Shown here piece by piece: positions 1 through 64,000 of a DNA stretch of 64,000 nucleotides. The notes beneath the pieces were generated by a model, which made no database searches, was not told the origin of the DNA, and saw nothing but the letters and a program-made list of their open reading frames with translations. This DNA comes from Escherichia phage BP9, in sequence record PP488543.1; one strand, 5' to 3'. How positions within the stretch are numbered: position 1 is the first letter of the stretch; each line of letters starts with the position of its first letter. The translations under genes and the position numbers were made by a program.

Positions 1-1
1 A

Positions 2-250
2 TGTGGGTGTGCAACCAGCGTTGAGAGAGAATACAAGATTGACCCTCCGGATGTAGGAAGGTTGATTGTTAAACCCCCAGAAGGTGCCATGAAACCACCT
101 GCTAAAGCTATGCCTTTGAAGAAAGGTGCGCCAGATGCAGTGAATTCTGGCATTATGAGGGATAATAATCTGTCTTGTAGCAATGATAGAGCTAAATTGA
201 TCATTTTGCAAGACTATATTAGAACACTGTTTCCAAAGGAGAGAGGTTAA
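2..250 (+). CDS. 5'-truncated ORF upstream of terminase (possibly small terminase subunit C-terminus)
   Basis: Reading frame is open from window edge to TAA at 248-250; stop overlaps terminase ATG (TAATG). Confidence 0.3.
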   Translation, partial: CGCATSVEREYKIDPPDVGRLIVKPPEGAMKPPAKAMPLKKGAPDAVNSGIMRDNNLSCSNDRAKLIILQDYIRTLFPKERG

Positions 251-1797
251 TGTCTAAGATTTACGGACCGTGTTCTGAAAAGCAGAAGATGATCCTCGAA
301 AACGATGCAGATATCTTGGTAATCGGCGGTGCCGCAGGGTCTGGCAAGTCGTTCCTCTTGCAGTTGATGCCACTTAAAATTATTGATGACCCCCACAGCT
401 CTGTGGTTATGTTCCGAAGAACAACCCCACAGTTAGAAGGTGAGGGTGGACTATGGCCTAAAGCAGTAGCTATTTATAGTGATCTGCCTGAAAACATTAA
501 GCCAAAGTTCAGAGAGAAGGATCATAAGTTCATTTTTCCACGGTTTGATCCGAACACTGGTAAGTGGGATAGAAGCAAAAAGGGAGCTGTTGTAAAATAC
601 TGCCATATGGAGTATGTACAAGATAAGCTTAACCATCAGGGGCTTGAGTACACCATGGTTTGCTTCGATGAGGGCACGCAGTTCGAATGGGAGCAGATAG
701 ACTACCTGATGTCTCGTCTGCGATCTCAGTCAAAGTATCCATCAAGAATGGTTATCAGCTGTAACCCCGATTCAGAACACATGCTTGCCAAACTGGTTAG
801 ATGGTGGTTGGACGATGAAGGGTATCCAGATCCGGAGAAATGCGGTAAGAAAAGATATTTTATCCGACGCGACGGTGAATTTATCTGGGGGGACTCTAAA
901 GAAGAGTTGATAGAGAAATACACCACGGTTAACGGACTTGGTGTGGAGATCAAGCCAAGACCGTTGTCATTCTCGTTTATAGGCGCAACAATATTCGATA
1001 ATCCTGTTTGCTTAAGAGACAACCCAGAATACCTTGCTTTCCTTGAAGGTCTGCCGGAACTGGAAAAAGCTCAGCTTCTTCATGGTAACTGGTTTGCAAA
1101 GCCTGAGGGCGCAAACTATTTTCAAAGATCTTTCCTTCGTGATGCCGATAGAGTACCCCTTGGATCAGTATCTTGCAGGGCATGGGATAAGGCAGGAACC
1201 GAGAGAACTTCCGGTAATAAATTTCCTGACTTTACCGCCAGTGTTAAGGTAAGTAAAGATAGCGACGGCTTTTATTACCTGTCCGGTGATTATTGTCCTG
1301 AGAACGTGGATGACGGGAGGTATTCCACAGGTATAGAAGGCAAGTTCTGTAAAAAGGCTGGTGAACGAGATGTGATCATCAGGAAACAGGCGCAGTTCGA
1401 TGGTGATGATTGCATAATCGTCTTCTCTGTGGACCCAGGGCAGGCAGGTAAGAGTGAGTTCTTAACATCCTCCAGATCCTTGCTCGCCGAAGGGTTCAGG
1501 GTTGAAGAAGACCCAATGCCTTCCAACAAATCTAAACTGACAAGGTTCTCACCTTTTGCCAATCTTGCCCAACAAGGAATGGTGAGAATTGTAAAATCCA
1601 GTTTCCATCCTGATACTCTGGAAGCATTTCTGACTGAACTTGAAAAATTCAACGGGGAAAGATCAACATTTAACAGAAAAGACGACTGGGCCGACTGTGT
1701 AGCTTCTGCGATTAATTTCCTGGAGAAAGAGGAGGTAGCACTTCCTTGTGTGATTCCATCAATCTCATCACCTTCTATGTTCAAGCGTTTTATCTAA
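250..1797 (+). CDS. terminase large subunit
   Basis: 515 aa; Walker A-like VIGGAAGSGKS near N-terminus; SD AGGAGA upstream; first gene of packaging/head module. Confidence 0.85.
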   Translation: MSKIYGPCSEKQKMILENDADILVIGGAAGSGKSFLLQLMPLKIIDDPHSSVVMFRRTTPQLEGEGGLWPKAVAIYSDLPENIKPKFREKDHKFIFPRFDPNTGKWDRSKKGAVVKYCHMEYVQDKLNHQGLEYTMVCFDEGTQFEWEQIDYLMSRLRSQSKYPSRMVISCNPDSEHMLAKLVRWWLDDEGYPDPEKCGKKRYFIRRDGEFIWGDSKEELIEKYTTVNGLGVEIKPRPLSFSFIGATIFDNPVCLRDNPEYLAFLEGLPELEKAQLLHGNWFAKPEGANYFQRSFLRDADRVPLGSVSCRAWDKAGTERTSGNKFPDFTASVKVSKDSDGFYYLSGDYCPENVDDGRYSTGIEGKFCKKAGERDVIIRKQAQFDGDDCIIVFSVDPGQAGKSEFLTSSRSLLAEGFRVEEDPMPSNKSKLTRFSPFANLAQQGMVRIVKSSFHPDTLEAFLTELEKFNGERSTFNRKDDWADCVASAINFLEKEEVALPCVIPSISSPSMFKRFI

Positions 1798-1846
1798 GTG
1801 TTGCCAATCTTAATTAGATGTGGTAGAATAGAGTAATCGGAGATAC

Positions 1847-1875
1847 TAGCCCTCTAACACGAGGGCTATTTTGTT
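1847..1875 (+). terminator. intrinsic terminator-like hairpin between terminase and portal
   Basis: TAGCCCTC-TAACAC-GAGGGCTA followed by TTTTGTT. Confidence 0.5.
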
Positions 1876-1899
1876 ATACTGTTTTGAGGGGTAAAGCTT

Positions 1900-3456
1900 G
1901 TGTCCAAAAAGAACCGCAGGAAACACAACGCCACAGCCAAAACTGTGAATAAATCTGGGAACGCAGGCGCACCAACTCATAATGTTCGTATGAGTGAGAT
2001 CGGTTCTGGCGCACTTTCCCAAATTATGGCAGAATCGCAATCTATGATGGTTGAGGAATTGCGTTGGCCTCAGCTGATTGCCACAGTGGAGACTATGAAA
2101 TGTGATTCCACAGTTGCTACTGCCTTAGATACAAAATATGTTTTCATCACGAAAGCATTCAATGATTTTAAGATCCTTTATAATGTTAAAAGTGAAGACT
2201 CTAAGAAAGCTGCCGAGCTTATAGAGTATTCTTTGCGTAATTTGGCAAACCAACAAACTCTTCGAGATATTGCAAGAAGCGCAGCTACCTTTAACGAGTA
2301 TGGTTTTTCACTGTTTGAGAAAGTATACCGCAGAGAGAAAGAAGGTAAATATGCCGGGATGCTTCTTATTGATAAAATTGCATTCCGACCTCAGGCCAGT
2401 TTGTCCAGATCAGAGCCGTTTGTCTTTGACAAGAATAGTAGAGCACTGACAGGTATTTATCAGTCACCTAATGCATTTCTAAACACTCAGAATGCACGCT
2501 GGGCTGGACCTCTTGCTGCAATGCCTTCAAAAGGCTTTAATGAGCCTGAAATTTTCATCCCTGCTAAAAAGCTTATGCTCATGACCCTGTCAGGAACAGA
2601 ATCTAACCCTGCAGGTGTGTCACCTATGATAGGTTGCTACAGATCTTTCCGTGAGAAAGTTCTGATTGAAAACCTTGAGGTTGTTGGCTGTTCCAAAGAC
2701 CTTGGTGGTGTGCTTGAGCTGAAAATTCCTTCCAATATTTTGAACAAGGCCAGCATTGACCCGAATTCAATGGAGGGGAGAATGGTTGCAGACCTTATGC
2801 TTGACGCAGCAAACGCCCATAGTGGTGAGCAAAGTTTCTTTATACTTCCGTCTGATAGAGATAAGTCTGGTAAAGAGCTTTACTCCATGACCCTGAAGGG
2901 GGTTGACGGTATGGGTAAGCAGTATTCCACTAAAGATTTGATTGATGCCCGTAAGAAGGCGATTCTTGACCGTTTCGGTGCTGGCTTTATTAACCTCGGT
3001 AACGATAACGTTGGATCCTTCTCTCTGTCTGAGTCAAAACAGTCTATCCATGGTCATTTTGTTCAGCGTGATATAGATATTATCACTGAAGCCTTCAATA
3101 AAGATCTTATTCCACAGCTTCTGGCATTGAATGGTATCATCCTTGAAGATGATGATATGCCTAAACTGAAACCTGGTCTGATTGAAGAAGTGGATATGGA
3201 GAGCTTCTCCAAGTTTGTCCAGAGGATCGGTGCTGTAGGTTACTTGCCAAAAACTCCTGCAGTAATTAATAAGATTCTTGAAGTAGGTGGGTTTGATGAA
3301 AGATTTGACGAGGACATGGATCAGGAAGAGCTGATGAAGCTCTTGGGCCAGGATATCAGTAGGGCTGGTGATGGAATGGCTGCAGGATCCACTGGTAACG
3401 GCACTTCTAAGATGTCATCAACCAGAGATAATTCCATATCCAACATGGAAAATTAA
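1900..3456 (+). CDS. portal protein
   Basis: 518 aa ORF immediately downstream of terminase; GTG start with SD GAGGGG; size and position typical of portal. Confidence 0.65.
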   Translation: MSKKNRRKHNATAKTVNKSGNAGAPTHNVRMSEIGSGALSQIMAESQSMMVEELRWPQLIATVETMKCDSTVATALDTKYVFITKAFNDFKILYNVKSEDSKKAAELIEYSLRNLANQQTLRDIARSAATFNEYGFSLFEKVYRREKEGKYAGMLLIDKIAFRPQASLSRSEPFVFDKNSRALTGIYQSPNAFLNTQNARWAGPLAAMPSKGFNEPEIFIPAKKLMLMTLSGTESNPAGVSPMIGCYRSFREKVLIENLEVVGCSKDLGGVLELKIPSNILNKASIDPNSMEGRMVADLMLDAANAHSGEQSFFILPSDRDKSGKELYSMTLKGVDGMGKQYSTKDLIDARKKAILDRFGAGFINLGNDNVGSFSLSESKQSIHGHFVQRDIDIITEAFNKDLIPQLLALNGIILEDDDMPKLKPGLIEEVDMESFSKFVQRIGAVGYLPKTPAVINKILEVGGFDERFDEDMDQEELMKLLGQDISRAGDGMAAGSTGNGTSKMSSTRDNSISNMEN

Positions 3457-3511
3457 AAATTATCAACACAGGTGGTTGCAAAACCTCCTTTGGCGTGATA
3501 AAATAATCCAC

Positions 3512-3943
3512 ATGGGGAATAAGATGCCACAGGAAGAAATGATTTCCTACGAAATCATCTACGAACCTGACACTAAAGATGCTCACGGTGAGTGGATGAG
3601 TAAAGACACCATCAAAAAGGCTAAAGATAACTGGGACGCAGCATACGCCGCAGGCCTAGTTTCTGAGAACCTTTTCCACTTGACCTCTACAGATGCTTTC
3701 ACCATTGAAAAGACGTGGATTCAAGAAGAGTTTGATGTTGTAGTGATTGGCACTGAGCAGGTCATCAAGGCTGGCTCTTGGGTTGCTAAAGTTAAATACA
3801 ATAATCCTGAACTATGGGAAGCTAAGAAGGCTGGCATTGTTGGTGGCCTAAGCATTCAGGCAACAGGTAATGTTGATGAAGAAACTGGTGAAATTACCAA
3901 CGTAAACTTCGGGATCAGTGTTGTAGAAGAGGGCAATGAATAA
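3512..3943 (+). CDS. putative prohead protease or head morphogenesis protein (XkdF-like)
   Basis: Motif EPDTKDAHGEWMS resembles XkdF-family signature; track ORF starts at 3368 overlapping portal, internal ATG 3512 or 3524 more plausible. Confidence 0.4.
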   Translation: MGNKMPQEEMISYEIIYEPDTKDAHGEWMSKDTIKKAKDNWDAAYAAGLVSENLFHLTSTDAFTIEKTWIQEEFDVVVIGTEQVIKAGSWVAKVKYNNPELWEAKKAGIVGGLSIQATGNVDEETGEITNVNFGISVVEEGNE

Positions 3944-4920
3944 TGTCTGAAAAAACGATTACTATTAAAGAGAAGGGGATTGCCCTGTGCCATAAGGCGC
4001 AAGGCTATAGCGCTAACAACAGACCTGTATCTCTTTTGATGAAGAGTGATCTTAAGCCTGAGCAGTTAACAGACGATATTGTTAAGGCACTTCGCCAAGT
4101 TACTGTGGAGCTTAGTTTTGAAGAATACCTGCGTCGTTTCTTCGATATGTGGTATGATGATGCTAAAGCACTTGCACACATGCTTGGTTTTGAGATTGAA
4201 GAGGAGGCTTGGGCTAAAGAGCATCCTGATTGGGAATGGGCGCAAGCTGACGCAGAGTCTTGTATTGCATGGCTGGAAGAGCGTTGTGATAACGTGACCA
4301 TTCATAAAGCTGCAAAAGAAGGTAAGCAGCTTAGTGTGGTAGATCAGTACAGCCTGTTAAAAACACAACAGATTTTTGAACAAGTAACCGCTGATCTCTT
4401 CGATAAAGAAGGGAACCTGATCAAGGCGGTACAGGAACCTGCTGAGGTGGATAAAACTACCGAGGTGGATGATGTTGCAAAATCCGCAAATACCGAGGAG
4501 AATCCGGTGGACGTAACCAAAACTAAAGAGTATCTGGATCTGCTGAAGCAAGTAGAAGAGCTGAAAGCAACCCAGAGTAAAGCTGAAGAAATCATCAAGG
4601 CCCAGGTTGAAGTTGAAAAAGCTAAAATGCTGACTAAGGCTCAAGCTTTAAGCTTTGTTGGTGAAGAAGATCACGCAACCCTGGTTGACTTCATGCTGGA
4701 GAAAGCTAACGAACCTATCGTAGCTATGCTGGAGAAAGCTCAAGCAAAAATTGAAGAGCTGGAAGCAGAGGTGCATAAAACTAAAGAAGAGTTTGCCACC
4801 ACTGAACATGGTAATGATGGCGAACCTGTTGTGGATGATGTTGCAAAATCCGCAGAAGAAATTCTTGCTGAAAACGTTGCAAAAGCACTTGCTCGTGCAC
4901 GTGCAGAATCTAACAAATAA
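3943..4920 (+). CDS. scaffolding protein
   Basis: 325 aa, acidic, long predicted helical/coiled-coil stretches, located between protease-like gene and capsid genes; TAATG coupling. Confidence 0.55.
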   Translation: MSEKTITIKEKGIALCHKAQGYSANNRPVSLLMKSDLKPEQLTDDIVKALRQVTVELSFEEYLRRFFDMWYDDAKALAHMLGFEIEEEAWAKEHPDWEWAQADAESCIAWLEERCDNVTIHKAAKEGKQLSVVDQYSLLKTQQIFEQVTADLFDKEGNLIKAVQEPAEVDKTTEVDDVAKSANTEENPVDVTKTKEYLDLLKQVEELKATQSKAEEIIKAQVEVEKAKMLTKAQALSFVGEEDHATLVDFMLEKANEPIVAMLEKAQAKIEELEAEVHKTKEEFATTEHGNDGEPVVDDVAKSAEEILAENVAKALARARAESNK

Positions 4921-4940
4921 GACATTAACGGGGGAAATAA

Positions 4941-5330
4941 ATGATTACCGCTCAATATTCTGATATCGTGCTCGGCAAAGTTGATTCTAGCGATGCTGGC
5001 TACAATTTTAAAGAGATGGAAATTACACTGACAGAGCACCATCATGCTGGTACTGTTGTAACAAAAACTGGCACTATCGCTAACGATGATGGCTCAGACG
5101 TTTATGGCGTTCTCGTAGACCGAGCTCTGGTAAAAGATGCAGGAAAAGTTCATCTCGCTGAGCCTCTGCAAACAGGTCAGAAATATAAACTGGTTGTTGC
5201 AGTTCACGGTGTTACCTTTGCAAAAGATAAGCTGCTGGGGTCTAACGGTGAAGCAGCTAAGCAGGCTGTTCTTGAAAAGCTGGAAGCTCTGGGTAACAAA
5301 GTTCACGTCCAGACTCTTGGTGAAGAGTAA
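4941..5330 (+). CDS. head decoration protein (lambda gpD-like)
   Basis: 129 aa directly upstream of major capsid gene; resemblance to gpD-type decoration proteins; SD GGGGGAA. Confidence 0.45.
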   Translation: MITAQYSDIVLGKVDSSDAGYNFKEMEITLTEHHHAGTVVTKTGTIANDDGSDVYGVLVDRALVKDAGKVHLAEPLQTGQKYKLVVAVHGVTFAKDKLLGSNGEAAKQAVLEKLEALGNKVHVQTLGEE

Positions 5331-5378
5331 GCCCTAAATTGTTCGGGAAAATATTTAAGTTTTACTTTGGAGAAATAA

Positions 5379-6386
5379 ATGATTACTCGTAAAGATGAAT
5401 TTGGCATTGTTGATTTAGGTGCTACTCTGGACCTTGTTCCGCGCCAATTCCGACTGATCACCGGTATGGATCTGTTCGAAACCCGTCTCGGCACCTCAAC
5501 AATTGCTCAGATCGAGCGTGTTGATGAAGTTGTAACCGACATTCCGGCACGCCGTCGTGGTGGTGAGCGTAACTACGTTGGTAATGAACGTGCTCAGGTT
5601 AAAAACCTGAACATCCCGTTCTTCCCTCTGGATAAAGGTATCACTGCTGCAGATGTCCAGAACTTCCGTCGTTACTTCACTCCTGATGCTCCAAAAACTG
5701 TTCAGGACGTAGTAACCCGCGTTGTTCGCCGTATCCGTGTTTCCCATGAAGCACTGCGTGAGAAAGCGCTGTTCCAGGCTATTCTGGGTAAATCCTATGC
5801 ACCTGGTGACACAACCTGTCAGTATGACTACTACACTCTGTGGGGTGTGTCTCAGAAGTCTGTTGAGATCGACCCTGCAAAAGCAGATCAGGATCCTATG
5901 GAGGTTCTGGAAGAAGCTCGTCTGCACATCGCACTGCAAGCTGGTGATAACGCAGCTGGCTATCGCATTGTAGCTCTGTGCTCACCGGAGTTCTTCAGTG
6001 CTGTTACTCATCACCCGCTGGTAGAACTGGCATACACCTATTACGGCTCTGCTCAGGAACCTCTGCGTCGCCGTCTGGGTGCTGGCGGTCAAGACAGCGT
6101 ATATCGTGTGTTTGAGCATAAAGGTATCACCTTTATCGAAGATATCTCTGGCAATATTCCTAAGAAAGAAGCTCGCATTCTGCCGATGGGTATTGATCAG
6201 ATGTTCCAGCTGCACTTTGCTCCGGCAGACGATGTTAACGAAGCAAACACTCCAGCACAGGAACTGTACATGTGGTACAAACACTCTGCATACCTGCGTG
6301 AAGAGAAGATTGAATCTGAAACTTCCATGCTGGCAGTTAACACCCGCCCAGAGCTGGTTGTTAAAGCAACTCTGAAAGGTGACTAA
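5379..6386 (+). CDS. major capsid protein (lambda gpE-like family)
   Basis: 335 aa; position after scaffold and decoration genes; followed by strong terminator. Confidence 0.75.
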   Translation: MITRKDEFGIVDLGATLDLVPRQFRLITGMDLFETRLGTSTIAQIERVDEVVTDIPARRRGGERNYVGNERAQVKNLNIPFFPLDKGITAADVQNFRRYFTPDAPKTVQDVVTRVVRRIRVSHEALREKALFQAILGKSYAPGDTTCQYDYYTLWGVSQKSVEIDPAKADQDPMEVLEEARLHIALQAGDNAAGYRIVALCSPEFFSAVTHHPLVELAYTYYGSAQEPLRRRLGAGGQDSVYRVFEHKGITFIEDISGNIPKKEARILPMGIDQMFQLHFAPADDVNEANTPAQELYMWYKHSAYLREEKIESETSMLAVNTRPELVVKATLKGD

Positions 6387-6410
6387 TCACTAAGGTGATT
6401 CATCCCATAT

Positions 6411-6444
6411 GGGGAGGGGGTTCTCCCCCTCCCCTTTTTTATTT
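6411..6444 (+). terminator. strong intrinsic terminator after major capsid gene
   Basis: GGGGAGGGGG-TTCT-CCCCCTCCCC followed by TTTTTTATTT. Confidence 0.85.
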
Positions 6445-6468
6445 ATTAGGGTTTAACAGGAGTGTCCC

Positions 6469-7314
6469 GTGAAGAGAGCCGTATATCCAGTTGAGTATGA
6501 TCCTCTATTAAGAGTTTTCAACAATCAGTTAAGTTTTTATCAATTTTTAGCACAATATAACCCAGAAATCAATGTTGGTTTATCAGCCCTGCTGCCACCA
6601 ACAGAATTCGTTATCGGCAGTGTTCACTATCCATGTAGAACGATTGTAGACTTCTTCGAGAAGATTGCAAAACACACAGGCCTGCCAATTGATACTGGTA
6701 TTTCAACTATCCGTATGGGTGTTATTCTTCTGTTCTTCACAGAGAACCTTGATGAAAGCACTTTAACACTGCAAAGTGGGGATGTCAATATCACACTCAC
6801 CCCGTCAGTGTTTAAAGAGGTAGATGCGGCTTTCCAAGTTTCCGTGGCAGAGGGCCATCTATGGGACCCTGTAGGGATGCCTAAAAAGGTGACCATAAAC
6901 GATGAGCAATGCAACGTTGTTTATGAAGAAGATACCCAAACTTTCACCATTGAGTGGCCTAAGAAACGTTCTCAGGTTGTAAATCTTGGGCTGGTCTCTA
7001 CGATAGCTCCACCGCCTCAACCAGAGCCGGAGCCGCCTGTAGGTCCTACTGAACCTGGTGGTGGTGAAGAATCCCAAGGTCCGACTGTACCGGAGGGAGG
7101 CACTGAGCAGGATCCTGAACAGGCACAAGAATCAAGATCTTCTCGCAGTGATGTTGATGCCCTACTACAGCAGGCCGCAGCTCTTAACAACGAAGATGAC
7201 AAAAGTGGTTCAAAAGATGCACTCCAAACCTTCGCCAAAGAGCACGGTGTTACCTTAAGTAAGGCAAAAACTTTCCAAAATATGATGAAAGATTTTGAGG
7301 CTGCACTGGCATAA
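6469..7314 (+). CDS. hypothetical structural protein with Pro/Glu-rich linker
   Basis: 281 aa; GTG start with SD AGGAG; internal PPPQPEPEPPVGPTEPGGGEE linker suggests two-domain surface protein. Confidence 0.35.
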   Translation: MKRAVYPVEYDPLLRVFNNQLSFYQFLAQYNPEINVGLSALLPPTEFVIGSVHYPCRTIVDFFEKIAKHTGLPIDTGISTIRMGVILLFFTENLDESTLTLQSGDVNITLTPSVFKEVDAAFQVSVAEGHLWDPVGMPKKVTINDEQCNVVYEEDTQTFTIEWPKKRSQVVNLGLVSTIAPPPQPEPEPPVGPTEPGGGEESQGPTVPEGGTEQDPEQAQESRSSRSDVDALLQQAAALNNEDDKSGSKDALQTFAKEHGVTLSKAKTFQNMMKDFEAALA

Positions 7315-7323
7315 TTTTGTTAA

Positions 7324-7358
7324 GGCCCCTTCCAAATTAGGAATGGGGCTTTATTTTT
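7324..7358 (+). terminator. intrinsic terminator
   Basis: GCCCCTTCC-AAATTA-GGAATGGGGC hairpin then TTTATTTTT. Confidence 0.6.
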
Positions 7359-7373
7359 ACGAGGTATTTTCAA

Positions 7374-7994
7374 ATGGCATGGTATGAAGATGAAGAGATT
7401 ATCCCGTCCCCGCCTAACCATGATGGTGCAGTAGATACCCCAGAAGAACCACCAAAAGAAGATCCTGTACCTCCGGAACCTGATCCAGACCAACCTCTTA
7501 TTAATATTATGAGGTTGTTGCTTGGCAATGTTGATGAGGAAACCCTCCCTGACGAGGTAATTAAAACATTCCTTGACATGGAGAAGTTGAAACTAAATTA
7601 TCCGGCAGATCCTGATAAGCTGCCTCTGCTTAAGTACAATGTGCTTGTGCAGCTTGTGCGGTGGCTGATGATGCAGGAAGTGTCCAGCGGTAATGCAAGT
7701 ATAACTTCCCGTCTGGAAAAAATAGGTGATGAGACCATAGAGATTCGTGGTGGATCTTCCTACGCCCAATGGAAAGATTTCCTTGATTGGCTGCTGGCAC
7801 ACCCAGACTATGTAGATTCTGAGTTAGATGCTTACAGCAGAATGATTATCATTGGTGGTGTCCGTGTAGACGAAGGAATTCGGGTTAAATTTAATGAAAA
7901 CAGCAACGGACCGTTCGATGTCCAGGGGATTACACCTATCAGTGGTCTAAATAACCAACCTCCTCGCCACCCAAGACGCAAACGCAGTTTTTAA
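7374..7994 (+). CDS. hypothetical head-tail joining region protein
   Basis: 206 aa ORF, acidic Pro-rich N-terminus; position between capsid and tail genes. Confidence 0.3.
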   Translation: MAWYEDEEIIPSPPNHDGAVDTPEEPPKEDPVPPEPDPDQPLINIMRLLLGNVDEETLPDEVIKTFLDMEKLKLNYPADPDKLPLLKYNVLVQLVRWLMMQEVSSGNASITSRLEKIGDETIEIRGGSSYAQWKDFLDWLLAHPDYVDSELDAYSRMIIIGGVRVDEGIRVKFNENSNGPFDVQGITPISGLNNQPPRHPRRKRSF

Positions 7995-8000
7995 AAATTG

Positions 8001-8029
8001 TTGCTTTTGATGTATCTTTGTGGTAAAAT
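8001..8029 (+). promoter_or_regulatory. sigma70-type promoter (TTGCTT, 17 bp, TAAAAT with upstream TGG)
   Basis: -35 TTGCTT 8001-8006, 17-bp spacer, -10 TAAAAT 8024-8029; member of recurring TGGTAAAATAC family. Confidence 0.6.
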
Positions 8030-8047
8030 ACATTAGTGAGGGATATA

Positions 8048-8506
8048 ATGCTAAAGGTTAAATGTCAAACAAGGTTCAACCTAAAGCGTTTAGATCGCTT
8101 CTACAAAGAACTTGTGAGACTTGAAAGTAAAACAATAACCTACGGCTTTTATGACGAACCTCACCCGTCAGGCTTAAATATGGCAACATTGGCAGCCATT
8201 CACAACTTCGGTTGGAACGGGCTGCCTGTTCGCAATTTCATGGAGACAGCCTTTGCATTTCACAGCACTCAACTACAGACCTTGACAGAAAAATTGTTGA
8301 GAGCTATGGCTAGAGGATCAAGTGCAGAGGCTATTCTTAAGCAGATGGGGGACACAGGGGCCAAAGCTATCCAGTTTGTTATTGAGGCTGGGCAGTTTAG
8401 TAATCCTACTGTTAGCGAGCAGTGGGCACAAGAGAAAGGCTTCAACGAGGCTATGCGGCATTACGATGTGCTGCTTGAATCTGCAACCTTTAAAATCGGA
8501 CAGTAA
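8048..8506 (+). CDS. hypothetical head completion/connector protein
   Basis: ATG 8048 with SD GAGGG; track GTG start 8036 lies too close to promoter -10. Confidence 0.3.
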   Translation: MLKVKCQTRFNLKRLDRFYKELVRLESKTITYGFYDEPHPSGLNMATLAAIHNFGWNGLPVRNFMETAFAFHSTQLQTLTEKLLRAMARGSSAEAILKQMGDTGAKAIQFVIEAGQFSNPTVSEQWAQEKGFNEAMRHYDVLLESATFKIGQ

Positions 8507-8520
8507 AATAAGGGGGTTGA

Positions 8521-8946
8521 GTGGCAGCAGGTTATAAGCTGATAGGAAAGAACAGACTAATACCTCGTAAAACATTCAAAGGTCGCCACAGAGTGTATAA
8601 CAAAACAGTTGGTGGCCCTTTTGCCAACGAGGGGTTAGAACTTGAGTATGAAGAGTTTGATGTCTTAGAGTGTGTTGTGCAGCCGTTGACAGGAAGGGCG
8701 GCTAAAGATTACTCCTCTCAAATAAACCCTGAAGGTGACAGACAGTACGAGGCTTTTACAGTTTACTCCTCAACCAAGTTGTATAGTCCGGATGAAGGAA
8801 CATACGCAATGGCTGATCAAATTCAACTTCCTGACATCCGTGGTGACTTGAAATGGTTTACCGTTTTAAAATGCGATGCATATGTTACCTCTGGTGGTGG
8901 GAGATATAGATTTTTTGTGGTAGAAGAGCCTGAAGGAGAAAACTAA
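8521..8946 (+). CDS. hypothetical neck/head-closure protein
   Basis: 141 aa; GTG start with SD AAGGGGG. Confidence 0.3.
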   Translation: MAAGYKLIGKNRLIPRKTFKGRHRVYNKTVGGPFANEGLELEYEEFDVLECVVQPLTGRAAKDYSSQINPEGDRQYEAFTVYSSTKLYSPDEGTYAMADQIQLPDIRGDLKWFTVLKCDAYVTSGGGRYRFFVVEEPEGEN

Positions 8947-9497
8947 TGGAAGCTTTCGAAAAAGTTTTTTCTGATCTTGAAACAACCATTGCTAAGCTTG
9001 TCAAGGTTGCCACAGGAAGAACTGTAGTTCTGGCAGAAAGCTCTACCATACCGAAGCCGGAAGGTGAGTTTGTACTTTTACAAACCTTGGCGATCAATCC
9101 TACCACTTGGGAAGATAATGAGTTTCAAGATGCGGAGGGTAATGCTTACGTCACCCACAGCTATACTGTTACCTATCTGCTAACAGCTTATCGTGGCAGG
9201 GCATATGCTGCACTTAGCAGAGTATTGCAAGCAATAAATCTTCCAATGTTTTATGACAAGTATTTCCCTCTGGGGTCGTGCTTTGCCTACTCTAACAATT
9301 CAACAATCTCACCTCAAAGAGTGCCGTTGAATAAGCAGACGTATGAAAATAGAGCCACTGTGATGCTGACATTTAACGTAAGGTTTGTTGAAACAGACAT
9401 TGGGGCTTTTGAGGATCTTCAGGGAATTAAGGCTGAAATAACCACACACTTCCCTTCACCCAATTCTGGTAAAGCGGTTACAGACAGTGGTCAGTAA
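8946..9497 (+). CDS. hypothetical tail completion protein
   Basis: 183 aa; TAATG coupling to upstream gene. Confidence 0.3.
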   Translation: MEAFEKVFSDLETTIAKLVKVATGRTVVLAESSTIPKPEGEFVLLQTLAINPTTWEDNEFQDAEGNAYVTHSYTVTYLLTAYRGRAYAALSRVLQAINLPMFYDKYFPLGSCFAYSNNSTISPQRVPLNKQTYENRATVMLTFNVRFVETDIGAFEDLQGIKAEITTHFPSPNSGKAVTDSGQ

Positions 9498-9507
9498 TCG
9501 TTATAAT
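9478..9507 (+). promoter_or_regulatory. sigma70-type promoter upstream of sheath gene
   Basis: -35 TTACAG 9478-9483, -10 TATAAT 9502-9507, spacer 17-18 bp; overlaps 3' end of previous gene. Confidence 0.45.
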
Positions 9508-9512
9508 TGTGT

Positions 9513-9556
9513 AGTGTAATGATTACACTGCGTGTTTGATATCCGTGCACAGATAT
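9513..9556 (+). promoter_or_regulatory. two palindromic operator-like elements in sheath gene leader
   Basis: AGTGTAAT-G-ATTACACT (9513-9529) and ATATCcGTGCACaGATAT (9539-9556) between promoter and SD. Confidence 0.4.
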
Positions 9557-9569
9557 TAAGAGGAAACAA

Positions 9570-10946
9570 ATGCCATATTTAGATAAGGTGGTAGATGTTA
9601 CAGTTAACCTCGGAACCCAGCCTATTGACACTGTAGGTTTCGAAACTCCCCTGTTCATCGCTATCCACAACAACTTTACTGAGCGAGCTCGCGTATATGC
9701 GGAGCTGGATCAGATGGTGGAAGATGGTTTCGCACAAGGCTCTGCAGCGTATGAGTTTGCAGCAAAAGCTTTTGGTGGTGTATTCCCTCCACAATACGTT
9801 ATGATCGGCAGACAGGCCAAAGAAAAGACCACTGTAGATTTTAAAGGTATTGCTGCCGCAGCTGATACCGATGTCGTAATGACTATTGCAAAAGGTAGCT
9901 ACAATACTTCTTTGATAGTGCCTATCTCTGGTGGAACAGGTGCAACTCAGATTGCAGAGTCAATGAAGACTAAAATTGAAGCAGATGATAGCTTGAACGA
10001 TATCACTGTAGAGGCTGCTGAAGGTGTTCTCACCATCACTGGTAACTGCACTGTTGGTTATCATACTGGTAACTACACAATCAAAAATATCGCCAATGCT
10101 GAAAAACCTTCTACAGTAGTTGATAAGATCAATGCTGAGCGTGACAATTGGTACTTCCTGTGCCATGAAGACCACACCGACATTGAAGCATGTGCCAAGT
10201 GGGCTCAGGCTAACTATAAGCTGCATGTCTACTCTACTGCAGAAGATGTGACTGGCAAAGATAATAACATCGCCACCAAACTGATGGCTGCACAGTATGA
10301 CAGTGTCGGCATGTACGATCCTCGTGCTGATAAAGATTTTCCAGAGGGTGGTATCGTAGGCGCTATGGCATCCAACGATCCGTCTTACGGTGACAGCTTG
10401 CACTTAAAACAGATGCCGGGTGTGATTGCACCATCTCTGACTTTAACTCAGCGCATGGCGATTTGGGAAAACCACGTTAACTTCTATAGAATGATTAACG
10501 GTGTTGGTGCTTTCTGGGAAGGTAAGTGTGCTTCAGGTCAGTATGCAGACGCTATTCGTTTTGCACACTGGATCAAGTTCAGATCTGAAGAATCTATGTT
10601 TGGGTACATGCATCGCCGCTCCAACATGGGTTTAAGCATGAAGATGTCTGATGATGATCTTCCGGTTATCAAGTCTGTCTTGATGAACAACCCAATCAAC
10701 ACTGGCATTAAGAATGGTGCGATCCTGACAGGTTTCGACGAAGACAATAATGTATTCTACGACCCGATCATTACAGTTCCTAAACGTGCAGAAATCCCAA
10801 CTAATCAGTTGGCTGCTCGTGTTCTGGAAGGTGTGAAAGTAGAACTGGTGTATAACAACGCCCTGCACTTCGTTCGTATCCGGATCAACGTCCTTCTGGA
10901 CAAAGTTGGTTCTAAATCCACCAATGCTGTTGCAATGACTGAATAA
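9570..10946 (+). CDS. putative tail sheath protein (alternatively major tail protein)
   Basis: 458 aa; gene order large protein, 157-aa protein, chaperone pair, tape measure; baseplate genes downstream support a contractile tail. Confidence 0.5.
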   Translation: MPYLDKVVDVTVNLGTQPIDTVGFETPLFIAIHNNFTERARVYAELDQMVEDGFAQGSAAYEFAAKAFGGVFPPQYVMIGRQAKEKTTVDFKGIAAAADTDVVMTIAKGSYNTSLIVPISGGTGATQIAESMKTKIEADDSLNDITVEAAEGVLTITGNCTVGYHTGNYTIKNIANAEKPSTVVDKINAERDNWYFLCHEDHTDIEACAKWAQANYKLHVYSTAEDVTGKDNNIATKLMAAQYDSVGMYDPRADKDFPEGGIVGAMASNDPSYGDSLHLKQMPGVIAPSLTLTQRMAIWENHVNFYRMINGVGAFWEGKCASGQYADAIRFAHWIKFRSEESMFGYMHRRSNMGLSMKMSDDDLPVIKSVLMNNPINTGIKNGAILTGFDEDNNVFYDPIITVPKRAEIPTNQLAARVLEGVKVELVYNNALHFVRIRINVLLDKVGSKSTNAVAMTE

Positions 10947-10956
10947 GGAAGCCTAG

Positions 10957-11430
10957 ATGGAAACTCAAATTTTAACTCCTTATGCGTATGACCCTAAAAA
11001 GGTCAAACTGTATCTGATGCAGCAGCGTGTCACTGGCTTCGCTGCTGACACCAAGATTGTTGTTTCAAGAAACGAAGACAACATTTATCCTCACGTTGGT
11101 GTGGATGGTGAAATGTCTGCGGCTCTGTCCCGTAACCAATCTGGTGTTATGACTGTATCTTTGCAGAACACTTCTGTATGGAACGCTTACCTTTCTGACT
11201 GGCAGAAACAGGCATCGATCACTGGCCTGGTATTCTTCCCGGTTCTGCTGGAAGGTAGCCAGGGCCCCGGTATTTCCACAATCGGTTGGATCCAGAAACA
11301 GCCTGACCTGACTTACGGAACCGAAGTAGGTCAACTGGACTGGGATATCGGTATTCTGGATGCATGGCTCAACCGTGACAACATCACTGGTGCTCTCACT
11401 GGCCTCGCAGGTCTTGCAGGTATTATCTAA
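10957..11430 (+). CDS. putative tail tube protein
   Basis: 157 aa directly after sheath candidate. Confidence 0.45.
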   Translation: METQILTPYAYDPKKVKLYLMQQRVTGFAADTKIVVSRNEDNIYPHVGVDGEMSAALSRNQSGVMTVSLQNTSVWNAYLSDWQKQASITGLVFFPVLLEGSQGPGISTIGWIQKQPDLTYGTEVGQLDWDIGILDAWLNRDNITGALTGLAGLAGII

Positions 11431-11448
11431 GGGCACACTTTAGCATAG

Positions 11449-11478
11449 GCCTCACCTTCGGGTGGGGCTTTTTGCTTT
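11449..11478 (+). terminator. intrinsic terminator
   Basis: GCCTCACC-TTCG-GGTGGGGC then TTTTTGCTTTT. Confidence 0.75.
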
Positions 11479-11520
11479 TATGGTTTTGACACACGTTCTT
11501 GAATTGCTTGAAAGGTTAAA

Positions 11521-11549
11521 TTGACAATGCACCATAATCATGGTAAAAT
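11521..11549 (+). promoter_or_regulatory. sigma70-type promoter (TTGACA, 17 bp, TAAAAT) with flanking inverted repeat
   Basis: -35 TTGACA 11521-11526; -10 TAAAAT 11544-11549; 9-bp inverted repeat TGCACCATA (11528-11536) / TATGGTGCA (11557-11565) brackets the -10. Confidence 0.65.
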
Positions 11550-11592
11550 ACACAAATATGGTGCACAACATGACTAATAAGGATGCTATAAA

Positions 11593-12066
11593 ATGGCTAT
11601 AAACTTTAGACCTACAACAGAGATTGATTTAGCAGGGCACAACTTTGTGATCACCCACTGGGGACCGATGAAAGCAATGAAAAATATGCCTAAAATCGGT
11701 AAGATTGTGGCTGTCCCGCTAGGTGCTATCGGTGGATCTATTATCTCAGGTGGTCAGAATATGGCAGAGGTCCTTCCTACTGCTCTGGCTTACCTGTTCC
11801 AAGAACTTGATGATAACTCTATTGAAGAGTTATTTAAAATTTTGTTCGAAGATATTACCGTAGATGGTGTGGATAAGCTTAACCCGGATGTTGTGTTTGC
11901 AGGGCATCTGCTGGAGATGATTAAGCTGGCAGGTAAGGTTCTGGAGGTTAACTACGGCTGTTTTTTCACACAAGACGGTTTAGGAAGCCTTCTGGAGATG
12001 TTACAGCAGATGGGTATGATTCAGCAGGTGAACAACCTGGATCAGACTCCGGAAGAGCAGGAATAA
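11593..12066 (+). CDS. tail assembly chaperone (G-like)
   Basis: 157 aa between tube and tape measure; contains slippery heptamer; acidic C-terminus. Confidence 0.6.
   Translation: MAINFRPTTEIDLAGHNFVITHWGPMKAMKNMPKIGKIVAVPLGAIGGSIISGGQNMAEVLPTALAYLFQELDDNSIEELFKILFEDITVDGVDKLNPDVVFAGHLLEMIKLAGKVLEVNYGCFFTQDGLGSLLEMLQQMGMIQQVNNLDQTPEEQE
11961..11967 (+). promoter_or_regulatory. -1 programmed ribosomal frameshift slippery site T_TTT_TTC
   Basis: Heptamer in zero frame of chaperone gene; -1 frame is open from 11952 to 12326. Confidence 0.5.
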
Positions 12067-12077
12067 GCAAGGTTGTT

Positions 12078-12326
12078 GTGAGGGCCAGTGAGTGGGCAGC
12101 CAAGAACAGTTCACTAAACTGGTTCGACTTTCTTTGGTGCAGGGTGCTCAAGAATTTCAAAGGGGAAAATTTTGAATCGCTAAATCTTGCAGATATGGCG
12201 TATTTCCTGAAGCTCTGTGAGTATCTTGATATCGAAGAATTCCTAGATACCGTCCAAAACAGGGAAATGGAGCGGGAGCAGAAGGCTGCCGCAGCTGCTG
12301 CGAAAGCTAAGCGCAGGAGAGGATAA
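12078..12326 (+). CDS. frameshift extension ORF of tail assembly chaperone (GT-like product)
   Basis: ORF in -1 frame relative to chaperone, open from 11952; basic Ala/Lys-rich C-terminus. Confidence 0.5.
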   Translation: MRASEWAAKNSSLNWFDFLWCRVLKNFKGENFESLNLADMAYFLKLCEYLDIEEFLDTVQNREMEREQKAAAAAAKAKRRRG

Positions 12327-12330
12327 TCTA

Positions 12331-12368
12331 AGGGCCGGATTCCTTTTCTGGGATCTGGCCCTTTTTAT
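12331..12368 (+). terminator. intrinsic terminator
   Basis: AGGGCCGGATTCC-TTTTCT-GGGATCTGGCCCT imperfect hairpin then TTTTTATT. Confidence 0.55.
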
Positions 12369-12380
12369 TATGAGGAAACC

Positions 12381-14717
12381 ATGGCTACAAACAAAATAGT
12401 TGCCACAACAGTCAACAAGATTGGCTTTGAGATAGAGAACTCCTCCTACAAAAAAGCTGTAGAGAAAATTCGCAGTATTGGGAGGGAGTTCAGGAAACTG
12501 GGCGAAGATTTTAACTCAGCCAACCCCATGAGTAGATGGCAGGCGGTAGCTGTTAAAACCCAGCAGACAATGCAGCGGGTTGCCAGACAGCAATCTCAGG
12601 CAAATGCTAAGCTGCACAGGGAGAGCGTAGCACAGGCCAAGAAAGAGGCTGCAGTAAGGGCTGCAATAGAACGTAGGGAGAATGCGAGACGTAAACAAGC
12701 TGTAGGTAATCTTACCGCTAAAAATCCAGAAATGGCTAGGATGCGTAAGTTCTACCAGCAGCAAGCTAAAGAGGCCAAAAAGGCTGCCAAATCTGCACCA
12801 GTGTCTTACGGTGGTTATAAGGCACCTAAGGCAAGAGTTCTTGCTAACGCCAAGTCTTTCAGATATATTCCAGGCAACCCGAACATGGGTGGGGTGGCTT
12901 CAGATCCTAATCTTGTTAAAGCCCAGACCGCTGCCATGAACCGTTATCACAGACAGCTAAGAAGGGACGGTAAAGCTGGTATGGATAATAGGCTTATGTC
13001 GGATCGTGAGGCAAGAAGAACCCACCTCTACAACTCCGCGATAAGACTTTCTGCCAAGTATGGTGCCGGATTCCGTGGAAGCTTGCCAGGATACTCAGAG
13101 TTAGAGTCCAGGTTTGCTCGCGGGGAGATGAAAAAGTCAACATTTAACGCCCACTTGTCAGCGCTGCAGTCTGGATTTAAAAGCGCCACCAGCCAAACGC
13201 TTACACTAGGCGATGCCATGAGAGACTTACGTAGATCTGTTATTAATGCAACAGCTGCGTATACAGCTTTTTCTGGATTTGCTGCGGTTAACAGATCCGG
13301 TCACATGATGGAGGGGGCAAGTGCTGCTCTTACTGCTGTTACTGGAGATCCAAACAAAGCCAACAGTGAGGTTGCGTTTGTCCAGCAAGAGGCTATGCGT
13401 CTTGGTTTTGATCTCAAATCTGGTCTTCAAGGTTACGCCCAGATGTCGGTAAACGCCAAAAACCAGATGACAAATCAGGAAGTGCATGAGCTGTTTTCTG
13501 CATACTCCCAGTATGCTGCTGCTTATGGTGCTGATGAGGTAAAATATCAGCGCGGTATCATGGCAATCCAGCAGATGCTTGGCAAGGGACAAGTAATGTC
13601 CGAGGAACTGAAGCAACAGCTTGCTGAAGCATTACCTGGTGCATACGAACCTTTTATCAAGGCCACCAAAGAGGCTTTTGGTCTTTCTGAACTCTCCATG
13701 GATCAGTTCATGGACATGATGAAGAAAGGTGAGGTTAAAACAGCCAAGATCATGAAGTATGTGGCTAAGTACATGAACGAGGCATCTGCAGCTGGTTATG
13801 AAAGAATGCAGAAGTCTAACGTGCTGGCAGAAAACAGACTGAAAACCTTCATTGAACTGACTCGTCAGAAACTGTTCACCCGTTGGTCTGACGAACTAAC
13901 AGAGTTCTATTATACACTAATCCGCACTGGTGAGACTCTGCAATTTGTGTGGGATGCCTCTGGTGATTTTGTTAGCGGGTTTGTGAGAGGCCTTAACTGG
14001 GTAGTTGGTGAACTAAACAACACTATAGTCAAGATCCGCATGTTTTTCCTTGAATGGGGGATTAAATGGGGATTCATAACAGCTAAGACGAAGGAATATT
14101 CTGAAGAGCTTCATGACACCTTTAGCTATGCTAGATGGGCAGGGTTTGCTGCTGCCATCATGCTGGTAGTCAACGCCCTAACAAAAGGTTTTGTCATGGC
14201 ATCCATGCTTGTAAAAACCTTTAAATTCCTTAACTCTTTAAGAGGTGCAGCTGGAGCAGCTGGTGTCGCTACTGCAGAAGGATCTGGTGGTGGAGCTCCG
14301 GCAGGAAAAGGTGGAGGTGGCCTCAAGACACCTGGTGGCAAAGTTGGTCTGCTTGGTAAGCTGGGTATTATCGGTACAATATTAAGCGCAGGGGAATTAT
14401 TTAATGACCGTTTCAACCCACTAAGTGAAAGAAATCAGCAGCTGGACACTATCAGCGATATGATTCGCAAAGATATCATATCAGGAGGTAACGGGTTTGT
14501 TAATCCTTTGGACACCTTACCGGGCGGGACTCTTCCGTTGCCAGGTGGCCCCGGTTTTGCTTCTCAATTAAGAACTATGGAAATGCTACCTTTAGAGATC
14601 AGTGATGGGAAAATCACGATTTCAATAGATGAGGGTGAGTTTAACAAAATATTTGATGCAAAACTTGAGTGGGAGAACAATAAAGATATCAACTTCATGT
14701 CTACCGACCTTTGGTAA
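12381..14717 (+). CDS. tail tape measure protein
   Basis: 778 aa; helical repeats, Gly-rich hydrophobic segment (GGGAPAGKGGGGLK...GIIGTILSAG); follows chaperone pair. Confidence 0.8.
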   Translation: MATNKIVATTVNKIGFEIENSSYKKAVEKIRSIGREFRKLGEDFNSANPMSRWQAVAVKTQQTMQRVARQQSQANAKLHRESVAQAKKEAAVRAAIERRENARRKQAVGNLTAKNPEMARMRKFYQQQAKEAKKAAKSAPVSYGGYKAPKARVLANAKSFRYIPGNPNMGGVASDPNLVKAQTAAMNRYHRQLRRDGKAGMDNRLMSDREARRTHLYNSAIRLSAKYGAGFRGSLPGYSELESRFARGEMKKSTFNAHLSALQSGFKSATSQTLTLGDAMRDLRRSVINATAAYTAFSGFAAVNRSGHMMEGASAALTAVTGDPNKANSEVAFVQQEAMRLGFDLKSGLQGYAQMSVNAKNQMTNQEVHELFSAYSQYAAAYGADEVKYQRGIMAIQQMLGKGQVMSEELKQQLAEALPGAYEPFIKATKEAFGLSELSMDQFMDMMKKGEVKTAKIMKYVAKYMNEASAAGYERMQKSNVLAENRLKTFIELTRQKLFTRWSDELTEFYYTLIRTGETLQFVWDASGDFVSGFVRGLNWVVGELNNTIVKIRMFFLEWGIKWGFITAKTKEYSEELHDTFSYARWAGFAAAIMLVVNALTKGFVMASMLVKTFKFLNSLRGAAGAAGVATAEGSGGGAPAGKGGGGLKTPGGKVGLLGKLGIIGTILSAGELFNDRFNPLSERNQQLDTISDMIRKDIISGGNGFVNPLDTLPGGTLPLPGGPGFASQLRTMEMLPLEISDGKITISIDEGEFNKIFDAKLEWENNKDINFMSTDLW

Positions 14718-14727
14718 TAAACTGTGC

Positions 14728-14755
14728 AGGGGGCTCCGGCCCCCTTTATTTTATC
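14728..14755 (+). terminator. intrinsic terminator
   Basis: GGGGGC-TCCG-GCCCCC then TTTATTTT. Confidence 0.8.
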
Positions 14756-14759
14756 GGTG

Positions 14760-14788
14760 TTGTAAAAACAGCTATTTTATGATACAAT
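14760..14788 (+). promoter_or_regulatory. sigma70-type promoter (TTGTAA, 17 bp, TACAAT with TG extension)
   Basis: -35 14760-14765, -10 14783-14788 preceded by TGA; palindrome ATCTAGAT 14789-14796. Confidence 0.5.
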
Positions 14789-14821
14789 ATCTAGATGGTA
14801 TCGGAGTGTCCTGGAGAGGTT

Positions 14822-15706
14822 ATGCCAAGCAATATAGTTGATGAAAAAGACCTGTACAAGCCTCAAGAGGTTAAATCTCCAAAGGCTGAAAAGGCAGAGC
14901 AGCAAACTGAAAGCGATGTAAAGTACACTATGTTTGTCAGCGGTCTTAACTATGGTGGTCGCAATACGGAGATGAAGGGTAAAAACTTTACTAACGATCT
15001 TGCCATTATCTTCGACCAGGTTGAGAACTATTCTTTCAAACATTCTGTTGATAAGACTGATTTTGCAGTGGAAGATAAATCTACCCTGTCAGACCACGCT
15101 GTAATTAAAGATGGTGTATTTTCTTTTACTGGTAGGGTAAATACATCACCACATATAATCTATGAGCAAAACTACATTGACAGGAATACTGACTCTAAAA
15201 ACCCTGCAGCATCTATGCGACCGGGCGCTGCACTGGAGGCTTTGACTGAAATCATTAATAAGCGCCAATTGGTTTCTTTGGTTACCGAGGAAAGACTCCT
15301 TGAGAACTACATTATAACCAGCCTTTCTGCCAGCAAGTCTGTTGGCGAAGGTGCTGCAATGGTTTTTGATGTAGAGCTTACAGAGTTCCGCACATTCTAC
15401 TTGAACAAGGTTGTTAATGCAACTGTATACAGCAATCCTAAGAAAGTAGGCAAGACCCAACAAAAAGGTGCTGTCAACGACTGTAAGAATGGTAGTAACG
15501 TAGGTAACAAGAGGGACACAGGAGCATTCGCAGACACTGCATCCACAAACGCTGCAGAGGAGTGGCAGCCATACAAATCTATGATGTGGACAGATGAAAA
15601 CGGTGTTACCCAATCGGCTGCGGATTGGTATTATCAGGAATATGGAAGACCTTCTACCATAGTCCCATCTGAGCAGGGAAACTACAACAAAGTTAACGGG
15701 AAATAA
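14822..15706 (+). CDS. hypothetical tail/baseplate protein
   Basis: ATG 14822 with SD GGAGAGG (track start 14795); first gene after tape measure. Confidence 0.4.
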   Translation: MPSNIVDEKDLYKPQEVKSPKAEKAEQQTESDVKYTMFVSGLNYGGRNTEMKGKNFTNDLAIIFDQVENYSFKHSVDKTDFAVEDKSTLSDHAVIKDGVFSFTGRVNTSPHIIYEQNYIDRNTDSKNPAASMRPGAALEALTEIINKRQLVSLVTEERLLENYIITSLSASKSVGEGAAMVFDVELTEFRTFYLNKVVNATVYSNPKKVGKTQQKGAVNDCKNGSNVGNKRDTGAFADTASTNAAEEWQPYKSMMWTDENGVTQSAADWYYQEYGRPSTIVPSEQGNYNKVNGK

Positions 15707-15718
15707 GGGGAGCGTATA

Positions 15719-16099
15719 ATGGAGCTTAAAGATTGGTGCATAATCACCTTTGTGTGGGACATTGACGGCTTTCCTGATCAAACCATGCGTGTTGTTTTAG
15801 ACAACGAAACGTATGAAATGCGTATGCAATGGAATGAGAGGGATGAGTCTTGGTGGTTATCTCTTGGTCCAGTAGGTGACAGCCCTTTAGTAACCAGAAA
15901 AGTAACAGCTTGTCAAGATATCTTAGACGGACTGCATTATAGAGACGATTTACCGAAAGGTAGATTGATGGCACTGTCGTTTAAAGATGATCAATATTGG
16001 GGCAGGGTTGGAAGATACAACCTTGGAGCAAGATCCGAGCTACAACTTGTATACGGCACTCCAGTTGATCTTTACAAGGAACAGCAAGGGTTAGAATAA
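15719..16099 (+). CDS. hypothetical baseplate protein
   Basis: 126 aa; SD GGGGAG; TAATG coupling downstream. Confidence 0.35.
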   Translation: MELKDWCIITFVWDIDGFPDQTMRVVLDNETYEMRMQWNERDESWWLSLGPVGDSPLVTRKVTACQDILDGLHYRDDLPKGRLMALSFKDDQYWGRVGRYNLGARSELQLVYGTPVDLYKEQQGLE

Positions 16100-17103
16100 T
16101 GGCAGAGTACAGACGTAGAACATGGCGATTATTGTTTGGTCGTCCTGTAGAACATGGCGGTAAATCAAAAACCAATATCCCAAAATCTGTTGAAAAGAAA
16201 GGGGAGAGTGATTCCGGAGTTTATGAAGTTAGCTCAGACACTGGTGCTGCCAATATAGAGTTTGACATACAAAAGGACAATACCAAAGAGCCAAACAAAG
16301 GTTATGTGACAGTTTACAACCTGTCCGACGATACAGTTAACTATCTGGATATGCATCAGGCTGATGCTCTTGCAGTTATGTTTGAAGCTGGCTATGATAA
16401 TGAGAACCAGTTGATATTCTCCGGAACTGTGGAGTTTGTTGAAGACAGATGGGAAGGTCCTACCAGAAAAACTAAGTTCATCTTTGGGGATGGCACTGAG
16501 AACATCATTAAGTGCCAAAGCACAAGATCTTATCAGAAAGGCACACCTCTGAACTCTGTGCTTAATGACTTACTGAAGGATATGAACTTGCCAAAAGGTA
16601 GGGTTGTTGGTTTTGGAAACCAGACTTTGCAATACTCTATGGCTTTCTCTGGAAACACTGCAGAGAACCTCCGCAGGTTTGCAAGGCTGACCAACTCAAC
16701 ATTTAGCGTTCAGGATGGGGCTTTGTATTGGACCAAGGTTGGAAAAAGGTTCAAAGACTCTGTGTTTGAAATAAGCGCAGAGTCTGGGATGCACGGATCT
16801 CCTACCCCTAAAAACCCAGAACCTGCTAAAAAACGAAAAGCTAAAGCTGCTGCCAAAGGTGGTTCGACATCTAAAAAGAAAAAGAAAAACCCGAGAGAGG
16901 ATGTTGGCCTTACTGTAACCACATGCCTTAACGGAGCTATCCTCCCAGAGTCCACTATTTATCTTAAAAGCAAGCAATATACAGGCTTCTATAAGGTGAT
17001 CACGGTGCATCATAAGGGCACCATAGAAGGTGGTGATTACACTACAGAGCTTGGCCTTGGGGAAACAGTGGGTGGAGTTGTTGACAAAACTGAGGAGGTA
17101 TAA
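16099..17103 (+). CDS. putative baseplate hub protein (XkdQ / gpD-like)
   Basis: 334 aa; position after tape measure; Lys-rich internal segment; resembles hub-type proteins. Confidence 0.4.
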   Translation: MAEYRRRTWRLLFGRPVEHGGKSKTNIPKSVEKKGESDSGVYEVSSDTGAANIEFDIQKDNTKEPNKGYVTVYNLSDDTVNYLDMHQADALAVMFEAGYDNENQLIFSGTVEFVEDRWEGPTRKTKFIFGDGTENIIKCQSTRSYQKGTPLNSVLNDLLKDMNLPKGRVVGFGNQTLQYSMAFSGNTAENLRRFARLTNSTFSVQDGALYWTKVGKRFKDSVFEISAESGMHGSPTPKNPEPAKKRKAKAAAKGGSTSKKKKKNPREDVGLTVTTCLNGAILPESTIYLKSKQYTGFYKVITVHHKGTIEGGDYTTELGLGETVGGVVDKTEEV

Positions 17104-17780
17104 TGGCAATAAATAGGAAAGATGCTGCTGTAAGATCCTTCATAGAAAAAATAATGAGGGACTACCACACCAGTATCAGGGCCAGAGTTGTCAGTGTAGA
17201 CTACAGTATCCCTTCTGCATCTGTGCAGCCAATAGCTGAAACCACGTTTGATGACGGAGATGTGGAGAGATACCCCCTTATCTATGACGTTCCAATTCAG
17301 GTGATGTCTGCAAACAGCGGAAAGGCAAGGTTAACACTTCCTATTAAGGCCGGAGATGTTGTAGGATTGCAGTTTTCAGAGAGGAATGAAAACAATAACG
17401 ACGATCAACAAACTCACGGCCTGTTTCCAGGGTGGGCAATCACCTCCGTTCATTCAGACTCAAACGCTTTACAGATCGATCCTGATAACGTAGAGTTATG
17501 GAATGATAGGGTTTATTTTAAACTGACACCTTCTGGCGATTTTGAGCTTCAGACACCGGGTGGAACATTACGGTGCGACAGCAGCGGGGAGTTTTCTTTC
17601 ACTAACGGTGCTGCCAATTTGCGAGCTGCTGTGGATGGAAATATCAGAATGAATGGTGCCACAATAGACCCATCTGGTAGAATTATAACTGCTGCTGGCG
17701 TGGATTTGGATTCATTCTATGCAGAATATAAAGGTCATACCCACTCTTGCCCTGATGGCGAGACAAGTGGACCGCACTAA
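17103..17780 (+). CDS. putative baseplate central spike (gpV-like)
   Basis: 225 aa; C-terminal GHTHSCPDGETSGPH His/Cys motif typical of spike tips. Confidence 0.4.
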   Translation: MAINRKDAAVRSFIEKIMRDYHTSIRARVVSVDYSIPSASVQPIAETTFDDGDVERYPLIYDVPIQVMSANSGKARLTLPIKAGDVVGLQFSERNENNNDDQQTHGLFPGWAITSVHSDSNALQIDPDNVELWNDRVYFKLTPSGDFELQTPGGTLRCDSSGEFSFTNGAANLRAAVDGNIRMNGATIDPSGRIITAAGVDLDSFYAEYKGHTHSCPDGETSGPH

Positions 17781-17792
17781 TAGAGGGCTTTC

Positions 17793-18509
17793 ATGGCTAC
17801 GCTTTATAGTGATATATTGATGGACCCACAGACAGGCGATTTGGCGATAGACAAAGGTCTTGAGTTGATAGATTCAAACCAGGTAAGTCTGCGCCAGCGC
17901 TTGTGGATGAGATTTAATACGTGGAAGGGGAGCTGGTACTTTGACGAGCTGTTTGGCTTCCCTTATATGGACTTTCTCAGCAAGAAGGTCATGAAGACTG
18001 TTCTTGATAACAAGATTATGGAAGTGGCAAGACAAGAGCCGGATGTGCTAAACATCATAAACTTCCAATCTACCATGGATAGAAGATCGAGAACATACCA
18101 AGCGTTCTTTGAGGTTGTTACCAAAGAGAACGAGATTGTAAGGCTGGCTTTTGTAGGTCTTGATCAGTTCACCTACCCACAGCCTGATTCTGGGACAACC
18201 TCCCTCTGTGATGATGAGGGTTGGATTAAGTGGGCTAATAAACTGTACTATCTGATCAACTTCAGATTGCCTAGAACCGGAGATGCCACATGGTGGAACC
18301 AGTATGCTGGTCCTGAGATGGAAAACCCGATCCCTGTAGGCTCTCTGTTGACTCAGGATAAAGATCTGCTGATGACTGAGGCAGAACAAACCATTAACCG
18401 CAATACCTGGACGCTTGCTCCAGATGAGCGCGAATACTCTGGTGTTATTGCTACCTCCAATGATGAGGCTATTGCCAACCAGTCTGGTCGTGCTATTGAT
18501 GTTAACTAA
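17793..18509 (+). CDS. putative baseplate wedge protein (gp25 / XkdS-like)
   Basis: 238 aa; N-terminal motif LRQRLWMRFNTWKGSWYFDELFGFPY resembles gp25/XkdS family. Confidence 0.4.
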   Translation: MATLYSDILMDPQTGDLAIDKGLELIDSNQVSLRQRLWMRFNTWKGSWYFDELFGFPYMDFLSKKVMKTVLDNKIMEVARQEPDVLNIINFQSTMDRRSRTYQAFFEVVTKENEIVRLAFVGLDQFTYPQPDSGTTSLCDDEGWIKWANKLYYLINFRLPRTGDATWWNQYAGPEMENPIPVGSLLTQDKDLLMTEAEQTINRNTWTLAPDEREYSGVIATSNDEAIANQSGRAIDVN

Positions 18510-18518
18510 GGAGAAATC

Positions 18519-19187
18519 ATGGCTGTAGCTTATCCTACAATACCAATTCCAGATCTTGAAGATGCAGAAACAGTCCTGAGTGATGACTTCTTGGTTGTCA
18601 ACCAGACTGATGGGACAAGAAAGGCTAAGATTGACGATGTTGTCAACGATCTTAGCATCACTAAGATAGTCTATTTCACAGAGGGTGGTTATCTTAAGAG
18701 CAAGAAGGACTTTGCTTATGATCCAGAAACTAAGCGCTACTACACGTGGAACGGGGATTATCCTAAAATAATCCTCCCAGACTCCACTGTAGAGGGTGCT
18801 GGGGGTGTGTCTGCAAATGCCTGGTCTGTTTTTGGTGAGCTTGCTGCAACTTCTTCTGGCAGAATAGTTGATTACGGATCTATCGGTGGTCAGCTTGATA
18901 TGGATCTTGAAGTTGCGGATACCTTTAAGGTTCGACTAACTTCAAATACCACAATCTCTTTTGAAAATCAAACAGAAGGTCTTGAAGGGGTGGCGAGAAC
19001 TATAACCGTATGCATTACTCAGACCTCTGGCGGCAACAAAGTCTATTGGCCAGGTAATGTTAAATGGTCCTACGGAAGAGATCCTATCCTAACATTTACA
19101 GCTGGTGCAACAGACATTTTCAAGTTGGAAACCTACGACAACGGGTTAACTTGGTACGGGGCACTGATTATCGCAGGAGCTATCTAA
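18519..19187 (+). CDS. fibre-anchor domain protein (paralog of N-terminus of the 1270-aa fibre)
   Basis: N-terminus DDFLVVNQTDGTRKAKIDDVV...KDFAY parallels DDYLVVQQPDLTRRVKIGDVV...MDFAY of ORF 21823. Confidence 0.55.
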   Translation: MAVAYPTIPIPDLEDAETVLSDDFLVVNQTDGTRKAKIDDVVNDLSITKIVYFTEGGYLKSKKDFAYDPETKRYYTWNGDYPKIILPDSTVEGAGGVSANAWSVFGELAATSSGRIVDYGSIGGQLDMDLEVADTFKVRLTSNTTISFENQTEGLEGVARTITVCITQTSGGNKVYWPGNVKWSYGRDPILTFTAGATDIFKLETYDNGLTWYGALIIAGAI

Positions 19188-19188
19188 G

Positions 19189-21786
19189 ATGCGTATTCAA
19201 CATAACATTGATAACGTATTTCAGATGATTGAGGGGCACAGGAAGTGCCTCGATAACAACACAGGCATTACCAATCTCCCTACGCAGAACAAGCTGGTAA
19301 ACCCTGATGGTCTTATAGCTGCAGGGTGGGCAGGTAATAAGATAAATAATGATTGGGCAATGCATGAGTCCCAAGCTGTGTTGATTCTGGGATACATTGA
19401 AGCATACAGGGCATCGAAAAGCGATTTCTATCTGGATAGGGCAAAAGATGCTTGGGAAGCTTACAATAGTCATCTTCTGGGTGCATATGCAGTAGAAAGT
19501 AAAATGCAAAGATTGTCCCACTACCCTCTATCTACAGATGGGGTTCCATCACATGGTGGGTTTAAAGATGTGGTGGTGTCTTTTACCAATGGTAGAGGAA
19601 AAATCCCAGCTGGATCTCCGACATGGGGAGAATACCTGGACAAGGCATTCCAAGCGTATAACGGTGTGTTAGGAAGAAACACGGTAGACTCCGATGTTTA
19701 CGGTGGCACAGATGCTAACCCAGATTGGACAACATCCGGATTAAGTTGGTGGGTTGAGTGGTATATAGCATGGGATGGTAACCGCTATTGGGCTAACGGT
19801 AGCATAGCCGACAGTGGGCATACGTCTGTAGAGTTCGGCACAATCCAATTACAAGATAAGGGTGTTACAGGAAGCCACAAGGTAACCTATTGTGTAAGAT
19901 TACCTCAAGAGCAGGGTGGATCGGTGATACCTGCAGGATCCCCTGTAATTGTGAATCCTATAAACGTGGTTGCAGACAATCAAGCCCCAGAGTTGGACGG
20001 GGAAGAAATGTGGTGTGACGCTTGTTATCAACTCTACACCTTGACAGGTGAGGAAAAGTATTACACCGCGTTTAAACAGTCTTACAACAAGTTGCTTAAT
20101 TTCAGTGATATAAACGCCTACGACAAACTGTTTAGAAAGACCACGTTGATTAAGGCACCATTTACAGATGGTGCTTGTCTTGTTGCAGGAACAGTTCCTG
20201 TCATGATCAGGGATAGTGACGGGTATATCAATTTTAGAATGAACGCACGCCAGCCTTGCGAAATAATTCAAAAAGGGACTACATACAAAATAGGCAGAGA
20301 TGCTGAAATTGTTATGAATTTCGGAGGAGAAGGGGTTCTGTTCCAGCCACATTTCATCCTTAATGATGGCAACAATAACAAAAAACAGTACAGGATAGGT
20401 GTTCCTTTTGGAGGTGCAGAGGTAACAGAAATAGTTGCCAAGGTTACTGATTTCGTAGAGGTAGTTGGTAAAGACGGTAATCCGTACCTCTTACCTAAAG
20501 AGGAAAACATTGCCGTGAGCGGTGGTGCCAGTGTTAGTATGCAGTACGATACCGACATTTACAACCACTCTGACAACTTCACCCGTTGTAATATAGCAAG
20601 GGGCAAAGTAACTTTCAATTTTGGAAGAGAGATTTCTTTAAACTCAGTAACTTATCGATCAGATGATGAGATGGTAAGGGTCAAATTTCTTGACAAAGAC
20701 AGGTGGTTATGGTATGCTGATCTATATGCCACTAATGGACAATGGATAACAGAAACTCTTACTCTAGGAGATTTCAAACTAGATCCGACACAACCTCATC
20801 ACACCGAAGAAGAGATTAAACCTTTCTTTGCTAATCCTAAGGGGCTCACCTCTGTAGATTTCAGCCTAAGCGACAGGCAGATAGGTAATGGCTTGTTTGA
20901 CCTATATTGTGTCAACACACTGCCGCAATTTTATATTGCAGATAGAGATGCTTATCTAATCTGGTTTAGCGTATGGATGGCAAGCAAGACAGAATCAACC
21001 GCTAGGGTTGGCGATTGCTATGTCAGAAACTACAAGCAAGGCGCATACAGGCACACACCGGGTGTGTTCCCTGCCGGAAAGGTGATAGATAAGGAAAACT
21101 ATCTCTTAGAGGAAAAGCCAAATTGGCCCTACCCTGGCATGCAATATCCAGCAGTCTACTGCATGGGTGCAGAAAACATAGATCGCCATAGATTGTCAAA
21201 TACAATAGGCTTTCTGTATGACGCTCAAGTCTGGTATAATAATACATTTAAGACAGAGGGTCCAGTTGCCTCGCGTTATGTATGGCAGAGAGGTAATGAA
21301 GGGCTGACTGGTTGGTGGGAGATGGTAGATAACTCTAAACTCCAGTCAAGATCTTTTGTTGCTGCGTGCCGCACAATATATGAGCTCAAGAAACATAAAG
21401 AACCTGTTGATGAAAGACTATTCCTGTTCTGCCAGAAATGGGCATGGTTCCTCAACAGATTCCAGTCATCTCATTCAGGAAATCTGCCCACAGACTTTAA
21501 CACCTCTGGGGGATATTCTTATCAAGACAGAGGAGACAGGATGTGGGTGGTAGGTGAATGGCTTGCAGGTTGCTGCTGGCTAGGTCTGTGCGGGTATTCA
21601 GAGACAATACCTCAAATAGATATTGTTGTGGAAGCCTGTGTGAAGCTACTGCAAAAGCACCACTTCATTAATGGGGATAATATTTTAAACGGCTGCTGGG
21701 CAGTTTCTGATCCGGTTGGCTATCACTCTGGCGAAATCCTTCGCGGTCTGGGCCTTTATGCTCAATACCGTGGATTGTACCTTTAA
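19189..21786 (+). CDS. large tail-associated protein, enzyme-like (possible polysaccharide depolymerase)
   Basis: 865 aa; Trp/Tyr-rich, no fibre anchor domain; translationally coupled to preceding anchor-domain gene (TAA-G-ATG). Confidence 0.35.
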   Translation: MRIQHNIDNVFQMIEGHRKCLDNNTGITNLPTQNKLVNPDGLIAAGWAGNKINNDWAMHESQAVLILGYIEAYRASKSDFYLDRAKDAWEAYNSHLLGAYAVESKMQRLSHYPLSTDGVPSHGGFKDVVVSFTNGRGKIPAGSPTWGEYLDKAFQAYNGVLGRNTVDSDVYGGTDANPDWTTSGLSWWVEWYIAWDGNRYWANGSIADSGHTSVEFGTIQLQDKGVTGSHKVTYCVRLPQEQGGSVIPAGSPVIVNPINVVADNQAPELDGEEMWCDACYQLYTLTGEEKYYTAFKQSYNKLLNFSDINAYDKLFRKTTLIKAPFTDGACLVAGTVPVMIRDSDGYINFRMNARQPCEIIQKGTTYKIGRDAEIVMNFGGEGVLFQPHFILNDGNNNKKQYRIGVPFGGAEVTEIVAKVTDFVEVVGKDGNPYLLPKEENIAVSGGASVSMQYDTDIYNHSDNFTRCNIARGKVTFNFGREISLNSVTYRSDDEMVRVKFLDKDRWLWYADLYATNGQWITETLTLGDFKLDPTQPHHTEEEIKPFFANPKGLTSVDFSLSDRQIGNGLFDLYCVNTLPQFYIADRDAYLIWFSVWMASKTESTARVGDCYVRNYKQGAYRHTPGVFPAGKVIDKENYLLEEKPNWPYPGMQYPAVYCMGAENIDRHRLSNTIGFLYDAQVWYNNTFKTEGPVASRYVWQRGNEGLTGWWEMVDNSKLQSRSFVAACRTIYELKKHKEPVDERLFLFCQKWAWFLNRFQSSHSGNLPTDFNTSGGYSYQDRGDRMWVVGEWLAGCCWLGLCGYSETIPQIDIVVEACVKLLQKHHFINGDNILNGCWAVSDPVGYHSGEILRGLGLYAQYRGLYL

Positions 21787-21790
21787 CATA

Positions 21791-21813
21791 GGGGGGCTGT
21801 TTGCCCCCTTTCA
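21791..21813 (+). terminator. hairpin, weak terminator or attenuator
   Basis: GGGGGC-TGTTT-GCCCCC then TTTC. Confidence 0.4.
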
Positions 21814-21822
21814 GGAGAAAGA

Positions 21823-24800
21823 ATGGCTGATATTAAAGTTGTCAGAATTGAATCTCTTCCTGCCACTACCGCAGTGACAGAGGATGATTACCTGGTTGTT
21901 CAACAACCAGACCTGACCCGTCGTGTAAAAATTGGCGATGTTGTCCATGTTGATGGGACTGTTTCTCATGTAATCTCCTTTAAGGAAGGTGGTAAGTTAA
22001 ACGGCCCAATGGATTTTGCCTACTTCGAAGAGGAAGACCTCTACCTGCGTTGGAAAGGCGAATTTCCGCACACTGTTCCTGCACTATCTTCACCGTACTC
22101 CGATGGCGGGATTACTGACGCTGCATGGATGGTATATACTGACCCGTCCTTAAGGGAGGAGCTGGAATCTACCATTGGCGCATCCATGATCATGACAGCC
22201 GAAGGGCAGTCTGTCCAGGATGTAATGGATGTTACTGTTCAGACAGCTAACGATGCCAAAGCACTTGCACAGCGTGTAGATTTTGGTACAGTGCACACTG
22301 TAGGCGATGTTATTCACCTTGATAACTTTGTTGGCCCTGCAGTTATTGAAGAGGGAAGAACTACCAACTACCCTTCTGTAGCAGCTGGTGAAAAATTTCT
22401 GAACGGTGTGGTATCTCGTCGTGATACTACAACTGTTGATGGTATTTTCCGTGGCGCTACCTCCGGAGCAATGTATACCATTGCAGTAACCAACGGTGTA
22501 GCAACAACAAAAAGAATAGCACTTCGTGATGAATTTAAACGCCTGGAGGCAAACAACCAAACAAGAACAATTATCCGTGCTGGAGATGATTTAAACACGG
22601 CAGGGTACTTGCAGCTTGATGCAACAGGCCGTTGGGGTATGTGGAACCAACAAACAGCTTCTTGGCAGCCTCTTGCTATAGAGCAGGGCGGCACAGGGGC
22701 TAGAGATGCCGCTGGAATCCGTACCAATATCGGTGCTTTCTATAAGCAACGTGCAGCCCTTGAGCCAAATTTCAATATCAATAACTTGACTGGTAATCAG
22801 GATGGTATATACTACCAGCCGATGACTGCTTATGCAACTGAGGCAAATGGTTATCCTGCAGGTTCTGGTGCTGGTCACTTGATTGTTTGGCAGAACAATG
22901 CTAACGGTGGTACAGGTTGTCGTCAGGAATACTATCCATTCTCCAACGTAGATGTTTGGTATTTGAGAACCTATCAGGCCAACACAAATCAGTGGACTGC
23001 ATGGCAGCCGATGGTCAGACCTCGTAACGATGATACCTTTAGAGCGCACATCGGTCTCGGGTCTAGAAACTCCCCTACCTTCGGGCACCTTTACCTGTCT
23101 CAAAGCTCTGCGGATGTTAAGTCAGCATCAGGTATTGTTAACGGAGACAAATACAACGCTGACGGTGTCCTTGAGCATGGGTATAGGATCTACTCTGAGG
23201 TAAGGAACGACAATAAGGCTTGGTTGACAATCCACCTGCACAAAGGTGCAAAAGGATCTGAAACTCATAGATATTTAGGCTTCCGTGAGGATGGGGTCTT
23301 AGATTGTCCTAAATATATGCAGGTTGGTGATCTGAACGGTCAGATGGCAAACTGGGGACTTGGAGAATGGATCCGCAGTTCAGGAGCAGAAAGAGGTTTC
23401 TGGGGATCTAAGAAAGCCGCCAAGATGGTCATCTGGGATGGCGGTATGGACGAGCAAGGTGAAGGAACGCTTGAGTGGGGTGTTTATAACAACCGGAAAG
23501 CCAAATGGGAACCACTACCGATAGCTTGTGGTGGTACCAGTGCCAGGACTGTAGGGGATGCTCAAGCACAATTCAGAATCCCTCTGGCAGCAGGTACTAG
23601 ACCATATGTAAACCTGCCTAGAACTGCAGCTATGCAGGACGGTAAGTATTATCCTATTATCGTCAGAACTGACCCCAACTTTGCAGCAACTATCGGGACA
23701 GATTTAACCATTGTCACCAGATCTTCTTCTGGCGGCGACCCAATGAACTGTGCTACACTACAGTGTCACTACAGAATTGGTGGCTGGACAGACAGAGGTG
23801 ATTCTTTCCAAGGGGTTATTAATTTCTACCAAAACGAGAAAGCAATCCTCGGATGTGTATCTCCAACCAGAGGTAAGCAGGAGTATGTTGCATTCTATGT
23901 AGAGGCACGTGCATTCCCTGTTACAGTATATGCTGGCGCTACTGTAATAGAAGTGTCAACCAGGGAGGTTGATTGGCAGGTAGGCAACGTGGAAGGTAAC
24001 CAAGATGGTGTCAAGTTCTGTGCTCCTCTGGCATCTGCAGATTTGAGTCTTGCAATCAAAGGTGATGATGTAACAAACACTAGACCTCTGGTTGAGTTCA
24101 AAGGGACATCAGGTTTCTACACTGGTGGTGGAACTATGTGGCACTACCTGGGAACTCCTGAACGCTATGCAGTGATGAGCAAAATGAACATGCCTAAAGT
24201 CGAGCTTTGGGCAGACGGTATTGACTACATTTGTCCTGGTAGTCAGACCACTAGAAAAGCACTGTTCTCTAACGCAGGGTTCCAAGCTGCATCGGAAGGA
24301 ACAGAGGATCTGATCAACAACACCTTTACCTCTAAATGTGGTAATGGTGCAAGACTACAAGGCCAGGCAGAGTTCAGATCTACTCCAGAGGCTGGTCAAG
24401 TTATTGTTCGTGATGTTGTAGGCACAGCTCATAGATTCTATAACTTCAACAAAGATGGCACTTTCTCAGCCCCTGGTGGTTTTGTATGTCATACTGGTGC
24501 AGACTGGAACAACCAGTTTGGGCCTAACAACCCTTCTAAAATAATGGCAGGCAATGTCAACGGACCTGAAGGATCGATGGTTGTTGGTGGGTTGTCTGTG
24601 GCGTTTTCTGGAAACTATGCCTTCCAAATGGCTGGTCGCCTTGATCAGTTATACACCAGATCTATCGAGGGTGGTAACCATAGGGCATGGAACAAAGTTA
24701 TTCAGCACCGTGGTCAAGGTCTGGGGACAGAAGACCTTAATGACTACGATGGTAGCCGTGAAGGTTTCTATCACCAGGGTTCAAACGCTGACGCACTTGT

Positions 24801-25635
24801 AATAGCTCGTCACTACCCTGCTCCGTACGCTGGTACGCTGCTTGTTTACAAAAACACAGCCAACAGACCGCAAGGTTGTGTGCAGGAATACATTACCTAT
24901 TTTGGTGACAGATATACTCGTGCTGGTAACTACGTTGGCGATGTCTTTACTTGGGAAGAATGGAGACACGATGCTGGTAAGGGCATTCAGTTAAGACCTA
25001 ATTACACTTTCGGTGAAAACAGTACTCAGCTGGAAATTCATGTTGGTGCTAATGGTCTTCCATCCAACGCCGATAACTTACCTACCAACAATGCTATACT
25101 CCATTATTGGGGTAACGGCAGTGCAGGGACTCGTCCAAACGTGTTAGAGTTTAAGGTTCTTGACGAGTCTCAATCGGCTTATGTATGGCATTGCGGTACC
25201 TTGCCGGATAAATCAAGATATCTTTCTGTAAACGGTGCTGTGAATTGCACATCTGTCAATCAGAGTTCTGACAGAGATCTGAAAGATAACATAGCTGTTA
25301 TTCCTGATGCGTTAGAAGCTATCCGGAAGATGAGGGGTTATACTTACACTCTTAAAGAGAACGGTATGCCTTATGCAGGTGTTATAGCACAAGAAGTTCT
25401 TGAAGCGCTGCCGGAAGCAGTTAGCTCTTTCGTGCAAAGAAAGGAAATCCCAAACCCTGATCAGGATGGAACTCCTTTAATAACAGAGGAAAGATTCTAC
25501 AGCGTGGATTACGCAGCTGTAACAGGCTTGCTTGTCCAGGTTTGCAGGGAACAGGATGATAAAATAACCGCCCTTGAGGAGCAGGTTAAAAAATTGACAG
25601 AGGTTGTTACTGGGTTGCAAGAGAAACTGAAGTAA
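21823..25635 (+). CDS. long tail fibre with C-terminal intramolecular chaperone (peptidase S74-like) domain
   Basis: 1270 aa; C-terminal SSDRDLKDNIAVIPDALEAIRKMRGYTYTL...AGVIAQEV...coiled coil matches auto-cleaving chaperone domain. Confidence 0.75.
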   Translation: MADIKVVRIESLPATTAVTEDDYLVVQQPDLTRRVKIGDVVHVDGTVSHVISFKEGGKLNGPMDFAYFEEEDLYLRWKGEFPHTVPALSSPYSDGGITDAAWMVYTDPSLREELESTIGASMIMTAEGQSVQDVMDVTVQTANDAKALAQRVDFGTVHTVGDVIHLDNFVGPAVIEEGRTTNYPSVAAGEKFLNGVVSRRDTTTVDGIFRGATSGAMYTIAVTNGVATTKRIALRDEFKRLEANNQTRTIIRAGDDLNTAGYLQLDATGRWGMWNQQTASWQPLAIEQGGTGARDAAGIRTNIGAFYKQRAALEPNFNINNLTGNQDGIYYQPMTAYATEANGYPAGSGAGHLIVWQNNANGGTGCRQEYYPFSNVDVWYLRTYQANTNQWTAWQPMVRPRNDDTFRAHIGLGSRNSPTFGHLYLSQSSADVKSASGIVNGDKYNADGVLEHGYRIYSEVRNDNKAWLTIHLHKGAKGSETHRYLGFREDGVLDCPKYMQVGDLNGQMANWGLGEWIRSSGAERGFWGSKKAAKMVIWDGGMDEQGEGTLEWGVYNNRKAKWEPLPIACGGTSARTVGDAQAQFRIPLAAGTRPYVNLPRTAAMQDGKYYPIIVRTDPNFAATIGTDLTIVTRSSSGGDPMNCATLQCHYRIGGWTDRGDSFQGVINFYQNEKAILGCVSPTRGKQEYVAFYVEARAFPVTVYAGATVIEVSTREVDWQVGNVEGNQDGVKFCAPLASADLSLAIKGDDVTNTRPLVEFKGTSGFYTGGGTMWHYLGTPERYAVMSKMNMPKVELWADGIDYICPGSQTTRKALFSNAGFQAASEGTEDLINNTFTSKCGNGARLQGQAEFRSTPEAGQVIVRDVVGTAHRFYNFNKDGTFSAPGGFVCHTGADWNNQFGPNNPSKIMAGNVNGPEGSMVVGGLSVAFSGNYAFQMAGRLDQLYTRSIEGGNHRAWNKVIQHRGQGLGTEDLNDYDGSREGFYHQGSNADALVIARHYPAPYAGTLLVYKNTANRPQGCVQEYITYFGDRYTRAGNYVGDVFTWEEWRHDAGKGIQLRPNYTFGENSTQLEIHVGANGLPSNADNLPTNNAILHYWGNGSAGTRPNVLEFKVLDESQSAYVWHCGTLPDKSRYLSVNGAVNCTSVNQSSDRDLKDNIAVIPDALEAIRKMRGYTYTLKENGMPYAGVIAQEVLEALPEAVSSFVQRKEIPNPDQDGTPLITEERFYSVDYAAVTGLLVQVCREQDDKITALEEQVKKLTEVVTGLQEKLK

Positions 25636-25642
25636 CTGTTTT

Positions 25643-25672
25643 GCCCCCGCTTCGGCGGGGGCTTTTTGTTTG
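25643..25672 (+). terminator. intrinsic terminator (CCCCGCTTCGGCGGGG family)
   Basis: GCCCCCGC-TTCG-GCGGGGGC then TTTTTGTTTGT. Confidence 0.85.
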
Positions 25673-25674
25673 TA

Positions 25675-25703
25675 TTGCGTATTAACTCAAAATCTGGTAA
25701 AAT
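25675..25703 (+). promoter_or_regulatory. sigma70-type promoter (TTGCGT, 17 bp, TAAAAT with upstream TGG)
   Basis: -35 25675-25680, -10 25698-25703. Confidence 0.6.
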
Positions 25704-25734
25704 AACTATCATGATTGTTTAACCGGGAGGCACA

Positions 25735-26325
25735 ATGTTTTTATGGGAAAGGCCTAGATACCTTCCAGATATTAGATTGGAGCTGCTGGCAGATATTGTT
25801 ACGTTTAAAAGTCCGTTTACAGGTAAAACGCAAAAAGTAACCTATGCCACACCTAACTGGAAAGGCACTTTGACGGTTTCCAATATCAGCGAGTCACAGT
25901 TGCTAGAGCTTAAGAGCTTTGTTGATCAGGTGTATAAAGATGGAAACATCTTTCTTATTAAAACTTACGGTCACTCAGTAACAGCTAATGAGCCAATCGC
26001 CCTCGGGCCTACTGGTAACGATGATTTTTTGAGGACGGTTGGGTGGGAGCCAAACAGAGACATAGCCAGAGCTGGGGATAAAATATCTGTCAATGATGAA
26101 TTGAAAGTGGTAACAGCTCCAGTGCGTAGCGATGGTGTTGGGTCTGCTGTTATAAGCATATCTCCAAGACTTAGAAAACCTATTGCCGCAGGGGACACTA
26201 TGAAGATAATAACTCAATCCCCGAAGGGTAGGTTTCATATCAGAGATATTTATAAAATTAAGCAAAAAGTCGATGCTATGCAAAAAGGGGATAATATAGT
26301 TATCAACTTCTTTGAGGATTTCTAA
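25735..26325 (+). CDS. putative distal tail protein (lambda gpM-like)
   Basis: 196 aa; segment WKGTLTVSNISESQLLELKSFV resembles gpM; first gene of a lambda-like tip cluster ending in a J-like protein. Confidence 0.4.
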   Translation: MFLWERPRYLPDIRLELLADIVTFKSPFTGKTQKVTYATPNWKGTLTVSNISESQLLELKSFVDQVYKDGNIFLIKTYGHSVTANEPIALGPTGNDDFLRTVGWEPNRDIARAGDKISVNDELKVVTAPVRSDGVGSAVISISPRLRKPIAAGDTMKIITQSPKGRFHIRDIYKIKQKVDAMQKGDNIVINFFEDF

Positions 26326-26430
26326 GATGATCAGAGCGCCATTAGATAATTTATTTCTTGAAAGCTGGAGCTTGATGGTGTTGAGATCTTAATTGCTGCA
26401 AAGCTGGAGCTACCGACAGGAACTGTCAGG

Positions 26431-26877
26431 GTGTGCTCAGGCACTGGTGTTGTAGTAATTGAGGGGCAACATTTTATAGGGATAGGTGGGTCAGCAACAT
26501 TAACCGCTGTGTCTGAGAAAGATGCCACCAACTTCGGATCTGTGGTAGCGACATTGAACGGGTTTGATCCTAAGTATGTGGGTGATCTGCTGAAGACGGA
26601 GTATTCTGGTTGTCGTGCCACGTTGTACATTACCGCTATGGAGAATGGTCTGCCTGTTACAACTAATGGCTTGTTTGACGGCCTTATAACAGATATGGCT
26701 ATTCAGACGGGTGAGAATAGCGCTTTGTCCATATCCATCTCTTCCATCTTCAACAGTTGGTTAAGAGGTTTTCCTTATCGGTACACGGAGGAAAGCCACA
26801 GCTCAAGAAACGATAACGACAGATTTTTTAAATATGTGGATCAGGTGGCGAGCCGCCCGATCATTTGGGAGGTTTAA
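26431..26877 (+). CDS. hypothetical minor tail protein (gpL-like position); 5' end uncertain
   Basis: GTG start 26431 with SD AGGA; frame is open upstream to 26362 and encodes a KLEL repeat. Confidence 0.35.
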   Translation: MCSGTGVVVIEGQHFIGIGGSATLTAVSEKDATNFGSVVATLNGFDPKYVGDLLKTEYSGCRATLYITAMENGLPVTTNGLFDGLITDMAIQTGENSALSISISSIFNSWLRGFPYRYTEESHSSRNDNDRFFKYVDQVASRPIIWEV

Positions 26878-27302
26878 TGAGCACACATCCTCGTCTAGTG
26901 GACTGGCAAGAAAGATTGTGGAAAGTGTTTGACGAAGAGGCCACCATACCTTTTGAATGGGGATTCCACGATTGTTGCACCTTTGCAGCTAAGTGTGTTG
27001 ATGCCCAATACGGAACAGATTTTCTTTCTAACTTCGAAGGAACGTATAAAACAGAGTTGGAAAGCAAAAGATGGTGCATGCTCCGTTTCAAAACCACACA
27101 CCTGCCTACTATTTTTGATCTCTTTATGACTCGGCTGGATACTCCTAAACAGGTTCAGCGTGGAGATATTGTCATTTTCGAAGGTCTGAACGGCCTCACC
27201 GCTGGTGTGTTCTGGAACAACCAGATTTGGGCGAAAGGTGATAAAGGGGTCTTTATGTTCGATATGAAAGATTCTATCGTTGTTGATGTCTGGAGGTATT
27301 AA
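26877..27302 (+). CDS. hypothetical tail assembly protein (gpK-like position), Cys/His motif HDCC
   Basis: ATG 26877 with SD GGGAGG, TAATG coupling (track start 26865). Confidence 0.35.
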   Translation: MSTHPRLVDWQERLWKVFDEEATIPFEWGFHDCCTFAAKCVDAQYGTDFLSNFEGTYKTELESKRWCMLRFKTTHLPTIFDLFMTRLDTPKQVQRGDIVIFEGLNGLTAGVFWNNQIWAKGDKGVFMFDMKDSIVVDVWRY

Positions 27303-30300
27303 TGCCAATTGCAATGATTGATAACATCGTTGCTTCTGCAAGATCTTCAAGTTATGACTGGAACGCATCCAAGGCAGCTCTGGCTGACAGCCTGAACACT
27401 GTTACCACCAGAACTCTGGATAAGATTTTTGAGGGTAACAAATCTTACAGAAGTCAGCAAGATAGACAAAAGCTTCTCAGATCTTCTGCTGCACCCTGCT
27501 CTGTAGTGTATGGAAAGACACGCACATCTGGATTGCTTGCGTTTTTGGAGCAGGATAGAGACAAAACCCTCCATTGTGCTATTGTTCTTGCCAATCACCC
27601 TCTGGAAGGTATAGAAGATATACTTATCGATGGTAATCCTATTTCCTCGTATGGAGATTTGGTATCGTGGGAGTTACATAACGACAGAAAAACGGCTGAT
27701 CCTTTCATGGGGACACACTGCCCATCGTGGTCACCAGACATGATAGGTAGAGGGATCAGTTGGCTACGTGCCAGCTTCAAGTTCGACCCTAACAAGTTTC
27801 CTTTTGGGTTGCCAAACGTTACACTCGTTAAGGTTGGTAAAAAATGCTATGATCCTCGTATCAGTAAAGAGGTGTACACCAATAACGCATCCTTGGTGAT
27901 CCTGGACTATTTAAGAACGTACCTTAAATGTCCTGACGAAACCATCAACTGGGAGTCCTTTAAGGAGGCTGCCAACATATGCGACGAGGCGGTAAAAAAC
28001 GCTGACGGAACCAGTGAGCGACGTTACACCATTAACGGTGAGTTTGACATGGATGAGGCCCCAGCAAGTATTATGGCAGAAATGCTGAAAGCTTGCGGTG
28101 CAGACCTTAGTTATGTTGCTGGTAAGTATGGTTTGCTGGTTGGTGCATACTATGGTCCGGCAACAATGACATTGAGTGAGGACTGTGTCTGTGGTGAGGT
28201 TAAGATCTATCCGGAAGCCTCATTTGACAAAAGATCTAACACAATAACTGGCAGATTCACTAGTCCGACCAAAGGGTATTCTGAAACAGATTTCCCATCA
28301 GTGTTTGTCCCAGAGTGGATAGAGAAGGATGGAGAAAGAAAGATAATCGATATAGACTATCGCTTTGTTACCAGTCCTTATCAAGCTCAACGTGTTTCTG
28401 CAATCTTCTTAAGACGTGCTAGAGCTGGCAGGATTATTGAAGTCACCTGCAATATGCGAGGTTTTAAATTTAAGCCTGGCCGTTACGTTACAATGAATCT
28501 CCCAAGTATTGGTATAGTAGGCCAAGAAATGAGGGTTCTTGAATGGGAGTTCACCAAAAAGGGTGGTGTCAAGGTAAAACTTCGTCAAGATGCTAAAGAG
28601 TGGAATGATGCCACAGGGCAACTTCCGGATTCTGGTGATGTAGATATTCCGATATCTCCATCTGGTGTAGCTCAACCGCAAAACTTCAGATACTCCGTCC
28701 TCCAAGCTGGGGAAATAACTCACGGTGTTCTGGCTTGGGACAACGTTGGGACTTACGCTCAAAATATTGTGCAGGTAAGAAAGAACGGAGAGATTGTTTG
28801 GACAGCACAGACAGTTGAGCAGTTTGTCCGAGTAGAAGGCTTGACCAAAGGGTCATACACAGCAACCGTGGTTGCAACATCTTATAAAGGTGGTGTATCT
28901 CCAGAAGCGTACTGCGAGTTTAACATTCAGGCACCTGAAGCTCCTGTTTCTGTAGAGGTTAAGCAGGGATACTTTGCTATCACCTTGATTCCACACAGCA
29001 GGGATTTAGCAAGTGTAAGCACCCAGTATGACTTTTGGACATCTGGTATGACAAGGTTGCCCGACACCAGCGATGCAACCGTTACTTCAAACGCCACCCG
29101 TATGGGTGTTGGTTCAACTTGGACATCCGAAGGTCTGCAGAACGATAAGGTTTATTATTGGTATATTCGAACCACAAACGCTTTTGGTAGCTCTCAGTTT
29201 GTAGAGTGTGCTGCACGCTGCTATACCTCCATTGAGGATTTGATGCCTCAGATAGATGCTGAATTCAAAAAGACAGAAACTTATAAAGAGTTGATGAGCA
29301 CTTTGGATTCCTCTATTGAAGAGGTTGAAAATCGTGTCACAGAACTTAACAGGTACATGGATGGTAGAGTTGACGAGGCTTTTGACCACATGGAAGGTGA
29401 GTTCTCTAGAGTAGACAAGCTGTATGCTCAGTTGGGAGATAGGGTTGGAATATTCATCCAAGAAACCCACGACAACTTCCAGGACGTTAATGGAACGCTT
29501 ACCACTCTAGATCAGAAACTGGTAGCCACTCAGAACAAGTTTGCAGATGATCTTTCTAAAGAAAGTGGCAAGCTTGCTTCTCTAATCCAGACCACTAACA
29601 AAGCTACAACCGATCTGTTAAATCAGAAAACTGAAGCTTTGGACGAGAAGATTGTTTCAACCAGGGGTGAGTTGGAAGATGCTTTAGCGCAGGAAAGCTC
29701 TGAGCTGAACTCCCTGATTGTATCAACCAATAAAACGACTACAGATCTCCTTAATCGGAAAACCGAGGCTTTAGACAATAAGCTGACGGCAACGAAAGGT
29801 GAGTTGACCAACAATCTGCAGAATGAGAGTGCTAAACTATCGTCCTTGATTGAGTCAACCAACAAATCCACCACTGATCTTCTTAATAAGAAAACAGAGG
29901 CGTTGGATGAAAAACTGGTTGCTGCACAGGGCGAGTTGACTGAGCAGATCGGAGATGTTGAAAAAGGCTATCTGGCTGGTGATAAGAGCCTAGAGGGCAA
30001 GTTGAATACTCAAAGATCTGAGTTGGATGCGAGCATTCTGAGCACTAACCAGGCCACTGTGGACTTGCTGAACAGAACTTCTGAGACTCTTGACCAGAAG
30101 ATTAGCCAGACCAACGCCACAGTGTCCAAAAACTACACCACGCTTGATGGTAAGATAAACACCGCCAAGTCTGATCTTAATACGTTGATTTCTACCACCA
30201 ACAAGGCCACAACTGACCTGTTGAATCAGAAAACGGCAGCTTTGACTGAGCAGTTAACCACTGCTAAAGGGCAGATTACAACCAACACCAATAATATTAC

Positions 30301-31447
30301 TGGGTTGGACAATAAGCTGACTCAGACGAAGAAAGACTTGTCTGCGAATATTTCTGAAACTAATAACGCCACTGTTGATCTGATTAACGGCACAGCGTCA
30401 GCTATTCGTCAAGAACTTGCTGTTGCTAAGCAGGAGATCATTGATGGTGTTGGCGATGTGTCCGAGATCAGGGCTGCAGTAGCTACAACAGCTAAGGCTG
30501 TGACCGACTTAGAGGGTAAAGTAAATGCTCAGTGGGGTACAAAAATACAGGTAGACTCCGCAGGGAATAAATATGTTGCAGGTATCCAGTTGGGGATGGA
30601 AGGGTCTGGGGGCCAAGTTCAATCCTACTTCATGGTTAGTGCAAACAATTTTGCGGTATACAATCCTGGCAATGGAACAGCAACCCTTGCTTTCGCAATC
30701 AAGAACAACCAAGCGTTCTTGAAAGACGCTTTTATAGAGAATGGCACGATCTCCTCTGCCAAGATCGCACAAGAAATTTCGTCAAACAACTACGATGGCA
30801 ACGGGTACCATAAATACGGTTGGTATATTAACAAGAACGGGCACGCCCAATTTATGGATGTGTGGGTGAAAGGCAACATCAACGCCAGTTCTGGTAACTT
30901 CACAGGGGCAGTTAACGCCACTAGTGGTACCTTCCGTGGGGATGTTTATGCCAATAATGGTAGCTTTAGAGGCACCATAGATGCAACCGGAGGTACCTTC
31001 CGTGGTCGTGTAGAAGCTTCTGTTATCCGTGCCAACCAGTTCGAAGGTGCAATTGTTGCACACAGGACTTACGGGGATTGTGCTCCAGTATATAACTCTC
31101 AGCAAAGGGTTTGCCGTTGGAGGTGGAGATACGTAGATAACGTTTCAGGTCAGGGTAAGAACGTAACATTCTTCTTTAAACTGAACGGTACTCTTGCCAG
31201 CTCCCAACTGAATGCATGGATAGCTGGTCATCAGATCCTTGCTGGCAAGAAGTATTTTAACGACAACAACGGCATGTGTGCGGTAGGGATAACAGGTCTG
31301 GGTGAACAAACTATAGACATTGTTATCGAGATTTACACACCGTGGTCAACGTCGAGCGTGACAGGTGTCACAATCTCCTGTCCCACTGTGATAGTAAGTC
31401 GTTCAAACTCTAGCTTCCAGGGACCTTGGAACGAGTCTCACGACTAA
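27302..31447 (+). CDS. central tail fibre / host specificity protein (lambda gpJ-like) with inserted coiled-coil repeats
   Basis: 1381 aa; FN3-like segment and YVAGIQLGMEGSGG...FMVSANNFAVYNPGNG region parallel lambda J; 5-6 tandem TNKxTTDLLNxKTEALDxKL repeats. Confidence 0.75.
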   Translation: MPIAMIDNIVASARSSSYDWNASKAALADSLNTVTTRTLDKIFEGNKSYRSQQDRQKLLRSSAAPCSVVYGKTRTSGLLAFLEQDRDKTLHCAIVLANHPLEGIEDILIDGNPISSYGDLVSWELHNDRKTADPFMGTHCPSWSPDMIGRGISWLRASFKFDPNKFPFGLPNVTLVKVGKKCYDPRISKEVYTNNASLVILDYLRTYLKCPDETINWESFKEAANICDEAVKNADGTSERRYTINGEFDMDEAPASIMAEMLKACGADLSYVAGKYGLLVGAYYGPATMTLSEDCVCGEVKIYPEASFDKRSNTITGRFTSPTKGYSETDFPSVFVPEWIEKDGERKIIDIDYRFVTSPYQAQRVSAIFLRRARAGRIIEVTCNMRGFKFKPGRYVTMNLPSIGIVGQEMRVLEWEFTKKGGVKVKLRQDAKEWNDATGQLPDSGDVDIPISPSGVAQPQNFRYSVLQAGEITHGVLAWDNVGTYAQNIVQVRKNGEIVWTAQTVEQFVRVEGLTKGSYTATVVATSYKGGVSPEAYCEFNIQAPEAPVSVEVKQGYFAITLIPHSRDLASVSTQYDFWTSGMTRLPDTSDATVTSNATRMGVGSTWTSEGLQNDKVYYWYIRTTNAFGSSQFVECAARCYTSIEDLMPQIDAEFKKTETYKELMSTLDSSIEEVENRVTELNRYMDGRVDEAFDHMEGEFSRVDKLYAQLGDRVGIFIQETHDNFQDVNGTLTTLDQKLVATQNKFADDLSKESGKLASLIQTTNKATTDLLNQKTEALDEKIVSTRGELEDALAQESSELNSLIVSTNKTTTDLLNRKTEALDNKLTATKGELTNNLQNESAKLSSLIESTNKSTTDLLNKKTEALDEKLVAAQGELTEQIGDVEKGYLAGDKSLEGKLNTQRSELDASILSTNQATVDLLNRTSETLDQKISQTNATVSKNYTTLDGKINTAKSDLNTLISTTNKATTDLLNQKTAALTEQLTTAKGQITTNTNNITGLDNKLTQTKKDLSANISETNNATVDLINGTASAIRQELAVAKQEIIDGVGDVSEIRAAVATTAKAVTDLEGKVNAQWGTKIQVDSAGNKYVAGIQLGMEGSGGQVQSYFMVSANNFAVYNPGNGTATLAFAIKNNQAFLKDAFIENGTISSAKIAQEISSNNYDGNGYHKYGWYINKNGHAQFMDVWVKGNINASSGNFTGAVNATSGTFRGDVYANNGSFRGTIDATGGTFRGRVEASVIRANQFEGAIVAHRTYGDCAPVYNSQQRVCRWRWRYVDNVSGQGKNVTFFFKLNGTLASSQLNAWIAGHQILAGKKYFNDNNGMCAVGITGLGEQTIDIVIEIYTPWSTSSVTGVTISCPTVIVSRSNSSFQGPWNESHD
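29560..30440 (+). repeat. in-frame tandem coiled-coil repeats (about 37-40 aa units) inside J-like gene
   Basis: Protein-level repeats with synonymous divergence at DNA level. Confidence 0.7.
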
Positions 31448-31454
31448 CCTTTAA

Positions 31455-31483
31455 AGCCCCGCTTCGGCGGGGTTTATTTTTAT
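31455..31483 (+). terminator. intrinsic terminator (CCCCGCTTCGGCGGGG family)
   Basis: AGCCCCGC-TTCG-GCGGGGT then TTATTTTTAT. Confidence 0.85.
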
Positions 31484-31490
31484 GCTCAGA

Positions 31491-31519
31491 TTGACTATTG
31501 TTACAAAATTTGGTAAAAT
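31491..31519 (+). promoter_or_regulatory. sigma70-type promoter (TTGACT, 17 bp, TAAAAT with upstream TGG)
   Basis: -35 31491-31496, -10 31514-31519. Confidence 0.65.
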
Positions 31520-31552
31520 ACCTTGTAGAGATTTTCATACCGGAGGAGTGAC

Positions 31553-33043
31553 GTGGCTAAGTATGGATTGACAGAGGCTGGTTTCGTTATACCAACCCTA
31601 AATGACCTAATCGTTGAAACTAAGCAAAGCCTGATCCGTGCTTTTGGCGAAAACTTCAACGTACAGAGTAACTCCGTTGCAGATAAGCTGACCACTATCT
31701 TCAACGAGCGAGAGTATCAACTTATTCTTATGGCAGCATCTGTATACGCATCACAGACGCTGTATGGGGCAGAAGGTATTTACCTAGATGAGCTTCTTGG
31801 AAGACAGGGTATTTACCGAAGAGGCCGTTCTAAATCATCAGGTACCTGCCAGTTGACAATCAACACAACTGTGCCGTACAATATGATTTATGATTCCAAA
31901 ACTTATACGCTGGACAGTGGCAACTTTGTTCTTAGCAACGATGTGCAAGTAGCAGGGAATCTTATTGCTCACAGAATAAATGCTCCAGACCTAAGGATTG
32001 GGAAATACAACTTCCAAATTACCAACCAGACAGATGGAAGTATCAAAACAAAAAGCCTGGTTTTAACAGATAAGTCTCTGGACTCTTCTGATTTGCCAAG
32101 CTTTTACGGAGAGATTAAGCAATTCATTGTCGATAATACAACCCTGTTGAACGACGATTTGATTCAGATCGATATGTTGACAGGGACGTTGTGGATAGGG
32201 TACAATTCAAATCTTGATCAAGTTGGACTTAATAGCAGAGTAGATTTCAGAGTATCCCCGATTGTAGGGGAAAGAACTATCACACTGGATGTTATCGCTA
32301 ACGAGGCTGGTGAGCTGTCAAGAGAAGCAGAAACCGTGACAACAATGTCGCCTACTCCTAGTGGATTTATCAAGCTTACCAACCGAGAAAGATTCAATGA
32401 GGGCAGGGATGTTGAGAAAGACTCAGAGTATCGCTTAAGAGCTTCCAGCACAAAACAGTTAACATCGAAGGCTACCCGTCCTGCAATCCTTAGCGCTGTA
32501 AGCGAGGTAAAAGGTGTTGAGAAAGTGAGAGTGTTCTCCAACAACACCGATAAAACTGATGCTAAAGGTATACCTCCTTACAAGTTCCAAGTGGTTGTGT
32601 TTGGTGGTGCAACGGAGGACATTTGCCAAGCACTTTACCAAACTATAGCCTGTACGAACAGGACTTATGGTAATATTTTCTACGATATCACTACATCTGA
32701 CGGTCAAACTGAAAGAATTTATTACTCCAGGGCAAATACCTACCGCCTAGATGTAAGAATTACCTATTCCGGCGCTGCGCTTTCCACAACCGAAAAAGAT
32801 GCCATTGTAGAGGCTCTTTTGCAGGTTGTTAACGGACTTGATGTTGCAGATACGTTGTACAATATCCAATTGGTCGGTGCTGCATCCGCTGCTGTGTCGA
32901 TAGGTAGATTTAATAGACTGGTAATTCAAGTTAAACCAGTAGGAGCTTCTGATGAAGCTTACACGACAAACGATATTGTTGCGAACATGACCGAGGTGTT
33001 TGACCTCGACGAAAGTAATATAACTTTCCAACAAACTATTTAA
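31553..33043 (+). CDS. putative baseplate wedge protein (Baseplate_J-like)
   Basis: 496 aa; N-terminus MAKYGLTEAGFVIPTLNDL resembles baseplate J family; GTG start with SD GGAGG. Confidence 0.5.
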   Translation: MAKYGLTEAGFVIPTLNDLIVETKQSLIRAFGENFNVQSNSVADKLTTIFNEREYQLILMAASVYASQTLYGAEGIYLDELLGRQGIYRRGRSKSSGTCQLTINTTVPYNMIYDSKTYTLDSGNFVLSNDVQVAGNLIAHRINAPDLRIGKYNFQITNQTDGSIKTKSLVLTDKSLDSSDLPSFYGEIKQFIVDNTTLLNDDLIQIDMLTGTLWIGYNSNLDQVGLNSRVDFRVSPIVGERTITLDVIANEAGELSREAETVTTMSPTPSGFIKLTNRERFNEGRDVEKDSEYRLRASSTKQLTSKATRPAILSAVSEVKGVEKVRVFSNNTDKTDAKGIPPYKFQVVVFGGATEDICQALYQTIACTNRTYGNIFYDITTSDGQTERIYYSRANTYRLDVRITYSGAALSTTEKDAIVEALLQVVNGLDVADTLYNIQLVGAASAAVSIGRFNRLVIQVKPVGASDEAYTTNDIVANMTEVFDLDESNITFQQTI

Positions 33044-33054
33044 GGCGGCGAGAT

Positions 33055-33741
33055 ATGGCAGAGATTAAGTCGGATGTTAACCACATCCACACTCTGCCAG
33101 ATTTTGTTCAGGGAGGTCTTGACTACCTACCTGGAGATTTTCTGGCTGAGAAGGTTAATTTAGTCACATTCTTAACCGTATACCTTAAAAGGTTGGAGGA
33201 TGTTGATAAGATGCTGGTAGGTTTGGCTGAAGGAAGATTGCTTAACAATGCCAGCGGAAGATACCTTGACGAAGTTGGTAATCAATTTGGTATTCTTAGG
33301 AATGGACTTTCAGATGCTGATTTTCGTGCCACACTAATTATTCAGCAGGCCGCAGCATCAAGGGGCGGGACTCGCGAAGATGTCATCTCCACCTTGCGAC
33401 AATTGTTCGGAAGAGACAATTTCGATACGTGGAAAGGAGACAACTTCAGGTTTGACATAAATATTAGAAAAACTTGCTTTGACATATTGCAGTCTATCGA
33501 TCAGATCTTAGATATGCTACCATTGCCTTGTCATTTGCGTCTTACAGAATCGCAAGGGCAAGCTTTTGGTTTTGAAGGGGACTCTACAGCTCTTGGCTTC
33601 GGATCGGTGTGGGAAGAAAACCAATTCGGAGTTGGTGGGCTGGCTACTTTGCTGTATGTTCCTGACGTAAGACCTGATTGGGACACCACAACCATTTATT
33701 GTGAAAGTATTACAGTAAACGCAACTAGACAGGAGGGTTAA
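33055..33741 (+). CDS. hypothetical baseplate protein (gpI-like position)
   Basis: 228 aa following J-like baseplate gene. Confidence 0.3.
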   Translation: MAEIKSDVNHIHTLPDFVQGGLDYLPGDFLAEKVNLVTFLTVYLKRLEDVDKMLVGLAEGRLLNNASGRYLDEVGNQFGILRNGLSDADFRATLIIQQAAASRGGTREDVISTLRQLFGRDNFDTWKGDNFRFDINIRKTCFDILQSIDQILDMLPLPCHLRLTESQGQAFGFEGDSTALGFGSVWEENQFGVGGLATLLYVPDVRPDWDTTTIYCESITVNATRQEG

Positions 33742-35813
33742 TGGCAACAGCTGTTTTTAAACCTTACCGTGATTACTCTACAATGGCTGCACAGTTTCAT
33801 TACCGAACAGTTCAGGATACTGCCGTTCCTGGTAGGGATTATAATCATGTTGAGGGCGATGTAACTATCCCAATTGGGGCAACCAGTATTGAAATCCCAG
33901 TGGAAATTGTTGACAAATTACCCAACAGGTTACCAAGAAGCTTCTTTATGGAGTTTTCATCAAAATCTCAAGGGGTGATGATTGGGACACAAAGGGCAAA
34001 ATGTACAATAGTTTCAGATGAGAATCTTGACAGGATATCTTGGGATACTGTTGAGGAGAGAATGTTTCACCCAAGATATTGGGTTACAACCACCCAGCAG
34101 ACTGAAAGTACCTGTATTGTTGCAGATGACAACTGTTGTATTAACCGTTTAGTGTCAAGAACATATGGGGGTATGGCTGGGTGCATTTGGGAAACAGTTG
34201 ACAAGTATGACCATTTCGGTATTGGGTTTGATGATCACTATGAGATGAGAAATACCAAGCTTTGGTTCAGAATGTCAATAACCAATGCCAGCAACTTCTC
34301 CACTCCTGAAAAGATGATTATGACTGTAGACCTTGTTGATGGCACAATCATCTATGTTCCTTTAGCTCAATATGCTGTCAGCATCTCAGAGGATAAGAAT
34401 GTTGCAGAAATTCATATTGATTTTGAGGACTGCGTCGGGATGGACCAGAACAACAACATGATGGGTGTTGATCCTCGGCAGGTGAGAAGGATTTTAATAC
34501 CGCTCATGCCTAAAGACTGGGTAAGTAATAGCACAGACCCGAGAACGGAAAATGTAGAGTGCGAGTTGCGCTTAGACCTGCTTCAGCCAGACACAGGTTG
34601 GAAAATGATGCAACTTAACAATATTCAGGTTAAAGAGCACGACGTTGGGATCTGCACTGCATATGACGATATGTGGAACGTATCCCCTTTAAGGGTGTTG
34701 AACAATATCAAGCGTCTGGGCTATACCGGAACCATAAACCATTATGTTGGTATGAGTCATTATTATGACTACACGTGGTCAGGAACCCAATGGTCTATAA
34801 ACAGAACAGGGGCGCTAAACGCTGCAGCTTATAAATGGCATGATGATTTTATGTACAATGCCAAACGACATAACTTCGACGTTATGCAGTCTGTAAGTTT
34901 TGAGCTTTACAGCGATGCCTGCCCGTTGGAATGGACCCAAAGAGACTGGAACGATAACTACGCTAAAACAGGGTATACACCTTGTAGCTACCTCCTGTCT
35001 CCAACCATTGAAGAGGGTATGAATTTCCTTACTGCAGTATTTAAGAATTTTGCATCAGCCGCTATGAGAAACAACCTGCCAGTGATTATGCAGGTTGGTG
35101 AACCGTGGTGGTGGTACAATACCGATACTCGTAGACCTTGTATTTATGATTACCCTACAAAACAGGCGTTTTATGATGAGACAGGCGAGTATGCATTAGA
35201 TATTGGGACTATTGACGATCCTAAAACTGGCGGTGTTTACGATAAGTATGTAGCATTTTGTCGTGGTAAGCTTGGCGCTCGTATTGCGGCTATTTCAAAG
35301 GCAATAAAGGCACACGCTGCATCAGCTCAGATGACAGCTCTGCTGTTTTTCCCAACCATTATGGAAACCGAGCTTACGCAAAAGCTTAACCTTGCTGACC
35401 AATATAAAAAGGAAGCAGGTGCTCTTGATTTCTTCTGCACCGAGTGCTACGATTGGGTGATGCAGGGAGGTATTGAAAAGGCAAAAGAGTCTGTAAACAT
35501 ACCTATCGTTAAGTTAGGTTGGCAACCGTCTGAAATACAATACCTTGCAGGGTTCGTTCCTAGCAAAGAGCTTGCTCCGGTATATGGCTACGACCCAACC
35601 AGGAATTACCAAGAATTCTTATGGAGATGTATCTGCGGAAACATGGCAACTATAGAGTATAGATACCCTGAGGTAAAACAGTATGTGTGGGCATACCCGC
35701 AAGTAATGTCTGACAGCATTACTGTTACCGCTAGAGATTCTACCGTGCTTCATATGGGGCAGGTTGCTCTGAAAGGGTATGTAGAGGATGTTGTCCCGCC
35801 AGACTTCTCATAA
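33741..35813 (+). CDS. large baseplate/fibre-associated protein with N-terminal Calx-beta-like segment
   Basis: 690 aa; GRDYNHVEGDVTIPIGATSIEIPVEIVD resembles Calx-beta motif; Trp-rich C-terminal domain. Confidence 0.3.
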   Translation: MATAVFKPYRDYSTMAAQFHYRTVQDTAVPGRDYNHVEGDVTIPIGATSIEIPVEIVDKLPNRLPRSFFMEFSSKSQGVMIGTQRAKCTIVSDENLDRISWDTVEERMFHPRYWVTTTQQTESTCIVADDNCCINRLVSRTYGGMAGCIWETVDKYDHFGIGFDDHYEMRNTKLWFRMSITNASNFSTPEKMIMTVDLVDGTIIYVPLAQYAVSISEDKNVAEIHIDFEDCVGMDQNNNMMGVDPRQVRRILIPLMPKDWVSNSTDPRTENVECELRLDLLQPDTGWKMMQLNNIQVKEHDVGICTAYDDMWNVSPLRVLNNIKRLGYTGTINHYVGMSHYYDYTWSGTQWSINRTGALNAAAYKWHDDFMYNAKRHNFDVMQSVSFELYSDACPLEWTQRDWNDNYAKTGYTPCSYLLSPTIEEGMNFLTAVFKNFASAAMRNNLPVIMQVGEPWWWYNTDTRRPCIYDYPTKQAFYDETGEYALDIGTIDDPKTGGVYDKYVAFCRGKLGARIAAISKAIKAHAASAQMTALLFFPTIMETELTQKLNLADQYKKEAGALDFFCTECYDWVMQGGIEKAKESVNIPIVKLGWQPSEIQYLAGFVPSKELAPVYGYDPTRNYQEFLWRCICGNMATIEYRYPEVKQYVWAYPQVMSDSITVTARDSTVLHMGQVALKGYVEDVVPPDFS

Positions 35814-35825
35814 TCAGGAGATAAA

Positions 35826-36866
35826 ATGTCAAAACCTAGTTTTCCATTAGAGATTTGGGCAGAGGAGGATCAGGTTCTGCCTAACACCCACAGACAGAAC
35901 AGGCTACGCCCGATTGATGATTTGTGGAGAAAAGGTTGGGATCTTGGTCAAAAGCCCTCATGTGAAGAACTTAACTATATTTTCAATATGCTCGGAACTT
36001 GGGCAAAATACATTGCTGACGAGCAGATCCCCGCTCAAGAAGGCCGTTATCTGGTACGTGATAATAACTTGAGTGATCTTTTGAACATCCCTGTTGCCCG
36101 TAGAAACCTTGGGATTATTACCAAGGAAGAGGCAGACGCCAGGTATGTAAAAGTTACAGGTGATACAATGACAGGCCCGTTGGGTTTGCAACGTATCAAC
36201 TTTAAAGCTGCCGAGACAGATAAGGCTTGGATAGAGACAACTATTGGCCCAGATAAGACAACTCTCGACTTCGGGTTAAGTGATAATATTGGGTCGTTTG
36301 ATGATGGTGGTACATCTACAGTAGATGCGTTTCGTTGGAGATTCCAGCCAACTCAGCCGGATATTAATCCAGAGTTCACTTTGATGTACCTTAACGCGAT
36401 CACGGCGAACCGTGCGCTGTTGAAAGTGGTAGGCAATGTTGAAGTTGTCGATAACATGAGGTGCAATAACCTTACTATCAGCAATACAGCAACATTCACC
36501 AACTGTAATGTGGCTAGTCAGTTGACGGCCGGGTCAGTATATGTTAATGGTGGTGCAAGTTGTGACAGCATGGTTGTAAGAAGTCAGCACTGTGTTGTCG
36601 GTAACAGAAATGTGGTTCGCTCTGTGAACGGAGTGACGGCTAACGGTAACGGTGATGTAACGATCACTATCCCGCAGACAGGTGTGCAAGACATCAGAAT
36701 CGGTGCAAGACTTGTTGACGGCGTTTCTGAATCTCCAATTCGCAACGGCTACGTTGTCACAGGCTGGCATTTCGGTGACAAAAAAGAGATGCGTGGTTCA
36801 ACCTACTGGGCAGGACCTTTACAAAAACTTGTAAATGGTCAATGGATCACTGTTAATTATGCATAG
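35826..36866 (+). CDS. tail fibre protein (P2 gpH-like) copy 1
   Basis: 346 aa; conserved N-terminus (PLEIWAEED...KGWDLGQKP) and C-terminal tip QKLVNGQWITVNYA; followed by Tfa chaperone. Confidence 0.7.
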   Translation: MSKPSFPLEIWAEEDQVLPNTHRQNRLRPIDDLWRKGWDLGQKPSCEELNYIFNMLGTWAKYIADEQIPAQEGRYLVRDNNLSDLLNIPVARRNLGIITKEEADARYVKVTGDTMTGPLGLQRINFKAAETDKAWIETTIGPDKTTLDFGLSDNIGSFDDGGTSTVDAFRWRFQPTQPDINPEFTLMYLNAITANRALLKVVGNVEVVDNMRCNNLTISNTATFTNCNVASQLTAGSVYVNGGASCDSMVVRSQHCVVGNRNVVRSVNGVTANGNGDVTITIPQTGVQDIRIGARLVDGVSESPIRNGYVVTGWHFGDKKEMRGSTYWAGPLQKLVNGQWITVNYA

Positions 36867-36880
36867 ATCGGAGGACTAGC

Positions 36881-37465
36881 ATGAAAATACTTCAAGAGTT
36901 TAAACTTTACCAACCGGGATCTGGCGAATACCACGCCAACAAGGAAACCAAAGAGCTGACCCCTCAAGAGGTTGAGGATTACACCGCATACACTGGGTAT
37001 TTTTTACGTAATGATGATGGCGATTGGTATGTGCAGTCACGAACATTACGACAAGAAAATCCGGGTTGTATCTTCCTACTTGTTGACGAGAAGGGAATTC
37101 TTAAGACATCTACAGAAGAACCTGATGCCTTATGGCCTGCTCCAGGTCTTCGTGTGGTTATCGCCAAAAAAGAAGAGGTACCAGAAAACATTATGCTTCA
37201 CCACGACGCTTTGCGTTTAGTTGGTGATGAATTTGTCACAGATAATGAATTCTTTGTTCAACAGGCAGAGGGTGTCATAGAGACAGAACTTGCTTGGGCT
37301 ACTGCTAGAATTGGTGCCTATCAAGACATGATTGACCTTGAATATGATCTTACTGATGACCAGAAACGTAACATCAGGGATTTGAAAATGTACAGGGTAA
37401 AACTTCTTGAAATAGATACATCTAAAGCCCCTGACATTTTCTTCCCGGAGCGACCTACCCTCTAA
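36881..37465 (+). CDS. tail fibre assembly chaperone (Tfa / gpG-like)
   Basis: 194 aa; C-terminal ...AWATARIGAYQDMIDLEYDLT...LKMYRVKLLEID...FFPERP typical of Tfa family. Confidence 0.75.
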   Translation: MKILQEFKLYQPGSGEYHANKETKELTPQEVEDYTAYTGYFLRNDDGDWYVQSRTLRQENPGCIFLLVDEKGILKTSTEEPDALWPAPGLRVVIAKKEEVPENIMLHHDALRLVGDEFVTDNEFFVQQAEGVIETELAWATARIGAYQDMIDLEYDLTDDQKRNIRDLKMYRVKLLEIDTSKAPDIFFPERPTL

Positions 37466-37476
37466 GAGGAGGTGTT

Positions 37477-37791
37477 GTGGAGTTGGATTTGGCGGCATTG
37501 TACGGTATCTGCATGGGTACCGTTGTCCCGATCTGTGTATGGGCTTTCAACCAGTGGCACACCAAATGGAAAGGCATTTCCAAGAGGCTGGATGAACTGG
37601 AGAAAGACCTCATCTTAGTGAAAAACAGTATGGTTACAAAAGATAAACTTGATTCCGTTATCGAGACCCGGTTAAGCAAGCTAGAGGCCGATATTAACGA
37701 CCTTAAGCAGGATGTCAGGACAGATGTCTCCGGCATCAGAGCTGATGTACAAAAGATTTTGCACATGCTTGTAGAGCATAGTAAAAGGTAA
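37477..37791 (+). CDS. small membrane-anchored coiled-coil protein of unknown function
   Basis: 104 aa; N-terminal hydrophobic helix LAALYGICMGTVVPICVWAF then heptad-rich region; strong SD AAGAGGAGG; last gene before terminator. Confidence 0.5.
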   Translation: MELDLAALYGICMGTVVPICVWAFNQWHTKWKGISKRLDELEKDLILVKNSMVTKDKLDSVIETRLSKLEADINDLKQDVRTDVSGIRADVQKILHMLVEHSKR

Positions 37792-37800
37792 ACAAAGGTC

Positions 37801-37830
37801 AGAACGGAAAGGACTCCGTTCTTGCATTTT
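37801..37830 (+). terminator. intrinsic terminator
   Basis: AGAACGG-AAAGGACT-CCGTTCT then TGCATTTTGTT. Confidence 0.7.
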
Positions 37831-37850
37831 GTTCTCTAAAGTGTTAAAAT
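37822..37850 (+). promoter_or_regulatory. sigma70-type promoter (TTGCAT, 17 bp, TAAAAT)
   Basis: -35 37822-37827 overlaps terminator tail; -10 37845-37850. Confidence 0.55.
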
Positions 37851-37877
37851 AGTTCTAAGGAATTTTCTCAGGAGAAC

Positions 37878-38924
37878 GTGATGACTAAACCAGTTATCCC
37901 TCTTGATATTTGGGCCAATCAGGATGTTGTGCTTGAAAATACGGGAGAGTTGAATAAATCTCAACCAAAAAAAGAAGAGAGATTGAAAGGTTGGGATATG
38001 ACACAAAGAATGGCATGTGAAGTTGTTAACTTTGAACTTCACATGCTTTCTGCGTGGTTGAAGCATTTAACAGAAGATGTTGTCCCTGGATGGGATAATA
38101 GATTCTTAAGGGTCACTAATAATCTGGCAGACGTTCCAGACAAAGCTGCTGCACGTCAAGTTCTCAATGTATACTCGCCTGAAGAAATGGATGACCTTTA
38201 TGTTGACAAGACTGGAGACACAATGATCCAGACTCAAACTTTAGGTCTTCAAAGGATCGAGTTTGCATCTGCGTCAACAGACAATGCGGCGATATACACC
38301 ACCATAACTCCAGACAAGACGATGATGGATTTCTGGATTATGGACAACATCGGTGGTGCTGACGGCACAGACCTTGATGACCCTTCTCACCAAATAGACG
38401 GTTTCCGTTGGAGATTTCAACCTTCTGGTGGGCAGCCTGTGTTTTCGGCTATGAAGCTCAATGCTATAACTGCCAACCGTGCAAGACTGGCTATCCAAGG
38501 AAATCTTGAATGCAATGATGCAAAAAGCTCCTCTGCAAATGCTAATGCGGTAACGATACCAAGAGCCACTGTTAATGGGCAACAATCCTGCGGCAGCGCT
38601 CAAATAGGTGGAAGAGTAGATTGTAACGATAAAACCGCCAGGGGTCAATATGCAACAGTTGGTGGAAGAAACGTGGTCCGCAGGGTAAATGGTAGTAGCG
38701 CAGATAGCAGTGGTAACCTTACTATTCCTATGCCTAGTAGGGGTGTTGAAGATGTAAGGATAGCAAACCGTTTCAGAACCACCTATAGAGAATCAAGAGT
38801 ATACCCTGGGCATGTAATGTGCTCCGGCAATTACGCCTATAAACACCCGTATCAGGGCGACTATTGGACTGGAGCTATTCAAAAATTTGTAAACGGTCAA
38901 TGGATCACCATATCTTATGCTTAA
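37878..38924 (+). CDS. tail fibre protein (P2 gpH-like) copy 2
   Basis: 348 aa; paralog of 35826 ORF (PLDIWANQD...KGWDMTQRM; tip QKFVNGQWITISYA); start GTG 37878 or ATG 37881 after SD AGGAGA. Confidence 0.7.
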   Translation: MMTKPVIPLDIWANQDVVLENTGELNKSQPKKEERLKGWDMTQRMACEVVNFELHMLSAWLKHLTEDVVPGWDNRFLRVTNNLADVPDKAAARQVLNVYSPEEMDDLYVDKTGDTMIQTQTLGLQRIEFASASTDNAAIYTTITPDKTMMDFWIMDNIGGADGTDLDDPSHQIDGFRWRFQPSGGQPVFSAMKLNAITANRARLAIQGNLECNDAKSSSANANAVTIPRATVNGQQSCGSAQIGGRVDCNDKTARGQYATVGGRNVVRRVNGSSADSSGNLTIPMPSRGVEDVRIANRFRTTYRESRVYPGHVMCSGNYAYKHPYQGDYWTGAIQKFVNGQWITISYA

Positions 38925-38933
38925 AGAGGGTAA

Positions 38934-39200
38934 ATGAAATTAACTCAGTTTTTATGGGGACTGGTTGCAGCATCTGATGACCCTACAAAAGTGTCCCAAT
39001 CTAAGCTATGGTCAAACATAGGCATGGCAGTGATGACTGGGGTGTTTATTCATATGGGGTACAATGATACGCTTCCTGAATGGTATGCGTGGATATACGC
39101 ACCTTCGGTAGCCTGCCCCCAGCTTATTAGCAAATTCATCTCGCTCCGGTGGGGTTGCCAGCACCCTGACCACGTTAAAAACGAAGAGCAAAAAGCTTAA
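38934..39200 (+). CDS. small membrane protein of unknown function
   Basis: 88 aa; hydrophobic segment NIGMAVMTGVFIHMGY; directly downstream of fibre copy 2. Confidence 0.4.
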   Translation: MKLTQFLWGLVAASDDPTKVSQSKLWSNIGMAVMTGVFIHMGYNDTLPEWYAWIYAPSVACPQLISKFISLRWGCQHPDHVKNEEQKA

Positions 39201-39209
39201 GGAGAAATC

Positions 39210-40955
39210 ATGGCGCAAGACATGACAAGCTTCGAGCAGGCGGTAGATCAAGTAATTGTTGATTCTGAACGTTTGCACTTGATTGTCAACGGTAACGCTG
39301 TGGATGAAGTTGTCGTAGAGGATGGGACCACTATCCCTACGGTACGAAAAGCCATGCTTGACACCCTTTATTTTAAAACGCCACCAATCCCTTGGGCGTA
39401 TGGTGCATCCACAACAGTTTTTAACCAGTTGTATGAGTTTAAAGGGGATACAGGCACTCAGTGGTGGTACGCCCCAGCAGCATCAAAATCTAACCCAGTT
39501 AGGATGCCAGCAGATCCTTCACAATCTCCGAACTGGAGATTATATACAGATTCTGCAGTAATGGCAAAATACTACGCAAAACTTAACAGCCCAAGGTTCG
39601 AAGGTGATCCGAGAGCACCTACACCTCCAATGGACGATAAGTCCGAGTCTATAGCAAACACAGAGTTTGTTGTTGACTATGTGGATAGTATATTCAAAGC
39701 CATGGAGGGGATGAAAGTAACTGTAGGGTCTTTGGTAGTGAAAGGTCTTACAGAACTGGCTAACACCATAGTTGGTGGCACCCTTACCATACACGGGCCT
39801 GTTAATGGGGCTGATTCTACTGCACGCTTCAGGAACCTAATCCTTACTGCAAATACTTCTACACTAACTTTTGCGTGGAGCGATCCTAAGCATGCAGACT
39901 GGAGAAGCACAGAGCTGCAACCTCATGAAGTGGTCACCCACAGAGTTATAGCTGACACTATAACTTCTGGGAAACCAGTGGCTAATAACAACGATGTGCA
40001 TTTTGATGGTCTAGGTAATAACTTTTTTGACTACGTGTACATTCGTGGTAATGCCATGAAGGCAGCAACCGAACCGACATTGCAGGTTGATGGGACCACC
40101 AGGGTTAAGAACCTTGAGGTGACAGGCACCGTTACAGGGATAACCTACTCTGTGGATGGCACCATGATCTACCCTAGCTATATTGAAAGCACAGGGGATG
40201 CACTGATCAATGGGGATTTAGAGGTTGGCGGATCTATAGTCATTCGTGGCACAGCATCTGTTCAGAACATATCTTTAAATACTCTGAGGGTGAATGAGCG
40301 TGCCACTTTTGAAGGGGAAGGGCTTACTGCCAACAAAGGTGTGATTACCGAGCTGACAGCCACCACTCTAACTGCAACAACTGCAAACTCTGAAAACTGC
40401 AACGTTACCCGCAACTTGCAGGTAAATGGAGATGTTAGTTTAAACGCAGCAGGTACGGGTACCACCTCTGTTCACAACCTTGAAATATCTGGCACGGTGA
40501 CTGGGTGGCTGCCAGACTTCTCTAATGTCAACTTTGTCTGCAACGGCATTAACTCTAGTGGTAAGATAACCACCTCTCAAGAAATTGAGGCTGGTAAAAC
40601 TATTACTGCCCCTACTTTCCACGCAGGGAAGGTAGATTTTGATCTAGAGGAGGTTGACGCATCAGGTGGGACATGGACACCTAACGGGCAGGCCAGCATG
40701 TATGTTGTCCACGCGAAAGGGGATTTTACAATAGGCCAATGGCCTGGAACATCGGCTGAAGATAAACCTTACCCGTTTACTGCAATCATCTATGTCATTC
40801 AAGATGCTGTAGGCCACAACGTGACTTTGCACGATAAATATGCCATACTGTCGGCTACCCCTGTCATTAACAACAAAGCCAACAGCGTTACCTTGCTACA
40901 ATTGACATATTGTGGTGTTGGTGATATTGTGGATGTGGTTATTGCACAACGTTAA
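39210..40955 (+). CDS. tail fibre / tailspike-like protein
   Basis: 581 aa; repetitive TGTVTG-type beta-rich segments; SD AAGGAGA. Confidence 0.45.
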   Translation: MAQDMTSFEQAVDQVIVDSERLHLIVNGNAVDEVVVEDGTTIPTVRKAMLDTLYFKTPPIPWAYGASTTVFNQLYEFKGDTGTQWWYAPAASKSNPVRMPADPSQSPNWRLYTDSAVMAKYYAKLNSPRFEGDPRAPTPPMDDKSESIANTEFVVDYVDSIFKAMEGMKVTVGSLVVKGLTELANTIVGGTLTIHGPVNGADSTARFRNLILTANTSTLTFAWSDPKHADWRSTELQPHEVVTHRVIADTITSGKPVANNNDVHFDGLGNNFFDYVYIRGNAMKAATEPTLQVDGTTRVKNLEVTGTVTGITYSVDGTMIYPSYIESTGDALINGDLEVGGSIVIRGTASVQNISLNTLRVNERATFEGEGLTANKGVITELTATTLTATTANSENCNVTRNLQVNGDVSLNAAGTGTTSVHNLEISGTVTGWLPDFSNVNFVCNGINSSGKITTSQEIEAGKTITAPTFHAGKVDFDLEEVDASGGTWTPNGQASMYVVHAKGDFTIGQWPGTSAEDKPYPFTAIIYVIQDAVGHNVTLHDKYAILSATPVINNKANSVTLLQLTYCGVGDIVDVVIAQR

Positions 40956-40963
40956 TATATCTG

Positions 40964-40990
40964 ACCGCTCCTGACGGGGCGGTTTTCTTA
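40964..40990 (+). terminator. hairpin, probable terminator
   Basis: ACCGCTCC-TGAC-GGGGCGGT then TTTCTT. Confidence 0.45.
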
Positions 40991-41003
40991 TCTGGAGAAC
41001 ACA

Positions 41004-44000
41004 ATGCTTCCAATCCCTTTGCTAAAACTTGGTCGTCATTTCCTCGATAAGAGGGGTGGAGTTAAGGAACTTGCTGTTCTGTCATACCCAATAGACAACA
41101 GTGACGGTACAAGCACTACAGTAGCCTATGTAAATAGTTTAGCTATACTTTTTGACGACGGTCAACTTAATATTACAGGGTACAACAGGTTCGGGGAGTG
41201 TAGGACTGGGGATCTTGACACGATAAACTACCCTAATGAGGCTGCCTGGAACGTTGATCATGTGTGGAGAGCAGATCGTGCGTTTGTGATCCGAACTTTT
41301 GATAATCAGTTTTTCTACATCGGCTGTACTGCAGGGCTTATTGGGTCTGATGCTGCAGGCGGTAATGATGTTTGTGTAAGGGAGTGGACACCTCTTCCTG
41401 AACAAATCGTTAAAGGATTGCACCTTGACACCCACCCAGAGCGCCTTGTTGAGGTGATGGGTGGTATTAACAACACCGTCTGGGTTATGGCAGAGGCAGA
41501 AGGTACTGGCATTTTACACCTGTACGGATCTGGTAACAACACCTACGGATCTTTGCATGTGGATAAAAACCAGCATGCAACTCCTGTAAAGATTGGTGAA
41601 ACATCGGAAAATCCTGAAACAGGTCCTTGGAAAAACCCAAGCATCAACTGTGAGGTGCATGATAACTCTGTTATTTTCGGCGGTCCTAAAGGTTTCTGGA
41701 TTGCGGGATACGACTTTCTGAGAAACAACAGTAGAAACGACCTTGTTTGGCCTCCTGCTCAGATTACTCGTGACGATTTGAGAGGTATTCCTGCAGATGA
41801 GGAGTGGAAAGGGTTCATGTGTGGTCCGAACGGGGCAGTGGTTGTAACACAAAGAATGCACAGACCTGATGACCAGCAACTTGTTAACGTATTCTACGGG
41901 CAAAACATCTGGGGAGATGATACATGGCGTTCCTTAAATCTTACCTACACCCATGAAGTAATAATGGCGCGTGGGTACGGAACAAGCGGCATTTTCTTCA
42001 ATAATGGCACTAAGCAGTACCGTGGATTCTCTCGCAACTTATGTAATGATATTGGTGCACAGTCTGCAAACAATAGCCCTAGGGATAATTTTATCCACTA
42101 TCAAGCCCTTGCTACAGCTAAATATGTTGAGCAAAGACTGCCAGTCAGCTGGACAGAGAGTGTTTATTTCCAAGGCATTCACAGAGAAGGTTTTTTAGGA
42201 ACTTTTACCGTTGTTAATGGTAAACTTTGGTGGTCAGGTATCCCAAGGGGAAGTTTTGCAGGCTCTAATAACCTGTTTGGCGGCAGACTTAATAGCCAAG
42301 GGTTCACGGAGGTCCCTGAGAATTGGTATAAAAATGTCCCAGTAGATAGTTGGGGTGTTGATGATATTTTCGACGTTAACGGTGTTAGCAGCGTTAGCAA
42401 TATCTACATTGGCGACACGGTCAAGATGAAATTGAAGCCTCAGCCAGAGGGGGCTACGTTCATTATTGACAAGATTGAACTGGTAAATGCTGCAGGTACG
42501 GTTGTTACAGATGCAAATTACCAATTCTCTACCAACTGGAACCACGGCGGGGCCAACGAAGTTATTGTTACCCAGTATAACAGGAATGTTAACAGACGTG
42601 GACTGTACTCCGTAAAAATAACCTATCATGACAAACATGGCACAGGCAGGACCCACACAACAAGGACTTTGAACTGGAACACTATTGTCCCTGCGTATCC
42701 GTCTGATGGTAAATGGCATACTGTCGGTAGAAACAAACAGTTCCATGTTAATGACACTGTATACTTTGGACTAAATGCGGCCCAGCCTGCAGTAGAAGGG
42801 GATACATCGTATATGGTCAGACTCCATAGAATGGATGCTGGGTCAGTAACCTATGATGTTACCCAAGAGATTTATAATCAGCGACGAAATACCTATGATA
42901 ACTTGGTGCAGACACAGGCCCTATGGGAGTTCAACCCAAACGGAAGGGGTGGTAAAATGTTGCAGGTCAACGAACAAAACGGGACATCGTTGACTGTTCA
43001 CGAACACCCAAACCCTTGGCCTGATCCTGGAAAACCTAACTCTGGTGCTCGTACACTAAAAATTGTCAGCCATGACGTAGGATATTTCGGAATACGCTGG
43101 GAAGCCACAGTAAGATATGCCGACGGGACAACAAACAATATAGGGATTACCCTTGGTGGCACCAGTGAGAATAACTCGCTGAAAATTGCCTACACTCCTA
43201 GAGGTATTTCTATTGATAATATGGATGTTGTTCGCAACGGTTACGGGGATGTGAACATCAAAGTTACTCTTGGTGAACATCTTGGCGGGGAAAGGATCAT
43301 CATGTATGCCTTTGATCATGACCCTCGCACCAACGGAACATATGCAGACCAGGCGTGGAGCTACCTGATAAGCGCACCTGAGCCAAATACCAAAGAATTC
43401 TACTACGGTATGAAGCGAGATGTGTGCAAGAAAACAGGGACACATGACTGGATTGCGATCTGTGTTAAAGATGAACGTACCGCTTGGAACGAGCCTGTTA
43501 ACAGATGGTTCATAGGTATTCCCACCCGAAGTGATAAATACGTTGAAGAATACATTGTGTGCATGGGCGGCACCAACCTTAATATGTGTTGGAACGGGGA
43601 TGCAAACAACAAATACTCTGATTATGACTATATGCGGGACTATTCTTGCAATCAGTGGTTTAACCAACCTGGATATGCTGATCGACAGGCAAGAGTGAAT
43701 CCTGCAATCTTTACAGATACGCAGGTTTTCTTGACAAAACAGGCCAACGAGGTTCAGACCTTCAAGAACAAATACGACCCTAACAAGTGGTTTTATAACT
43801 GTTATGGCGCATTTTTCTGGGGTCCTGGGGAACTACCTGGCGGGGGATCTTGCTTCGAGTCTGCAACTTACGCCAGTGACTACATCATGGGGCAGGTTAA
43901 GAAGTATAAGATAATCCCCGGCCCTGAAACTTTGGGCAATGCCGTTGACCCTTATATCGTCATGACTGCGCTGAGATCAAACATGGATGGGACATCCATG

Positions 44001-46640
44001 TCTATGCAAATCCCAGTAACAAATGGGTACAAACGTGTTGTAATGATCATTAAGTGCGACCTAATAGGTAAACAAGTTCTTGCGGAAAACGGTACCTCCA
44101 CACATCCTTTTGAGATCGCTCTACACTATCAGTTTGCTGACTCGCCTTTTGCAGGTGATAAGAGAATATCTGATACAGATACACAGCGTTGTAAGAAGGT
44201 GTTGTTAGGTGCAGGTTGGTGGTGGTATGAATTTGATTTAACAGACAAATTCACCGACACGTCAAAAGTTGTAACGGGTCTTCGCCTAGACCTTGGCGAG
44301 AACATGCATAAAGCTGTTTGTGATGGCACCTATGGTGATCCTACAGTATATCTAAAGTATGTCTCTTTTGAGCATCCGGAAGATGTTGTTTACGGTCCAA
44401 AACTGAGATTGTTTGGCAGTTGGATTGCAAAAGACAGGGTAGGCATGGGTAAAAAGGTAAGAGGGTTCTTAGTTGATGCAGGAACAGAGGACATGCTGGT
44501 TAATGCAGTATGGCCTGAATTGCCCGGCACTCAGTGGGATAACTCTGCCAAATCTATAAACTGGTTCAACATTCACAGGGCTATGTGGACCACTAACTGC
44601 TACTTGTGGAGAGAGCTTAACGATCAGGCTTTTGGCTTCAGCAACGGCAGAAGGATGGCAATCATTTGCTGGACAACGCTGCAAAGGTGCTATGACCATG
44701 ACTACGAGATTGGCGGTAGGGCATGGAAAAATATCAGGGATAGAATCATAACCAATTTTGCAGACGACAACGGAGGTGGAGCACATAACTTCGGCACAAG
44801 TAGACTTATTCACTTGAATGGGTCATCTGCATATAAGAAAGAGGGTTATTCTGGGTCTATGATCGAGTGGGGTCTGGTGAAAGATGCTCGCGTATTGATG
44901 GGTCAACAACTTGCTGCTGCAATAGGACCTAACGCAGTGCAGTCTGTTAAACCAGCGTGGTTCGATATCCCAATATGGTCATCTGGAACACCAGGAACTG
45001 CGGCAATCAACCCTACCACTGGGGATCTGGAAATCTCTTGGGAGGACTTAAAGCAGGTTGGTGGCTGGGATAAGACTGGGTACCAAGTGCAATGGTGGAG
45101 ATCTGACGGATCGTTAGCGGCTGATGAGTTTGTTAAGGACAATTTCTACACTATGTCCTCTGCAAAAGCACAGCAATTGTTTGGTCAAGCAACTCCGTCA
45201 ACGATCACTATGTCTATGTGCTGTAAAGATACCAGGACTGGAGCTCTGGGGCCAAGGGTTGCTAAAGTTTTCTCAGGTATTAAGTGGAATCTTCCTGTTC
45301 AAAGTGTTTCATGGAAGCAAATAGGTGATAACAAGCTACTGGTTACTCCTGCCTGCCAGTTCAACGCAACTCTCAACGTTGACCCAGCTGTTGCAGCAAA
45401 CTCGGCTAGAGCTTCTGACTTCTCTGTGTCTAACACTGCCATGGCAGATGTGAGAAAGATTGACACACTGAATGCCAGAATTACCTGTAAAAACACTTAT
45501 GGCACATTCCAGATCATCAACAACTTTACAGATGTTGATTCTAAGGCAGTGAGGACAGCCAGCCAGACTATGCAGTTAGGCACTCTGGCATACTCTGCAC
45601 TGATCACTGAACAGTCTCCTACCCTTCAGGGTGGGGGTGTTGGTAAGTTGATTACAACTCCTGTATGGAAGCCAAATGAGTGGGTTGTATTCGATTTGAC
45701 TGTGGACTTCTCCAGTGATAATAACTGGACATGGGTAAGGAATTGTTTGTCACAGCTGATGGGTGGCCCAAACTCCATTAGTGATAGCCATGACTCTACT
45801 GACCCGAGTGTGTTCCAGGTTGGTAAAACTCACCCAGAAACTGGGGCACAGTTGCCTGACAGGAAGTATGCTTTGGTTTGCATCTCCAACGGCAAGGCAG
45901 ATGTAACCTTCTCAGGGACACACACATATAACGGCACTTACAACTTCTCTAAAAAGTACAGCCTCAAGGCAGGTAACATTGTAGACGAGGTTGGTGCGTT
46001 GTATAATCCGGGAAACGGGATAGGGATTGTAGGTGGTAAACTGCAGATGCAGGAACCTTCTATTACCCCTTCCAATGTGCCAGGAATCAGAAAGACTTGG
46101 GAAAGTAGTAATACCAACATTGCAACAGTGGATGCCACCACAGGATTGGTAACATTTAAAGCTACTGGGAATGTCACCATAAAGTTTGTAGTTACAGATG
46201 ATGCAGGGCGCAAAACGTCTTCAACATCTTTTACTGTCAAACAGATGGCACCGCAGTGGAGAATGTGGATAGGTACAGCAACAAACGGGGCATACCCTAA
46301 TCCGGCAGGTACTTCTGGTATGAAGACTTTCTCTACAAGCAAACCGATGGAGTACGGCAGCGGTCCTAAGGTAGGGCAGATGGTGTACTTTGGTGCGTAT
46401 ATTCCTGAAATTATAGGGCTTCCGAGAAGTCAGCTTCAGTTGCTGTTTGGGGCTGGTGTTGACGATCTTGCCACTTTCGGGTATAGCGACAACATCGAGG
46501 CTGCAAGGAGTTCAGGATGGGTAGGGTTCAGAATGGAGTCTGGAAAGGAAGGCAGGATTCTAGGGACAGCCTCTATAGGTGTTATGTTCCCTGGTGACCA
46601 GCAGTATCGTCTAGAAGCCTACGCAACCTTTTCTCGTTAA
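41004..46640 (+). CDS. giant virion-associated protein with RCC1-like repeats and Big_2-like domain
   Basis: 1878 aa; N-terminal GSGNNTYGSLHVDKN-type repeats; near C-terminus TWESSNTNIATVDATTGLVTFKATGNVTIKFVVTDDAG (Ig-like). Confidence 0.5.
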   Translation: MLPIPLLKLGRHFLDKRGGVKELAVLSYPIDNSDGTSTTVAYVNSLAILFDDGQLNITGYNRFGECRTGDLDTINYPNEAAWNVDHVWRADRAFVIRTFDNQFFYIGCTAGLIGSDAAGGNDVCVREWTPLPEQIVKGLHLDTHPERLVEVMGGINNTVWVMAEAEGTGILHLYGSGNNTYGSLHVDKNQHATPVKIGETSENPETGPWKNPSINCEVHDNSVIFGGPKGFWIAGYDFLRNNSRNDLVWPPAQITRDDLRGIPADEEWKGFMCGPNGAVVVTQRMHRPDDQQLVNVFYGQNIWGDDTWRSLNLTYTHEVIMARGYGTSGIFFNNGTKQYRGFSRNLCNDIGAQSANNSPRDNFIHYQALATAKYVEQRLPVSWTESVYFQGIHREGFLGTFTVVNGKLWWSGIPRGSFAGSNNLFGGRLNSQGFTEVPENWYKNVPVDSWGVDDIFDVNGVSSVSNIYIGDTVKMKLKPQPEGATFIIDKIELVNAAGTVVTDANYQFSTNWNHGGANEVIVTQYNRNVNRRGLYSVKITYHDKHGTGRTHTTRTLNWNTIVPAYPSDGKWHTVGRNKQFHVNDTVYFGLNAAQPAVEGDTSYMVRLHRMDAGSVTYDVTQEIYNQRRNTYDNLVQTQALWEFNPNGRGGKMLQVNEQNGTSLTVHEHPNPWPDPGKPNSGARTLKIVSHDVGYFGIRWEATVRYADGTTNNIGITLGGTSENNSLKIAYTPRGISIDNMDVVRNGYGDVNIKVTLGEHLGGERIIMYAFDHDPRTNGTYADQAWSYLISAPEPNTKEFYYGMKRDVCKKTGTHDWIAICVKDERTAWNEPVNRWFIGIPTRSDKYVEEYIVCMGGTNLNMCWNGDANNKYSDYDYMRDYSCNQWFNQPGYADRQARVNPAIFTDTQVFLTKQANEVQTFKNKYDPNKWFYNCYGAFFWGPGELPGGGSCFESATYASDYIMGQVKKYKIIPGPETLGNAVDPYIVMTALRSNMDGTSMSMQIPVTNGYKRVVMIIKCDLIGKQVLAENGTSTHPFEIALHYQFADSPFAGDKRISDTDTQRCKKVLLGAGWWWYEFDLTDKFTDTSKVVTGLRLDLGENMHKAVCDGTYGDPTVYLKYVSFEHPEDVVYGPKLRLFGSWIAKDRVGMGKKVRGFLVDAGTEDMLVNAVWPELPGTQWDNSAKSINWFNIHRAMWTTNCYLWRELNDQAFGFSNGRRMAIICWTTLQRCYDHDYEIGGRAWKNIRDRIITNFADDNGGGAHNFGTSRLIHLNGSSAYKKEGYSGSMIEWGLVKDARVLMGQQLAAAIGPNAVQSVKPAWFDIPIWSSGTPGTAAINPTTGDLEISWEDLKQVGGWDKTGYQVQWWRSDGSLAADEFVKDNFYTMSSAKAQQLFGQATPSTITMSMCCKDTRTGALGPRVAKVFSGIKWNLPVQSVSWKQIGDNKLLVTPACQFNATLNVDPAVAANSARASDFSVSNTAMADVRKIDTLNARITCKNTYGTFQIINNFTDVDSKAVRTASQTMQLGTLAYSALITEQSPTLQGGGVGKLITTPVWKPNEWVVFDLTVDFSSDNNWTWVRNCLSQLMGGPNSISDSHDSTDPSVFQVGKTHPETGAQLPDRKYALVCISNGKADVTFSGTHTYNGTYNFSKKYSLKAGNIVDEVGALYNPGNGIGIVGGKLQMQEPSITPSNVPGIRKTWESSNTNIATVDATTGLVTFKATGNVTIKFVVTDDAGRKTSSTSFTVKQMAPQWRMWIGTATNGAYPNPAGTSGMKTFSTSKPMEYGSGPKVGQMVYFGAYIPEIIGLPRSQLQLLFGAGVDDLATFGYSDNIEAARSSGWVGFRMESGKEGRILGTASIGVMFPGDQQYRLEAYATFSR

Positions 46641-46650
46641 CAAGGGGTAA

Positions 46651-46682
46651 ATAAAAAGGGGCCGTTTGGCCCCTTTCTTTTT
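46651..46682. terminator. bidirectional intrinsic terminator between convergent operons
   Basis: A-run, GGGGCC-GTTT-GGCCCC, T-run. Confidence 0.85.
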
Positions 46683-46686
46683 ATAG

Positions 46687-46887
46687 TTAGTAATACTCCC
46701 AACATGCCCCATCTTCAGACGGCTTGACGCGCTTACCTTTATGGTCAACATAGGTATAGCCACAACCTTCACAAATAACAGGTGCTGCATAGCCTTCCTT
46801 CCACTGATCCTCAGTGATCAGACCTTCCAAATCTTTGCAGTCAAAGCCAAACAACTCTTCAGAGCAATCTTTACAAAAATCAGCCAT
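46687..46887 (-). CDS. small zinc-ribbon protein
   Basis: 66 aa; CKDCS ... CEGCGY paired Cys motifs. Confidence 0.45.
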   Translation of the reverse strand: MADFCKDCSEELFGFDCKDLEGLITEDQWKEGYAAPVICEGCGYTYVDHKGKRVKPSEDGACWEYY

Positions 46888-46890
46888 TTC

Positions 46891-47337
46891 TCAGTCCTCG
46901 CATTTAACAAATTTTTCTACAGATCCACCAAGCACAGCTTGTTGTTTGATGGCACTTTCTTCATCATAGTGGATAGACTTATGTTCCGTACCTCCAAACT
47001 TACCTGTGTGGAAGGTGTGCACCCAAATCTCTTTAGGAAGGGATTTATTCTCTTCTTCCACCAACTCCCACATTCCCCATAAGTGATCTGTGATATCTCT
47101 GATGAAATATCCCTCGCCGAGGTTTGTATTCACACTATAAGCTGATTCGTGATTTCCACAAATATAACGGAAGGCTGTGTACTCTTTACCTGGTGTGAAG
47201 TGAGTGTCCATTAGTATAGCTGTTAAAGAATAAGGGTCTCGAAAGCCCAAGAACTTTAGTTTAACAATTTCGACATTTACATCTGCAAGATTGTTCATGA
47301 CGATCTCCTCTGTTTGGTTGGTGAGATAATCATACAT
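46891..47337 (-). CDS. hypothetical protein
   Basis: 148 aa ORF in minus-strand operon. Confidence 0.4.
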   Translation of the reverse strand: MYDYLTNQTEEIVMNNLADVNVEIVKLKFLGFRDPYSLTAILMDTHFTPGKEYTAFRYICGNHESAYSVNTNLGEGYFIRDITDHLWGMWELVEEENKSLPKEIWVHTFHTGKFGGTEHKSIHYDEESAIKQQAVLGGSVEKFVKCED

Positions 47338-47462
47338 AGATCTGATGTTGGAGTCAAGCTTAATTTTAAACGATTTTGGGGAGGTATTTTGTTCAGGAGG
47401 GTAATCACATAGGGTAGGACAATTTATGAAGGCACAGGCCTCGTTTGAGGCCTTAAAATCGA

Positions 47463-47843
47463 TTATGACACTTTGACGTAACGCTCTGACAGAGCTGGAA
47501 AGCCAAAAGCAGTACCTATACTACCGTATGCTACCCACCATTGAAGTTCATCGTGACACCATTTTCCGATCAGGAAGGTGCTGGGGTAGCGGGTCAGTAT
47601 TTTGGCATAAGCTTTAGGGTCTGCATCTTCTGGGATAATGATACTTGGAACATCTTTGTTATGACCACAGCAGCAGTTTAGAGTTTTCAATCCTGCCGCC
47701 CATAGACTCATGATAGGCTTAGCCATGCACTTATCAAGGCACACACGTTTTTTGCCGTCACGGAGCTTTTTAGGCACATCAACGATAACATTTTGATGCT
47801 TGGCACCTTTCACTTTCCAATTATAGGATTTACACTTGCACAT
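47463..47843 (-). CDS. Cys-rich hypothetical protein
   Basis: 126 aa; SD GGAGA; multiple Cys/His (CKCK, CLDKC, CCCGHN, WCHDE). Confidence 0.4.
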   Translation of the reverse strand: MCKCKSYNWKVKGAKHQNVIVDVPKKLRDGKKRVCLDKCMAKPIMSLWAAGLKTLNCCCGHNKDVPSIIIPEDADPKAYAKILTRYPSTFLIGKWCHDELQWWVAYGSIGTAFGFPALSERYVKVS

Positions 47844-47873
47844 TTAATCAGTCTCCATCTAGAAAGCAATACT

Positions 47874-48044
47874 TTACTTAAAATCTTTGTCACCTATTAC
47901 GATTGCACGAATCCACTCATTGTGATGTTCAATGGCGGCAAGGCGTAACATAATGCAGTGATTGTCATTACTAAACACGGTGCGGTAAGCTTTAGCAGCA
48001 CCATGATATAACTTCCACATCAGGTAATGATATCTTCGCCTCAT
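47874..48044 (-). CDS. small hypothetical ORF (56 aa)
   Basis: ATG with SD GGAG located 5 nt after upstream stop; below track size cut-off. Confidence 0.25.
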   Translation of the reverse strand: MRRRYHYLMWKLYHGAAKAYRTVFSNDNHCIMLRLAAIEHHNEWIRAIVIGDKDFK

Positions 48045-48049
48045 AGCTC

Positions 48050-48521
48050 TTACTCCGGTTCAGGATCTGGGTAATCTTCAATAATAAAGGGCCATCCGTT
48101 CCGCTTAGCCTCAGACTTATACTCAATCTCCTTCATTGCAAACTCTAACTGATTCTTAGCCGGAATACATGCCGGAGAATCATCAATCCAGATGTCTGGG
48201 TAGATATCAAACTGCGCCAGATAGGCTGCCTTCTGAACACCTCCAGTATAAAACACACCAACATCAAGCTCCTTGCGCCAATACTCAATGTCTACATTGT
48301 CTTGAGTAATGAATCGGAAAGTCACAAGGTAGACTGTCCACCCCCTCCTTCTTCAGATCCCTGATCAGGCGGGAGAAGATGAAAGGGCTCGCATTAAATG
48401 TTCCATCAAAGTCAATGGCAATGATGTGTGTGCCGTGGCGTGTCTCATATGGATTGCTTGTGGTAAGATTGCTGTAGTTAAAAGGGACCTCTTCCCCGCA
48501 GTAGCTGTAGTCCATATTCAC
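48050..48521 (-). pseudogene. HAD-family phosphatase split by frameshift
   Basis: ORF 48285-48521 carries motif I IAIDFDGT; ORF 48050-48325 carries DD motif (IWIDD); the two overlap in different frames at a G5 run (plus-strand C5 at 48341-48345). Confidence 0.5.
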
Positions 48522-48793
48522 ACCTTCTCGTTGATAAATTTACGGGCGGTTTGGTGAGTTGTTTCTGCTGTCTTCAGAATGATATTAATTTTATCGTCAA
48601 GATCATTCATCTCAGCAGTTAATTCAGGAATCTCTCCGGCATGCATGGTGAAATCATACATAGACATGCCAAGGATCTCATTGATTCGGCGGTTGCATTC
48701 TGCAGCACGCTGGTTCATTTTCCAAGCCAACACCAGAGCCTCTTGCGTAGCCTCCAGTGCAAAGTCTAATACGTCAGCTTCTTCTTTCGTCAT
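48518..48793 (-). CDS. hypothetical protein
   Basis: 91 aa ORF. Confidence 0.35.
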   Translation of the reverse strand: MTKEEADVLDFALEATQEALVLAWKMNQRAAECNRRINEILGMSMYDFTMHAGEIPELTAEMNDLDDKINIILKTAETTHQTARKFINEKV

Positions 48794-48848
48794 CTCAGTC
48801 TCTCTTGTTGTATTGTTAGTAGGTGCATGAACACCTTATATCTCACTT

Positions 48849-49415
48849 TTATTCAAACTGCAATAGCAAGTCCACCACCGCGCTAGGTCTGTCAACAAAT
48901 TCCCCAGGTCCACATGCCCACAGAGGGTATCCGTCCACATACCGCCAAATCCAACCTGCAGTGTGGAGTTCGAGCAGGGCAGTACCGTCCTTACTGTCAA
49001 CCACTCTTTCCCACAGTGTTGGGCAGCGAAGCTTGAGAATCGGATCACCTCCCTTATACCCGTCCATGTAGATACCCATTGCAAAGTTCAGCATCATCTT
49101 TTTGTGCACTGATCTCTTACTGAGGGTGCTCATCACTTCCTCTTTGTGAATGTTTGTAAGCTTCTCTTTGGCTACCTGCAGATCGTTGCAACCATTGTTC
49201 AGCAGATCTTCCAGACACTTGATCCGGAGGTCGTGAATGTCTTTGTCGTGTACCGTTGGCACAGGGTCGTAGCGGTATAGCACTGTTGATACAAGGTTGC
49301 TCGGGTGTGGGTCTGACAGCAACCCATAACCCCAATACTCTTCTGTATCTGAAAGGACAAGACACCCAATGTCTCTGTCAAGCTTTCCTGTGTTGTAAGC
49401 CACATTGACCGCCAT
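48849..49415 (-). CDS. hypothetical protein
   Basis: 188 aa ORF. Confidence 0.4.
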   Translation of the reverse strand: MAVNVAYNTGKLDRDIGCLVLSDTEEYWGYGLLSDPHPSNLVSTVLYRYDPVPTVHDKDIHDLRIKCLEDLLNNGCNDLQVAKEKLTNIHKEEVMSTLSKRSVHKKMMLNFAMGIYMDGYKGGDPILKLRCPTLWERVVDSKDGTALLELHTAGWIWRYVDGYPLWACGPGEFVDRPSAVVDLLLQFE

Positions 49416-49417
49416 GA

Positions 49418-49663
49418 CTATAGCTCCACTAGCAAAGTGCTTTCAAAGTGCCGTTCATGCAGACCGTTGTAAGGGACCACTTCCACAACACCATCACGGA
49501 CATACGGGGCCATCATAGTGGTATAATCTCCAAACGGGTTGGTATTGTCACTAACCACAACCACCTTCTGCCCTTCCTTGGCAGAGTGCCAAATAGATCT
49601 ACACTTCATCAGGTGTTCGAGAGCTCCAGGTAAAATTTTGTTACGTTCTTTACGGGTCTTCAT
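49418..49663 (-). CDS. hypothetical protein
   Basis: 81 aa ORF, tightly packed. Confidence 0.35.
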   Translation of the reverse strand: MKTRKERNKILPGALEHLMKCRSIWHSAKEGQKVVVVSDNTNPFGDYTTMMAPYVRDGVVEVVPYNGLHERHFESTLLVEL

Positions 49664-50109
49664 AACAGATATAGCTCCTTATGAAAGTGGTCTTTTAATT
49701 TCTCACTGAGAAACTTCTTGATACCTTCCTCTAAAGTGTTTTCGATGTAGTCCAGCTTAACTGCTTCGATGGACATATCATAGATCGCCAGCTCTAAGCT
49801 GTCAAGTCCCATCATAGCATGAACCATAAGATTTTCATCTTCAGATACATTCAGGGGACTTCCTATAACATCTGTAGGTAGGATAGTTTCCCAATTATTC
49901 TGAGTGGTAGTTCTCCCACCATCCACTTTACGGCGCAGTTCGAAGGTGTTCTTAGTGTAGAACACTTCATAAGAAACGATACGACTATCGCTCTCATAAT
50001 AAACGAAGTTCAGGTAGGAGCCTAGCCGCAGTCGGCAAACTTCTACCCCAAACCATTGTTTCTTATAAGAATTCAGGCTAATGCTGTCGCATTCACGCTT
50101 GCTCAACAC
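49660..50109 (-). CDS. hypothetical protein
   Basis: 149 aa ORF, 4-nt overlap with downstream gene. Confidence 0.4.
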   Translation of the reverse strand: MLSKRECDSISLNSYKKQWFGVEVCRLRLGSYLNFVYYESDSRIVSYEVFYTKNTFELRRKVDGGRTTTQNNWETILPTDVIGSPLNVSEDENLMVHAMMGLDSLELAIYDMSIEAVKLDYIENTLEEGIKKFLSEKLKDHFHKELYLL

Positions 50110-50125
50110 GGCTATCTCCTTTTTG

Positions 50126-50359
50126 TTAATCTTCGTAAATCAGGATTTCTGCTTTAGGTTTTCGTGCTTTCAAGTCCAGCTCTATCCAGTGCACCATAGC
50201 TGTTTCAAGAAAAACAGCTTGGATGCATCCGTCCTCAGCGTGCCCCACCAACATAACAAGATCTTCACCTTCGTCATCTGCATCACGAACATACAGAATA
50301 TCTCCAGATTCAAAGTCTTTCACAACCTGATTGCTGGATAATTTACGAATTTTTGCCAT
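50126..50359 (-). CDS. hypothetical acidic protein
   Basis: 77 aa ORF. Confidence 0.35.
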   Translation of the reverse strand: MAKIRKLSSNQVVKDFESGDILYVRDADDEGEDLVMLVGHAEDGCIQAVFLETAMVHWIELDLKARKPKAEILIYED

Positions 50360-50360
50360 A

Positions 50361-50624
50361 TCAGAAACCCTCTAAAAAGCTCTTGTAGAAAACAATCTCA
50401 GTATCAACACCAGTCACGATCTTGTCGTTCCGGATTTCATCGGTAAGATAGGTGTCAAAACGCAGAACCTGTGTGGTGTTGTCACACATCCACTCAGCTG
50501 TGACCATTGCGAAAATCTTAGCATCTTCATTATCTGGTGTGAATGTTACCACCTCGCCGCATTTAAACTTTTCGATAGGTTGCGTGTTAGCTTTCGGTTC
50601 TGCAATAGTGATTTTCGTGGTCAT
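50361..50624 (-). CDS. hypothetical protein
   Basis: 87 aa ORF. Confidence 0.35.
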   Translation of the reverse strand: MTTKITIAEPKANTQPIEKFKCGEVVTFTPDNEDAKIFAMVTAEWMCDNTTQVLRFDTYLTDEIRNDKIVTGVDTEIVFYKSFLEGF

Positions 50625-50890
50625 TACTCTTCCTCCATAGTTTCACCAAATACTTCGATACGAGCATCGAGCTCGGTTGCTTTCAGCTCCCCAACAAAAT
50701 CTTTTAGTTCTTTCTCATCCAGATCGTAAGCCCACACACAAGAAGAACATGCAGATTTCACAATCAGCAGCGTAGATACACGACCTGACTCTGTGATCAT
50801 GCTCACAATGGTCCCCACAGGGAACGTGTTGATAGCTTTTTTAACTGGACGTTCAGCTTTAATTACTACCTCTGTTGCCATAAATAACAT
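50624..50890 (-). CDS. hypothetical protein
   Basis: 88 aa ORF. Confidence 0.35.
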   Translation of the reverse strand: MLFMATEVVIKAERPVKKAINTFPVGTIVSMITESGRVSTLLIVKSACSSCVWAYDLDEKELKDFVGELKATELDARIEVFGETMEEE

Positions 50891-50896
50891 CCTCTC

Positions 50897-52378
50897 TTAC
50901 TTAGCGTACTCGATTAATTCCACAGTTTTACCAAAGCTAGGGATATAATTTTTATTATACCCTTCGGTGAGAACCCATAAAGTATCGTACTTTTTCCACT
51001 TGTTGTCAACAGCCTTTTGTTCAAAGTTATGCTCAAAGTATAGGTCGGTCAGGACGATGACATCTTTTGCATTTGGTATGTTGGCATCCAGATACTCGAA
51101 CACGCAAGCAGCTGTTGTGCCCCATGTTGAGTGGACCTCATAGTTGATCATTTCGTCTATGTTGCCGCGAGTATATACTTTAACCTCTCCGACTTCAGTT
51201 GACCAACAGAACATTGTAACCTTAAACTCTTTATACAGATTGCACAATCCGGTGATTTCATTGAACATTTTCTTTAAAGTTCTTTGAGAGATCGAGCCAG
51301 AAACGTCTAAAGCTACCACAATATCTATGGTGTTTTCCGGATTACGACCAGGAACAATAACGTGCTGGTTCTTGTTTATAGCCCCAACTTTTCGCATTGT
51401 GCTGGTCAAAGACCCAGATCGGCGACCAGGTTTTCTGTAGGTCAGTTCGGCCTTTCGTTTAGACAACATGCGTTGCTTAATGATGTCTATATAGTTGATT
51501 ACAGGCTTACCTCTGTTCTTGACAAACTCACGCACCGCCTCGGGGCAACGACCTCCGGAAGCTTGCATTGCTGCTTCCAGCATGTCACCAGAGTCTTGCA
51601 TGGCCTGATCTTTATCAGATTGGCTGATTACAGGTTGTGGCTGATCATACCCCATAGCCTTTCCAAGATCATCGCTGGTGCCACCGTTCCCACTCATGTG
51701 ATCATCGGTTTGTCGCTTATCCCCTTGAGAGTTCTCACCTTTACCGCTCTTACTTTTACCGTTATTCTGATCTCTTTGCTTATCAAGAACCGCATAGACG
51801 TTCTCAGCAATCCATCCATGAAACCTCATGTCGCAGTAGCAGCTGGCTAAGAAACCAAAAGGCTTACCTTTCACGAACGTAGTGCTTTTCCCCTTCGGGA
51901 AGAAAACACAGGGAGGCTTGCTAAAGTCAACCACAAGACCTGTGTTGATAACATGATCACAAGCAATATTAAACAGTTCCGGCTCGAAGCTTTTACCACG
52001 GACCAGGTGATCACAGATAATATGCCCCACCTCGTGTGACAGAAGAAAAGCCACCTCTTTCACAGATTTGGGAGAATAGAAAACCTCAGCCATCTCAAAC
52101 TGTTCGTCAGTTAGAGAAGCCTTAAGAATAGCCTTGCGTTCATCAGCCAATCCCATAATGAACTCAGGGCTGTAATAGATGCGTTTATGGTCGGTTGCCA
52201 TGGTGGAGCACCATGTGTGGTTTTCTACGAACTGCAATCCTGACAGCAGTGTGCCATAAAACGGCAGCTTTTCAAGGAGATACATACGTGCAGCCTGCAA
52301 CATTCTCAGGGCATCATCTTTCTGTGAGGCAATGATTTCTGAACTTCTGCTATCCATTAAAACTCCAGAAGGGGCCAA
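50897..52378 (-). CDS. VWA-domain protein with N-terminal HExxH metallopeptidase-like motif (CobT / DUF2201-like)
   Basis: 493 aa; HEVGHIICDHL motif; C-terminal VVALDVSGSIS MIDAS-like motif. Confidence 0.6.
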   Translation of the reverse strand: MAPSGVLMDSRSSEIIASQKDDALRMLQAARMYLLEKLPFYGTLLSGLQFVENHTWCSTMATDHKRIYYSPEFIMGLADERKAILKASLTDEQFEMAEVFYSPKSVKEVAFLLSHEVGHIICDHLVRGKSFEPELFNIACDHVINTGLVVDFSKPPCVFFPKGKSTTFVKGKPFGFLASCYCDMRFHGWIAENVYAVLDKQRDQNNGKSKSGKGENSQGDKRQTDDHMSGNGGTSDDLGKAMGYDQPQPVISQSDKDQAMQDSGDMLEAAMQASGGRCPEAVREFVKNRGKPVINYIDIIKQRMLSKRKAELTYRKPGRRSGSLTSTMRKVGAINKNQHVIVPGRNPENTIDIVVALDVSGSISQRTLKKMFNEITGLCNLYKEFKVTMFCWSTEVGEVKVYTRGNIDEMINYEVHSTWGTTAACVFEYLDANIPNAKDVIVLTDLYFEHNFEQKAVDNKWKKYDTLWVLTEGYNKNYIPSFGKTVELIEYAK

Positions 52379-52390
52379 TGGCCCCTGTCA

Positions 52391-53380
52391 TTATTTAACG
52401 TGTTTGAAAATACCTGCCAACTCGGTCATTGTCATGCGGGTGGTCTTCATAAGATCTGTCATAGCTTTCTCCATAATTGGAGATACTACCATAAAGTTAC
52501 CCTTGGTGAAACCTTTATTCCAGTCGGTCACTAATAGTGGTTTAAGTCCGACCCCGAGACGCTCACCAGTTAAAGCACAACATTTTCGAATGTACGTGCT
52601 CTTAAATTGACTGAATGACAGATCAACTTTCATACCTGCATCGTAGAACGTCTGACAATAGAAAGTGTAAGCTTTGGCAATCTCAACATCGTCAGGCAGT
52701 GCAGGAACCTCTTCTGTGAGCTCTTCTTCGTCCCCTTGAGGCTCTTTTTCCTCTTCGTAAGCCTGTTGCGCCACTTCTTTAATCTCCTCTGCTGCAGGCT
52801 CGTTTACAATGTCAGAAATGTGCTTGTTGGCTCCACGGTTAGCCATGAAGTTTTTAAAATCCTGCATTGGTGACATATCTTCCTCCCATTCTTCGTCAAA
52901 GAGTGCCAGTTTATCCTCTTCCGTCCCATATTGCAAGATGAAATCTTCAAAAGTGTAATCACCTTTCAATTTCTCCATGCGCTCTTCGCTCAGGTGGAGC
53001 ATCATCTGCTGGACAATTTTTCGATCAGTTTTGTCTTTAATCAAGATTGCGGTCTTTTTATCTACCAGGCAGTCTTTCAGAGAGTTACACCTCAATCCTA
53101 CCACACAACAGTTATCAATTGCGTAAGGACCTTCATCATCTATCCGCTCCAGAGATGGGTAGAAAGGATTCCCCAGCCCGTTTTCATCTGTGTACATGTC
53201 GAAAGGTATAAGGGTATAGTCGCATACCCCCTCTCCTAAAAGTTTTTTACCAAATAGGAGGTATTCTTCCCATGACAGGTTGAACTCTATATCCCGTTTC
53301 CGTGCATTATTCTGTTTGCGTCTATATTTTTTGAGCAGGCGCTCTAACTCTTCTGGTGTATAATATTTTTCAAGATTCAT
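52391..53380 (-). CDS. hypothetical early protein with Cys-containing N-terminal domain
   Basis: ATG at 53380 chosen because track TTG start 53446 lies upstream of the predicted promoter; first gene of minus operon. Confidence 0.4.
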   Translation of the reverse strand: MNLEKYYTPEELERLLKKYRRKQNNARKRDIEFNLSWEEYLLFGKKLLGEGVCDYTLIPFDMYTDENGLGNPFYPSLERIDDEGPYAIDNCCVVGLRCNSLKDCLVDKKTAILIKDKTDRKIVQQMMLHLSEERMEKLKGDYTFEDFILQYGTEEDKLALFDEEWEEDMSPMQDFKNFMANRGANKHISDIVNEPAAEEIKEVAQQAYEEEKEPQGDEEELTEEVPALPDDVEIAKAYTFYCQTFYDAGMKVDLSFSQFKSTYIRKCCALTGERLGVGLKPLLVTDWNKGFTKGNFMVVSPIMEKAMTDLMKTTRMTMTELAGIFKHVK

Positions 53381-53411
53381 GAGTTGTCTCTTGTGCTCTG
53401 TAGGTGAAGAA

Positions 53412-53440
53412 ATCTTATCAAGTGCCTCAACAGATGTCAA
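53412..53440 (-). promoter_or_regulatory. sigma70-type promoter for minus-strand early operon
   Basis: On minus strand: -35 TTGACA (plus 53435-53440), 17 bp, -10 TAAGAT (plus 53412-53417). Confidence 0.5.
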
Positions 53441-53453
53441 CCTCAAAAACGTG

Positions 53454-53482
53454 TTGACTTTACCCTAAATCCACGATATAGT
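53454..53482 (+). promoter_or_regulatory. sigma70-type promoter for plus-strand early operon
   Basis: -35 TTGACT 53454-53459, 17 bp, -10 TATAGT 53477-53482; -35 elements of the divergent pair form inverted repeat GTCAAC/GTTGAC. Confidence 0.55.
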
Positions 53483-53522
53483 GCACCCATTCGAAAGAAA
53501 ACGAACACAGGAGTACTTAATC

Positions 53523-54422
53523 ATGGCAAATCTTAACAGCTTTAGCACTCGGTGGAAACAAGATATCACAACCAATCTCTCAGCAGGCGATATCCTTTCT
53601 GCAATTTACGAGGCTTTGGATGATAAAGCTACTTCAAAAGCGGTTTGTACCAACCCACTAATTCCTGTAGTGATGAAGGTTATTGAGCGTAGATTGGTAT
53701 CTGGGTCTGATAAGTGGACATATTTAGATAATGAAGGACACACCTATTCCAATGGGTACGTCGATATAAAAGTAGAATACGCGGTATCATACCGCCGGAG
53801 CGGTTCTGTAACTTTCAACTTCTCTGGAGGTTTTCGATCTCTGGCTACCTCACCTTTTGTTTCCTCAGAGGAGAAGTATGAGCTTCCATTTCTTTGGATG
53901 ATGGCTAACGCGACAGGAAAAACCCCCGTTAGCATCCGAGTAAAATACAACTACAACGGATCTAGTAAGATCTATGCCGAGAGTGTCTCAGCAAGTTTTT
54001 ATTTTGTGATGGGGGATGGAATCCTCAAACATATAAAGATGTGCGATATGCATGATGTTATAAATGAAGTGACTGATAAGAATGTTCTGGTGAAGGATCT
54101 CAACAATTTTTATACACCCGGAGACTATTACGTCAGCCGTCCACTGTGCATCTTTAATGCCGCACACCCTCTAGGTGAGTATTTGATCGCCAATAGCGAT
54201 ATTGCCAATAACCGCTTCGAGGTAGCAAGAGTACAGAATGAGGTATTGACATCTTGCAAGAGCGGTGATAAGTTTACCGAAGAAGAGATGGGTGTTTTAG
54301 AAATGATGGGATATAAGTGTAGCCTTTGGGTAGATGAGGTGTTTAATGATTGCATCTATGGACAGGATATTTACCCATTAAAGAAGTATACTGATTCCAG
54401 TTTAATTTACGCGGAGATTTGA
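53523..54422 (+). CDS. hypothetical early protein
   Basis: ATG 53523 with SD AGGAG (track GTG 53481 overlaps promoter -10). Confidence 0.4.
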   Translation: MANLNSFSTRWKQDITTNLSAGDILSAIYEALDDKATSKAVCTNPLIPVVMKVIERRLVSGSDKWTYLDNEGHTYSNGYVDIKVEYAVSYRRSGSVTFNFSGGFRSLATSPFVSSEEKYELPFLWMMANATGKTPVSIRVKYNYNGSSKIYAESVSASFYFVMGDGILKHIKMCDMHDVINEVTDKNVLVKDLNNFYTPGDYYVSRPLCIFNAAHPLGEYLIANSDIANNRFEVARVQNEVLTSCKSGDKFTEEEMGVLEMMGYKCSLWVDEVFNDCIYGQDIYPLKKYTDSSLIYAEI

Positions 54423-54697
54423 CTATGATGAAGTCATGTGGTAGTGTATATTATGTTGGTGAGAATGTTCAGGCAGATAGTGTGTGGAAATCCATTAAGT
54501 CCACCACCGATGATGCCTTTCTGAGCGGGTTATGCTTTCCCAGCCCAGGGGACACTCTCCCTTACCCTGGAGATTTTGTTGTCAACAAGATGGACGGTTA
54601 TACCGTGTGCCTGATGGTTGAAAAAATCTTTTTAGACACTAGACACAATCACCGTCTTGTGTTAAAATTTCAAGAATGTAAAATGACAATTGCCTAA
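54419..54697 (+). CDS. hypothetical protein
   Basis: 92 aa; ATGA overlap with upstream gene. Confidence 0.35.
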   Translation: MTMMKSCGSVYYVGENVQADSVWKSIKSTTDDAFLSGLCFPSPGDTLPYPGDFVVNKMDGYTVCLMVEKIFLDTRHNHRLVLKFQECKMTIA

Positions 54698-54710
54698 GGA
54701 GACCTTGCCG

Positions 54711-55067
54711 ATGTCTAAAGTTACTTATCGTGCAGCTATTTACTGCAATGAACACCCAATCTATAATGATGGTCACTGCCTTTTTAAAGAAAATCAATTG
54801 GGCTGTATTGTCCTCCCTGATGAAGGTGAAGGTTATCTGATTGCGTTGACAGGGTTTGAACCTGAAGCTCTGGAAACCAATCTTGACTACCTGGTAGAAG
54901 AGGGTGCTGCAGACCTGGTTGCCAATGGCCTATCCGTAAGCCTTGATGAAGTGGAGCGCTTCATGGGCAATTACCGTGTAGTGCGTGAGTTTACTATCGA
55001 GGTGGAAACTCCAGAGTGGGGTAGCACTGAAACTAATGCCGAAGAAAAAGAAGAGGAGGTAGAATAA
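54711..55067 (+). CDS. small acidic protein
   Basis: ATG 54711 with SD AAGGAGA (track TTG 54690); Glu-rich C-terminus EEKEEEVE. Confidence 0.4.
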   Translation: MSKVTYRAAIYCNEHPIYNDGHCLFKENQLGCIVLPDEGEGYLIALTGFEPEALETNLDYLVEEGAADLVANGLSVSLDEVERFMGNYRVVREFTIEVETPEWGSTETNAEEKEEEVE

Positions 55068-55324
55068 TGAAAGTGCAGATCTTGACTAATGCCGAGAAGA
55101 TGTTTATTGAAGATACACCTTTTGAAGCTGGTGAGCTACAGTTCGTTTATTTTGTTGACTTAGATAAGGTGTTCCCTGCACTGAATCTGGGTCTGGATGA
55201 AGTTCCTCATAAGGTTTTGTGCCAAGTTGTTCGTGCCTTAGCGGCAGAGGGGGAGTTCCACACCCTTCAAGATATCCAGACCTACGGGTATCTTGAACTA
55301 CAACGAGAAGAAGAGGTGGACTGA
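55067..55324 (+). CDS. small acidic protein
   Basis: 85 aa; SD GGAGG; TAATG coupling. Confidence 0.4.
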   Translation: MKVQILTNAEKMFIEDTPFEAGELQFVYFVDLDKVFPALNLGLDEVPHKVLCQVVRALAAEGEFHTLQDIQTYGYLELQREEEVD

Positions 55325-55326
55325 TA

Positions 55327-55707
55327 ATGGCTCAGTGGAAGACAACAGTTGACCTTCATGATCAGTGGTTAGGACGCATCACTGAAGACGGGAAGTTAGT
55401 TGAGTGGGACAATAAGCATGTTAGCGAGTTGGCAAGTATTGTGGCTGGCAAGTTACGATCCAAGTTCCCTGAACAACTGGATCCTGATAGTTCAAAGTTC
55501 GATCCTGAGTTGGAGGATGTTGTATACTACTTCGACACCGTGGATGACTACGATGCGTGGTTTGCAGCACGGGAGCTTTACCCACAAGGATCTGCTATGC
55601 GCCAGATGGAAGAAGATTATCCTCCGTGCGAGCAATTCAATAGTGCAATGACTTGCCTCTACGATTGGGCAGATAAGAACCTTGTCTGGATTCGGACTGC
55701 ATTTTAG
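55327..55707 (+). CDS. hypothetical protein
   Basis: 126 aa. Confidence 0.4.
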   Translation: MAQWKTTVDLHDQWLGRITEDGKLVEWDNKHVSELASIVAGKLRSKFPEQLDPDSSKFDPELEDVVYYFDTVDDYDAWFAARELYPQGSAMRQMEEDYPPCEQFNSAMTCLYDWADKNLVWIRTAF

Positions 55708-55751
55708 TGGGCAGGAATGGCGGCAAGGATGCTGCTTAAGGAGTAGTAGAG

Positions 55752-56021
55752 ATGTTATACCAGCAATATGAACTTCGTGCAGAAAAAGAGTTAAATTTTG
55801 ACAAAGATATTCACAGATATTATTATGGGAAAGTTAGAGGGCAAGCAAGAAAGTGTACTCCAACACTCTTTTATGCCAGCAGACGACTAGCGCCAGAAGA
55901 GGCAACAGCAGAAAGGGTTGCGTACAACTGGAGAGTCACGTATGATATTGACAGATCCGATGTGATATCTGTTTTGGAAAACTTTGAAAACACTTACACA
56001 CAAGTAGAGGACTTTTACTAA
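55752..56021 (+). CDS. hypothetical protein
   Basis: 89 aa; SD AAGGAG; overlaps ATPase start. Confidence 0.4.
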   Translation: MLYQQYELRAEKELNFDKDIHRYYYGKVRGQARKCTPTLFYASRRLAPEEATAERVAYNWRVTYDIDRSDVISVLENFENTYTQVEDFY

Positions 56022-57205
56022 TGTCAAGAAACGTATTTGAAAGTGGTCAAATCACTGTCCGTGAGTTGCCAGCTATCATTCAGTTTGCCCAGCGTCATAA
56101 CCGATCTGTCCTGATTTTAGGACCAATGGGTGTGGGAAAGAGCCAGGTGATGAAGCAGATCGCAGACAATATGTTCGGTGAGCGAGATGACAACTTGGTT
56201 GACGTGCGGTTGTCAGATAAAGATCCTGCCGACTTATCTGGGCTACCTATCCCTGTAGAAGCGGATGGAACTACACGTACAGTGTTTGCAATTCCAGAAT
56301 TTTGGCCTGCGGATCCTGGCTGGAGCGGAATTATCTTTCTGGATGAGCTCACTCATGCAGATAACTACCTGCAAAAGGTTGCAATGCAAATTATGCTCGA
56401 CCACAAGTGCGGTACCTATGCATTCCCTAAAGGTTCTGTTTTTGTGGCTGCTGGTAACCGTTCTACAGATGGTGCGGTTCTTTCGGCGCTCGAAGCCCCT
56501 CTGGCTAACCGTTTTATCATTGTAGAAGTTACAAGCAATGCAGAGGTGTTTATTGAGGACTACGCATTCCTTAATGGGGTGCACTCCTCTGTAATTGGAT
56601 ATTTGAAAAGAGTTCCATCAGCTATCGATAATTATGAGGCTATGGCTGAGATTAATTGTCCATCTTTTGCCACACCACGATCTTGGGTTGCTGCATCTGA
56701 CATCTTGCACGATTTTGACAGCGGTATTATTTCTGACGCTATGGCCCGTGTTCTTCTGCAAGGTGCTGTTGGTCACACTGCAGCGGTAGAGATCTGGACT
56801 TACCACATCAAGAAACGTAACTTACCGGAAATCGGTCGGATTATGGCAGGAGGTTGCAAAGAATATGTAGGTCCTAAACAGCCAGACATCTTGTGGATTC
56901 TTGGATCTGAAGGTTGTATCGCTATTCGTAATATGATGGAAAATGCAAGTATCTCCGACGAAGATCTTGTTAGCTGTGTGGCAAACTTCCTCGATTTCCT
57001 TTGGGAAAATTTCAAGGACGAGAACCGAGATTTTGTATTCTCAGTCTTTATGGCGATGATGAAACCTAATGCCTTAGGAAATGCCTTGCTTATCGGTAAA
57101 GGGCGTGACAAGATTGTTGCTCAGCTGATCAAAGCATACCCAAACCTAATGAAGATTGTAAAAGAGTTTGGTGAAGAGTTTAGCGCCATTTTGGCTAAAG
57201 CTTGA
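56021..57205 (+). CDS. AAA+ ATPase, MoxR/CobS-like
   Basis: 394 aa; Walker A GPMGVGKS, Walker B IIFLDELTHAD. Confidence 0.75.
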   Translation: MSRNVFESGQITVRELPAIIQFAQRHNRSVLILGPMGVGKSQVMKQIADNMFGERDDNLVDVRLSDKDPADLSGLPIPVEADGTTRTVFAIPEFWPADPGWSGIIFLDELTHADNYLQKVAMQIMLDHKCGTYAFPKGSVFVAAGNRSTDGAVLSALEAPLANRFIIVEVTSNAEVFIEDYAFLNGVHSSVIGYLKRVPSAIDNYEAMAEINCPSFATPRSWVAASDILHDFDSGIISDAMARVLLQGAVGHTAAVEIWTYHIKKRNLPEIGRIMAGGCKEYVGPKQPDILWILGSEGCIAIRNMMENASISDEDLVSCVANFLDFLWENFKDENRDFVFSVFMAMMKPNALGNALLIGKGRDKIVAQLIKAYPNLMKIVKEFGEEFSAILAKA

Positions 57206-57214
57206 GGAGGTTGT

Positions 57215-57595
57215 ATGGCTAAAGTAGGTAAGCGGGGAAACTACTTGGTAGTATTGACCGAGGAGCCGGAGAAGGAGTACGAATGCAGCTCCACTTGCGT
57301 GATCGATATCCGAGAAAAAGATGTAGATGAAATCTGGTTTGAAATATTAGACGCTTGCGACAGCAGTGATTATTTCTTCATCTATGTCAACGATAAAGCC
57401 GGGTTCTTCCATGACGACGGAGAGTTGCCGTATGAAATCTATGAGCTTGTAGAGGCTTGCCATCGTGGAGATGCGGAGTTGTTTGGCTTACGGCTGAAAA
57501 GCGGTAAATTCTTCTATCAAGATGAGTGCATGAATCTTCATAACTTTGTAGAGGGAACTTGCAACGATGGAGAGATTTTGGTACACTACGATTAA
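57215..57595 (+). CDS. small highly acidic protein
   Basis: 126 aa; very high Asp/Glu content; SD GAGGAGG. Confidence 0.4.
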   Translation: MAKVGKRGNYLVVLTEEPEKEYECSSTCVIDIREKDVDEIWFEILDACDSSDYFFIYVNDKAGFFHDDGELPYEIYELVEACHRGDAELFGLRLKSGKFFYQDECMNLHNFVEGTCNDGEILVHYD

Positions 57596-57605
57596 TTTCT
57601 AAGAC

Positions 57606-57634
57606 ACCCCCGCTTCGGCGGGGATTTTCTATTT
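57606..57634 (+). terminator. intrinsic terminator (CCCCGCTTCGGCGGGG family)
   Basis: CCCCCGC-TTCG-GCGGGGG then ATTTTCTATTT. Confidence 0.8.
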
Positions 57635-57643
57635 GGAGTTATT

Positions 57644-58144
57644 GTGAAAATTAAGATCTTTGCTATTATTTTGAGCGCACTTTTATCGCTGCCTGTTGTT
57701 GCAGCACCAAAACAAAAAGTATATCATACTTGCAAGCCATCGGATACTAAGGAAAACATTCTGGCATGCAATATCTACAGGGAAGCTAGAGGAGATGGCA
57801 CGATGGGTATGCTGGCATCTGGGTTTGCCACCCTAAACAGGAAATCTCATCCCAAATACCCGGACACTATAAGAAAGATTGTCTACCAACCTAATCAGTT
57901 TTCGTGGACAACCTACGGCAAAACTTTTAAGGTGACAGAAAAAGATTCATGGGATCACGCTAAAAGTCTTGCAAAGATGCTTCTAAAGGTCTATAATAAC
58001 AACCATGTTGCATACATGGCTATGGATATAACAGGTGGAGCAACACACTACCATACGACCAAAGTACGACCGAAATGGGCAAAAAAGATGCAGAGGACAG
58101 CTCAATTCGGGAGTCATATCTACTACAAGGAGCGCAATAAATGA
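57644..58144 (+). CDS. secreted cell wall hydrolase, SleB-like
   Basis: 166 aa; N-terminal signal peptide MKIKIFAIILSALLSLPVVAAP; motif NIYREARGDG...LNR...IVYQPNQFSW; GTG start with SD GGAG. Confidence 0.6.
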   Translation: MKIKIFAIILSALLSLPVVAAPKQKVYHTCKPSDTKENILACNIYREARGDGTMGMLASGFATLNRKSHPKYPDTIRKIVYQPNQFSWTTYGKTFKVTEKDSWDHAKSLAKMLLKVYNNNHVAYMAMDITGGATHYHTTKVRPKWAKKMQRTAQFGSHIYYKERNK

Positions 58145-60123
58145 TTGTAAACAGTAATGAAACTAAAGCAGTGCTAACTGGAAATATGGAGGTCACCAGG
58201 GGCTCAATTTCTCTGAACAAAGAGACTTTTGGGCTAATCATTAAAGGGATTTACGAAGATAAGGTGCTGGCAAGCTGCCGTGAACCAATCTTCAATGCTG
58301 TGGACTCTCATGTTGAGTCTGGACGGGGTGATGTACCGATCATCATTCACTCTCCTACAGACCTTGAACCATACTTCTTTGTGCAGGACGTTGGATTAGG
58401 CATGTCAGAAGAGATGGTCCGCAACACTTTCATGAACCTCGGAGAGTCAACCAAGCGCAACAGCAACGCTCTGGTGGGTAATAAAGGTGTTGGTTCAAAG
58501 GCCCCGTTCAGCATGGTGGACACTTTCGATGTGATCAGTGTACACAATGGTGTTGAAAGCACATATCTATTGTTCTTGGATCAGGGTATCCCAAACGTTA
58601 CCAAAATCCGCGAGCGGAAGACCGAAGAGCACAATGGGGTAAAAGTTCAGTTCCATGTTAAGAAAGAGCATGTTCTGAAATATCGCACTGCTATTGCATC
58701 ATGCCTACGCTATGCAAAGTTTCCGTTTACCGTTACCGATCCTATGACCAATAAGATGCTGGAAGGTGACAAGGTTGAGGCGCAGTATCGCTACGAGAAA
58801 GATGGTTGGAAAATGACCATCCTAAAGGGCTATACCAGCTCTGACGAGAGTCGCGTGGTAATGGGTCACCAACCTTACCGTTCTAAGTTCCTGGAGACAT
58901 TAACAGACTACCCTGCAATCTGTGTAGAGATCCCTATCGGGGATTGCAATATTAACCCTGGGCGCGAATGGACCATAGAGGGGCACGACGATGGTGGATT
59001 CCAAGAGCGGTTGGAGGCTTTTGTCAAAGAGGGTATCCGTCTTCGTGGGGCAGAAGTTGTTGCGGAATTGGAGACAGCAAAAACATCCTCAGAAGCACGT
59101 GAGATGATGAAGAACAGTGGAGTGTTCGGGCACATCTTCGGTAAGAATTTTATGTGGGACCGATGGGAAGAGACAGGACTAGGAAGTTTGGGAGATTGTG
59201 AGATCTTCGCTGGCGGCTTAAATAAAGGCCGCATAGGTTACGCCTGCTACGGAAAGTCGGAGTTCTTACGAGGGGTCTACTTAGTGTTTAACGACGGAGA
59301 CGGCAAATATAACCGAAATAAGTGTAACTACTTAAGCGAGATCACCGGACGCAACGTTTTCTATTGCCGTAACACGGATTTGGTGGAAGAGTTTAAAGAA
59401 GCGGCACACCACCCGTTCTTTGCAGATACGGTCAAATTGTTATCAGAGCTTCCTCGCCGACCTGTGAAGAAAGGTGAAACCAAAACTCGTTACGAGCCAG
59501 GCTATTGGGTTAAAAAACTTGAGAAGGATGGTTACTTCCGTCGTGAGCGTATTACTAAGGCAGAGTTCAGGAAGATTAAGCACTGCATTCCTTATGAGGG
59601 TGATATCCAACGTGGAAGTTGTTGGCTGGGACAGCTGAGTAACATCTACCAGCAAAATTATGACCGTGTGCGTGCGGCACTCCAGATTCCTGAAGGGGAA
59701 GATCTGTACCTAGTATCAGAATCTCGTCTGCTTTGGACTGATCCTGATTGCCAGTATGTTACAGAGAAGAATGTGGAACATTTGTTGAAAGAGGACGCCT
59801 GGAAATTCTTACTGACTCGCGCAGCAAATGAAACTTCATATGACAGCCTGTATAGACAATTAGGGAAAATTATTCCCATGCAAGATTTTGGAAATTATCG
59901 GCCACATTTCCACAAGTGGGAAGGTAACACCGCGTGGAAGCACAGTGAGCTAAATCATCGTGCCAAAATCTTAATCGCCAACCGAGTTAAATGCGGGAAG
60001 GCCTATATTGCAAGATTGGAAAAGAAATACCCACTTTTGAAGCATGTAGGCTTGAAATATTGGGACACTCCTGCTATGATTGAATACCGTGAACTGATCG
60101 ATACAAAGAATAACATCAAATAA
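58141..60123 (+). CDS. rIIA: rIIA-like protein
   Basis: 660 aa; N-terminal region parallels T4 rIIA (...DVGLGMSEE...GNKGVGSKAPFSMVDTF...). Confidence 0.8.
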   Translation: MIVNSNETKAVLTGNMEVTRGSISLNKETFGLIIKGIYEDKVLASCREPIFNAVDSHVESGRGDVPIIIHSPTDLEPYFFVQDVGLGMSEEMVRNTFMNLGESTKRNSNALVGNKGVGSKAPFSMVDTFDVISVHNGVESTYLLFLDQGIPNVTKIRERKTEEHNGVKVQFHVKKEHVLKYRTAIASCLRYAKFPFTVTDPMTNKMLEGDKVEAQYRYEKDGWKMTILKGYTSSDESRVVMGHQPYRSKFLETLTDYPAICVEIPIGDCNINPGREWTIEGHDDGGFQERLEAFVKEGIRLRGAEVVAELETAKTSSEAREMMKNSGVFGHIFGKNFMWDRWEETGLGSLGDCEIFAGGLNKGRIGYACYGKSEFLRGVYLVFNDGDGKYNRNKCNYLSEITGRNVFYCRNTDLVEEFKEAAHHPFFADTVKLLSELPRRPVKKGETKTRYEPGYWVKKLEKDGYFRRERITKAEFRKIKHCIPYEGDIQRGSCWLGQLSNIYQQNYDRVRAALQIPEGEDLYLVSESRLLWTDPDCQYVTEKNVEHLLKEDAWKFLLTRAANETSYDSLYRQLGKIIPMQDFGNYRPHFHKWEGNTAWKHSELNHRAKILIANRVKCGKAYIARLEKKYPLLKHVGLKYWDTPAMIEYRELIDTKNNIK

Positions 60124-60133
60124 GGAGACCAAG

Positions 60134-60984
60134 ATGATTTTCATCTACGAACATTTCAAAACCCGTAAAGAAGCAAGAGACCGCCGTGCAGAACTTGAGA
60201 AGAAGGGTTTCATATGTGCCATTGAGAAAGGCGACACAACCTGGACACTGGCAGTTGGTGCCCCAGAGTTGTTCGATCCTGACCGTGACAGCGTCTGCTA
60301 CACCCGTGAAGATTTTGAAACCCGCGAAGAGGCCCGTTTATTTCGATACGGTCTGGAAGATAACGGTAAGTACGCCATGATCTTAGATTTAGGCGAAGGG
60401 TCCGTTAAACGTTGGGGCGTGGTATACCCACTGTGTGTTGTTCATGGTGTGGGGTTCACTGGGGTAGCAATCAAGTCAGAAGAACCTTTAGTAGAAGTCA
60501 AAGATCCGGTGCTGGAGGTGGTGAGCAGTGTATCTCAGCAACAGACTCGAAGTATTGAGCCTTTGGTAGTTATTTGTGGGGAACTCCTCCAGATCACCTG
60601 CAACGAAGGCATTTTTGAAATTCGCCGCAGTGAAAGTGAGGAAGTTTACCAGAAAGTCTTCGACCATATCTCTGTCCAGAAATATGACGAGGCAATTGGT
60701 GAAATCCTTGTCTGGTTGGAACGCAAGAATGAGTTCACTACACTTGCAGACAACCTGATCATGAAAGATGGTAAGCTCTACTACTACGGTGTAGAGATGC
60801 GATCCACCATTGCAAAGAAAATTGAGAAAGATTATGCAGACGGAACACTAGATGACCGCTATGTGAAATTCCTAGTTCGCCTGCTACGCAATCCTTCTGC
60901 AAAATCTGTAAACATGCTCTACGATTTTATGCAGGCCAACGATATCCAGCTTGCAGAAGATGGTCGAATCATTTGCTACAAAGG
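60134..60984 (+). pseudogene. rIIB: rIIB-like gene, 3'-truncated at junction with IS2 remnant
   Basis: Matches T4 rIIB through ...[25 protein letters not shown]; ORF then runs into IS2 sequence to a stop at 61033. Confidence 0.75.
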
Positions 60985-61271
60985 AGTTCATTTTCCATCG
61001 TTTTTTTGCCGAGCAGGAGCTGGAGTTCTTTAATCTGCTTCATGGCAGCAGCAAGTTCAGAGGCAGGAACGACCTGTTCTCCTGCGGCCACAGCAGTAAG
61101 ACTTCCCTCCTGGTATTGCTTGCGCCAGAGAAATAACTGGCTGGCTGCCACACCGTGTTGCCGGGCAACAAGGGAGACCGTCATTCCCGGTTCAAAGCTC
61201 TGCTGAACAATAGCGATCTTTTCCTGTGTAGTACGCCGTCTGCGTTTCTCCGGTCCTAAGACATCAATCAT
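60985..61271 (-). pseudogene. insC: IS2 insC (orfA) 3'-truncated
   Basis: First 97 or so codons of IS2 OrfA present; remainder of IS2 absent. Confidence 0.8.
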
Positions 61272-61362
61272 CTGCTCTCCAATGACTAGTCTAAAAACTA
61301 GTATTAAGACTATCACTTATTTAAGTGATATTGGTTGTCTGGAGATTCAGGGGGCCAGTCTA
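60985..61362 (-). mobile_element. IS2 left-end remnant (terminal inverted repeat plus 5' part of insC/orfA)
   Basis: Minus strand reads TAGACTGGCCCCCTGAATCTCCAGACAACC... and encodes [56 protein letters not shown]...; match stops after ...KTMENELL near 60985. Confidence 0.85.
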
Positions 61363-61384
61363 TATTCCACGCTGTACTGCAGTG

Positions 61385-61681
61385 ATGAATGGAGTATCTT
61401 CTGATCTTATCGGTTCAAATTCGTTTCAGGTAAACCCATCTATTTTTCACAAACATACTAGTTCAATCGATGTCAATAATGGAATTCATTCTATGGCATA
61501 CGATAATCACATGGCCTCTGGTAACATTGCAGAAACTGAAATATCTGAACTTACTCAGGATATTGTATCTAAAATAAAACTTGGTTATGCAAGTGAAACG
61601 ACTTCTGGAGTTGATGTTGTTATTGCCAGAGTGCAGGTTATTTTTGATGGATTAACATCATCTGGAGTTTGCAGGAAATAA
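61385..61681 (+). CDS. hypothetical protein adjacent to IS2 end
   Basis: ATG at 61385; track ORF (61325) extends upstream into IS2 and is probably artefactual; weak SD. Confidence 0.3.
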
Positions 61682-61856
61682 ATTTTGGCAACTAATAAAC
61701 CGCCTTACATTTATGGTTGTTTATGAATATTGTCATCAAAAACCAATGAATTGATAGTTATTTCAGAATATCTGATGGTTAAACATATATGGTTTGTTGT
61801 GTGTGGTGAGCTGTAAGTGAAGAGGTTCGATATGTACAAAAAAAATGGTGTGTGCT

Positions 61857-62261
61857 ATGTCGGTTAACATAACAACTGAGTCTTTAAATCAATGGCTTAG
61901 TGTGAGCTCTCTTGCTGCGGTTATCGTAGGCGTTCCGCCAGAGGTGGCGCTCGGTGCTCTTGCTGGCGCGGTAATTTTTGTTACCTCTGCGGTAGAGTAT
62001 CCAATTCGTCGTCGCGTACTCTTGTCGATGCTCAGCTTTCTCTGCGGACTTCTTTTCTACAAACCAGCAGCATCAATTCTTATCGGCATAGCCAGCCTGA
62101 TCCCTACCATCACGCAGGACTCTTTTGAAAAAGGTATTGTTTTCTCTGCTGGCGCATTCGTGTCAGCAATTGTCGCTGTGCGTATTGGTATATGGCTCTA
62201 CCACCGTTCAGACAATCCACGCGATTTAATTCCGGGGAGAAAAGACGATGGTAACGCATGA
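61857..62261 (+). CDS. multi-pass membrane protein, holin/antiholin-like
   Basis: Three to four hydrophobic helices; first gene of lysis cassette; alternative start 61845. Confidence 0.45.
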   Translation: MSVNITTESLNQWLSVSSLAAVIVGVPPEVALGALAGAVIFVTSAVEYPIRRRVLLSMLSFLCGLLFYKPAASILIGIASLIPTITQDSFEKGIVFSAGAFVSAIVAVRIGIWLYHRSDNPRDLIPGRKDDGNA

Positions 62262-62556
62262 GTTTTTTTTGCTTATCACCAATGCAGTTATTTGTACTGG
62301 CATAGCAATTCGCGTTGTCACATTCCGGCGTAACGGATCTCAACACCGAAGATGGGGTGGGTGGATTGCTTATTTCCTGATTGTTGCTGCGGCCAGTATT
62401 CCTGTTCGTGTCGTTTATGCAATCTGGTTACGCACGCCAATGGCTGTGGATTTATCTGAGGTCATTATCAACGCTGTCATGCTTGCTGCGGTTATTAAAA
62501 CGCGCGGTAACGTCGTTCAGATTTTCAAAATAACGAGGTCTAAACATGGAGATTAA
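62248..62556 (+). CDS. membrane protein, holin-like
   Basis: 102 aa; three hydrophobic segments; overlaps upstream gene; immediately upstream of endolysin. Confidence 0.45.
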
Positions 62557-63175
62557 ACAATTCCAGCGAGCTGCTGGTATTAGAGAGGCGCTGGCCGCTC
62601 GCTGGTTCTCGCATATAACTTCTGCGATGAAAGAGTTTGGTATCAGCAAAGCAGAGGATCAGGCAATGTTTATTGCTCAGGTCGGGCATGAATCTGTGGG
62701 CTTCACCAGATTGCAGGAGAATTTCAACTACAGTGTCAGCGGTCTGGCTAACTTCGTTCGGGCTGGGCGTCTCACTCAGGGGCAGGCTAATGCACTGGGT
62801 CGCCGTGCTGGTGAACCACCATTGCCACTCGAGCGCCAGCGAGCGATCGCCAATCTGGTGTACAGCAAACGCATGGGGAACAATTCCCCTGGTGACGGCT
62901 GGAATTACCGAGGCCGTGGACTTATCCAGATTACCGGTTTGAATAACTATCGTGACTGCGGAAACGGCCTGAAAGTGGACCTGCTGGAGAATCCTGAACT
63001 GTTAGCGCAGGACGAATATGCGGCTCGTAGCGCGGCGTGGTTCTTCTCCAGCAAAGGTTGCATGAAGTATACCGGCGATATTGCACGTGTAACTTTGATT
63101 ATCAATGGTGGCAGGAACGGCATCGACGACCGGAGAGCGCGGTACATCACTGCCAGTAAGGTGCTGGCGGTATGA
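62546..63175 (+). CDS. endolysin, GH19 chitinase-like lysozyme
   Basis: 209 aa; motifs VGHESVGF and [11 protein letters not shown]. Confidence 0.75.
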
Positions 63176-63654
63176 TCTGGGCATTCGTAAAAGCATACTG
63201 GAAACAGTTGCTTATCGTGGCGGTGCTTGCTGTTCTGGTCATATCAGGGGTTGTTGCCTGGAATGTACACGGTAGTCGTCAGTACGACGCCGGGTATGCA
63301 CAGGCGAAAGAAGACCGCAAAACCGAAGATGAGAGAGTTCGTCAGCACTACGAACAGGAGAAATCGATCAATGAACGTGAAGCGCAGCAGAGGATCGACC
63401 AGGCGCGCAATGATGCTCTTGATGCTGCCGCTCGCGCTGGCCGGTTGCAGCAACAGCTCGTTGCCATCCGTGAGCAGCTCAGGCAGTATAACGCCATTGT
63501 CGGCGCTGGGACGTCAGCCGCAGACACCGGAGTTTTGCTTGCCGACGTGCTCAGTAAATCTCTCGAGAGAAACAGACAACTGGCAGAGTATGCTGACCGG
63601 GCAGCCGAAGCCGGAAGAGTCTGTGAAAAACAGTACGACACCCTGACCAGATAG
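63172..63654 (+). CDS. i-spanin (Rz-like)
   Basis: 160 aa; N-terminal TM helix [18 protein letters not shown] then coiled-coil; ATGA overlap with endolysin; embedded Rz1 frame. Confidence 0.7.
63371..63646 (+). CDS. o-spanin (Rz1-like lipoprotein) embedded in Rz
   Basis: +1 frame within Rz; signal peptide with lipobox LAGC; Pro-rich mature region. Confidence 0.6.
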   Translation: MNVKRSRGSTRRAMMLLMLPLALAGCSNSSLPSVSSSGSITPLSALGRQPQTPEFCLPTCSVNLSRETDNWQSMLTGQPKPEESVKNSTTP

Positions 63655-63825
63655 CATGGCATTTTTCATGGTACTGATTTCCGGTGACGGTATATAAAAC
63701 GGTACGGTAAAAATTGAGATTTGGAAAAATGTTATCACTCAATTGGTTATGGTATCCGTAAATAATTGAGTGGGAATGATTAACAGCTAACTCATAGCAA
63801 ATCATTCCTATTCAGATGCTAACTC

Positions 63826-63859
63826 AACCCTCTGTTTTTGCAGAGGGTTTTTGTTTTTA
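63826..63859 (+). terminator. intrinsic terminator downstream of lysis cassette
   Basis: CCCTCTG-TTTTTG-CAGAGGG then TTTTTGTTTTT. Confidence 0.75.
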
Positions 63860-64000
63860 TGTATTCATTTCTATTCACTCTACACCATATTTTTCGGCGG
63901 TACAGGTGACGGTATTACCTTAAAGGTATACTCTCATACCGTCATGAAAATGGTTTCTATATGGGTGAATTGTGCTTACCGATACAAAATTAAAAAACCT

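Follow-up and report, generated by a model that had tools for sequence, protein, structure and literature searches.

Repeated putative sigma-70 extended -10 promoters before the virion-gene blocks of an rV5-like coliphage

In Escherichia phage BP9 (sequence record PP488543.1) a repeated element, composed of TTG, a 17-bp spacer and TGGTAAAAT, stands before blocks of virion genes. We read it, with a probability of roughly 0.78, as a set of host-type sigma-70 extended -10 promoters. The analysis covered a stretch of 64,000 nucleotides, here called the window, and where indicated the whole 139-kb genome. The phage of the window is a Vequintavirus, an rV5-like coliphage; over the stretch tested, 7000–16000, it shares 100% identity with phage VB-EcoM-WM. 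The motif is genuine, and its frequency far exceeds what chance would give. It was already known, having been published for phage rV5 in 2013, and the observation is accordingly sound and ordinary.

Eight sites share the architecture. All are + strand sites in virion-gene-module gaps, each followed after 18–70 nt by a start codon that has a Shine–Dalgarno sequence. The -35 opens with TTG in 8/8, the full hexamer agreeing with TTGACA at 3 to 6 of its 6 positions, and the spacer is 17 bp without exception. The -10 hexamer is TAAAAT at six sites, TAGAAT at one and TACAAT at one, so that each scores 5/6 and A2 and T6 are invariant. Upstream of the -10 there is a TGn, and immediately after it an A, at all eight.

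Excess and conservation of the motif

How far does the motif exceed chance? Within the window TGGTAAAAT occurs five times, always on the + strand, against 0.78 expected, a count of five being reached in 0 of 100 shuffles; TTG-N20-TAAAAT occurs seven times against 1.18 expected. The exact TGGTAAAATA is present four times in the whole 139-kb genome, both strands counted, and all four copies are in + strand late-module gaps. The fifth TGGTAAAAT, at 42950, is intragenic and has no -35 TTG; we set it aside as a chance match. In the window and five relatives together, TGnTAAAAT has a density of 1.80 per kb in the + strand late-module gaps; the corresponding values are 0.10 for + strand coding sequence and about 0.02 for the - strand (Fisher p = 1e-13). 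This is a strand-specific, 17-fold enrichment of the gaps over coding sequence.

Do the elements belong together? Among 31 TAAAAT hexamers in these late-module gaps, 22 have both the TG and the -35 TT, 8 have neither, 1 has TT alone and 0 have TG alone (p = 1.1e-6). At the fixed distance the -35 TT is found at 17/17 sites of other genera, which were not selected for TT, and at 1/12 chance intragenic TGnTAAAAT matches. We aligned 24 sites on their TG, 16 of them from other genera and picked without use of the -35, the window sites coming partly from a TTG-based list. The -35 position of this alignment reads T (24/24), T (23/24), G (17/24), and conservation by column is highest at exactly 20 to 18 nt upstream of the TG. 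In most of the 24 the TG comes after a T and then an R, giving TRTGn; A occupies the third -10 position in 21/24 and follows the hexamer in 21/24.

We trained a matrix on 20 sites taken from four other genera and, with a listing threshold of 8, ran it over both strands of the 139-kb genome, a search that the first-pass annotation had proposed. Its top eight matches are exactly the eight class sites, namely the five core sites of that annotation together with 14760, 1801 and 3476, at scores of 14.0–28.0 against shuffle maxima of 10.9–12.7. The reverse test recovered orthologous sites in six other Vequintavirinae lineages, in whose orthologous gaps the -35 TT keeps its fixed spacing, and the element is conserved at orthologous positions across the subfamily: its footprints consist of invariant -35 and extended -10 blocks amid divergent spacers and flanks. 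Between the window and phage Gotham, a within-genus comparison that lacks statistical power, 0/86 key positions differ against 5/524 others.

The eight sites and their published counterparts

Putative late promoters of rV5 with the motif TggTAaAAtA are listed in Table S4C of Kropinski et al. (2013, Virol J 10:76, PMC3606486). Seven of our eight sites have counterparts in it (P064, P056, P051, P048, P040, P036 and P030), identical or one base apart, the difference lying within the spacer, at the third -10 position or downstream of the hexamer. Two of them, P036 and P051, also appear in that paper as sigma-70 promoters with 10/12 matches. The rV5 authors set their motif beside the late consensus of T4, and the fixed -35 TTG goes unremarked in their paper; their list is without 3476–3504 and aligns P048 on a different 10-mer. 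Their P055 (window 8918, TGGTAGAAGA) has a -10 without the final T, falls below our threshold of 8 and finds no support in our analysis. In the GenBank record of Gotham, seven of the eight sites are annotated as promoters by PhagePromoter, the two sources having reached the same sites independently.

The first promoter of the class (1801–1830; P064; TTGCCA, 17 bp, TGG, TAGAAT, A) is the weakest member, with a score of 14.0 against a shuffle maximum of 12.7. It is placed between the stop of ORF 250–1797 and a terminator at 1847–1868 (rV5 t064ABC), upstream of ORF 1900–3456, which carries the label 'portal protein' in the VB-EcoM-WM record; Gotham has a promoter annotation for it at L001 14821–14849. 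The terminator thus separates the promoter from the start codon at 1900. We counted this position against a promoter reading; the same order of promoter, terminator and gene is found in Gotham. The next site (3476–3505; TTGCAA, 17 bp, TGA, TAAAAT, A; score 17.3) precedes the head-gene block that begins with the start codon at 3524. Gotham annotates it at L001 16496–16524, the orthologous gap of PVP-SE1, Mydo and A7_1 keeps TTGCAAAA...GTGwTAAAATAA, and Hena1 and TH18 have matrix matches of the same sequence. Both of these members, 1801–1829 and 3476–3504, had been overlooked in the first reading of the window.

The highest score, 28.0, belongs to the site at 8001–8030 (P056; TTGCTT, 17 bp, TGG, TAAAAT, A), the putative promoter of the neck, tail-completion, sheath and tube block (8048 to 11430), which is annotated in Gotham too. 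Across five genera its -35 (TTGCTTTTG/TTGATTTTG) and TGTGGTAAAATA are invariant, while the flanks have diverged. The site at 11521–11550 (P051; TTGACA, 17 bp, TGG, TAAAAT, A; score 15.6), also in the Gotham annotation, agrees with the consensus at 11/12 positions and has the TG in addition; it lies upstream of 11593–12066, annotated as a tail assembly chaperone. The baseplate and fibre block, with its start codon at 14822, follows the site at 14760–14789 (P048 region; TTGTAA, 17 bp, TGA, TACAAT, A; score 15.8; Gotham L001 27767–27795). The orthologous gaps in PVP-SE1, Mydo, POP17, A7_1 and TH18 contain a terminator and then TGnTAAAAT.

Three more sites lie among the fibre genes and their neighbours. 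That at 25675–25704 (P040; TTGCGT, 17 bp, TGG, TAAAAT, A; score 18.8), annotated in Gotham, is upstream of 25735–26325 and of the fibre gene 27302–31447. That at 31491–31520 (P036; TTGACT, 17 bp, TGG, TAAAAT, A; score 20.2) is upstream of 31553–33043, a baseplate wedge homologue, and the motif recurs in the orthologous gaps of PVP-SE1, Mydo, POP17, A7_1, Hena1 and TH18. That at 37822–37851 (P030; TTGCAT, 17 bp, TGT, TAAAAT, A; score 26.3) is upstream of 37878–38924 and the distal fibre genes.

All seven stretches that the first-pass annotation had listed are exact as written. Its description of five core sites with TTGnnn, a 17-bp spacer and TAAAAT is borne out, the spacer being 17 bp in 5/5; TGG, said to be usual before the -10, is present at 4/5 (the other has TGT), and the A(C) after it is an A in 5/5 and AC in 3/5. 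Of the two variants that it added, 14760 belongs to the class and 9478 does not: the latter has a -35 of 2/6, a spacer of 18 and no TG, and it scores below 8. It is missing from both the rV5 list and the Gotham annotation, and overlaps the conserved structured leader of the sheath gene.

Terminators and transcription units

If a promoter stands before a block, does a terminator close the block that precedes it? All the terminators described here are on the + strand. That each site follows an intrinsic terminator, as first proposed, is correct for four. The 11521 promoter is preceded at a distance of 51 nt by the terminator after the tube gene (11447–11470; rV5 t052; a stem of 10 pairs, 6 GC, followed by a T-tract). 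The 14760, 25675 and 31491 promoters have terminators directly before them: at 14728–14745, after the tape-measure gene (t049), at 25643–25662 (t041; 8 GC pairs) and at 31454–31475, where the structure is kept in relatives though the stem sequences differ. It is weakly so for 37822, since the hairpin at 37801–37822 (8 pairs, 4 GC), whose tail overlaps the -35, is only terminator-like. On the other hand, it does not apply to 9478 or to 8001, where a gene stops at 7994 and there is no hairpin upstream.

Nor is the region cleanly cut into separately promoted units: three of the eight promoters lack an upstream terminator, and four strong terminators, at 1847, 6411, 12330 and 40963, have no class promoter after them, so that read-through of these four is needed. 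The one after the major head gene (6411–6434; 10 pairs, 9 GC) has no matrix match nearby, and the genes at 6469–7994 therefore depend on read-through. The one at 12330–12363 (t050), 17 nt before the tape-measure gene, is probably an attenuator, since no promoter follows it. The one at 40963–40984 (t028) precedes the gene at 41004–46640. The + strand late module is closed by a terminator at 46655–46676 (t026/t027), where the module converges on the - strand genes.

In the mechanism that we propose, the promoters would restart transcription before the blocks for the portal, the head, the neck, sheath and tube, the chaperone and tape measure, the baseplate, and three sets of fibre genes. The terminators between blocks would serve as insulators where a promoter follows and as attenuators where none does. 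Promoters and terminators would jointly set the relative gene dosage.

The polymerase and the question of timing

What would read these sites? In the host-type reading, region 4 of sigma-70 would contact the -35 TTG, region 3 the TG of the extended -10 and region 2 the TAAAAT, with the fixed 17-bp spacer between; a -35 of 3/6 to 6/6 would suffice given the extended -10. Transcription is predicted to start about 7 nt past each -10. The extended -10 promoters of E. coli likewise have a TG one base before the -10, tolerate a weak -35 and use a 17-bp spacer. They reportedly follow TRTGnTATAAT, with sigma-70 region 3 as its reader. Their consensus has T at the third -10 position, where the class sites mostly have A (21/24), and the uniformity of the class, with its A at the third position and A after the hexamer, exceeds what the host consensus requires. 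For the Vequintavirinae phages the literature searched yielded neither mapped transcript starts nor a time course by RNA-seq nor transcription in vitro, and for this reason we infer both promoter activity and independence from phage factors at the eight sites, as well as all timing.

Could the sites be late promoters of the T4 type, at which a gp55-like phage sigma and a sliding clamp act on an element of the -10 alone? The rV5 paper remarked that TggTAaAAtA resembles TATAAATA, the -10 region is unusually strict, and the confinement of the motif to the virion-gene module recalls the A/T-rich -10-region motif of T4, likewise confined to virion genes. However, TATAAATA itself is present in 0/8 sites, and T4 late promoters can do without either of the elements that are conserved here, the TTG at its constant distance of 17 bp and the TG at -15/-14. 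The T4 promoters employ gp55 with gp33 and gp45, for none of which a homologue was found (phmmer --max over all 1544 stop-to-stop segments of the genome with a length of 40 aa or more; best E >1, a search that may miss very distant ones); the rV5 authors likewise had none. We regard this origin as very improbable. A T4-type middle promoter was also rejected, the -35 being TTGnnn rather than a MotA box and phmmer --max over the same 1544 segments giving no AsiA or MotA homologue (best E 0.59 and 0.046, which is noise). It is scarcely credible, to our minds, that the motif is no promoter at all but arises incidentally from AT-rich gaps and the T-tracts of terminators, or is an RNA-level signal such as a processing site. 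The -35 is indeed TTT in 6/24 aligned sites, all from other genera, several of them continuous with a terminator T-tract. But the window sites have TTG, not TTT, in 8/8 and three are without an upstream terminator; the 17-fold enrichment is strand-specific, the three elements co-occur at exact spacing, and a cross-genus matrix selects exactly these eight sites from 139 kb.

Is the unmodified host polymerase enough? The same subfamily has other promoters of the host two-hexamer type: the TTGACA promoters of rV5 Table S4A/B, and the early sigma-70-like promoter of Certrevirus, AAAA(N3)TGTTGAC(N19)TATAAT (Buttimer et al. 2020, PMC7344957), a class which that study found concentrated among the early genes and those for DNA replication. 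In the early class a consensus TTGACA, often with an A-tract upstream of it, is paired with a variable -10; the class occupies early and replication regions, on the strand of the local genes. The late class, in contrast, fixes only the TTG of its -35, has a fixed TGnTAAAATA and is restricted to the virion-gene module. Its -10 and following A are far more uniform than sigma-70 requires, and more so than in the phage's own early promoters; this hints at an extra constraint. Moreover, near-consensus promoters such as 11521 should fire on DNA entry, and this sits poorly with a late role unless they are delayed.

The sites may therefore form a separate temporal class of sigma-70 type, read by host polymerase once a phage protein has altered or retargeted it, or once a repressor has been relieved, the strict TGnTAAAATA being the signature of the factor. 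In a related version, a protein that blocks -35 recognition would silence the early TTGACA promoters and leave the extended -10 promoters active. Besides the near-invariant late -10, a tandem arrangement in PVP-SE1, Mydo and TH18 favours such a class: there a late-type promoter has a TTGACA-17-TGATAATAT promoter 4 nt behind it, before the same gene, a redundancy if the two were always read alike. A Srd-family protein is encoded at 52391–53446 on the - strand (PHROGs 'decoy of host sigma70' 4.6e-13, 'Srd anti-sigma factor' 1.9e-9). Yet no Pfam family matches this protein, and its best PHROG is labelled HNH endonuclease. T4 Srd is reportedly linked to RNase E stimulation, not to promoter switching. 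No candidate factor was found, and the search of the 1544 segments gave no AsiA or MotA homologue. Conservation of the -35 TTG speaks for a continued use of region 4 contacts. As we read the sequences given in rV5 Table S4, TGn is also present in about 40% of its early promoters, so that the extended -10 is not exclusive to the late class. We rate a separate temporal class as unlikely, yet as one to be taken seriously.

Thus the first proposal, that host polymerase could read these sites without a phage sigma factor, stands in part. The layout of TTG, 17 bp, TRTGn and TAAAAT fits the sigma-70 holoenzyme, and no homologue of gp55 or its partners was found in any reading frame; the near-invariant TGnTAAAATA and the tandem late and early promoters of three relatives leave room for a class-specific phage factor. 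It is conceivable, though we think it quite doubtful, that TRTGnTAAAATA with a TTG -35 marks a dedicated late class throughout the Vequintavirinae, read by a sigma-70 polymerase that has been altered by a phage protein unrelated to gp55, gp33, AsiA or MotA. If that were true, it would be a new way for large virulent myoviruses to time their late genes.

The promoter class and its members

Over 7000-16000 the window matches Escherichia phage VB-EcoM-WM (PQ014731) at 100% identity and more than 100 Vequintavirus (rV5-like) coliphages at about 97-98%. From 1 to 46640 the window is a plus-strand module of virion genes (terminase, portal, head, neck, sheath, tube, tape measure, baseplate and many fibre genes); early genes occupy it from 46.7 kb on. 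As a proxy for the whole genome we used PQ014731 (139 kb), rotated to begin at window position 1. Outside 7000-16000 the proxy differs from the window by small indels.

Does the promoter-like motif that recurs in this module form a real class? The seven stretches listed by the first-pass annotation read exactly as it gave them. The string TGGTAAAAT occurs five times in the window, always on the plus strand, against 0.78 expected, and none of 100 shuffles reached five; TTG-N20-TAAAAT occurs seven times against 1.18 expected. Exact TGGTAAAATA is found only four times on both strands of the 139 kb, each in a plus-strand gap of the late module. Across the late modules of the window and of five relatives, the density of TGnTAAAAT per kb is 1.80 in plus-strand gaps, 0.10 in plus-strand coding sequence and about 0.02 on the minus strand (gap enrichment, Fisher p = 1e-13).

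For comparison we took the virion-gene modules of further Vequintavirinae, six lineages in all: PVP-SE1 (Seunavirus), Mydo (Mydovirus), POP17 (Certrevirus), Hena1 (Henunavirus) and the unclassified A7_1 and TH18. A Phapecoctavirus served as outgroup. Five lineages were picked by a sheath-protein search (51-59% identity to the window protein) and TH18 by DNA similarity (about 69%). Using nothing but 20 sites of four other genera, we trained a position weight matrix and ran it over both strands of the proxy genome. Its top eight matches, in rank order, lie at 8021, 37843, 31512, 25695, 3496, 14780, 11541 and 1821 (the T of TG in proxy coordinates, which beyond about 31 kb stand 1 nt above those of the window). 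They score 14.0-28.0; the maxima of five shuffles are 10.9-12.7 and the next real match scores 12.6. We conclude that the class has eight members in the window, beginning at 1801, 3476, 8001, 11521, 14760, 25675, 31491 and 37822, all on the plus strand. This full-genome search bears out the class and places six of the seven listed sites on solid statistical ground, among them 14760, which had been called a variant and is a true member. Two members, 1801-1829 and 3476-3504, had been missed.

In all eight sites the -35 begins TTG and its full hexamer scores 3 to 6 of 6; the spacer is 17 bp, TGn stands directly before the -10 and A after it. The -10 hexamer is TAAAAT in six, TAGAAT in one and TACAAT in one, each scoring 5 of 6, and a start codon follows 18-70 nt downstream.

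Do these elements belong together? Sites in other genera were picked in gaps by TGnTAnnnT with a hexamer resembling TAAAAT, without any -35 criterion. When 24 sites, eight of them from the window, are aligned on TG, the positions exactly 20 to 18 nt upstream hold T in 24, T in 23 and G in 17, and most sites have T and a purine before TG. TT stands at the -35 position in 17 of 17 gap sites from other genera versus one of 12 in-gene TGnTAAAAT matches (p = 3.5e-7); these in-gene matches, including TGGTAAAAT at 42950, we set aside as chance. With TG left out of the selection, late-module gaps contain 31 TAAAAT hexamers: 22 combine TG with the -35 TT, eight have neither, one shows TT alone, and TG alone never occurs (p = 1.1e-6). 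The eight with neither sit at ribosome-binding sites or start codons. From this co-occurrence we conclude that -35, TG and -10 behave as a single composite signal, whose geometry is that of a sigma-70 extended -10 promoter in E. coli.

Some candidates did not survive. The listed variant at 9478-9507 has a -35 of 2/6, an 18-bp spacer, no TG and a matrix score below 8, is absent from the rV5 and Gotham promoter lists, and was rejected as a member. The rV5 entry P055 (window 8918, TGGTAGAAGA) lies inside a gene end, has a -10 without its final T and gives no matrix match. In PVP-SE1 (39150), POP17 (22126), A7_1 (29389) and TH18 (37495), a TTG-N17-TGyTAAAATy coincides with the beginning of a gene for a small membrane protein. 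It could conceivably drive the fibre gene downstream as an internal promoter; its TGyTAAAAT overlaps the ATG (ATG TTA AAA) and is most simply read as conserved coding sequence, and we did not count it. Directly upstream of the -35 of the 8001 promoter, at 7975-8000, lies a perfect AT palindrome, TTTTTAAAAA (within CAGTTTTTAAAAATTG). It is not a terminator and could be a UP-like A/T tract for that promoter.

Conservation and the choice of polymerase

Is the class retained elsewhere in the subfamily? In the reverse test, a matrix built from the eight window sites was run on the six other lineages and the outgroup. Most of the six gave 3-9 plus-strand matches above their shuffle maxima; for Mydo and TH18 these maxima were higher, and only 4-5 matches were clear. 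The matches sit in gaps before the orthologues of rV5 gp056, gp063, gp048, gp036 and terminase. The Phapecoctavirus gave no match above its own shuffle range, and the class is therefore not evident outside the Vequintavirinae. In alignments of orthologous gaps the -35 and extended -10 blocks are invariant while spacers and flanks have diverged: TTGCTTTTG...TGTGGTAAAATA is kept in five genera before the gp056 orthologue, and TTGCAAAA...GTGwTAAAATAA in four before that of gp063. Ahead of the gp036 and gp048 promoters the terminators keep their structure, with stems that differ in sequence. The class is kept at orthologous positions in seven subfamily lineages. Within the genus, a substitution test of the window against the related phage Gotham had too few differences between the two to discriminate, and the genome collection searched contained no relatives at 80-94% identity.

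What, then, reads these promoters? Initiation by the host enzyme is the best-supported reading: sigma-70 holoenzyme would engage the -35 TTG, the TG and TAAAAT, and transcription would restart at these sites before each functional block. Late promoters of the T4 type are disfavoured because TATAAATA is present in none of the eight sites, the -35 and TG are conserved, and phmmer at full sensitivity, run on all stop-to-stop segments of the genome, found no homologue of T4 gp55, gp33, gp45, RpbA, DsbA, AsiA or MotA (best E-value 0.046, noise). The rV5 genome paper likewise reports gp33, gp45 and gp55 homologues absent (PMC3606486). Judged from their sequence and from the comparison with relatives, the sites are well supported as host-type promoters.

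Promoters as good as these should fire at once. If they do act late, might a phage factor confer control on this class in particular? Their -10, TAAAAT plus A, is kept far more uniform than the -10 of the phage's early TTGACA promoters. In addition, PVP-SE1 (1460-1525), Mydo (4000-4065) and TH18 (620-690) carry before one gene a late-type TGwTAAAATr, then 4 nt, then TTGACA-17-TGATAAyAT, a tandem arrangement that suggests two classes used at different times; in PVP-SE1 the pair lies in the tRNA region, upstream of an rv5_gp070 homologue. Both points allow for class-specific control, which we consider unlikely, if by no means negligible. The only candidate factor noted in the literature is an Srd-like protein, an rV5 gp11 homologue encoded at 52391-53446 on the minus strand, to which the VB-EcoM-WM record gives the name 'anti-sigma factor'. 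The protein matches nothing in Pfam, and its best PHROG carries an HNH endonuclease label (2.9e-110). We did not adopt the record's label, behind which stand the weaker PHROG matches 'decoy of host sigma70' (4.6e-13) and 'Srd anti-sigma factor' (1.9e-9). Between this gene and the divergent one at 53481-54422, two early promoters lie back to back at 53412-53482 (the rV5 P010 and P011 region): TTGACA-17-TAAGAT on the minus strand and TTGACT-17-TATAGT on the plus strand.

Terminators and the sheath leader

The promoters at 11521, 14760, 25675 and 31491 each come directly after a strong plus-strand intrinsic terminator, and a weak 8-pair hairpin (37801-37822) overlaps the -35 of the 37822 promoter. 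Upstream of 1801, 3476 and 8001 there is none of the kind. The earlier statement that each promoter follows a terminator thus applies to four sites, or five with the weak hairpin. Its corollary, a module cut into separately promoted units, stands as far as such pairs exist, but three strong plus-strand terminators are not followed by a class promoter. One (6411-6434) comes after the major head gene, the next (12330-12363) stands 17 nt upstream of the tape-measure gene, and the third (40963-40984) precedes the gene of an 1878-aa Ig-like protein. Genes downstream of these must depend on read-through. Such terminators probably act as attenuators, and the three suggest control of dosage by attenuation. 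The plus-strand module itself ends at a terminator at 46655-46676.

The order differs at 1801-1900, where the class promoter is followed by a plus-strand intrinsic terminator of 8 pairs (1847-1868) and then by ORF 1900-3456, which the VB-EcoM-WM record calls a portal protein. Gotham shows this order too. The hairpin could be an attenuator that holds down the output of this ORF, or could have a stabilising role at the 5' end.

A conserved structured leader (window 9470-9569) lies immediately before the tail sheath gene. The rejected 9478 site overlaps it, and the TATAAT of that site falls in a genus-specific insertion within it. Counterparts lie in PVP-SE1 (19872-20000), A7_1 (15347-15458), TH18 (21789-21914) and the further records L012 (19104-19222) and L014-L024. 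We compared 11 unique sequences (Seunavirus, Henunavirus, Certrevirus-like and unclassified relatives). In other genera the leader spans about 85-90 nt, with three consecutive hairpins, an invariant GUCAAUAAYYGU and then the ribosome-binding site (MFE -32 to -40 kcal/mol). The first hairpin is GGUUAUUGAUARGC-N4-GCUUAUYRGUGAY, with several G-U pairs; the second is GC-rich, with at least seven different stem sequences that fold alike and no U-tract after it; the third is YRGCAC-loop-GUGCUG. One stem shows compensatory changes and the other two G-U wobble changes. No Rfam entry matched at E <= 1. In the window itself the leader is reduced: it has a GGTTAC-N12-GTAATC helix plus a hairpin of its own at about 9511-9531. 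The leader may process or stabilise the sheath-tube mRNA, and may be a signal that sets this abundant message apart from the low-copy neck genes with which it shares a transcription unit.

What the class means for the subfamily

How much of this was known? The rV5 genome paper (Kropinski et al. 2013) gave 33 sigma-70-like promoters, 11 with extended -10 regions, and 20 terminators; its Table S4C of putative late promoters contains P064, P056, P055, P051, P048, P040, P036 and P030 (PMC3606486). Seven of these entries correspond to window sites; P055 is not supported here, and the table lacks the 3476 site. The Gotham GenBank record has 'promoter predicted by PhagePromoter' at seven of the eight equivalent sites, the eighth lying beyond the compared stretch. 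For the type phage, the motif, the number of its copies and its association with late genes have been in print since 2013, and annotation pipelines already mark the sites, so that the finding adds little new. The Certrevirus early promoter AAAA(N3)TGTTGAC(N19)TATAAT, found mostly in the early-gene region with some copies near DNA replication genes (PMC7344957), differs from the class studied here. A literature search with the string TGGTAAAAT returned unrelated papers only, none of the literature found holds transcript-start or time-course data for any Vequintavirinae member, and a 2025 preprint still calls the subfamily 'poorly studied'.

What is added here is the reading of the motif as a full extended -10 promoter for sigma-70, fixed -35 TTG included, rather than as a T4-like element made up of a -10 only; its orthologous retention in seven lineages; and a module that mixes terminator-promoter pairs with promoter-less terminators. 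These points are of use for the annotation of Vequintavirinae genomes and for the engineering of therapeutic rV5-like phages.

Follow-up and report, generated by a model that had tools for sequence, protein, structure and literature searches.

A conserved leader with two probable RNA hairpins precedes the tail sheath gene of a Vequintavirus coliphage

The sheath leader and its two palindromes

The window, a 64,000-nucleotide stretch of Escherichia phage BP9 (sequence record PP488543.1), belongs to the genome of a Vequintavirus (rV5-like) coliphage. Over the 2.1 kb that we compared (8900–11000), it is 100% identical to Escherichia phage VB-EcoM-WM and 95–99% identical to ~110 other rV5-like (Vequintavirus) genomes. 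Within this region, a 72-nt spacer (9498–9569) runs from the stop codon of the tail terminator gene to the ATG of the tail sheath gene, and it is this spacer that we refer to as the sheath leader (Table 1). The records of phage Murica, in which terminators and ribosome-binding sites are marked, and of VB-EcoM-WM annotate only a ribosome-binding site in the leader, and an Rfam covariance-model search of both strands of 9300–9800 returned no match up to E = 10.

Table 1. Genes, predicted hairpins and candidate signals in and around the sheath leader (window positions).
Feature	Positions	Strand	Basis
TGGTAAAATA, rV5-type late promoter motif (read as extended -10)	8021..8030	+	motif scan; nearest upstream candidate mRNA start; in rV5 Table S4 as putative late promoters P056/P055 and others
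Tail terminator / Tc1 gene, 183 aa	8946..9497	+	Pfam PF23961 (neck/tail-terminator family), E = 6e-21; "Tc1 tail completion protein" in rV5_ev records
Predicted hairpin A', upstream stop codon (9495-9497) in 3' arm	9473..9502	+	fold -12.8 kcal/mol, z = -6.3, 0/200 shuffles as good
cGtTATAAT, -10-like hexamer (TATAAT 9502-9507) with G at -14	9499..9507	+	sequence
Predicted hairpin H1, 12 pairs, loop UGA, contains palindrome 1	9508..9534	+	RNA fold -9.9 kcal/mol, z = -2.8; cross-lineage pairing
Predicted hairpin H2, loop CGUGCACA, contains palindrome 2; 3' arm covers Shine-Dalgarno AAG	9535..9560	+	RNA fold -5.5 kcal/mol, z = -2.55
Shine-Dalgarno AAGAGGA	9558..9564	+	sequence; 6 nt 5' of sheath ATG; AAGAGGAAA kept across genera
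Tail sheath gene, 458 aa	9570..10946	+	Pfam DUF3383; named tail sheath in many Vequintavirus records
Strong intrinsic terminator after tube gene (rV5 t052), likely 3' end of sheath-tube mRNA	11447..11470	+	scan: 10 pairs, 6 G-C, T-run; rV5 Table S4

The original prediction had placed two palindromes in the 5' leader of the sheath gene, and both are found exactly there. Palindrome 1, AGTGTAATGATTACACT (9513–9529), consists of perfect 8-nt arms flanking one G, and palindrome 2, ATATCCGTGCACAGATAT (9539–9556), of nine pairs with one C/A mismatch. On its own, neither is rarer than would be expected by chance in 64 kb: perfect inverted repeats (arms ≥8 nt, spacer 0–3 nt) occur 7 times in the window, compared with 4.4 ± 2.0 in dinucleotide shuffles, and 18-mers in which no more than one pair is mismatched occur 6 times, compared with 6.9 ± 2.7. 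From these window counts we estimate the chance of finding one of each kind within ~50 nt at roughly 0.05. It is because they are conserved and covary, and not because they are rare, that we regard the palindromes as more than chance. The original prediction had proposed a search for other copies in the genome; allowing up to three mismatches, no second copy of either palindrome was present in the window or anywhere in the identical phage, whose complete genome is 139,468 bp long.

Conservation within Vequintavirus

Comparison of 14 distinct Vequintavirus haplotypes over 1,200 nt identified 191 variable sites, of which 77 fall in the 528 nt of the upstream gene and 114 in the 600 nt of the sheath gene; the 72 nt of the leader have none, so that a variability of 15–19% in the flanking genes stands against zero in the spacer between them. 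The invariant run in these 14 haplotypes extends from 9489 to 9586 and is three times the length of the next longest. Conservation in related phages, on which the original prediction had been made to depend, is what we observe for both palindromes.

Four other intergenic spacers were compared by aligning about 6 kb from six genomes. Here 25% of sites vary in the spacer at 7315–7373, 9.8% in the late-promoter spacer at 7995–8035 and 9.3% at 11431–11592, whereas the sheath leader is present in all six sequences and has 0% variable sites. Spacer 12327–12380 likewise has no variable site, but not all of the six sequences contain it. Among the non-coding stretches around the tail genes, the sheath leader is the best conserved. 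Haplotype distances calculated upstream and downstream of it correlate (r = 0.62), which makes the leader no obvious recombination joint. These comparisons show a constraint far above that of the flanks, indicative of strong purifying selection acting on the whole leader.

Base pairing between lineages

A search with the sheath protein, followed by contig look-ups, recovered three further lineages with the same type of leader. In the P0003 lineage (contigs of 125–137 kb, some of them in E. coli assemblies) the sheath is 71% identical to that of the window, and the genes on either side of the leader reach 74.7% identity over the final 300 nt of the upstream one and 72.3% over the opening 300 nt of the sheath gene. 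The P0003 leader is identical at 69 of 72 positions and so ranks among the top 0.7% of 72-nt windows. Two of the three differences (T9504A, A9513G and T9529C) are the two sides of the outermost pair of palindrome 1, which changes from A-U to G-C and is thus compensatory. The L007 lineage (sheath 70% identical) has a diverged leader, with 75% identity and 18 differing alignment columns, in which both helices are retained. The leader of the L114/L115 sub-lineage departs from that of L007 by just two changes, T to C and A to G, which together form one pair (U-A to C-G).

In the predicted H1, positions 9508–9519 pair with 9523–9534, the outward extension of palindrome 1 being made only through G.U pairs. 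Across the four haplotypes on which the H1 covariation rests, a number at which the shuffle control has low power, 95.8% of the cells for the 12 pairs are standard pairs, compared with 15–52% when the partner is slid by 1–3 columns. Two pairs change on both sides between lineages, 9513/9529 from A-U to G-C and 9515/9527 from U-A to C-G; among the others, five are invariant, four have changed on one side and still pair, and one is broken in both L007-lineage haplotypes. Within that lineage, 9512/9530 also changes on both sides (U-A to C-G), the other two pairs being those scored by the tool. When random mutants of the window sequence with the number of changes found in L007 were folded, 2.9% of trials gave an H1 as good as that of L007. 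The alignments show that base pairing in the predicted H1 has been maintained by compensatory change.

The predicted H2 comprises nine pairs (9535–9543 with 9552–9560) and is identical in the P0003 lineage, so that the comparison is one of two haplotypes only. In L007, a G.U pair has become A-U, a U-A pair has become U.G, and one base has been inserted in each arm at mirror positions (U and A), which adds a pair. The same insertion shifts the outer ATATC/GATAT half-sites of palindrome 2 apart by 2 bp. Random mutants with L007's number of changes folded as well as L007 in 6.1% of trials. With its G.U-compatible changes and symmetric insertion, H2 has probably been maintained, which points to selection for pairing here as well. 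Symmetric changes in quasi-palindromes can also be produced by template switching, without selection. A mini-ORF of six codons that begins within H1 (ATG 9519 to TGA 9539) was set aside as a candidate feature; it lacks a Shine-Dalgarno sequence and its length varies, reaching 13 codons in L007.

Predicted folding of the leader RNA

The sense RNA of 9470–9600 folds better than its shuffles (z = -4.0) and does so as three consecutive hairpins, A', H1 and H2. The first of these, A', pairs 9473–9481 with 9494–9502 and 9483–9485 with 9490–9492. Folding of the leader had been put forward in the original prediction as a check, and both H1 and H2 are better than shuffles when taken as segments (Table 1), although the helices are energetically modest and the 75-nt leader on its own is not better than shuffles (z = -1.1). 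Palindrome 1 folds alone at -4.4 kcal/mol (z = -3.9). An alternative pairing of 9494–9505 with 9515–9526 was discarded, since it formed only in a folded segment that lacked the 5' arm of A'; in full context the RNA adopts A' and H1.

The sense RNA is more stable than the antisense RNA by 11.8 kcal/mol (-28.2 versus -16.4), a difference that comes from G.U pairs. We do not take this asymmetry as proof of an RNA function: once the genome-wide sense bias (-2.5 ± 5.4) is counted, the leader lies at the 3.3rd percentile, in the 3% tail. In a crude test, opening the Shine-Dalgarno/AUG region cost 6.5 kcal/mol in the native leader and 6.0 ± 1.5 in shuffled leaders, and in L007 too the cost was no lower than with shuffles. 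A simple role in exposing the ribosome site is therefore unsupported.

The probable sheath transcript

The rV5 paper describes sigma-70-like promoters and a late motif, tGTGGTAAAATA, which by our reading corresponds to an extended -10 element; the motif precedes eight late genes, and gene 053 (sheath) is not among them (Table S4). The same paper lists no terminator after gene 054. A scan of the window located the motif at 8021, 11541, 25695, 31511 and elsewhere, and none in 9498–9569. Downstream of 8021, the only terminator-like sites in the scan are H1, in the weakest class, and t052 at 11447. With a late motif at 8021 and no strong terminator until 11447, the sheath gene is most simply placed in one transcript between these points, and the sheath mRNA most likely runs from the predicted TGGTAAAATA promoter to that terminator.

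The palindromes had been described in the original prediction as lying between a promoter and the ribosome-binding site. The -10 hexamer is indeed there, on the sense strand, but its standing as a promoter is unproven. The best -35 candidates by our reading match three of six positions at a 17-bp spacer or, as GTTACA, four of six at 19 bp. No usable -35 lies at 16–18 bp, the TG extension is represented by its G alone (there is no T at -15), and the site was reported neither by our promoter scan nor in the predictions of the rV5 authors. In relatives, the hexamer reads TAAAAT in the P0003 lineage and TCTCCA in the L007/L114 lineage. We also considered GGTCA(G/A)TAA, at the end of the upstream gene, as a late promoter. 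It occurs 5 times in the window against 2.0 expected, offers a poor -10 and coincides with the 3' arm of A' and coding sequence, and was rejected. The literature searched on Vequintavirinae phages contained no transcriptome, transcript-end, RNA-probing or expression data.

Proposed role of the leader and alternatives

We favour, with some confidence, the explanation that the two palindromes are the stems of adjacent cis-acting RNA hairpins, H1 and H2, which together with A' would make up a structured intercistronic leader acting on the sheath-tube mRNA. The RNA-structure reading in the original prediction is strengthened by three double compensatory changes and several G.U-compatible changes in H1 across four lineages, by the symmetric insertion in H2 and by segments that fold better than shuffles. 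The sense RNA of the 72-nt leader would form H1 and H2, preceded by A' with the upstream stop codon in it, and the hairpins would act in cis and post-transcriptionally on the sheath-tube cistrons. Their likeliest roles would be in protecting or defining mRNA ends and in setting the context for translation initiation; as modelled, H2 adjoins the Shine-Dalgarno sequence and takes part of it into its stem. Far more copies are needed of the sheath than of the neck proteins, whose genes lie upstream.

A variant of this explanation, differing in where the RNA starts, supposes that cGtTATAAT fires late from a start near 9513–9514 and that palindrome 1, as a 5'-terminal hairpin, then shields the sheath mRNA from 5'-end-dependent decay. 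We hold this to be possible but doubtful. The hexamer is a perfect -10 with a G at -14, its TAAAAT counterpart in P0003 keeps the same G and resembles the predicted rV5 late site P030, TGTTAAAATA, and a start ~7 nt downstream would coincide with the opening base of palindrome 1, which folds alone. Set against this are the lack of an acceptable -35 and of a T at -15, the silence of both sets of promoter predictions, and the TCTCCA of L007, which keeps both hairpins; moreover, the G.U-rich outer pairs (9508–9512/9530–9534) would lie outside such a transcript, yet they are pair-like in other lineages. It is improbable, in our judgement, that the palindromes act as double-stranded DNA operators through which a dimeric regulator, of the phage or of the host, governs transcription into the sheath gene. 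Positions of palindrome 1 change in both arms together, the signature of a helix and not of base-specific protein contacts, and the helix is extended outward solely by G.U pairs, which in DNA are mismatches. Palindrome 1 is asymmetric in L007 (G.T), and the 2-bp displacement of the outer half-sites of palindrome 2 in that lineage, tolerable for a helix, would not be so for a dimeric DNA-binding protein and argues against operators. The perfect 8+1+8 inverted repeat, the suitable length, the invariance of both sites within the genus and the two genes annotated as "transcriptional regulator" in the genome record are what operators would lead one to expect, as is the placing of palindrome 1 at about +1 to +17, a classical repressor position, if TATAAT is a promoter; the putative promoter, however, is missing in one lineage that retains both palindromes. 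No other copy or half-site pair exists at three or fewer mismatches in the 139-kb genome, further sites being common for such regulators but not obligatory. Dimeric-regulator operators, as the original prediction had them, are thus disfavoured by the solitary occurrence of the sites, the varying half-site spacing and the covarying pairs of palindrome 1.

Nor do we expect H1 to act as a weak intrinsic terminator or attenuator, stopping or reducing transcription beyond the neck genes, which we rate as quite improbable. The scan does list 9508–9534 as terminator-like, with 12 pairs followed by TTTGATAT, and sister genera carry GC-rich UUCG/GNRA hairpins at the same general position, some of them followed by T-runs. 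Only 3 of the 12 pairs are G-C, however, and at -9.9 kcal/mol with a tail (UUUGAUAU) of three U before a G the site falls into the lowest tier of the scan, whereas the real terminators of this phage have long U-runs and fold at -12 to -25 kcal/mol; the site is also missing from the ARNold/MFOLD list for rV5. Since no credible promoter lies 3' of H1, termination there would starve the sheath and tube, which virion stoichiometry suggests to be the most abundant tail proteins. The last reading, that the leader has no function of its own and is conserved as a recombination "linker" or through recent gene conversion, the palindromes being incidental, is very improbable. It would fit the chance frequency of each palindrome and the existence of patches conserved between lineages at other gene boundaries (10927–10998 and 11575–11646). 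The correlated flank distances give no breakpoint signal at the leader, and recent transfer would have left identity and not three differences that include a compensatory pair; the L007 leader, at 75% identity, has diverged and both its helices are still kept.

Within the preferred explanation, the cis-acting hairpins, there is room for a factor that reads sequence. The near-total invariance of the leader, loops and linkers included, is not explained by pairing alone, which suggests that some factor also recognizes the leader sequence beyond the helix. In L007, UUCUC replaces TATAAT, 4 nt after the upstream stop codon, and in the predicted fold it pairs with GAGGA of the Shine-Dalgarno sequence, closing a three-way junction with H1 and H2 as its arms. 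This modelled junction hints at a coupling to termination on the upstream gene and may be due to chance. One could go further and envisage a sequence-specific RNA operator, in which a phage or host factor reads the H1 apex (UAAUGAUUA) and the H2 loop (C-GUGCAC-A) and sets the amounts of sheath and tube relative to neck proteins, the anti-Shine-Dalgarno junction of L007 coupling sheath translation to upstream termination. This more specific version we regard as speculative and rather unlikely.

Short stem-loops that stabilize mRNA are well known from the ompA 5' UTR, the T7 phi10/gene 10 leader and the intercistronic hairpins of T4. The hairpins proposed here are like them in being short, in lying just 5' of the ribosome-binding site of a structural gene with very high expression, in their presumed action in cis and in conserving pairing over stem sequence. 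They are unlike them in that the helices are rich in A/U and G.U and not GC-rich with tetraloops, that loops and linkers are as invariant as stems, and that they are known from sequence alone. In the papB-papA and puf operons, intercistronic processing confers differential stability on transcripts in which a low-copy protein is encoded ahead of a major structural subunit. The order here is similar, low-copy neck proteins followed by high-copy sheath and tube in one unit with a structured spacer at the junction, but the A/U-rich single-stranded stretches of the leader are short and not conserved between lineages. Candidate RNase E sites in the linkers were discounted; by our reading they match the consensus (RN|WUU) only partially and are not kept from one lineage to the next.

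Translational operator hairpins bound by protein include those of the MS2 coat protein, the targets of T4 RegA and gp32, and the Com site of Mu mom. H2 resembles these in its invariant loop, in adjoining and partly pairing with the Shine-Dalgarno sequence and in being conserved beyond the needs of pairing; it departs from them in that no binding protein is predicted for the leader, the start codon lies outside the hairpin and the site is single in the genome. Palindromic operators of dimeric repressors are exemplified by lac O1, gal OE/OI and the lambda operators. With these the leader has in common inverted repeats of 17–18 bp near a -10-like hexamer, and its GTGTAA...TTACAC recalls LacI/GalR half-sites. 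The spacing between them is 3 nt, in contrast to 4 nt with a central CG in LacI/GalR sites, there are no further sites, the arms are compensatory and the spacing varies. The LacI/GalR resemblance, the spacing being off by one and L007 differing, is no more than a lead.

This kind of element is familiar; the degree of conservation is unusual and the example is new and unannotated. The finding is for this reason useful and not surprising. rV5-like phages find wide use in phage therapy and food safety, and make their tail proteins in very different amounts. As the best-conserved non-coding stretch near the tail genes, with helices kept by compensatory change, the leader offers a small and concrete target for experiments on late-gene dosage. 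For annotation, we would mark it as a structured RNA region and not as a promoter-operator.

Sheath leaders of other Vequintavirinae

In other Vequintavirinae genera, blastn alignments with this locus begin only at the Shine-Dalgarno sequence, and their sheath leaders are still chains of several hairpins. Hairpin A of these sister genera has 15 pairs, four of them conserved G.U pairs, and has its counterpart in A', which here lies inside the coding region. Hairpin B is GC-rich and variable, with a tetraloop. Hairpin C has the form GCAC-loop-GUGC and is followed by GGUCAAUAA, and in several lineages a small hairpin D stands just 5' of AAGAGGAAA. A, C and D were recovered by RNAalifold with many one-sided, pair-keeping changes. 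In the Seunavirus phage PVP-SE1, for which the authors annotated no promoter or terminator at the sheath leader, a search for second copies found the A, C and D sequences each to be unique in the genome.

A sigma-54 reading of TGGCAC-N-TGCT in the sister genera was rejected; the GG-to-GC spacing is 9 and not 10, and the Seunavirus version lacks the GG. The pseudo-ToxI of phage phiTE proved unrelated to the sheath-leader locus.

Seunavirus, Certrevirus, the A73 type and the Klebsiella KNP2 type share with the window the position at the tail-terminator/sheath junction, the succession of sense-strand hairpins and the small hairpin beside AAGAGGAAA. They differ from it in a hairpin A that lies outside the coding region, in the GC-rich B, in C (GCAC-loop-GTGC) and in a GGTCAATAA linker. 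H1 occupies the position at which C sits in the sister genera, and has no sequence counterpart there. Hairpin D covaries between lineages (CUGU/ACAG, CUUU/AAAG, AGTT/AACT, and UUAGUU/AACUGA to UUGGUU/AACCGA), and the D of Seunavirus, CTGTAYGTACAG, has a CYGT...ACAG core and flanking AUA in common with H2.

Hairpins of the sheath leader and their counterparts in related phages

The two sense-RNA hairpins of the sheath-gene leader, H1 and H2, are accompanied by a third, hairpin A', which straddles the end of the upstream tail-terminator gene and holds the stop codon of that gene within its 3' arm. Seunavirus and related genera carry the equivalent of hairpin A' in their sheath leaders as a hairpin of 15 pairs, GGUUAUUGAUAAGC...GCUUAUUAGUGAUC, with four conserved G.U pairs. 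At least four genera, all of them without H1, show sequence conservation of hairpin C, in which GCAC and GUGC enclose a loop of 4–7 nt, and of the (G)GUCAAUAA(C/U) that comes after it. This element is present as a single copy in the PVP-SE1 genome, and judged by spacing it is neither a sigma-70 nor a sigma-54 promoter.

In the L007 lineage, relatives whose leaders also form H1 and H2, a UUCUC located 4 nt 3' of the upstream stop codon pairs with the GAGGA of the sheath Shine-Dalgarno sequence, and the resulting helix is the closing stem of a three-way junction in which H1 and H2 form the arms (minimum free energy -18 to -20 kcal/mol, z about -2.5 to -2.9). This predicted junction may constitute a translational-coupling device.

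We also observed a six-codon mini-ORF with its ATG in the loop of H1 and its TGA at the foot of H2. The mini-ORF has no Shine-Dalgarno sequence; its version in the L007 lineage runs to 13 codons and ends in the sheath Shine-Dalgarno sequence. It is probably meaningless.

Positions of features in the window and in related sequences
Feature	Position	Remarks
Hairpin A'	9473–9502	spans tail-terminator gene end; -12.8 kcal/mol, z = -6.3
Hairpin C	30–60 nt 5' of sheath ATG	in L011, L012, L014, L015, L025, L055 and others
UUCUC/GAGGA helix	L007 1432–1436 with 1491–1495	same in L114
Mini-ORF	9519–9539	
Inverted repeat GATGTAT...ATACATTAG	about 8007–8036	around late promoter at 8021
Inverted repeat TGCACCAT...ATGGTGCA	11528–11535 with 11558–11565	around late promoter before gene at 11593
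Perfect 8+2+8 palindrome	61312–61329	end of 291-nt inter-ORF gap; overlaps start of ORF at 61325
Conserved patch, 93%	10927–10998	sheath-tube junction
Conserved patch, 92%	11575–11646	start of gene at 11593

The P0003 cluster and conserved patches

The P0003 cluster (L106, L112, L113, L116 and L117) comprises E. coli-associated phage contigs of 125–137 kb, with assembly GCA_012894635.1 as an example of where they occur. Its sheath is only 71% identical to that of Vequintavirus, no close relative was present in the phage collection searched, and the cluster looks like an undescribed sister group. The P0003 lineage is 73% identical to the window overall, and against this background two further patches stand out as conserved, with 93% and 92% identity. 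Translation-start regions here generally resist divergence.

Inverted repeats elsewhere and database records

The late-promoter motif TGGTAAAATA is bracketed by inverted repeats at two sites in the window. Only seven repeats of this perfect kind occur in the window, among them the palindrome that overlaps an ORF start.

Seventeen GenBank records titled 'Campylobacter phage' (MG0656xx) are 97–99% identical to rV5-like coliphages over the window region searched, and are probably mislabelled or derived from contaminated lysates. The linear record PQ014731 has arbitrary ends, which the window crosses at 17792/17793; because base 1 of that record corresponds to window position 17793, the window stems from an assembly of the same genome with another permutation.

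What the first reader, a model, noticed from the sequence alone, without database searches (positions are those of the whole stretch)
11952..12326. Canonical -1 frameshift site in the tail assembly chaperone
The heptamer T_TTT_TTC (11961-11967) is in the zero frame of the chaperone gene, and the -1 frame is open from 11952 to 12326. This fits the conserved G/GT-type translational frameshift of tailed phages. The site lies about 100 nt before the zero-frame stop, further upstream than usual.
Basis: partly seen in the sequence, partly recalled or inferred. Interest (0 to 1): 0.45.

Follow-up and report, generated by a model that had tools for sequence, protein, structure and literature searches.

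The report
Tail chaperone frameshift site in rV5-like phage
This is the usual "slip back one base" signal that tailed phages use to make a short and a long form of their tail-assembly chaperone; it is real and strongly conserved, but ordinary, and public records of this phage group do not annotate it.

Summary
T_TTT_TTC (11961-11967) is in the zero-frame register of the chaperone gene (11593-12066), and the -1 frame is open from 11952 to 12326.

The window is an rV5-like coliphage (Vequintavirus). The gene lies between the tail tube and tape measure genes and matches Pfam Phage_TAC_15.

In one genome a heptamer like this could be chance (about 9%). Comparison settles it:
- About 25 diverged lineages, some only about 28% identical in protein, keep exactly T_TTT_TTC in register.
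- Four different preceding amino acids (Cys, Pro and two kinds of Ser codon) all use a T-ending codon, while neighbouring codons vary synonymously.
- The -1 frame is always open through a conserved C-terminal domain, and the +1 frame never is.
- Many lineages have no ATG, GTG or TTG ahead of that domain.
- One relative (Rheinheimera Barba5A) has G_GGA_AAG at nearly the same place instead.
- The homologous site in the Felix O1-like phage Moogle is already annotated as a frameshift.

I found no canonical downstream stem-loop in the window. A GGAGG lies 13 nt upstream and could act as a stimulator.

Verdict: a genuine G/GT-type -1 programmed frameshift, a new member of a known kind, and of low interest apart from correcting annotation. 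The expected products are 17.3 kDa (157 aa) and 27.1 kDa (244 aa).

The parts
10957..11430 (+). Tail tube gene (upstream neighbour; context)
   Evidence: Pfam KPP10_Orf10 and phrog_280. Annotated as tail tube or virion structural protein in relatives.
11447..11470 (+). Terminator-like hairpin after the tube gene
   Evidence: Annotated as a terminator in Murica.
11521..11549 (+). Sigma-70-like promoter of the chaperone transcription unit
   Evidence: TTGACA, 17-nt spacer, TAAAAT, 11 of 12 matches with a TG extension. rV5 RefSeq annotates promoter P51 in the same tube-chaperone gap.
11593..12066 (+). Short chaperone (TAC-N, gpG-like), 157 aa, 17.3 kDa, made by zero-frame translation
   Evidence: Pfam Phage_TAC_15, E=2.3e-23, 83.6 bits against a cutoff of 22. 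phrog_3840, E=5e-69.
11943..11947 (+). SD-like GGAGG, 13 nt upstream of the heptamer (candidate stimulator; inferred)
   Evidence: An SD-like element (GGAGG, GGAG or GAGG; in one lineage only AGGT) lies at the same offset in 19 of 24 lineages. Moogle also has GGAGG at that offset. The signal is confounded with the conserved Leu-Glu-Val codons.
11961..11967 (+). Slippery heptamer T_TTT_TTC (two tRNA-Phe slip back from UUU-UUC to UUU-UUU)
   Evidence: Register confirmed. Conserved in all relatives examined except Barba5A.
11968..12063 (+). Dual-coding overlap: the zero frame encodes the conserved 32-aa tail of TAC-N, and the -1 frame encodes a variable Gly/Ser/Pro-rich linker
11967..12326 (+). 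The -1 frame part of the long chaperone. TAC-NC = join(11593..11967, 11967..12326), 244 aa, 27.1 kDa. The conserved T-like domain runs from about 12069 to 12290.
   Evidence: Fusion translated. phrog_10409, E=1.9e-51, for residues 163-244. The frame is open in all relatives.
12330..12363 (+). Terminator-like hairpin (14 bp) directly after the -1 frame stop
   Evidence: Annotated as a terminator in rV5 and Murica.
12381..14717 (+). Tape measure protein gene (downstream neighbour; context)
   Evidence: Pfam TMP_3. phrog_5255, E=0.

Best explanation
This is a programmed -1 ribosomal frameshift of the lambda G/GT type in the tail assembly chaperone gene of an rV5-like myovirus.

Most ribosomes read 11593-12066 and release the 157-aa short chaperone. 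A minority pause with tRNA-Phe on UUU (P site) and UUC (A site) at 11962-11967. Both tRNAs slip back one base to UUU-UUU. Translation then continues in the -1 frame to 12326 and gives a 244-aa long form. That form carries the chaperone domain (residues 1-125), a roughly 35-aa flexible linker and a conserved C-terminal domain of about 85 aa.

By analogy with lambda gpG/gpGT, the shared N-terminal part should coat the tape measure protein, and the extra domain should recruit the tube protein. Neither form should end up in the virion.

Shown here: the site, its register, its deep conservation, the obligatory continuity of the -1 ORF and the gene context. Inferred: that the slip is ribosomal, its efficiency, the roles of the two forms, and a stimulatory role for the upstream GGAGG.
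For: Identity and context
- The window is 100% identical to Escherichia phage VB-EcoM-WM and about 99% identical to rV5.
- Gene order is sheath, tube, chaperone, small ORF, tape measure.
- Heptamer register and the open -1 frame are confirmed.

Conservation of the site
- The same heptamer is in register in PVP-SE1, Klebsiella K54_rec2, Erwinia SNUABM_55, W70, PBES02, phAPEC8, Eryne and Aeromonas phiA009.
- It is also present in all 36 IMG/VR loci and in three metagenome lineages.
- Among 22 representatives with under 90% nucleotide identity (pairwise 38-89%), the codons are TGT 13/13, TTT 21/21 and TTC 21/21. Neighbouring conserved residues vary synonymously, for example Tyr TAC 16 / TAT 6 and Leu with five codons.
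- The residue before Phe-Phe is Cys (TGT), Pro (CCT), Ser (AGT) or Ser (TCT), always T-ending.
- Rheinheimera Barba5A lost Phe-Phe but has G_GGA_AAG in register a few codons downstream.

Continuity of the -1 ORF
- The -1 extension is 206-296 nt in every lineage. The +1 extension is only 10-61 nt.
- Many lineages have no ATG, GTG or TTG before the conserved block of the -1 domain. These include L052, an 89%-identical relative of the window that lacks the GTG at 12078.

External support
- Moogle has a joined, frameshifted chaperone CDS. Its T_TTT_TTC aligns to the same LE(V/A)N(Y/F)G(C/S)FF motif (PMC4319497).
- The same kind of site was proposed for Vandenendeviridae and Andersonviridae (PMC12846349).
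- U_UU.C is the second most frameshift-prone tetramer in E. coli. UUUUUUC gives 0.12%, 0.89% and 7.6% frameshifting with no, moderate and strong stimulators (PMC4066793).
- The W70 virion proteome contains tube, sheath and tape measure but not W70_121/122.
Against: - There is no direct protein evidence for the fusion. The rV5 proteomics paper does not mention it.
- There is no canonical downstream stimulator in the window. The first predicted pairing starts at least 10 nt after the heptamer, and the fold z-score is only -1.86.
- The window's predicted long-range stem is not kept in its nearest diverged relatives. There is no Rfam match.
- The motif alone gives only about 0.1% frameshifting in E. 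coli reporters. An unidentified stimulator, or a very low ratio, has to be assumed.
- The IMG/VR loci were retrieved with a peptide pattern that required Phe-Phe. The presence of FF there is partly selected. The codon choice is not.
Confidence: 0.88

Rival explanations
1. These are two separate genes. The downstream ORF is translated independently from GTG 12078 as an 82-aa protein, as annotated in Murica and many other records, and the heptamer is incidental.
For: GTG at 12078 has a weak AAGG five nucleotides upstream. Murica annotates an RBS and a CDS there. phrog_10409 models an 82-aa protein.
Against: The GTG is lineage-specific. The 89%-identical relative L052 and many others (Klebsiella K54, L016, PBES02, L028, L036, L040, L041) have no ATG, GTG or TTG until well inside or after the conserved domain. 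Gene callers there produce truncated ORFs of 43-60 aa. The -1 frame is open back to the heptamer in every lineage, which independent initiation would not require. It also does not explain the invariant T_TTT_TTC codons.
Confidence: 0.04
2. The same fusion protein arises from transcriptional slippage. RNA polymerase adds one extra U in the T6 run, and ribosomes do not slip.
For: A homopolymeric T6 run is present. A 2022 paper on T4-like phages, known to me only from its title as cited, argues for a non-frameshift route for their chaperones.
Against: Six T is short for efficient polymerase slippage (my own knowledge: natural cases usually have runs of 7-9 or more). The run always stays in the exact tandem-slip register and always ends in C, the codon choice that favours A-site re-pairing. 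Barba5A replaces it with G_GGA_AAG, a classic ribosomal slip site with no long homopolymer.
Confidence: 0.06
3. It is a chance heptamer and a non-functional open frame, with no long form made.
For: Within a single genome, some in-register heptamer in the overlap is expected about 9% of the time.
Against: The heptamer, the open -1 frame and the -1 protein sequence are all conserved across subfamilies.
Confidence: 0.02

Closest known systems
Citrobacter phage Moogle (Felix O1-like, Ounavirinae) tape measure chaperone with annotated translational frameshift (KM236239; PMC4319497)
   Same: - Homologous chaperone: BLASTP E=8e-7, 24% identity, aligned through the slip motif.
- Identical T_TTT_TTC in the same register at LEANFGSFF, against LEVNYGCFF in the window.
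- GGAGG at the same -18 offset.
- The -1 ORF ends just before or at the tape measure gene.
   Different: - Only 42 nt from the heptamer to the zero-frame stop, against 96 nt here.
- The -1 encoded domain shows no significant BLASTP similarity beyond the junction.
- It belongs to a different subfamily, and the frameshift is annotated there but not in rV5-like records.
Conserved -1 frameshift at a GTTTTT motif in chaperone genes of Vandenendeviridae (Pseudomonas phage Adele) and Andersonviridae (PMC12846349)
   Same: - The same argument and the same anatomy. The downstream 'hypothetical protein' is really the C-terminal part of the long chaperone.
- The -1 frame is uninterrupted in all genomes, with a poly-T motif near the end of the short form.
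- The authors note that these families are related to Vequintavirinae.
   Different: As far as I read it, that paper does not analyse the frameshift in Vequintavirinae or Stephanstirmvirinae. I did not align those chaperones to the window myself.
Phage lambda gpG/gpGT (G_GGA_AAG, about 1:30 ratio)
   Same: - Gene position between the tube and tape measure genes.
- A -1 slip on an X_XXY_YYZ heptamer gives a short and a long chaperone.
- Neither is in the virion (Atkins et al. 2016). The W70 proteome is consistent with this.
   Different: - A different heptamer, and no detectable sequence similarity was tested or claimed.
- The virus is a myovirus.
- The slip lies 32 codons before the stop, so the long form lacks a conserved 32-aa tail of the short form.
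E. coli dnaX and IS911-type signals with an upstream Shine-Dalgarno-like stimulator
   Same: GGAGG lies 13 nt upstream of the heptamer. That is within the 10-14 nt spacing I recall for stimulation of -1 shifts (Larsen et al. 1994, from memory; the concept is described).
   Different: No accompanying downstream hairpin was found. The role of GGAGG is untested, and the element overlaps conserved Leu-Glu-Val codons.

Membership tests
G/GT-type programmed -1 frameshift of phage tail assembly chaperones | Gene pair located between the major tail (tube) gene and the tape measure gene | tested here: met
   Tube 10957-11430, chaperone 11593-12066, -1 ORF to 12326, tape measure 12381-14717.
G/GT-type programmed -1 frameshift of phage tail assembly chaperones | The upstream ORF is a tail assembly chaperone | tested here: met
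   Pfam Phage_TAC_15, 83.6 bits against a cutoff of 22. phrog_3840, E=5e-69.
G/GT-type programmed -1 frameshift of phage tail assembly chaperones | An X_XXY_YYZ heptamer in zero-frame register inside the overlap with an open -1 frame | tested here: met
   T_TTT_TTC at 11961-11967. The -1 frame is open from 11952 to 12326.
G/GT-type programmed -1 frameshift of phage tail assembly chaperones | Slip site and frame arrangement conserved among diverged relatives, beyond what the protein sequence requires | tested here: met
   Codon-level invariance in 21 of 22 representatives, four different T-ending preceding codons, and G_GGA_AAG substituted in Barba5A.
G/GT-type programmed -1 frameshift of phage tail assembly chaperones | The downstream ORF has no translation start of its own | tested here: met
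   No ATG, GTG or TTG before the conserved block in many lineages. The window's GTG at 12078 is not conserved.
G/GT-type programmed -1 frameshift of phage tail assembly chaperones | A fusion protein is made at a low fixed ratio and is required for tail assembly | not testable with these tools
   This needs mass spectrometry, a western blot, a reporter or genetics. No fused protein exists in the 5.8-billion-sequence protein database, as expected for a recoded gene.
G/GT-type programmed -1 frameshift of phage tail assembly chaperones | The chaperones are absent from mature virions | tested here: inconclusive
   Literature only. The W70 virion proteome lists W70_120, 123 and 124 but not W70_121/122. 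The rV5 paper does not mention gp50 or gp51.
Frameshift signals with a downstream stem-loop or pseudoknot stimulator | A stable structure starting about 5-9 nt after the heptamer, conserved or covarying | tested here: not met
   In the window, the first pairing starts at +10 or later and the z-score is -1.86. The consensus fold finds only a 5-6 bp long-range helix in sister clades, and its 3' arm is deleted in the rV5 clade. Pseudoknots were not searched.
Frameshift signals with an upstream SD-like stimulator (dnaX/IS911 type) | An anti-SD complementary element about 10-14 nt upstream of the heptamer | tested here: inconclusive
   GGAGG at 11943-11947, with a 13-nt gap. Present in 19 of 24 lineages, and also in Moogle. 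It cannot be separated from the Leu-Glu-Val coding constraint: GAG 15 against GAA 4, with a 49% baseline.

The most novel reading that the evidence does not exclude
This chaperone family might use an unusual bipartite or long-range stimulator rather than a local hairpin. It would combine an upstream GGAGG with a helix that joins the region 7 nt after the heptamer to the sequence just past the zero-frame stop, about 100 nt away.

In sister clades that helix covaries: GACGG/CCGTC, GGCGG/CCGCC and AGCGG/CCGCT. The rV5 clade, including this window, would have lost or replaced the helix through a 6-nt deletion. That would make it a natural experiment on how the frameshift ratio is set.

A related reading is that the early slip site creates two alternative C-termini, a conserved 32-aa tail or the T domain, each with a separate function, rather than a simple extension.
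Probability: 0.15. Interest if true: 0.45.

Novelty: new member of a known kind. Interest (0 to 1): 0.25.

Why it matters
Mainly for annotation. In all 60 rV5-, PVP-SE1- and CR3-type records sampled from 228 hits, the -1 part is called 'hypothetical protein' or is not called at all. rV5 RefSeq carries an overlapping ORF50 with a non-standard start. Annotating join(11593..11967, 11967..12326) as the long chaperone would remove a spurious gene and name a conserved protein family (phrog_10409) in more than 200 therapeutic-candidate phage genomes.

It also extends the T_TTT_TTC chaperone site across Vequintavirinae, Stephanstirmvirinae, Plateaulakevirus and Ounavirinae. This shows the site is ancient. 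It does not change what is understood about frameshifting.

Tried and rejected
- **Single-sequence AlphaFold2 of the 244-aa fusion.** Mean pLDDT was 37.7, which is unusable, so I ran no fold search.
- **Search of the 5.8-billion-sequence protein database with the fusion.** It returned only chaperones of 149-159 aa that cover 50-62% of the query. There was no naturally fused homologue.
- **Rfam scan of 11400-12500.** Nothing relevant.
- **NCBIfam.** No family for either part.
- **Minus-strand ORFs 11966-12160 and 11830-11973.** No PHROG match, so I treated them as spurious.
- **Local folding downstream of the heptamer, in the window and in relatives.** No shared hairpin at the canonical spacing.
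- **The window's own long-range stem.** CACAAGAC / GUUGUUGUG, GUUUA / UAAGC and GCCUUCUGG / CCGGAAG.GC give a duplex of -20 kcal/mol, and 5% of control windows score as well. It is not kept in the 89% and 74% relatives, so I rejected it as a supported element.
- **BLASTP of the -1 part against Moogle's -1 part.** Only the junction aligns, E=0.037.
- **Literature.** The rV5 genome and proteome paper and the Septuagintavirus (W70) paper do not contain the word 'frameshift', and the phi92 cryo-EM paper showed no occurrence of it in the search listing. The Klebsiella ValerieMcCarty paper, with its 'frameshift peptides', concerns T4-like phages and is irrelevant.

Full report
**What is there**

The window around the finding is 100% identical to Escherichia phage VB-EcoM-WM and about 99% identical to rV5 and its many relatives in genus Vequintavirus.

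The local gene order on the + strand is:
- tail sheath, 9570-10946 (phrog_205, Pfam DUF3383)
- tail tube, 10957-11430 (KPP10_Orf10, phrog_280)
- a 157-aa ORF, 11593-12066, that matches Pfam Phage_TAC_15 (E=2.3e-23, 83.6 bits against a cutoff of 22) and phrog_3840
- an 82-aa ORF, 12078-12326 (phrog_10409, function unknown)
- the tape measure gene, 12381-14717

The chaperone unit has its own sigma-70-like promoter at 11521-11549. It is bracketed by terminator-like hairpins at 11447-11470 and 12330-12363.

**Check of the observation**

The chaperone codons run TGT(11959-61) TTT(11962-64) TTC(11965-67). T_TTT_TTC at 11961-11967 is therefore in the X_XXY_YYZ register.

The -1 frame has a stop at 11949-11951 and then none until 12324-12326. 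This is the only in-register slippery heptamer in the overlap. The +1 frame closes 25 nt after the zero-frame stop.

A slip gives join(11593..11967, 11967..12326), a 244-aa protein of 27.1 kDa. The zero-frame product is 17.3 kDa.

Within this genome alone the evidence is weak. In-register heptamers occur at 0.27% of codon positions in the window's 42 large ORFs, so one in a 35-codon overlap is expected about 9% of the time. T_TTT_TTC itself occurs only once, at this site, and only 1 of 28 Phe-Phe pairs uses it.

**Comparative evidence**

I collected the locus from:
- annotated phage records: rV5, PVP-SE1, Klebsiella K54_rec2, Erwinia pEa_SNUABM_55, W70, PBES02, phAPEC8, Eryne, Aeromonas phiA009 and Rheinheimera Barba5A
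- 36 IMG/VR contigs
- three metagenome lineages that are 71-89% identical to the window's chaperone

Every lineage except Barba5A carries T_TTT_TTC in register at the aligned LE(V/I)NYG(C/P/S)FF motif.

Among 22 representatives sharing 38-89% nucleotide identity, the three codons are invariant: TGT 13/13, TTT 21/21 and TTC 21/21. Adjacent conserved residues vary synonymously (Tyr TAC 16 / TAT 6; Gly GGC/GGA/GGT; Leu with five codons).

The residue before Phe-Phe is Cys, Pro or Ser in different clades. It is always encoded by a T-ending codon: TGT, CCT, AGT or TCT.

Barba5A has lost Phe-Phe. Instead it carries G_GGA_AAG, the lambda-type heptamer, in register a few codons downstream, with the -1 frame open across it.

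The IMG/VR search pattern required Phe-Phe. The dipeptide is therefore partly selected in that set, but the codon choice and the preceding T are not.

**The -1 frame is a continuation, not a gene**

In every lineage the -1 frame is open from just before the heptamer to the end of a conserved domain, 206-296 nt past the zero-frame stop. The +1 frame extends only 10-61 nt.

The -1 peptide has two parts:
- a variable Gly/Ser/Pro/Thr-rich linker, encoded where the zero frame encodes a conserved 32-aa tail
- a conserved block, ...SKVV.RA.EYA.KNSSL.WFDYLW...LKLNEYLD...

Many lineages have no ATG, GTG or TTG before or within the first half of that block. In Klebsiella K54 the first possible start is at position 85 of the -1 part. 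In L016 it is at 81, in PBES02 and L028 at 65, and in L040 at 68. In L052, an 89%-identical relative of the window, it is at 60.

Gene callers in those genomes therefore report truncated ORFs of 43-60 aa or nothing. The GTG at 12078, used as a start in Murica, is specific to the rV5 lineage. rV5 RefSeq instead annotates an overlapping ORF50 that begins at the equivalent of window 11958, which is not a standard start codon.

**Relation to known cases**

Citrobacter phage Moogle (Felix O1-like) has a joined 'tape measure chaperone' CDS, and its genome note says 'with translational frameshift'.
- Its short form aligns to the window's chaperone (E=8e-7).
- T_TTT_TTC sits at the aligned LEANFGSFF.
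- GGAGG lies at the same -18 offset.
- The -1 ORF ends where the annotated join ends.

A 2025 paper proposes the same conserved -1 frameshift at a GTTTTT motif for Vandenendeviridae and Andersonviridae and notes their relatedness to Vequintavirinae.

I found no paper that describes it for rV5, phi92, PVP-SE1 or W70. In 60 records sampled from 228 hits to the -1 domain, the region is 'hypothetical protein' or unannotated. No protein in the 5.8-billion-sequence database spans both halves.

**Mechanism and efficiency**

In E. coli, U_UU.C is the second most frameshift-prone A-site tetramer, and H_HH.U_UU.Y heptamers are among the efficient classes. This fits the invariant choice of TTC.

Measured values for in-phase UUUUUUC are 0.12% without a stimulator, 0.89% with the IS911 stimulators and 7.6% with the IS3 pseudoknot. 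A lambda-like ratio of a few percent would therefore need help.

I found no canonical helper downstream in the window:
- Predicted pairing begins at least 10 nt after the heptamer, and the fold z-score is -1.86.
- The window's predicted long-range stem ranks only in the top 5% of control windows.
- That stem is not kept in the 89% and 74% relatives.
- There is no Rfam match.

Upstream, GGAGG (11943-11947) lies 13 nt before the heptamer. An SD-like element at that offset is present in 19 of 24 lineages, and in Moogle as well. It overlaps conserved Leu-Glu-Val codons, so selection on the RNA cannot be separated from selection on the protein. The Glu codon is GAG in 15 of 19, against a 49% baseline. 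I treat it as a candidate only.

**Function**

By analogy with lambda (Atkins et al. 2016), both forms should bind the tape measure protein through the shared domain, and the -1 domain should recruit the tube protein. Neither should be in virions. The W70 virion proteome is consistent with this: it lists tube, sheath and tape measure but not W70_121/122.

The slip coincides with the C-terminal edge of the Pfam chaperone domain (the match ends at residue 129; the slip is at residues 124-125). The long form therefore loses a conserved 32-aa tail. That is a conserved trait of this family: the distance is 55-103 nt in relatives and 42 nt in Moogle.

**Rivals**

- Independent initiation is contradicted by the missing start codons.
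- Transcriptional slippage on T6 cannot be excluded from sequence. It is disfavoured by the strict register, by the TTC ending and by Barba5A's G_GGA_AAG.
- Chance is excluded by the conservation.

**Verdict**

This is a new, unannotated member of a well-known kind. Interest is low. The main value is a corrected annotation for the rV5-like, PVP-SE1-like, CR3-like and phi92-like phages.

Noticed in passing
L004 (PVP-SE1) 1579-1583 with 1677-1681; the same columns in L005, L007, L008, L016, L023, L025, L027, L028, L032, L033: A 5-bp long-range RNA helix. Its 5' arm starts 7 nt after the heptamer, and its 3' arm starts 3 nt after the zero-frame stop. It has three covarying versions: GACGG/CCGTC, GGCGG/CCGCC and AGCGG/CCGCT. 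97% of cells are paired, 0 of 500 shuffles reach that value, and slid controls give 20-44%. The 3' arm falls in a 6-nt deletion in the rV5 clade, so the window lacks it. It is a possible frameshift stimulator in the sister clades.
   Followed up: partly
window 11447-11470, 11521-11549, 12330-12363: The chaperone gene pair is a separate transcription unit inside the tail module. It has a near-consensus sigma-70-like promoter (11 of 12 matches, with TG) and terminator-like hairpins on both sides, including one between the chaperone and the tape measure gene.
   Followed up: partly
GenBank MG065635-MG065682 (hits H4-H9, H12, H13, H31, H37, H44 and others): Eighteen to 23 records named 'Campylobacter phage', with host given as Campylobacter jejuni, are about 99% identical to rV5-like coliphage DNA at this locus. 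This suggests mislabelled or contaminated records.
   Followed up: no
L003 (rV5 RefSeq NC_011041) 1566-1934, equivalent to window 11958-12326: rV5 ORF50 is annotated as a 122-aa CDS that overlaps ORF51 by 109 nt. It starts at a CTG just upstream of the heptamer. The annotators seem to have seen the long open frame without calling a frameshift.
   Followed up: yes
window 11977-11982; the homologous GGT TTC in relatives: Codons Gly-Phe, 10-13 nt after the heptamer, are invariant as GGT TTC in about 20 lineages. This gives a second T_TTC tetramer and Arg-Phe-Arg in the -1 frame. In the rV5 clade they are GGT TTA. The likely cause is dual-coding constraint. A secondary slip site is not excluded.
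   Followed up: partly
L049 1-1397 and L050 1-1444: In human-gut metagenome relatives (74% identical chaperone), a large DUF723-containing gene sits directly upstream of the chaperone, where the window has the tube gene and an intergenic promoter. It may be a mobile endonuclease-type insertion.
   Followed up: no
L012 (Rheinheimera Barba5A) 1820-2458, minus strand: A putative DNA-binding protein gene on the opposite strand lies between the chaperone -1 ORF and the tape measure gene. This breaks the usual adjacency.
   Followed up: no
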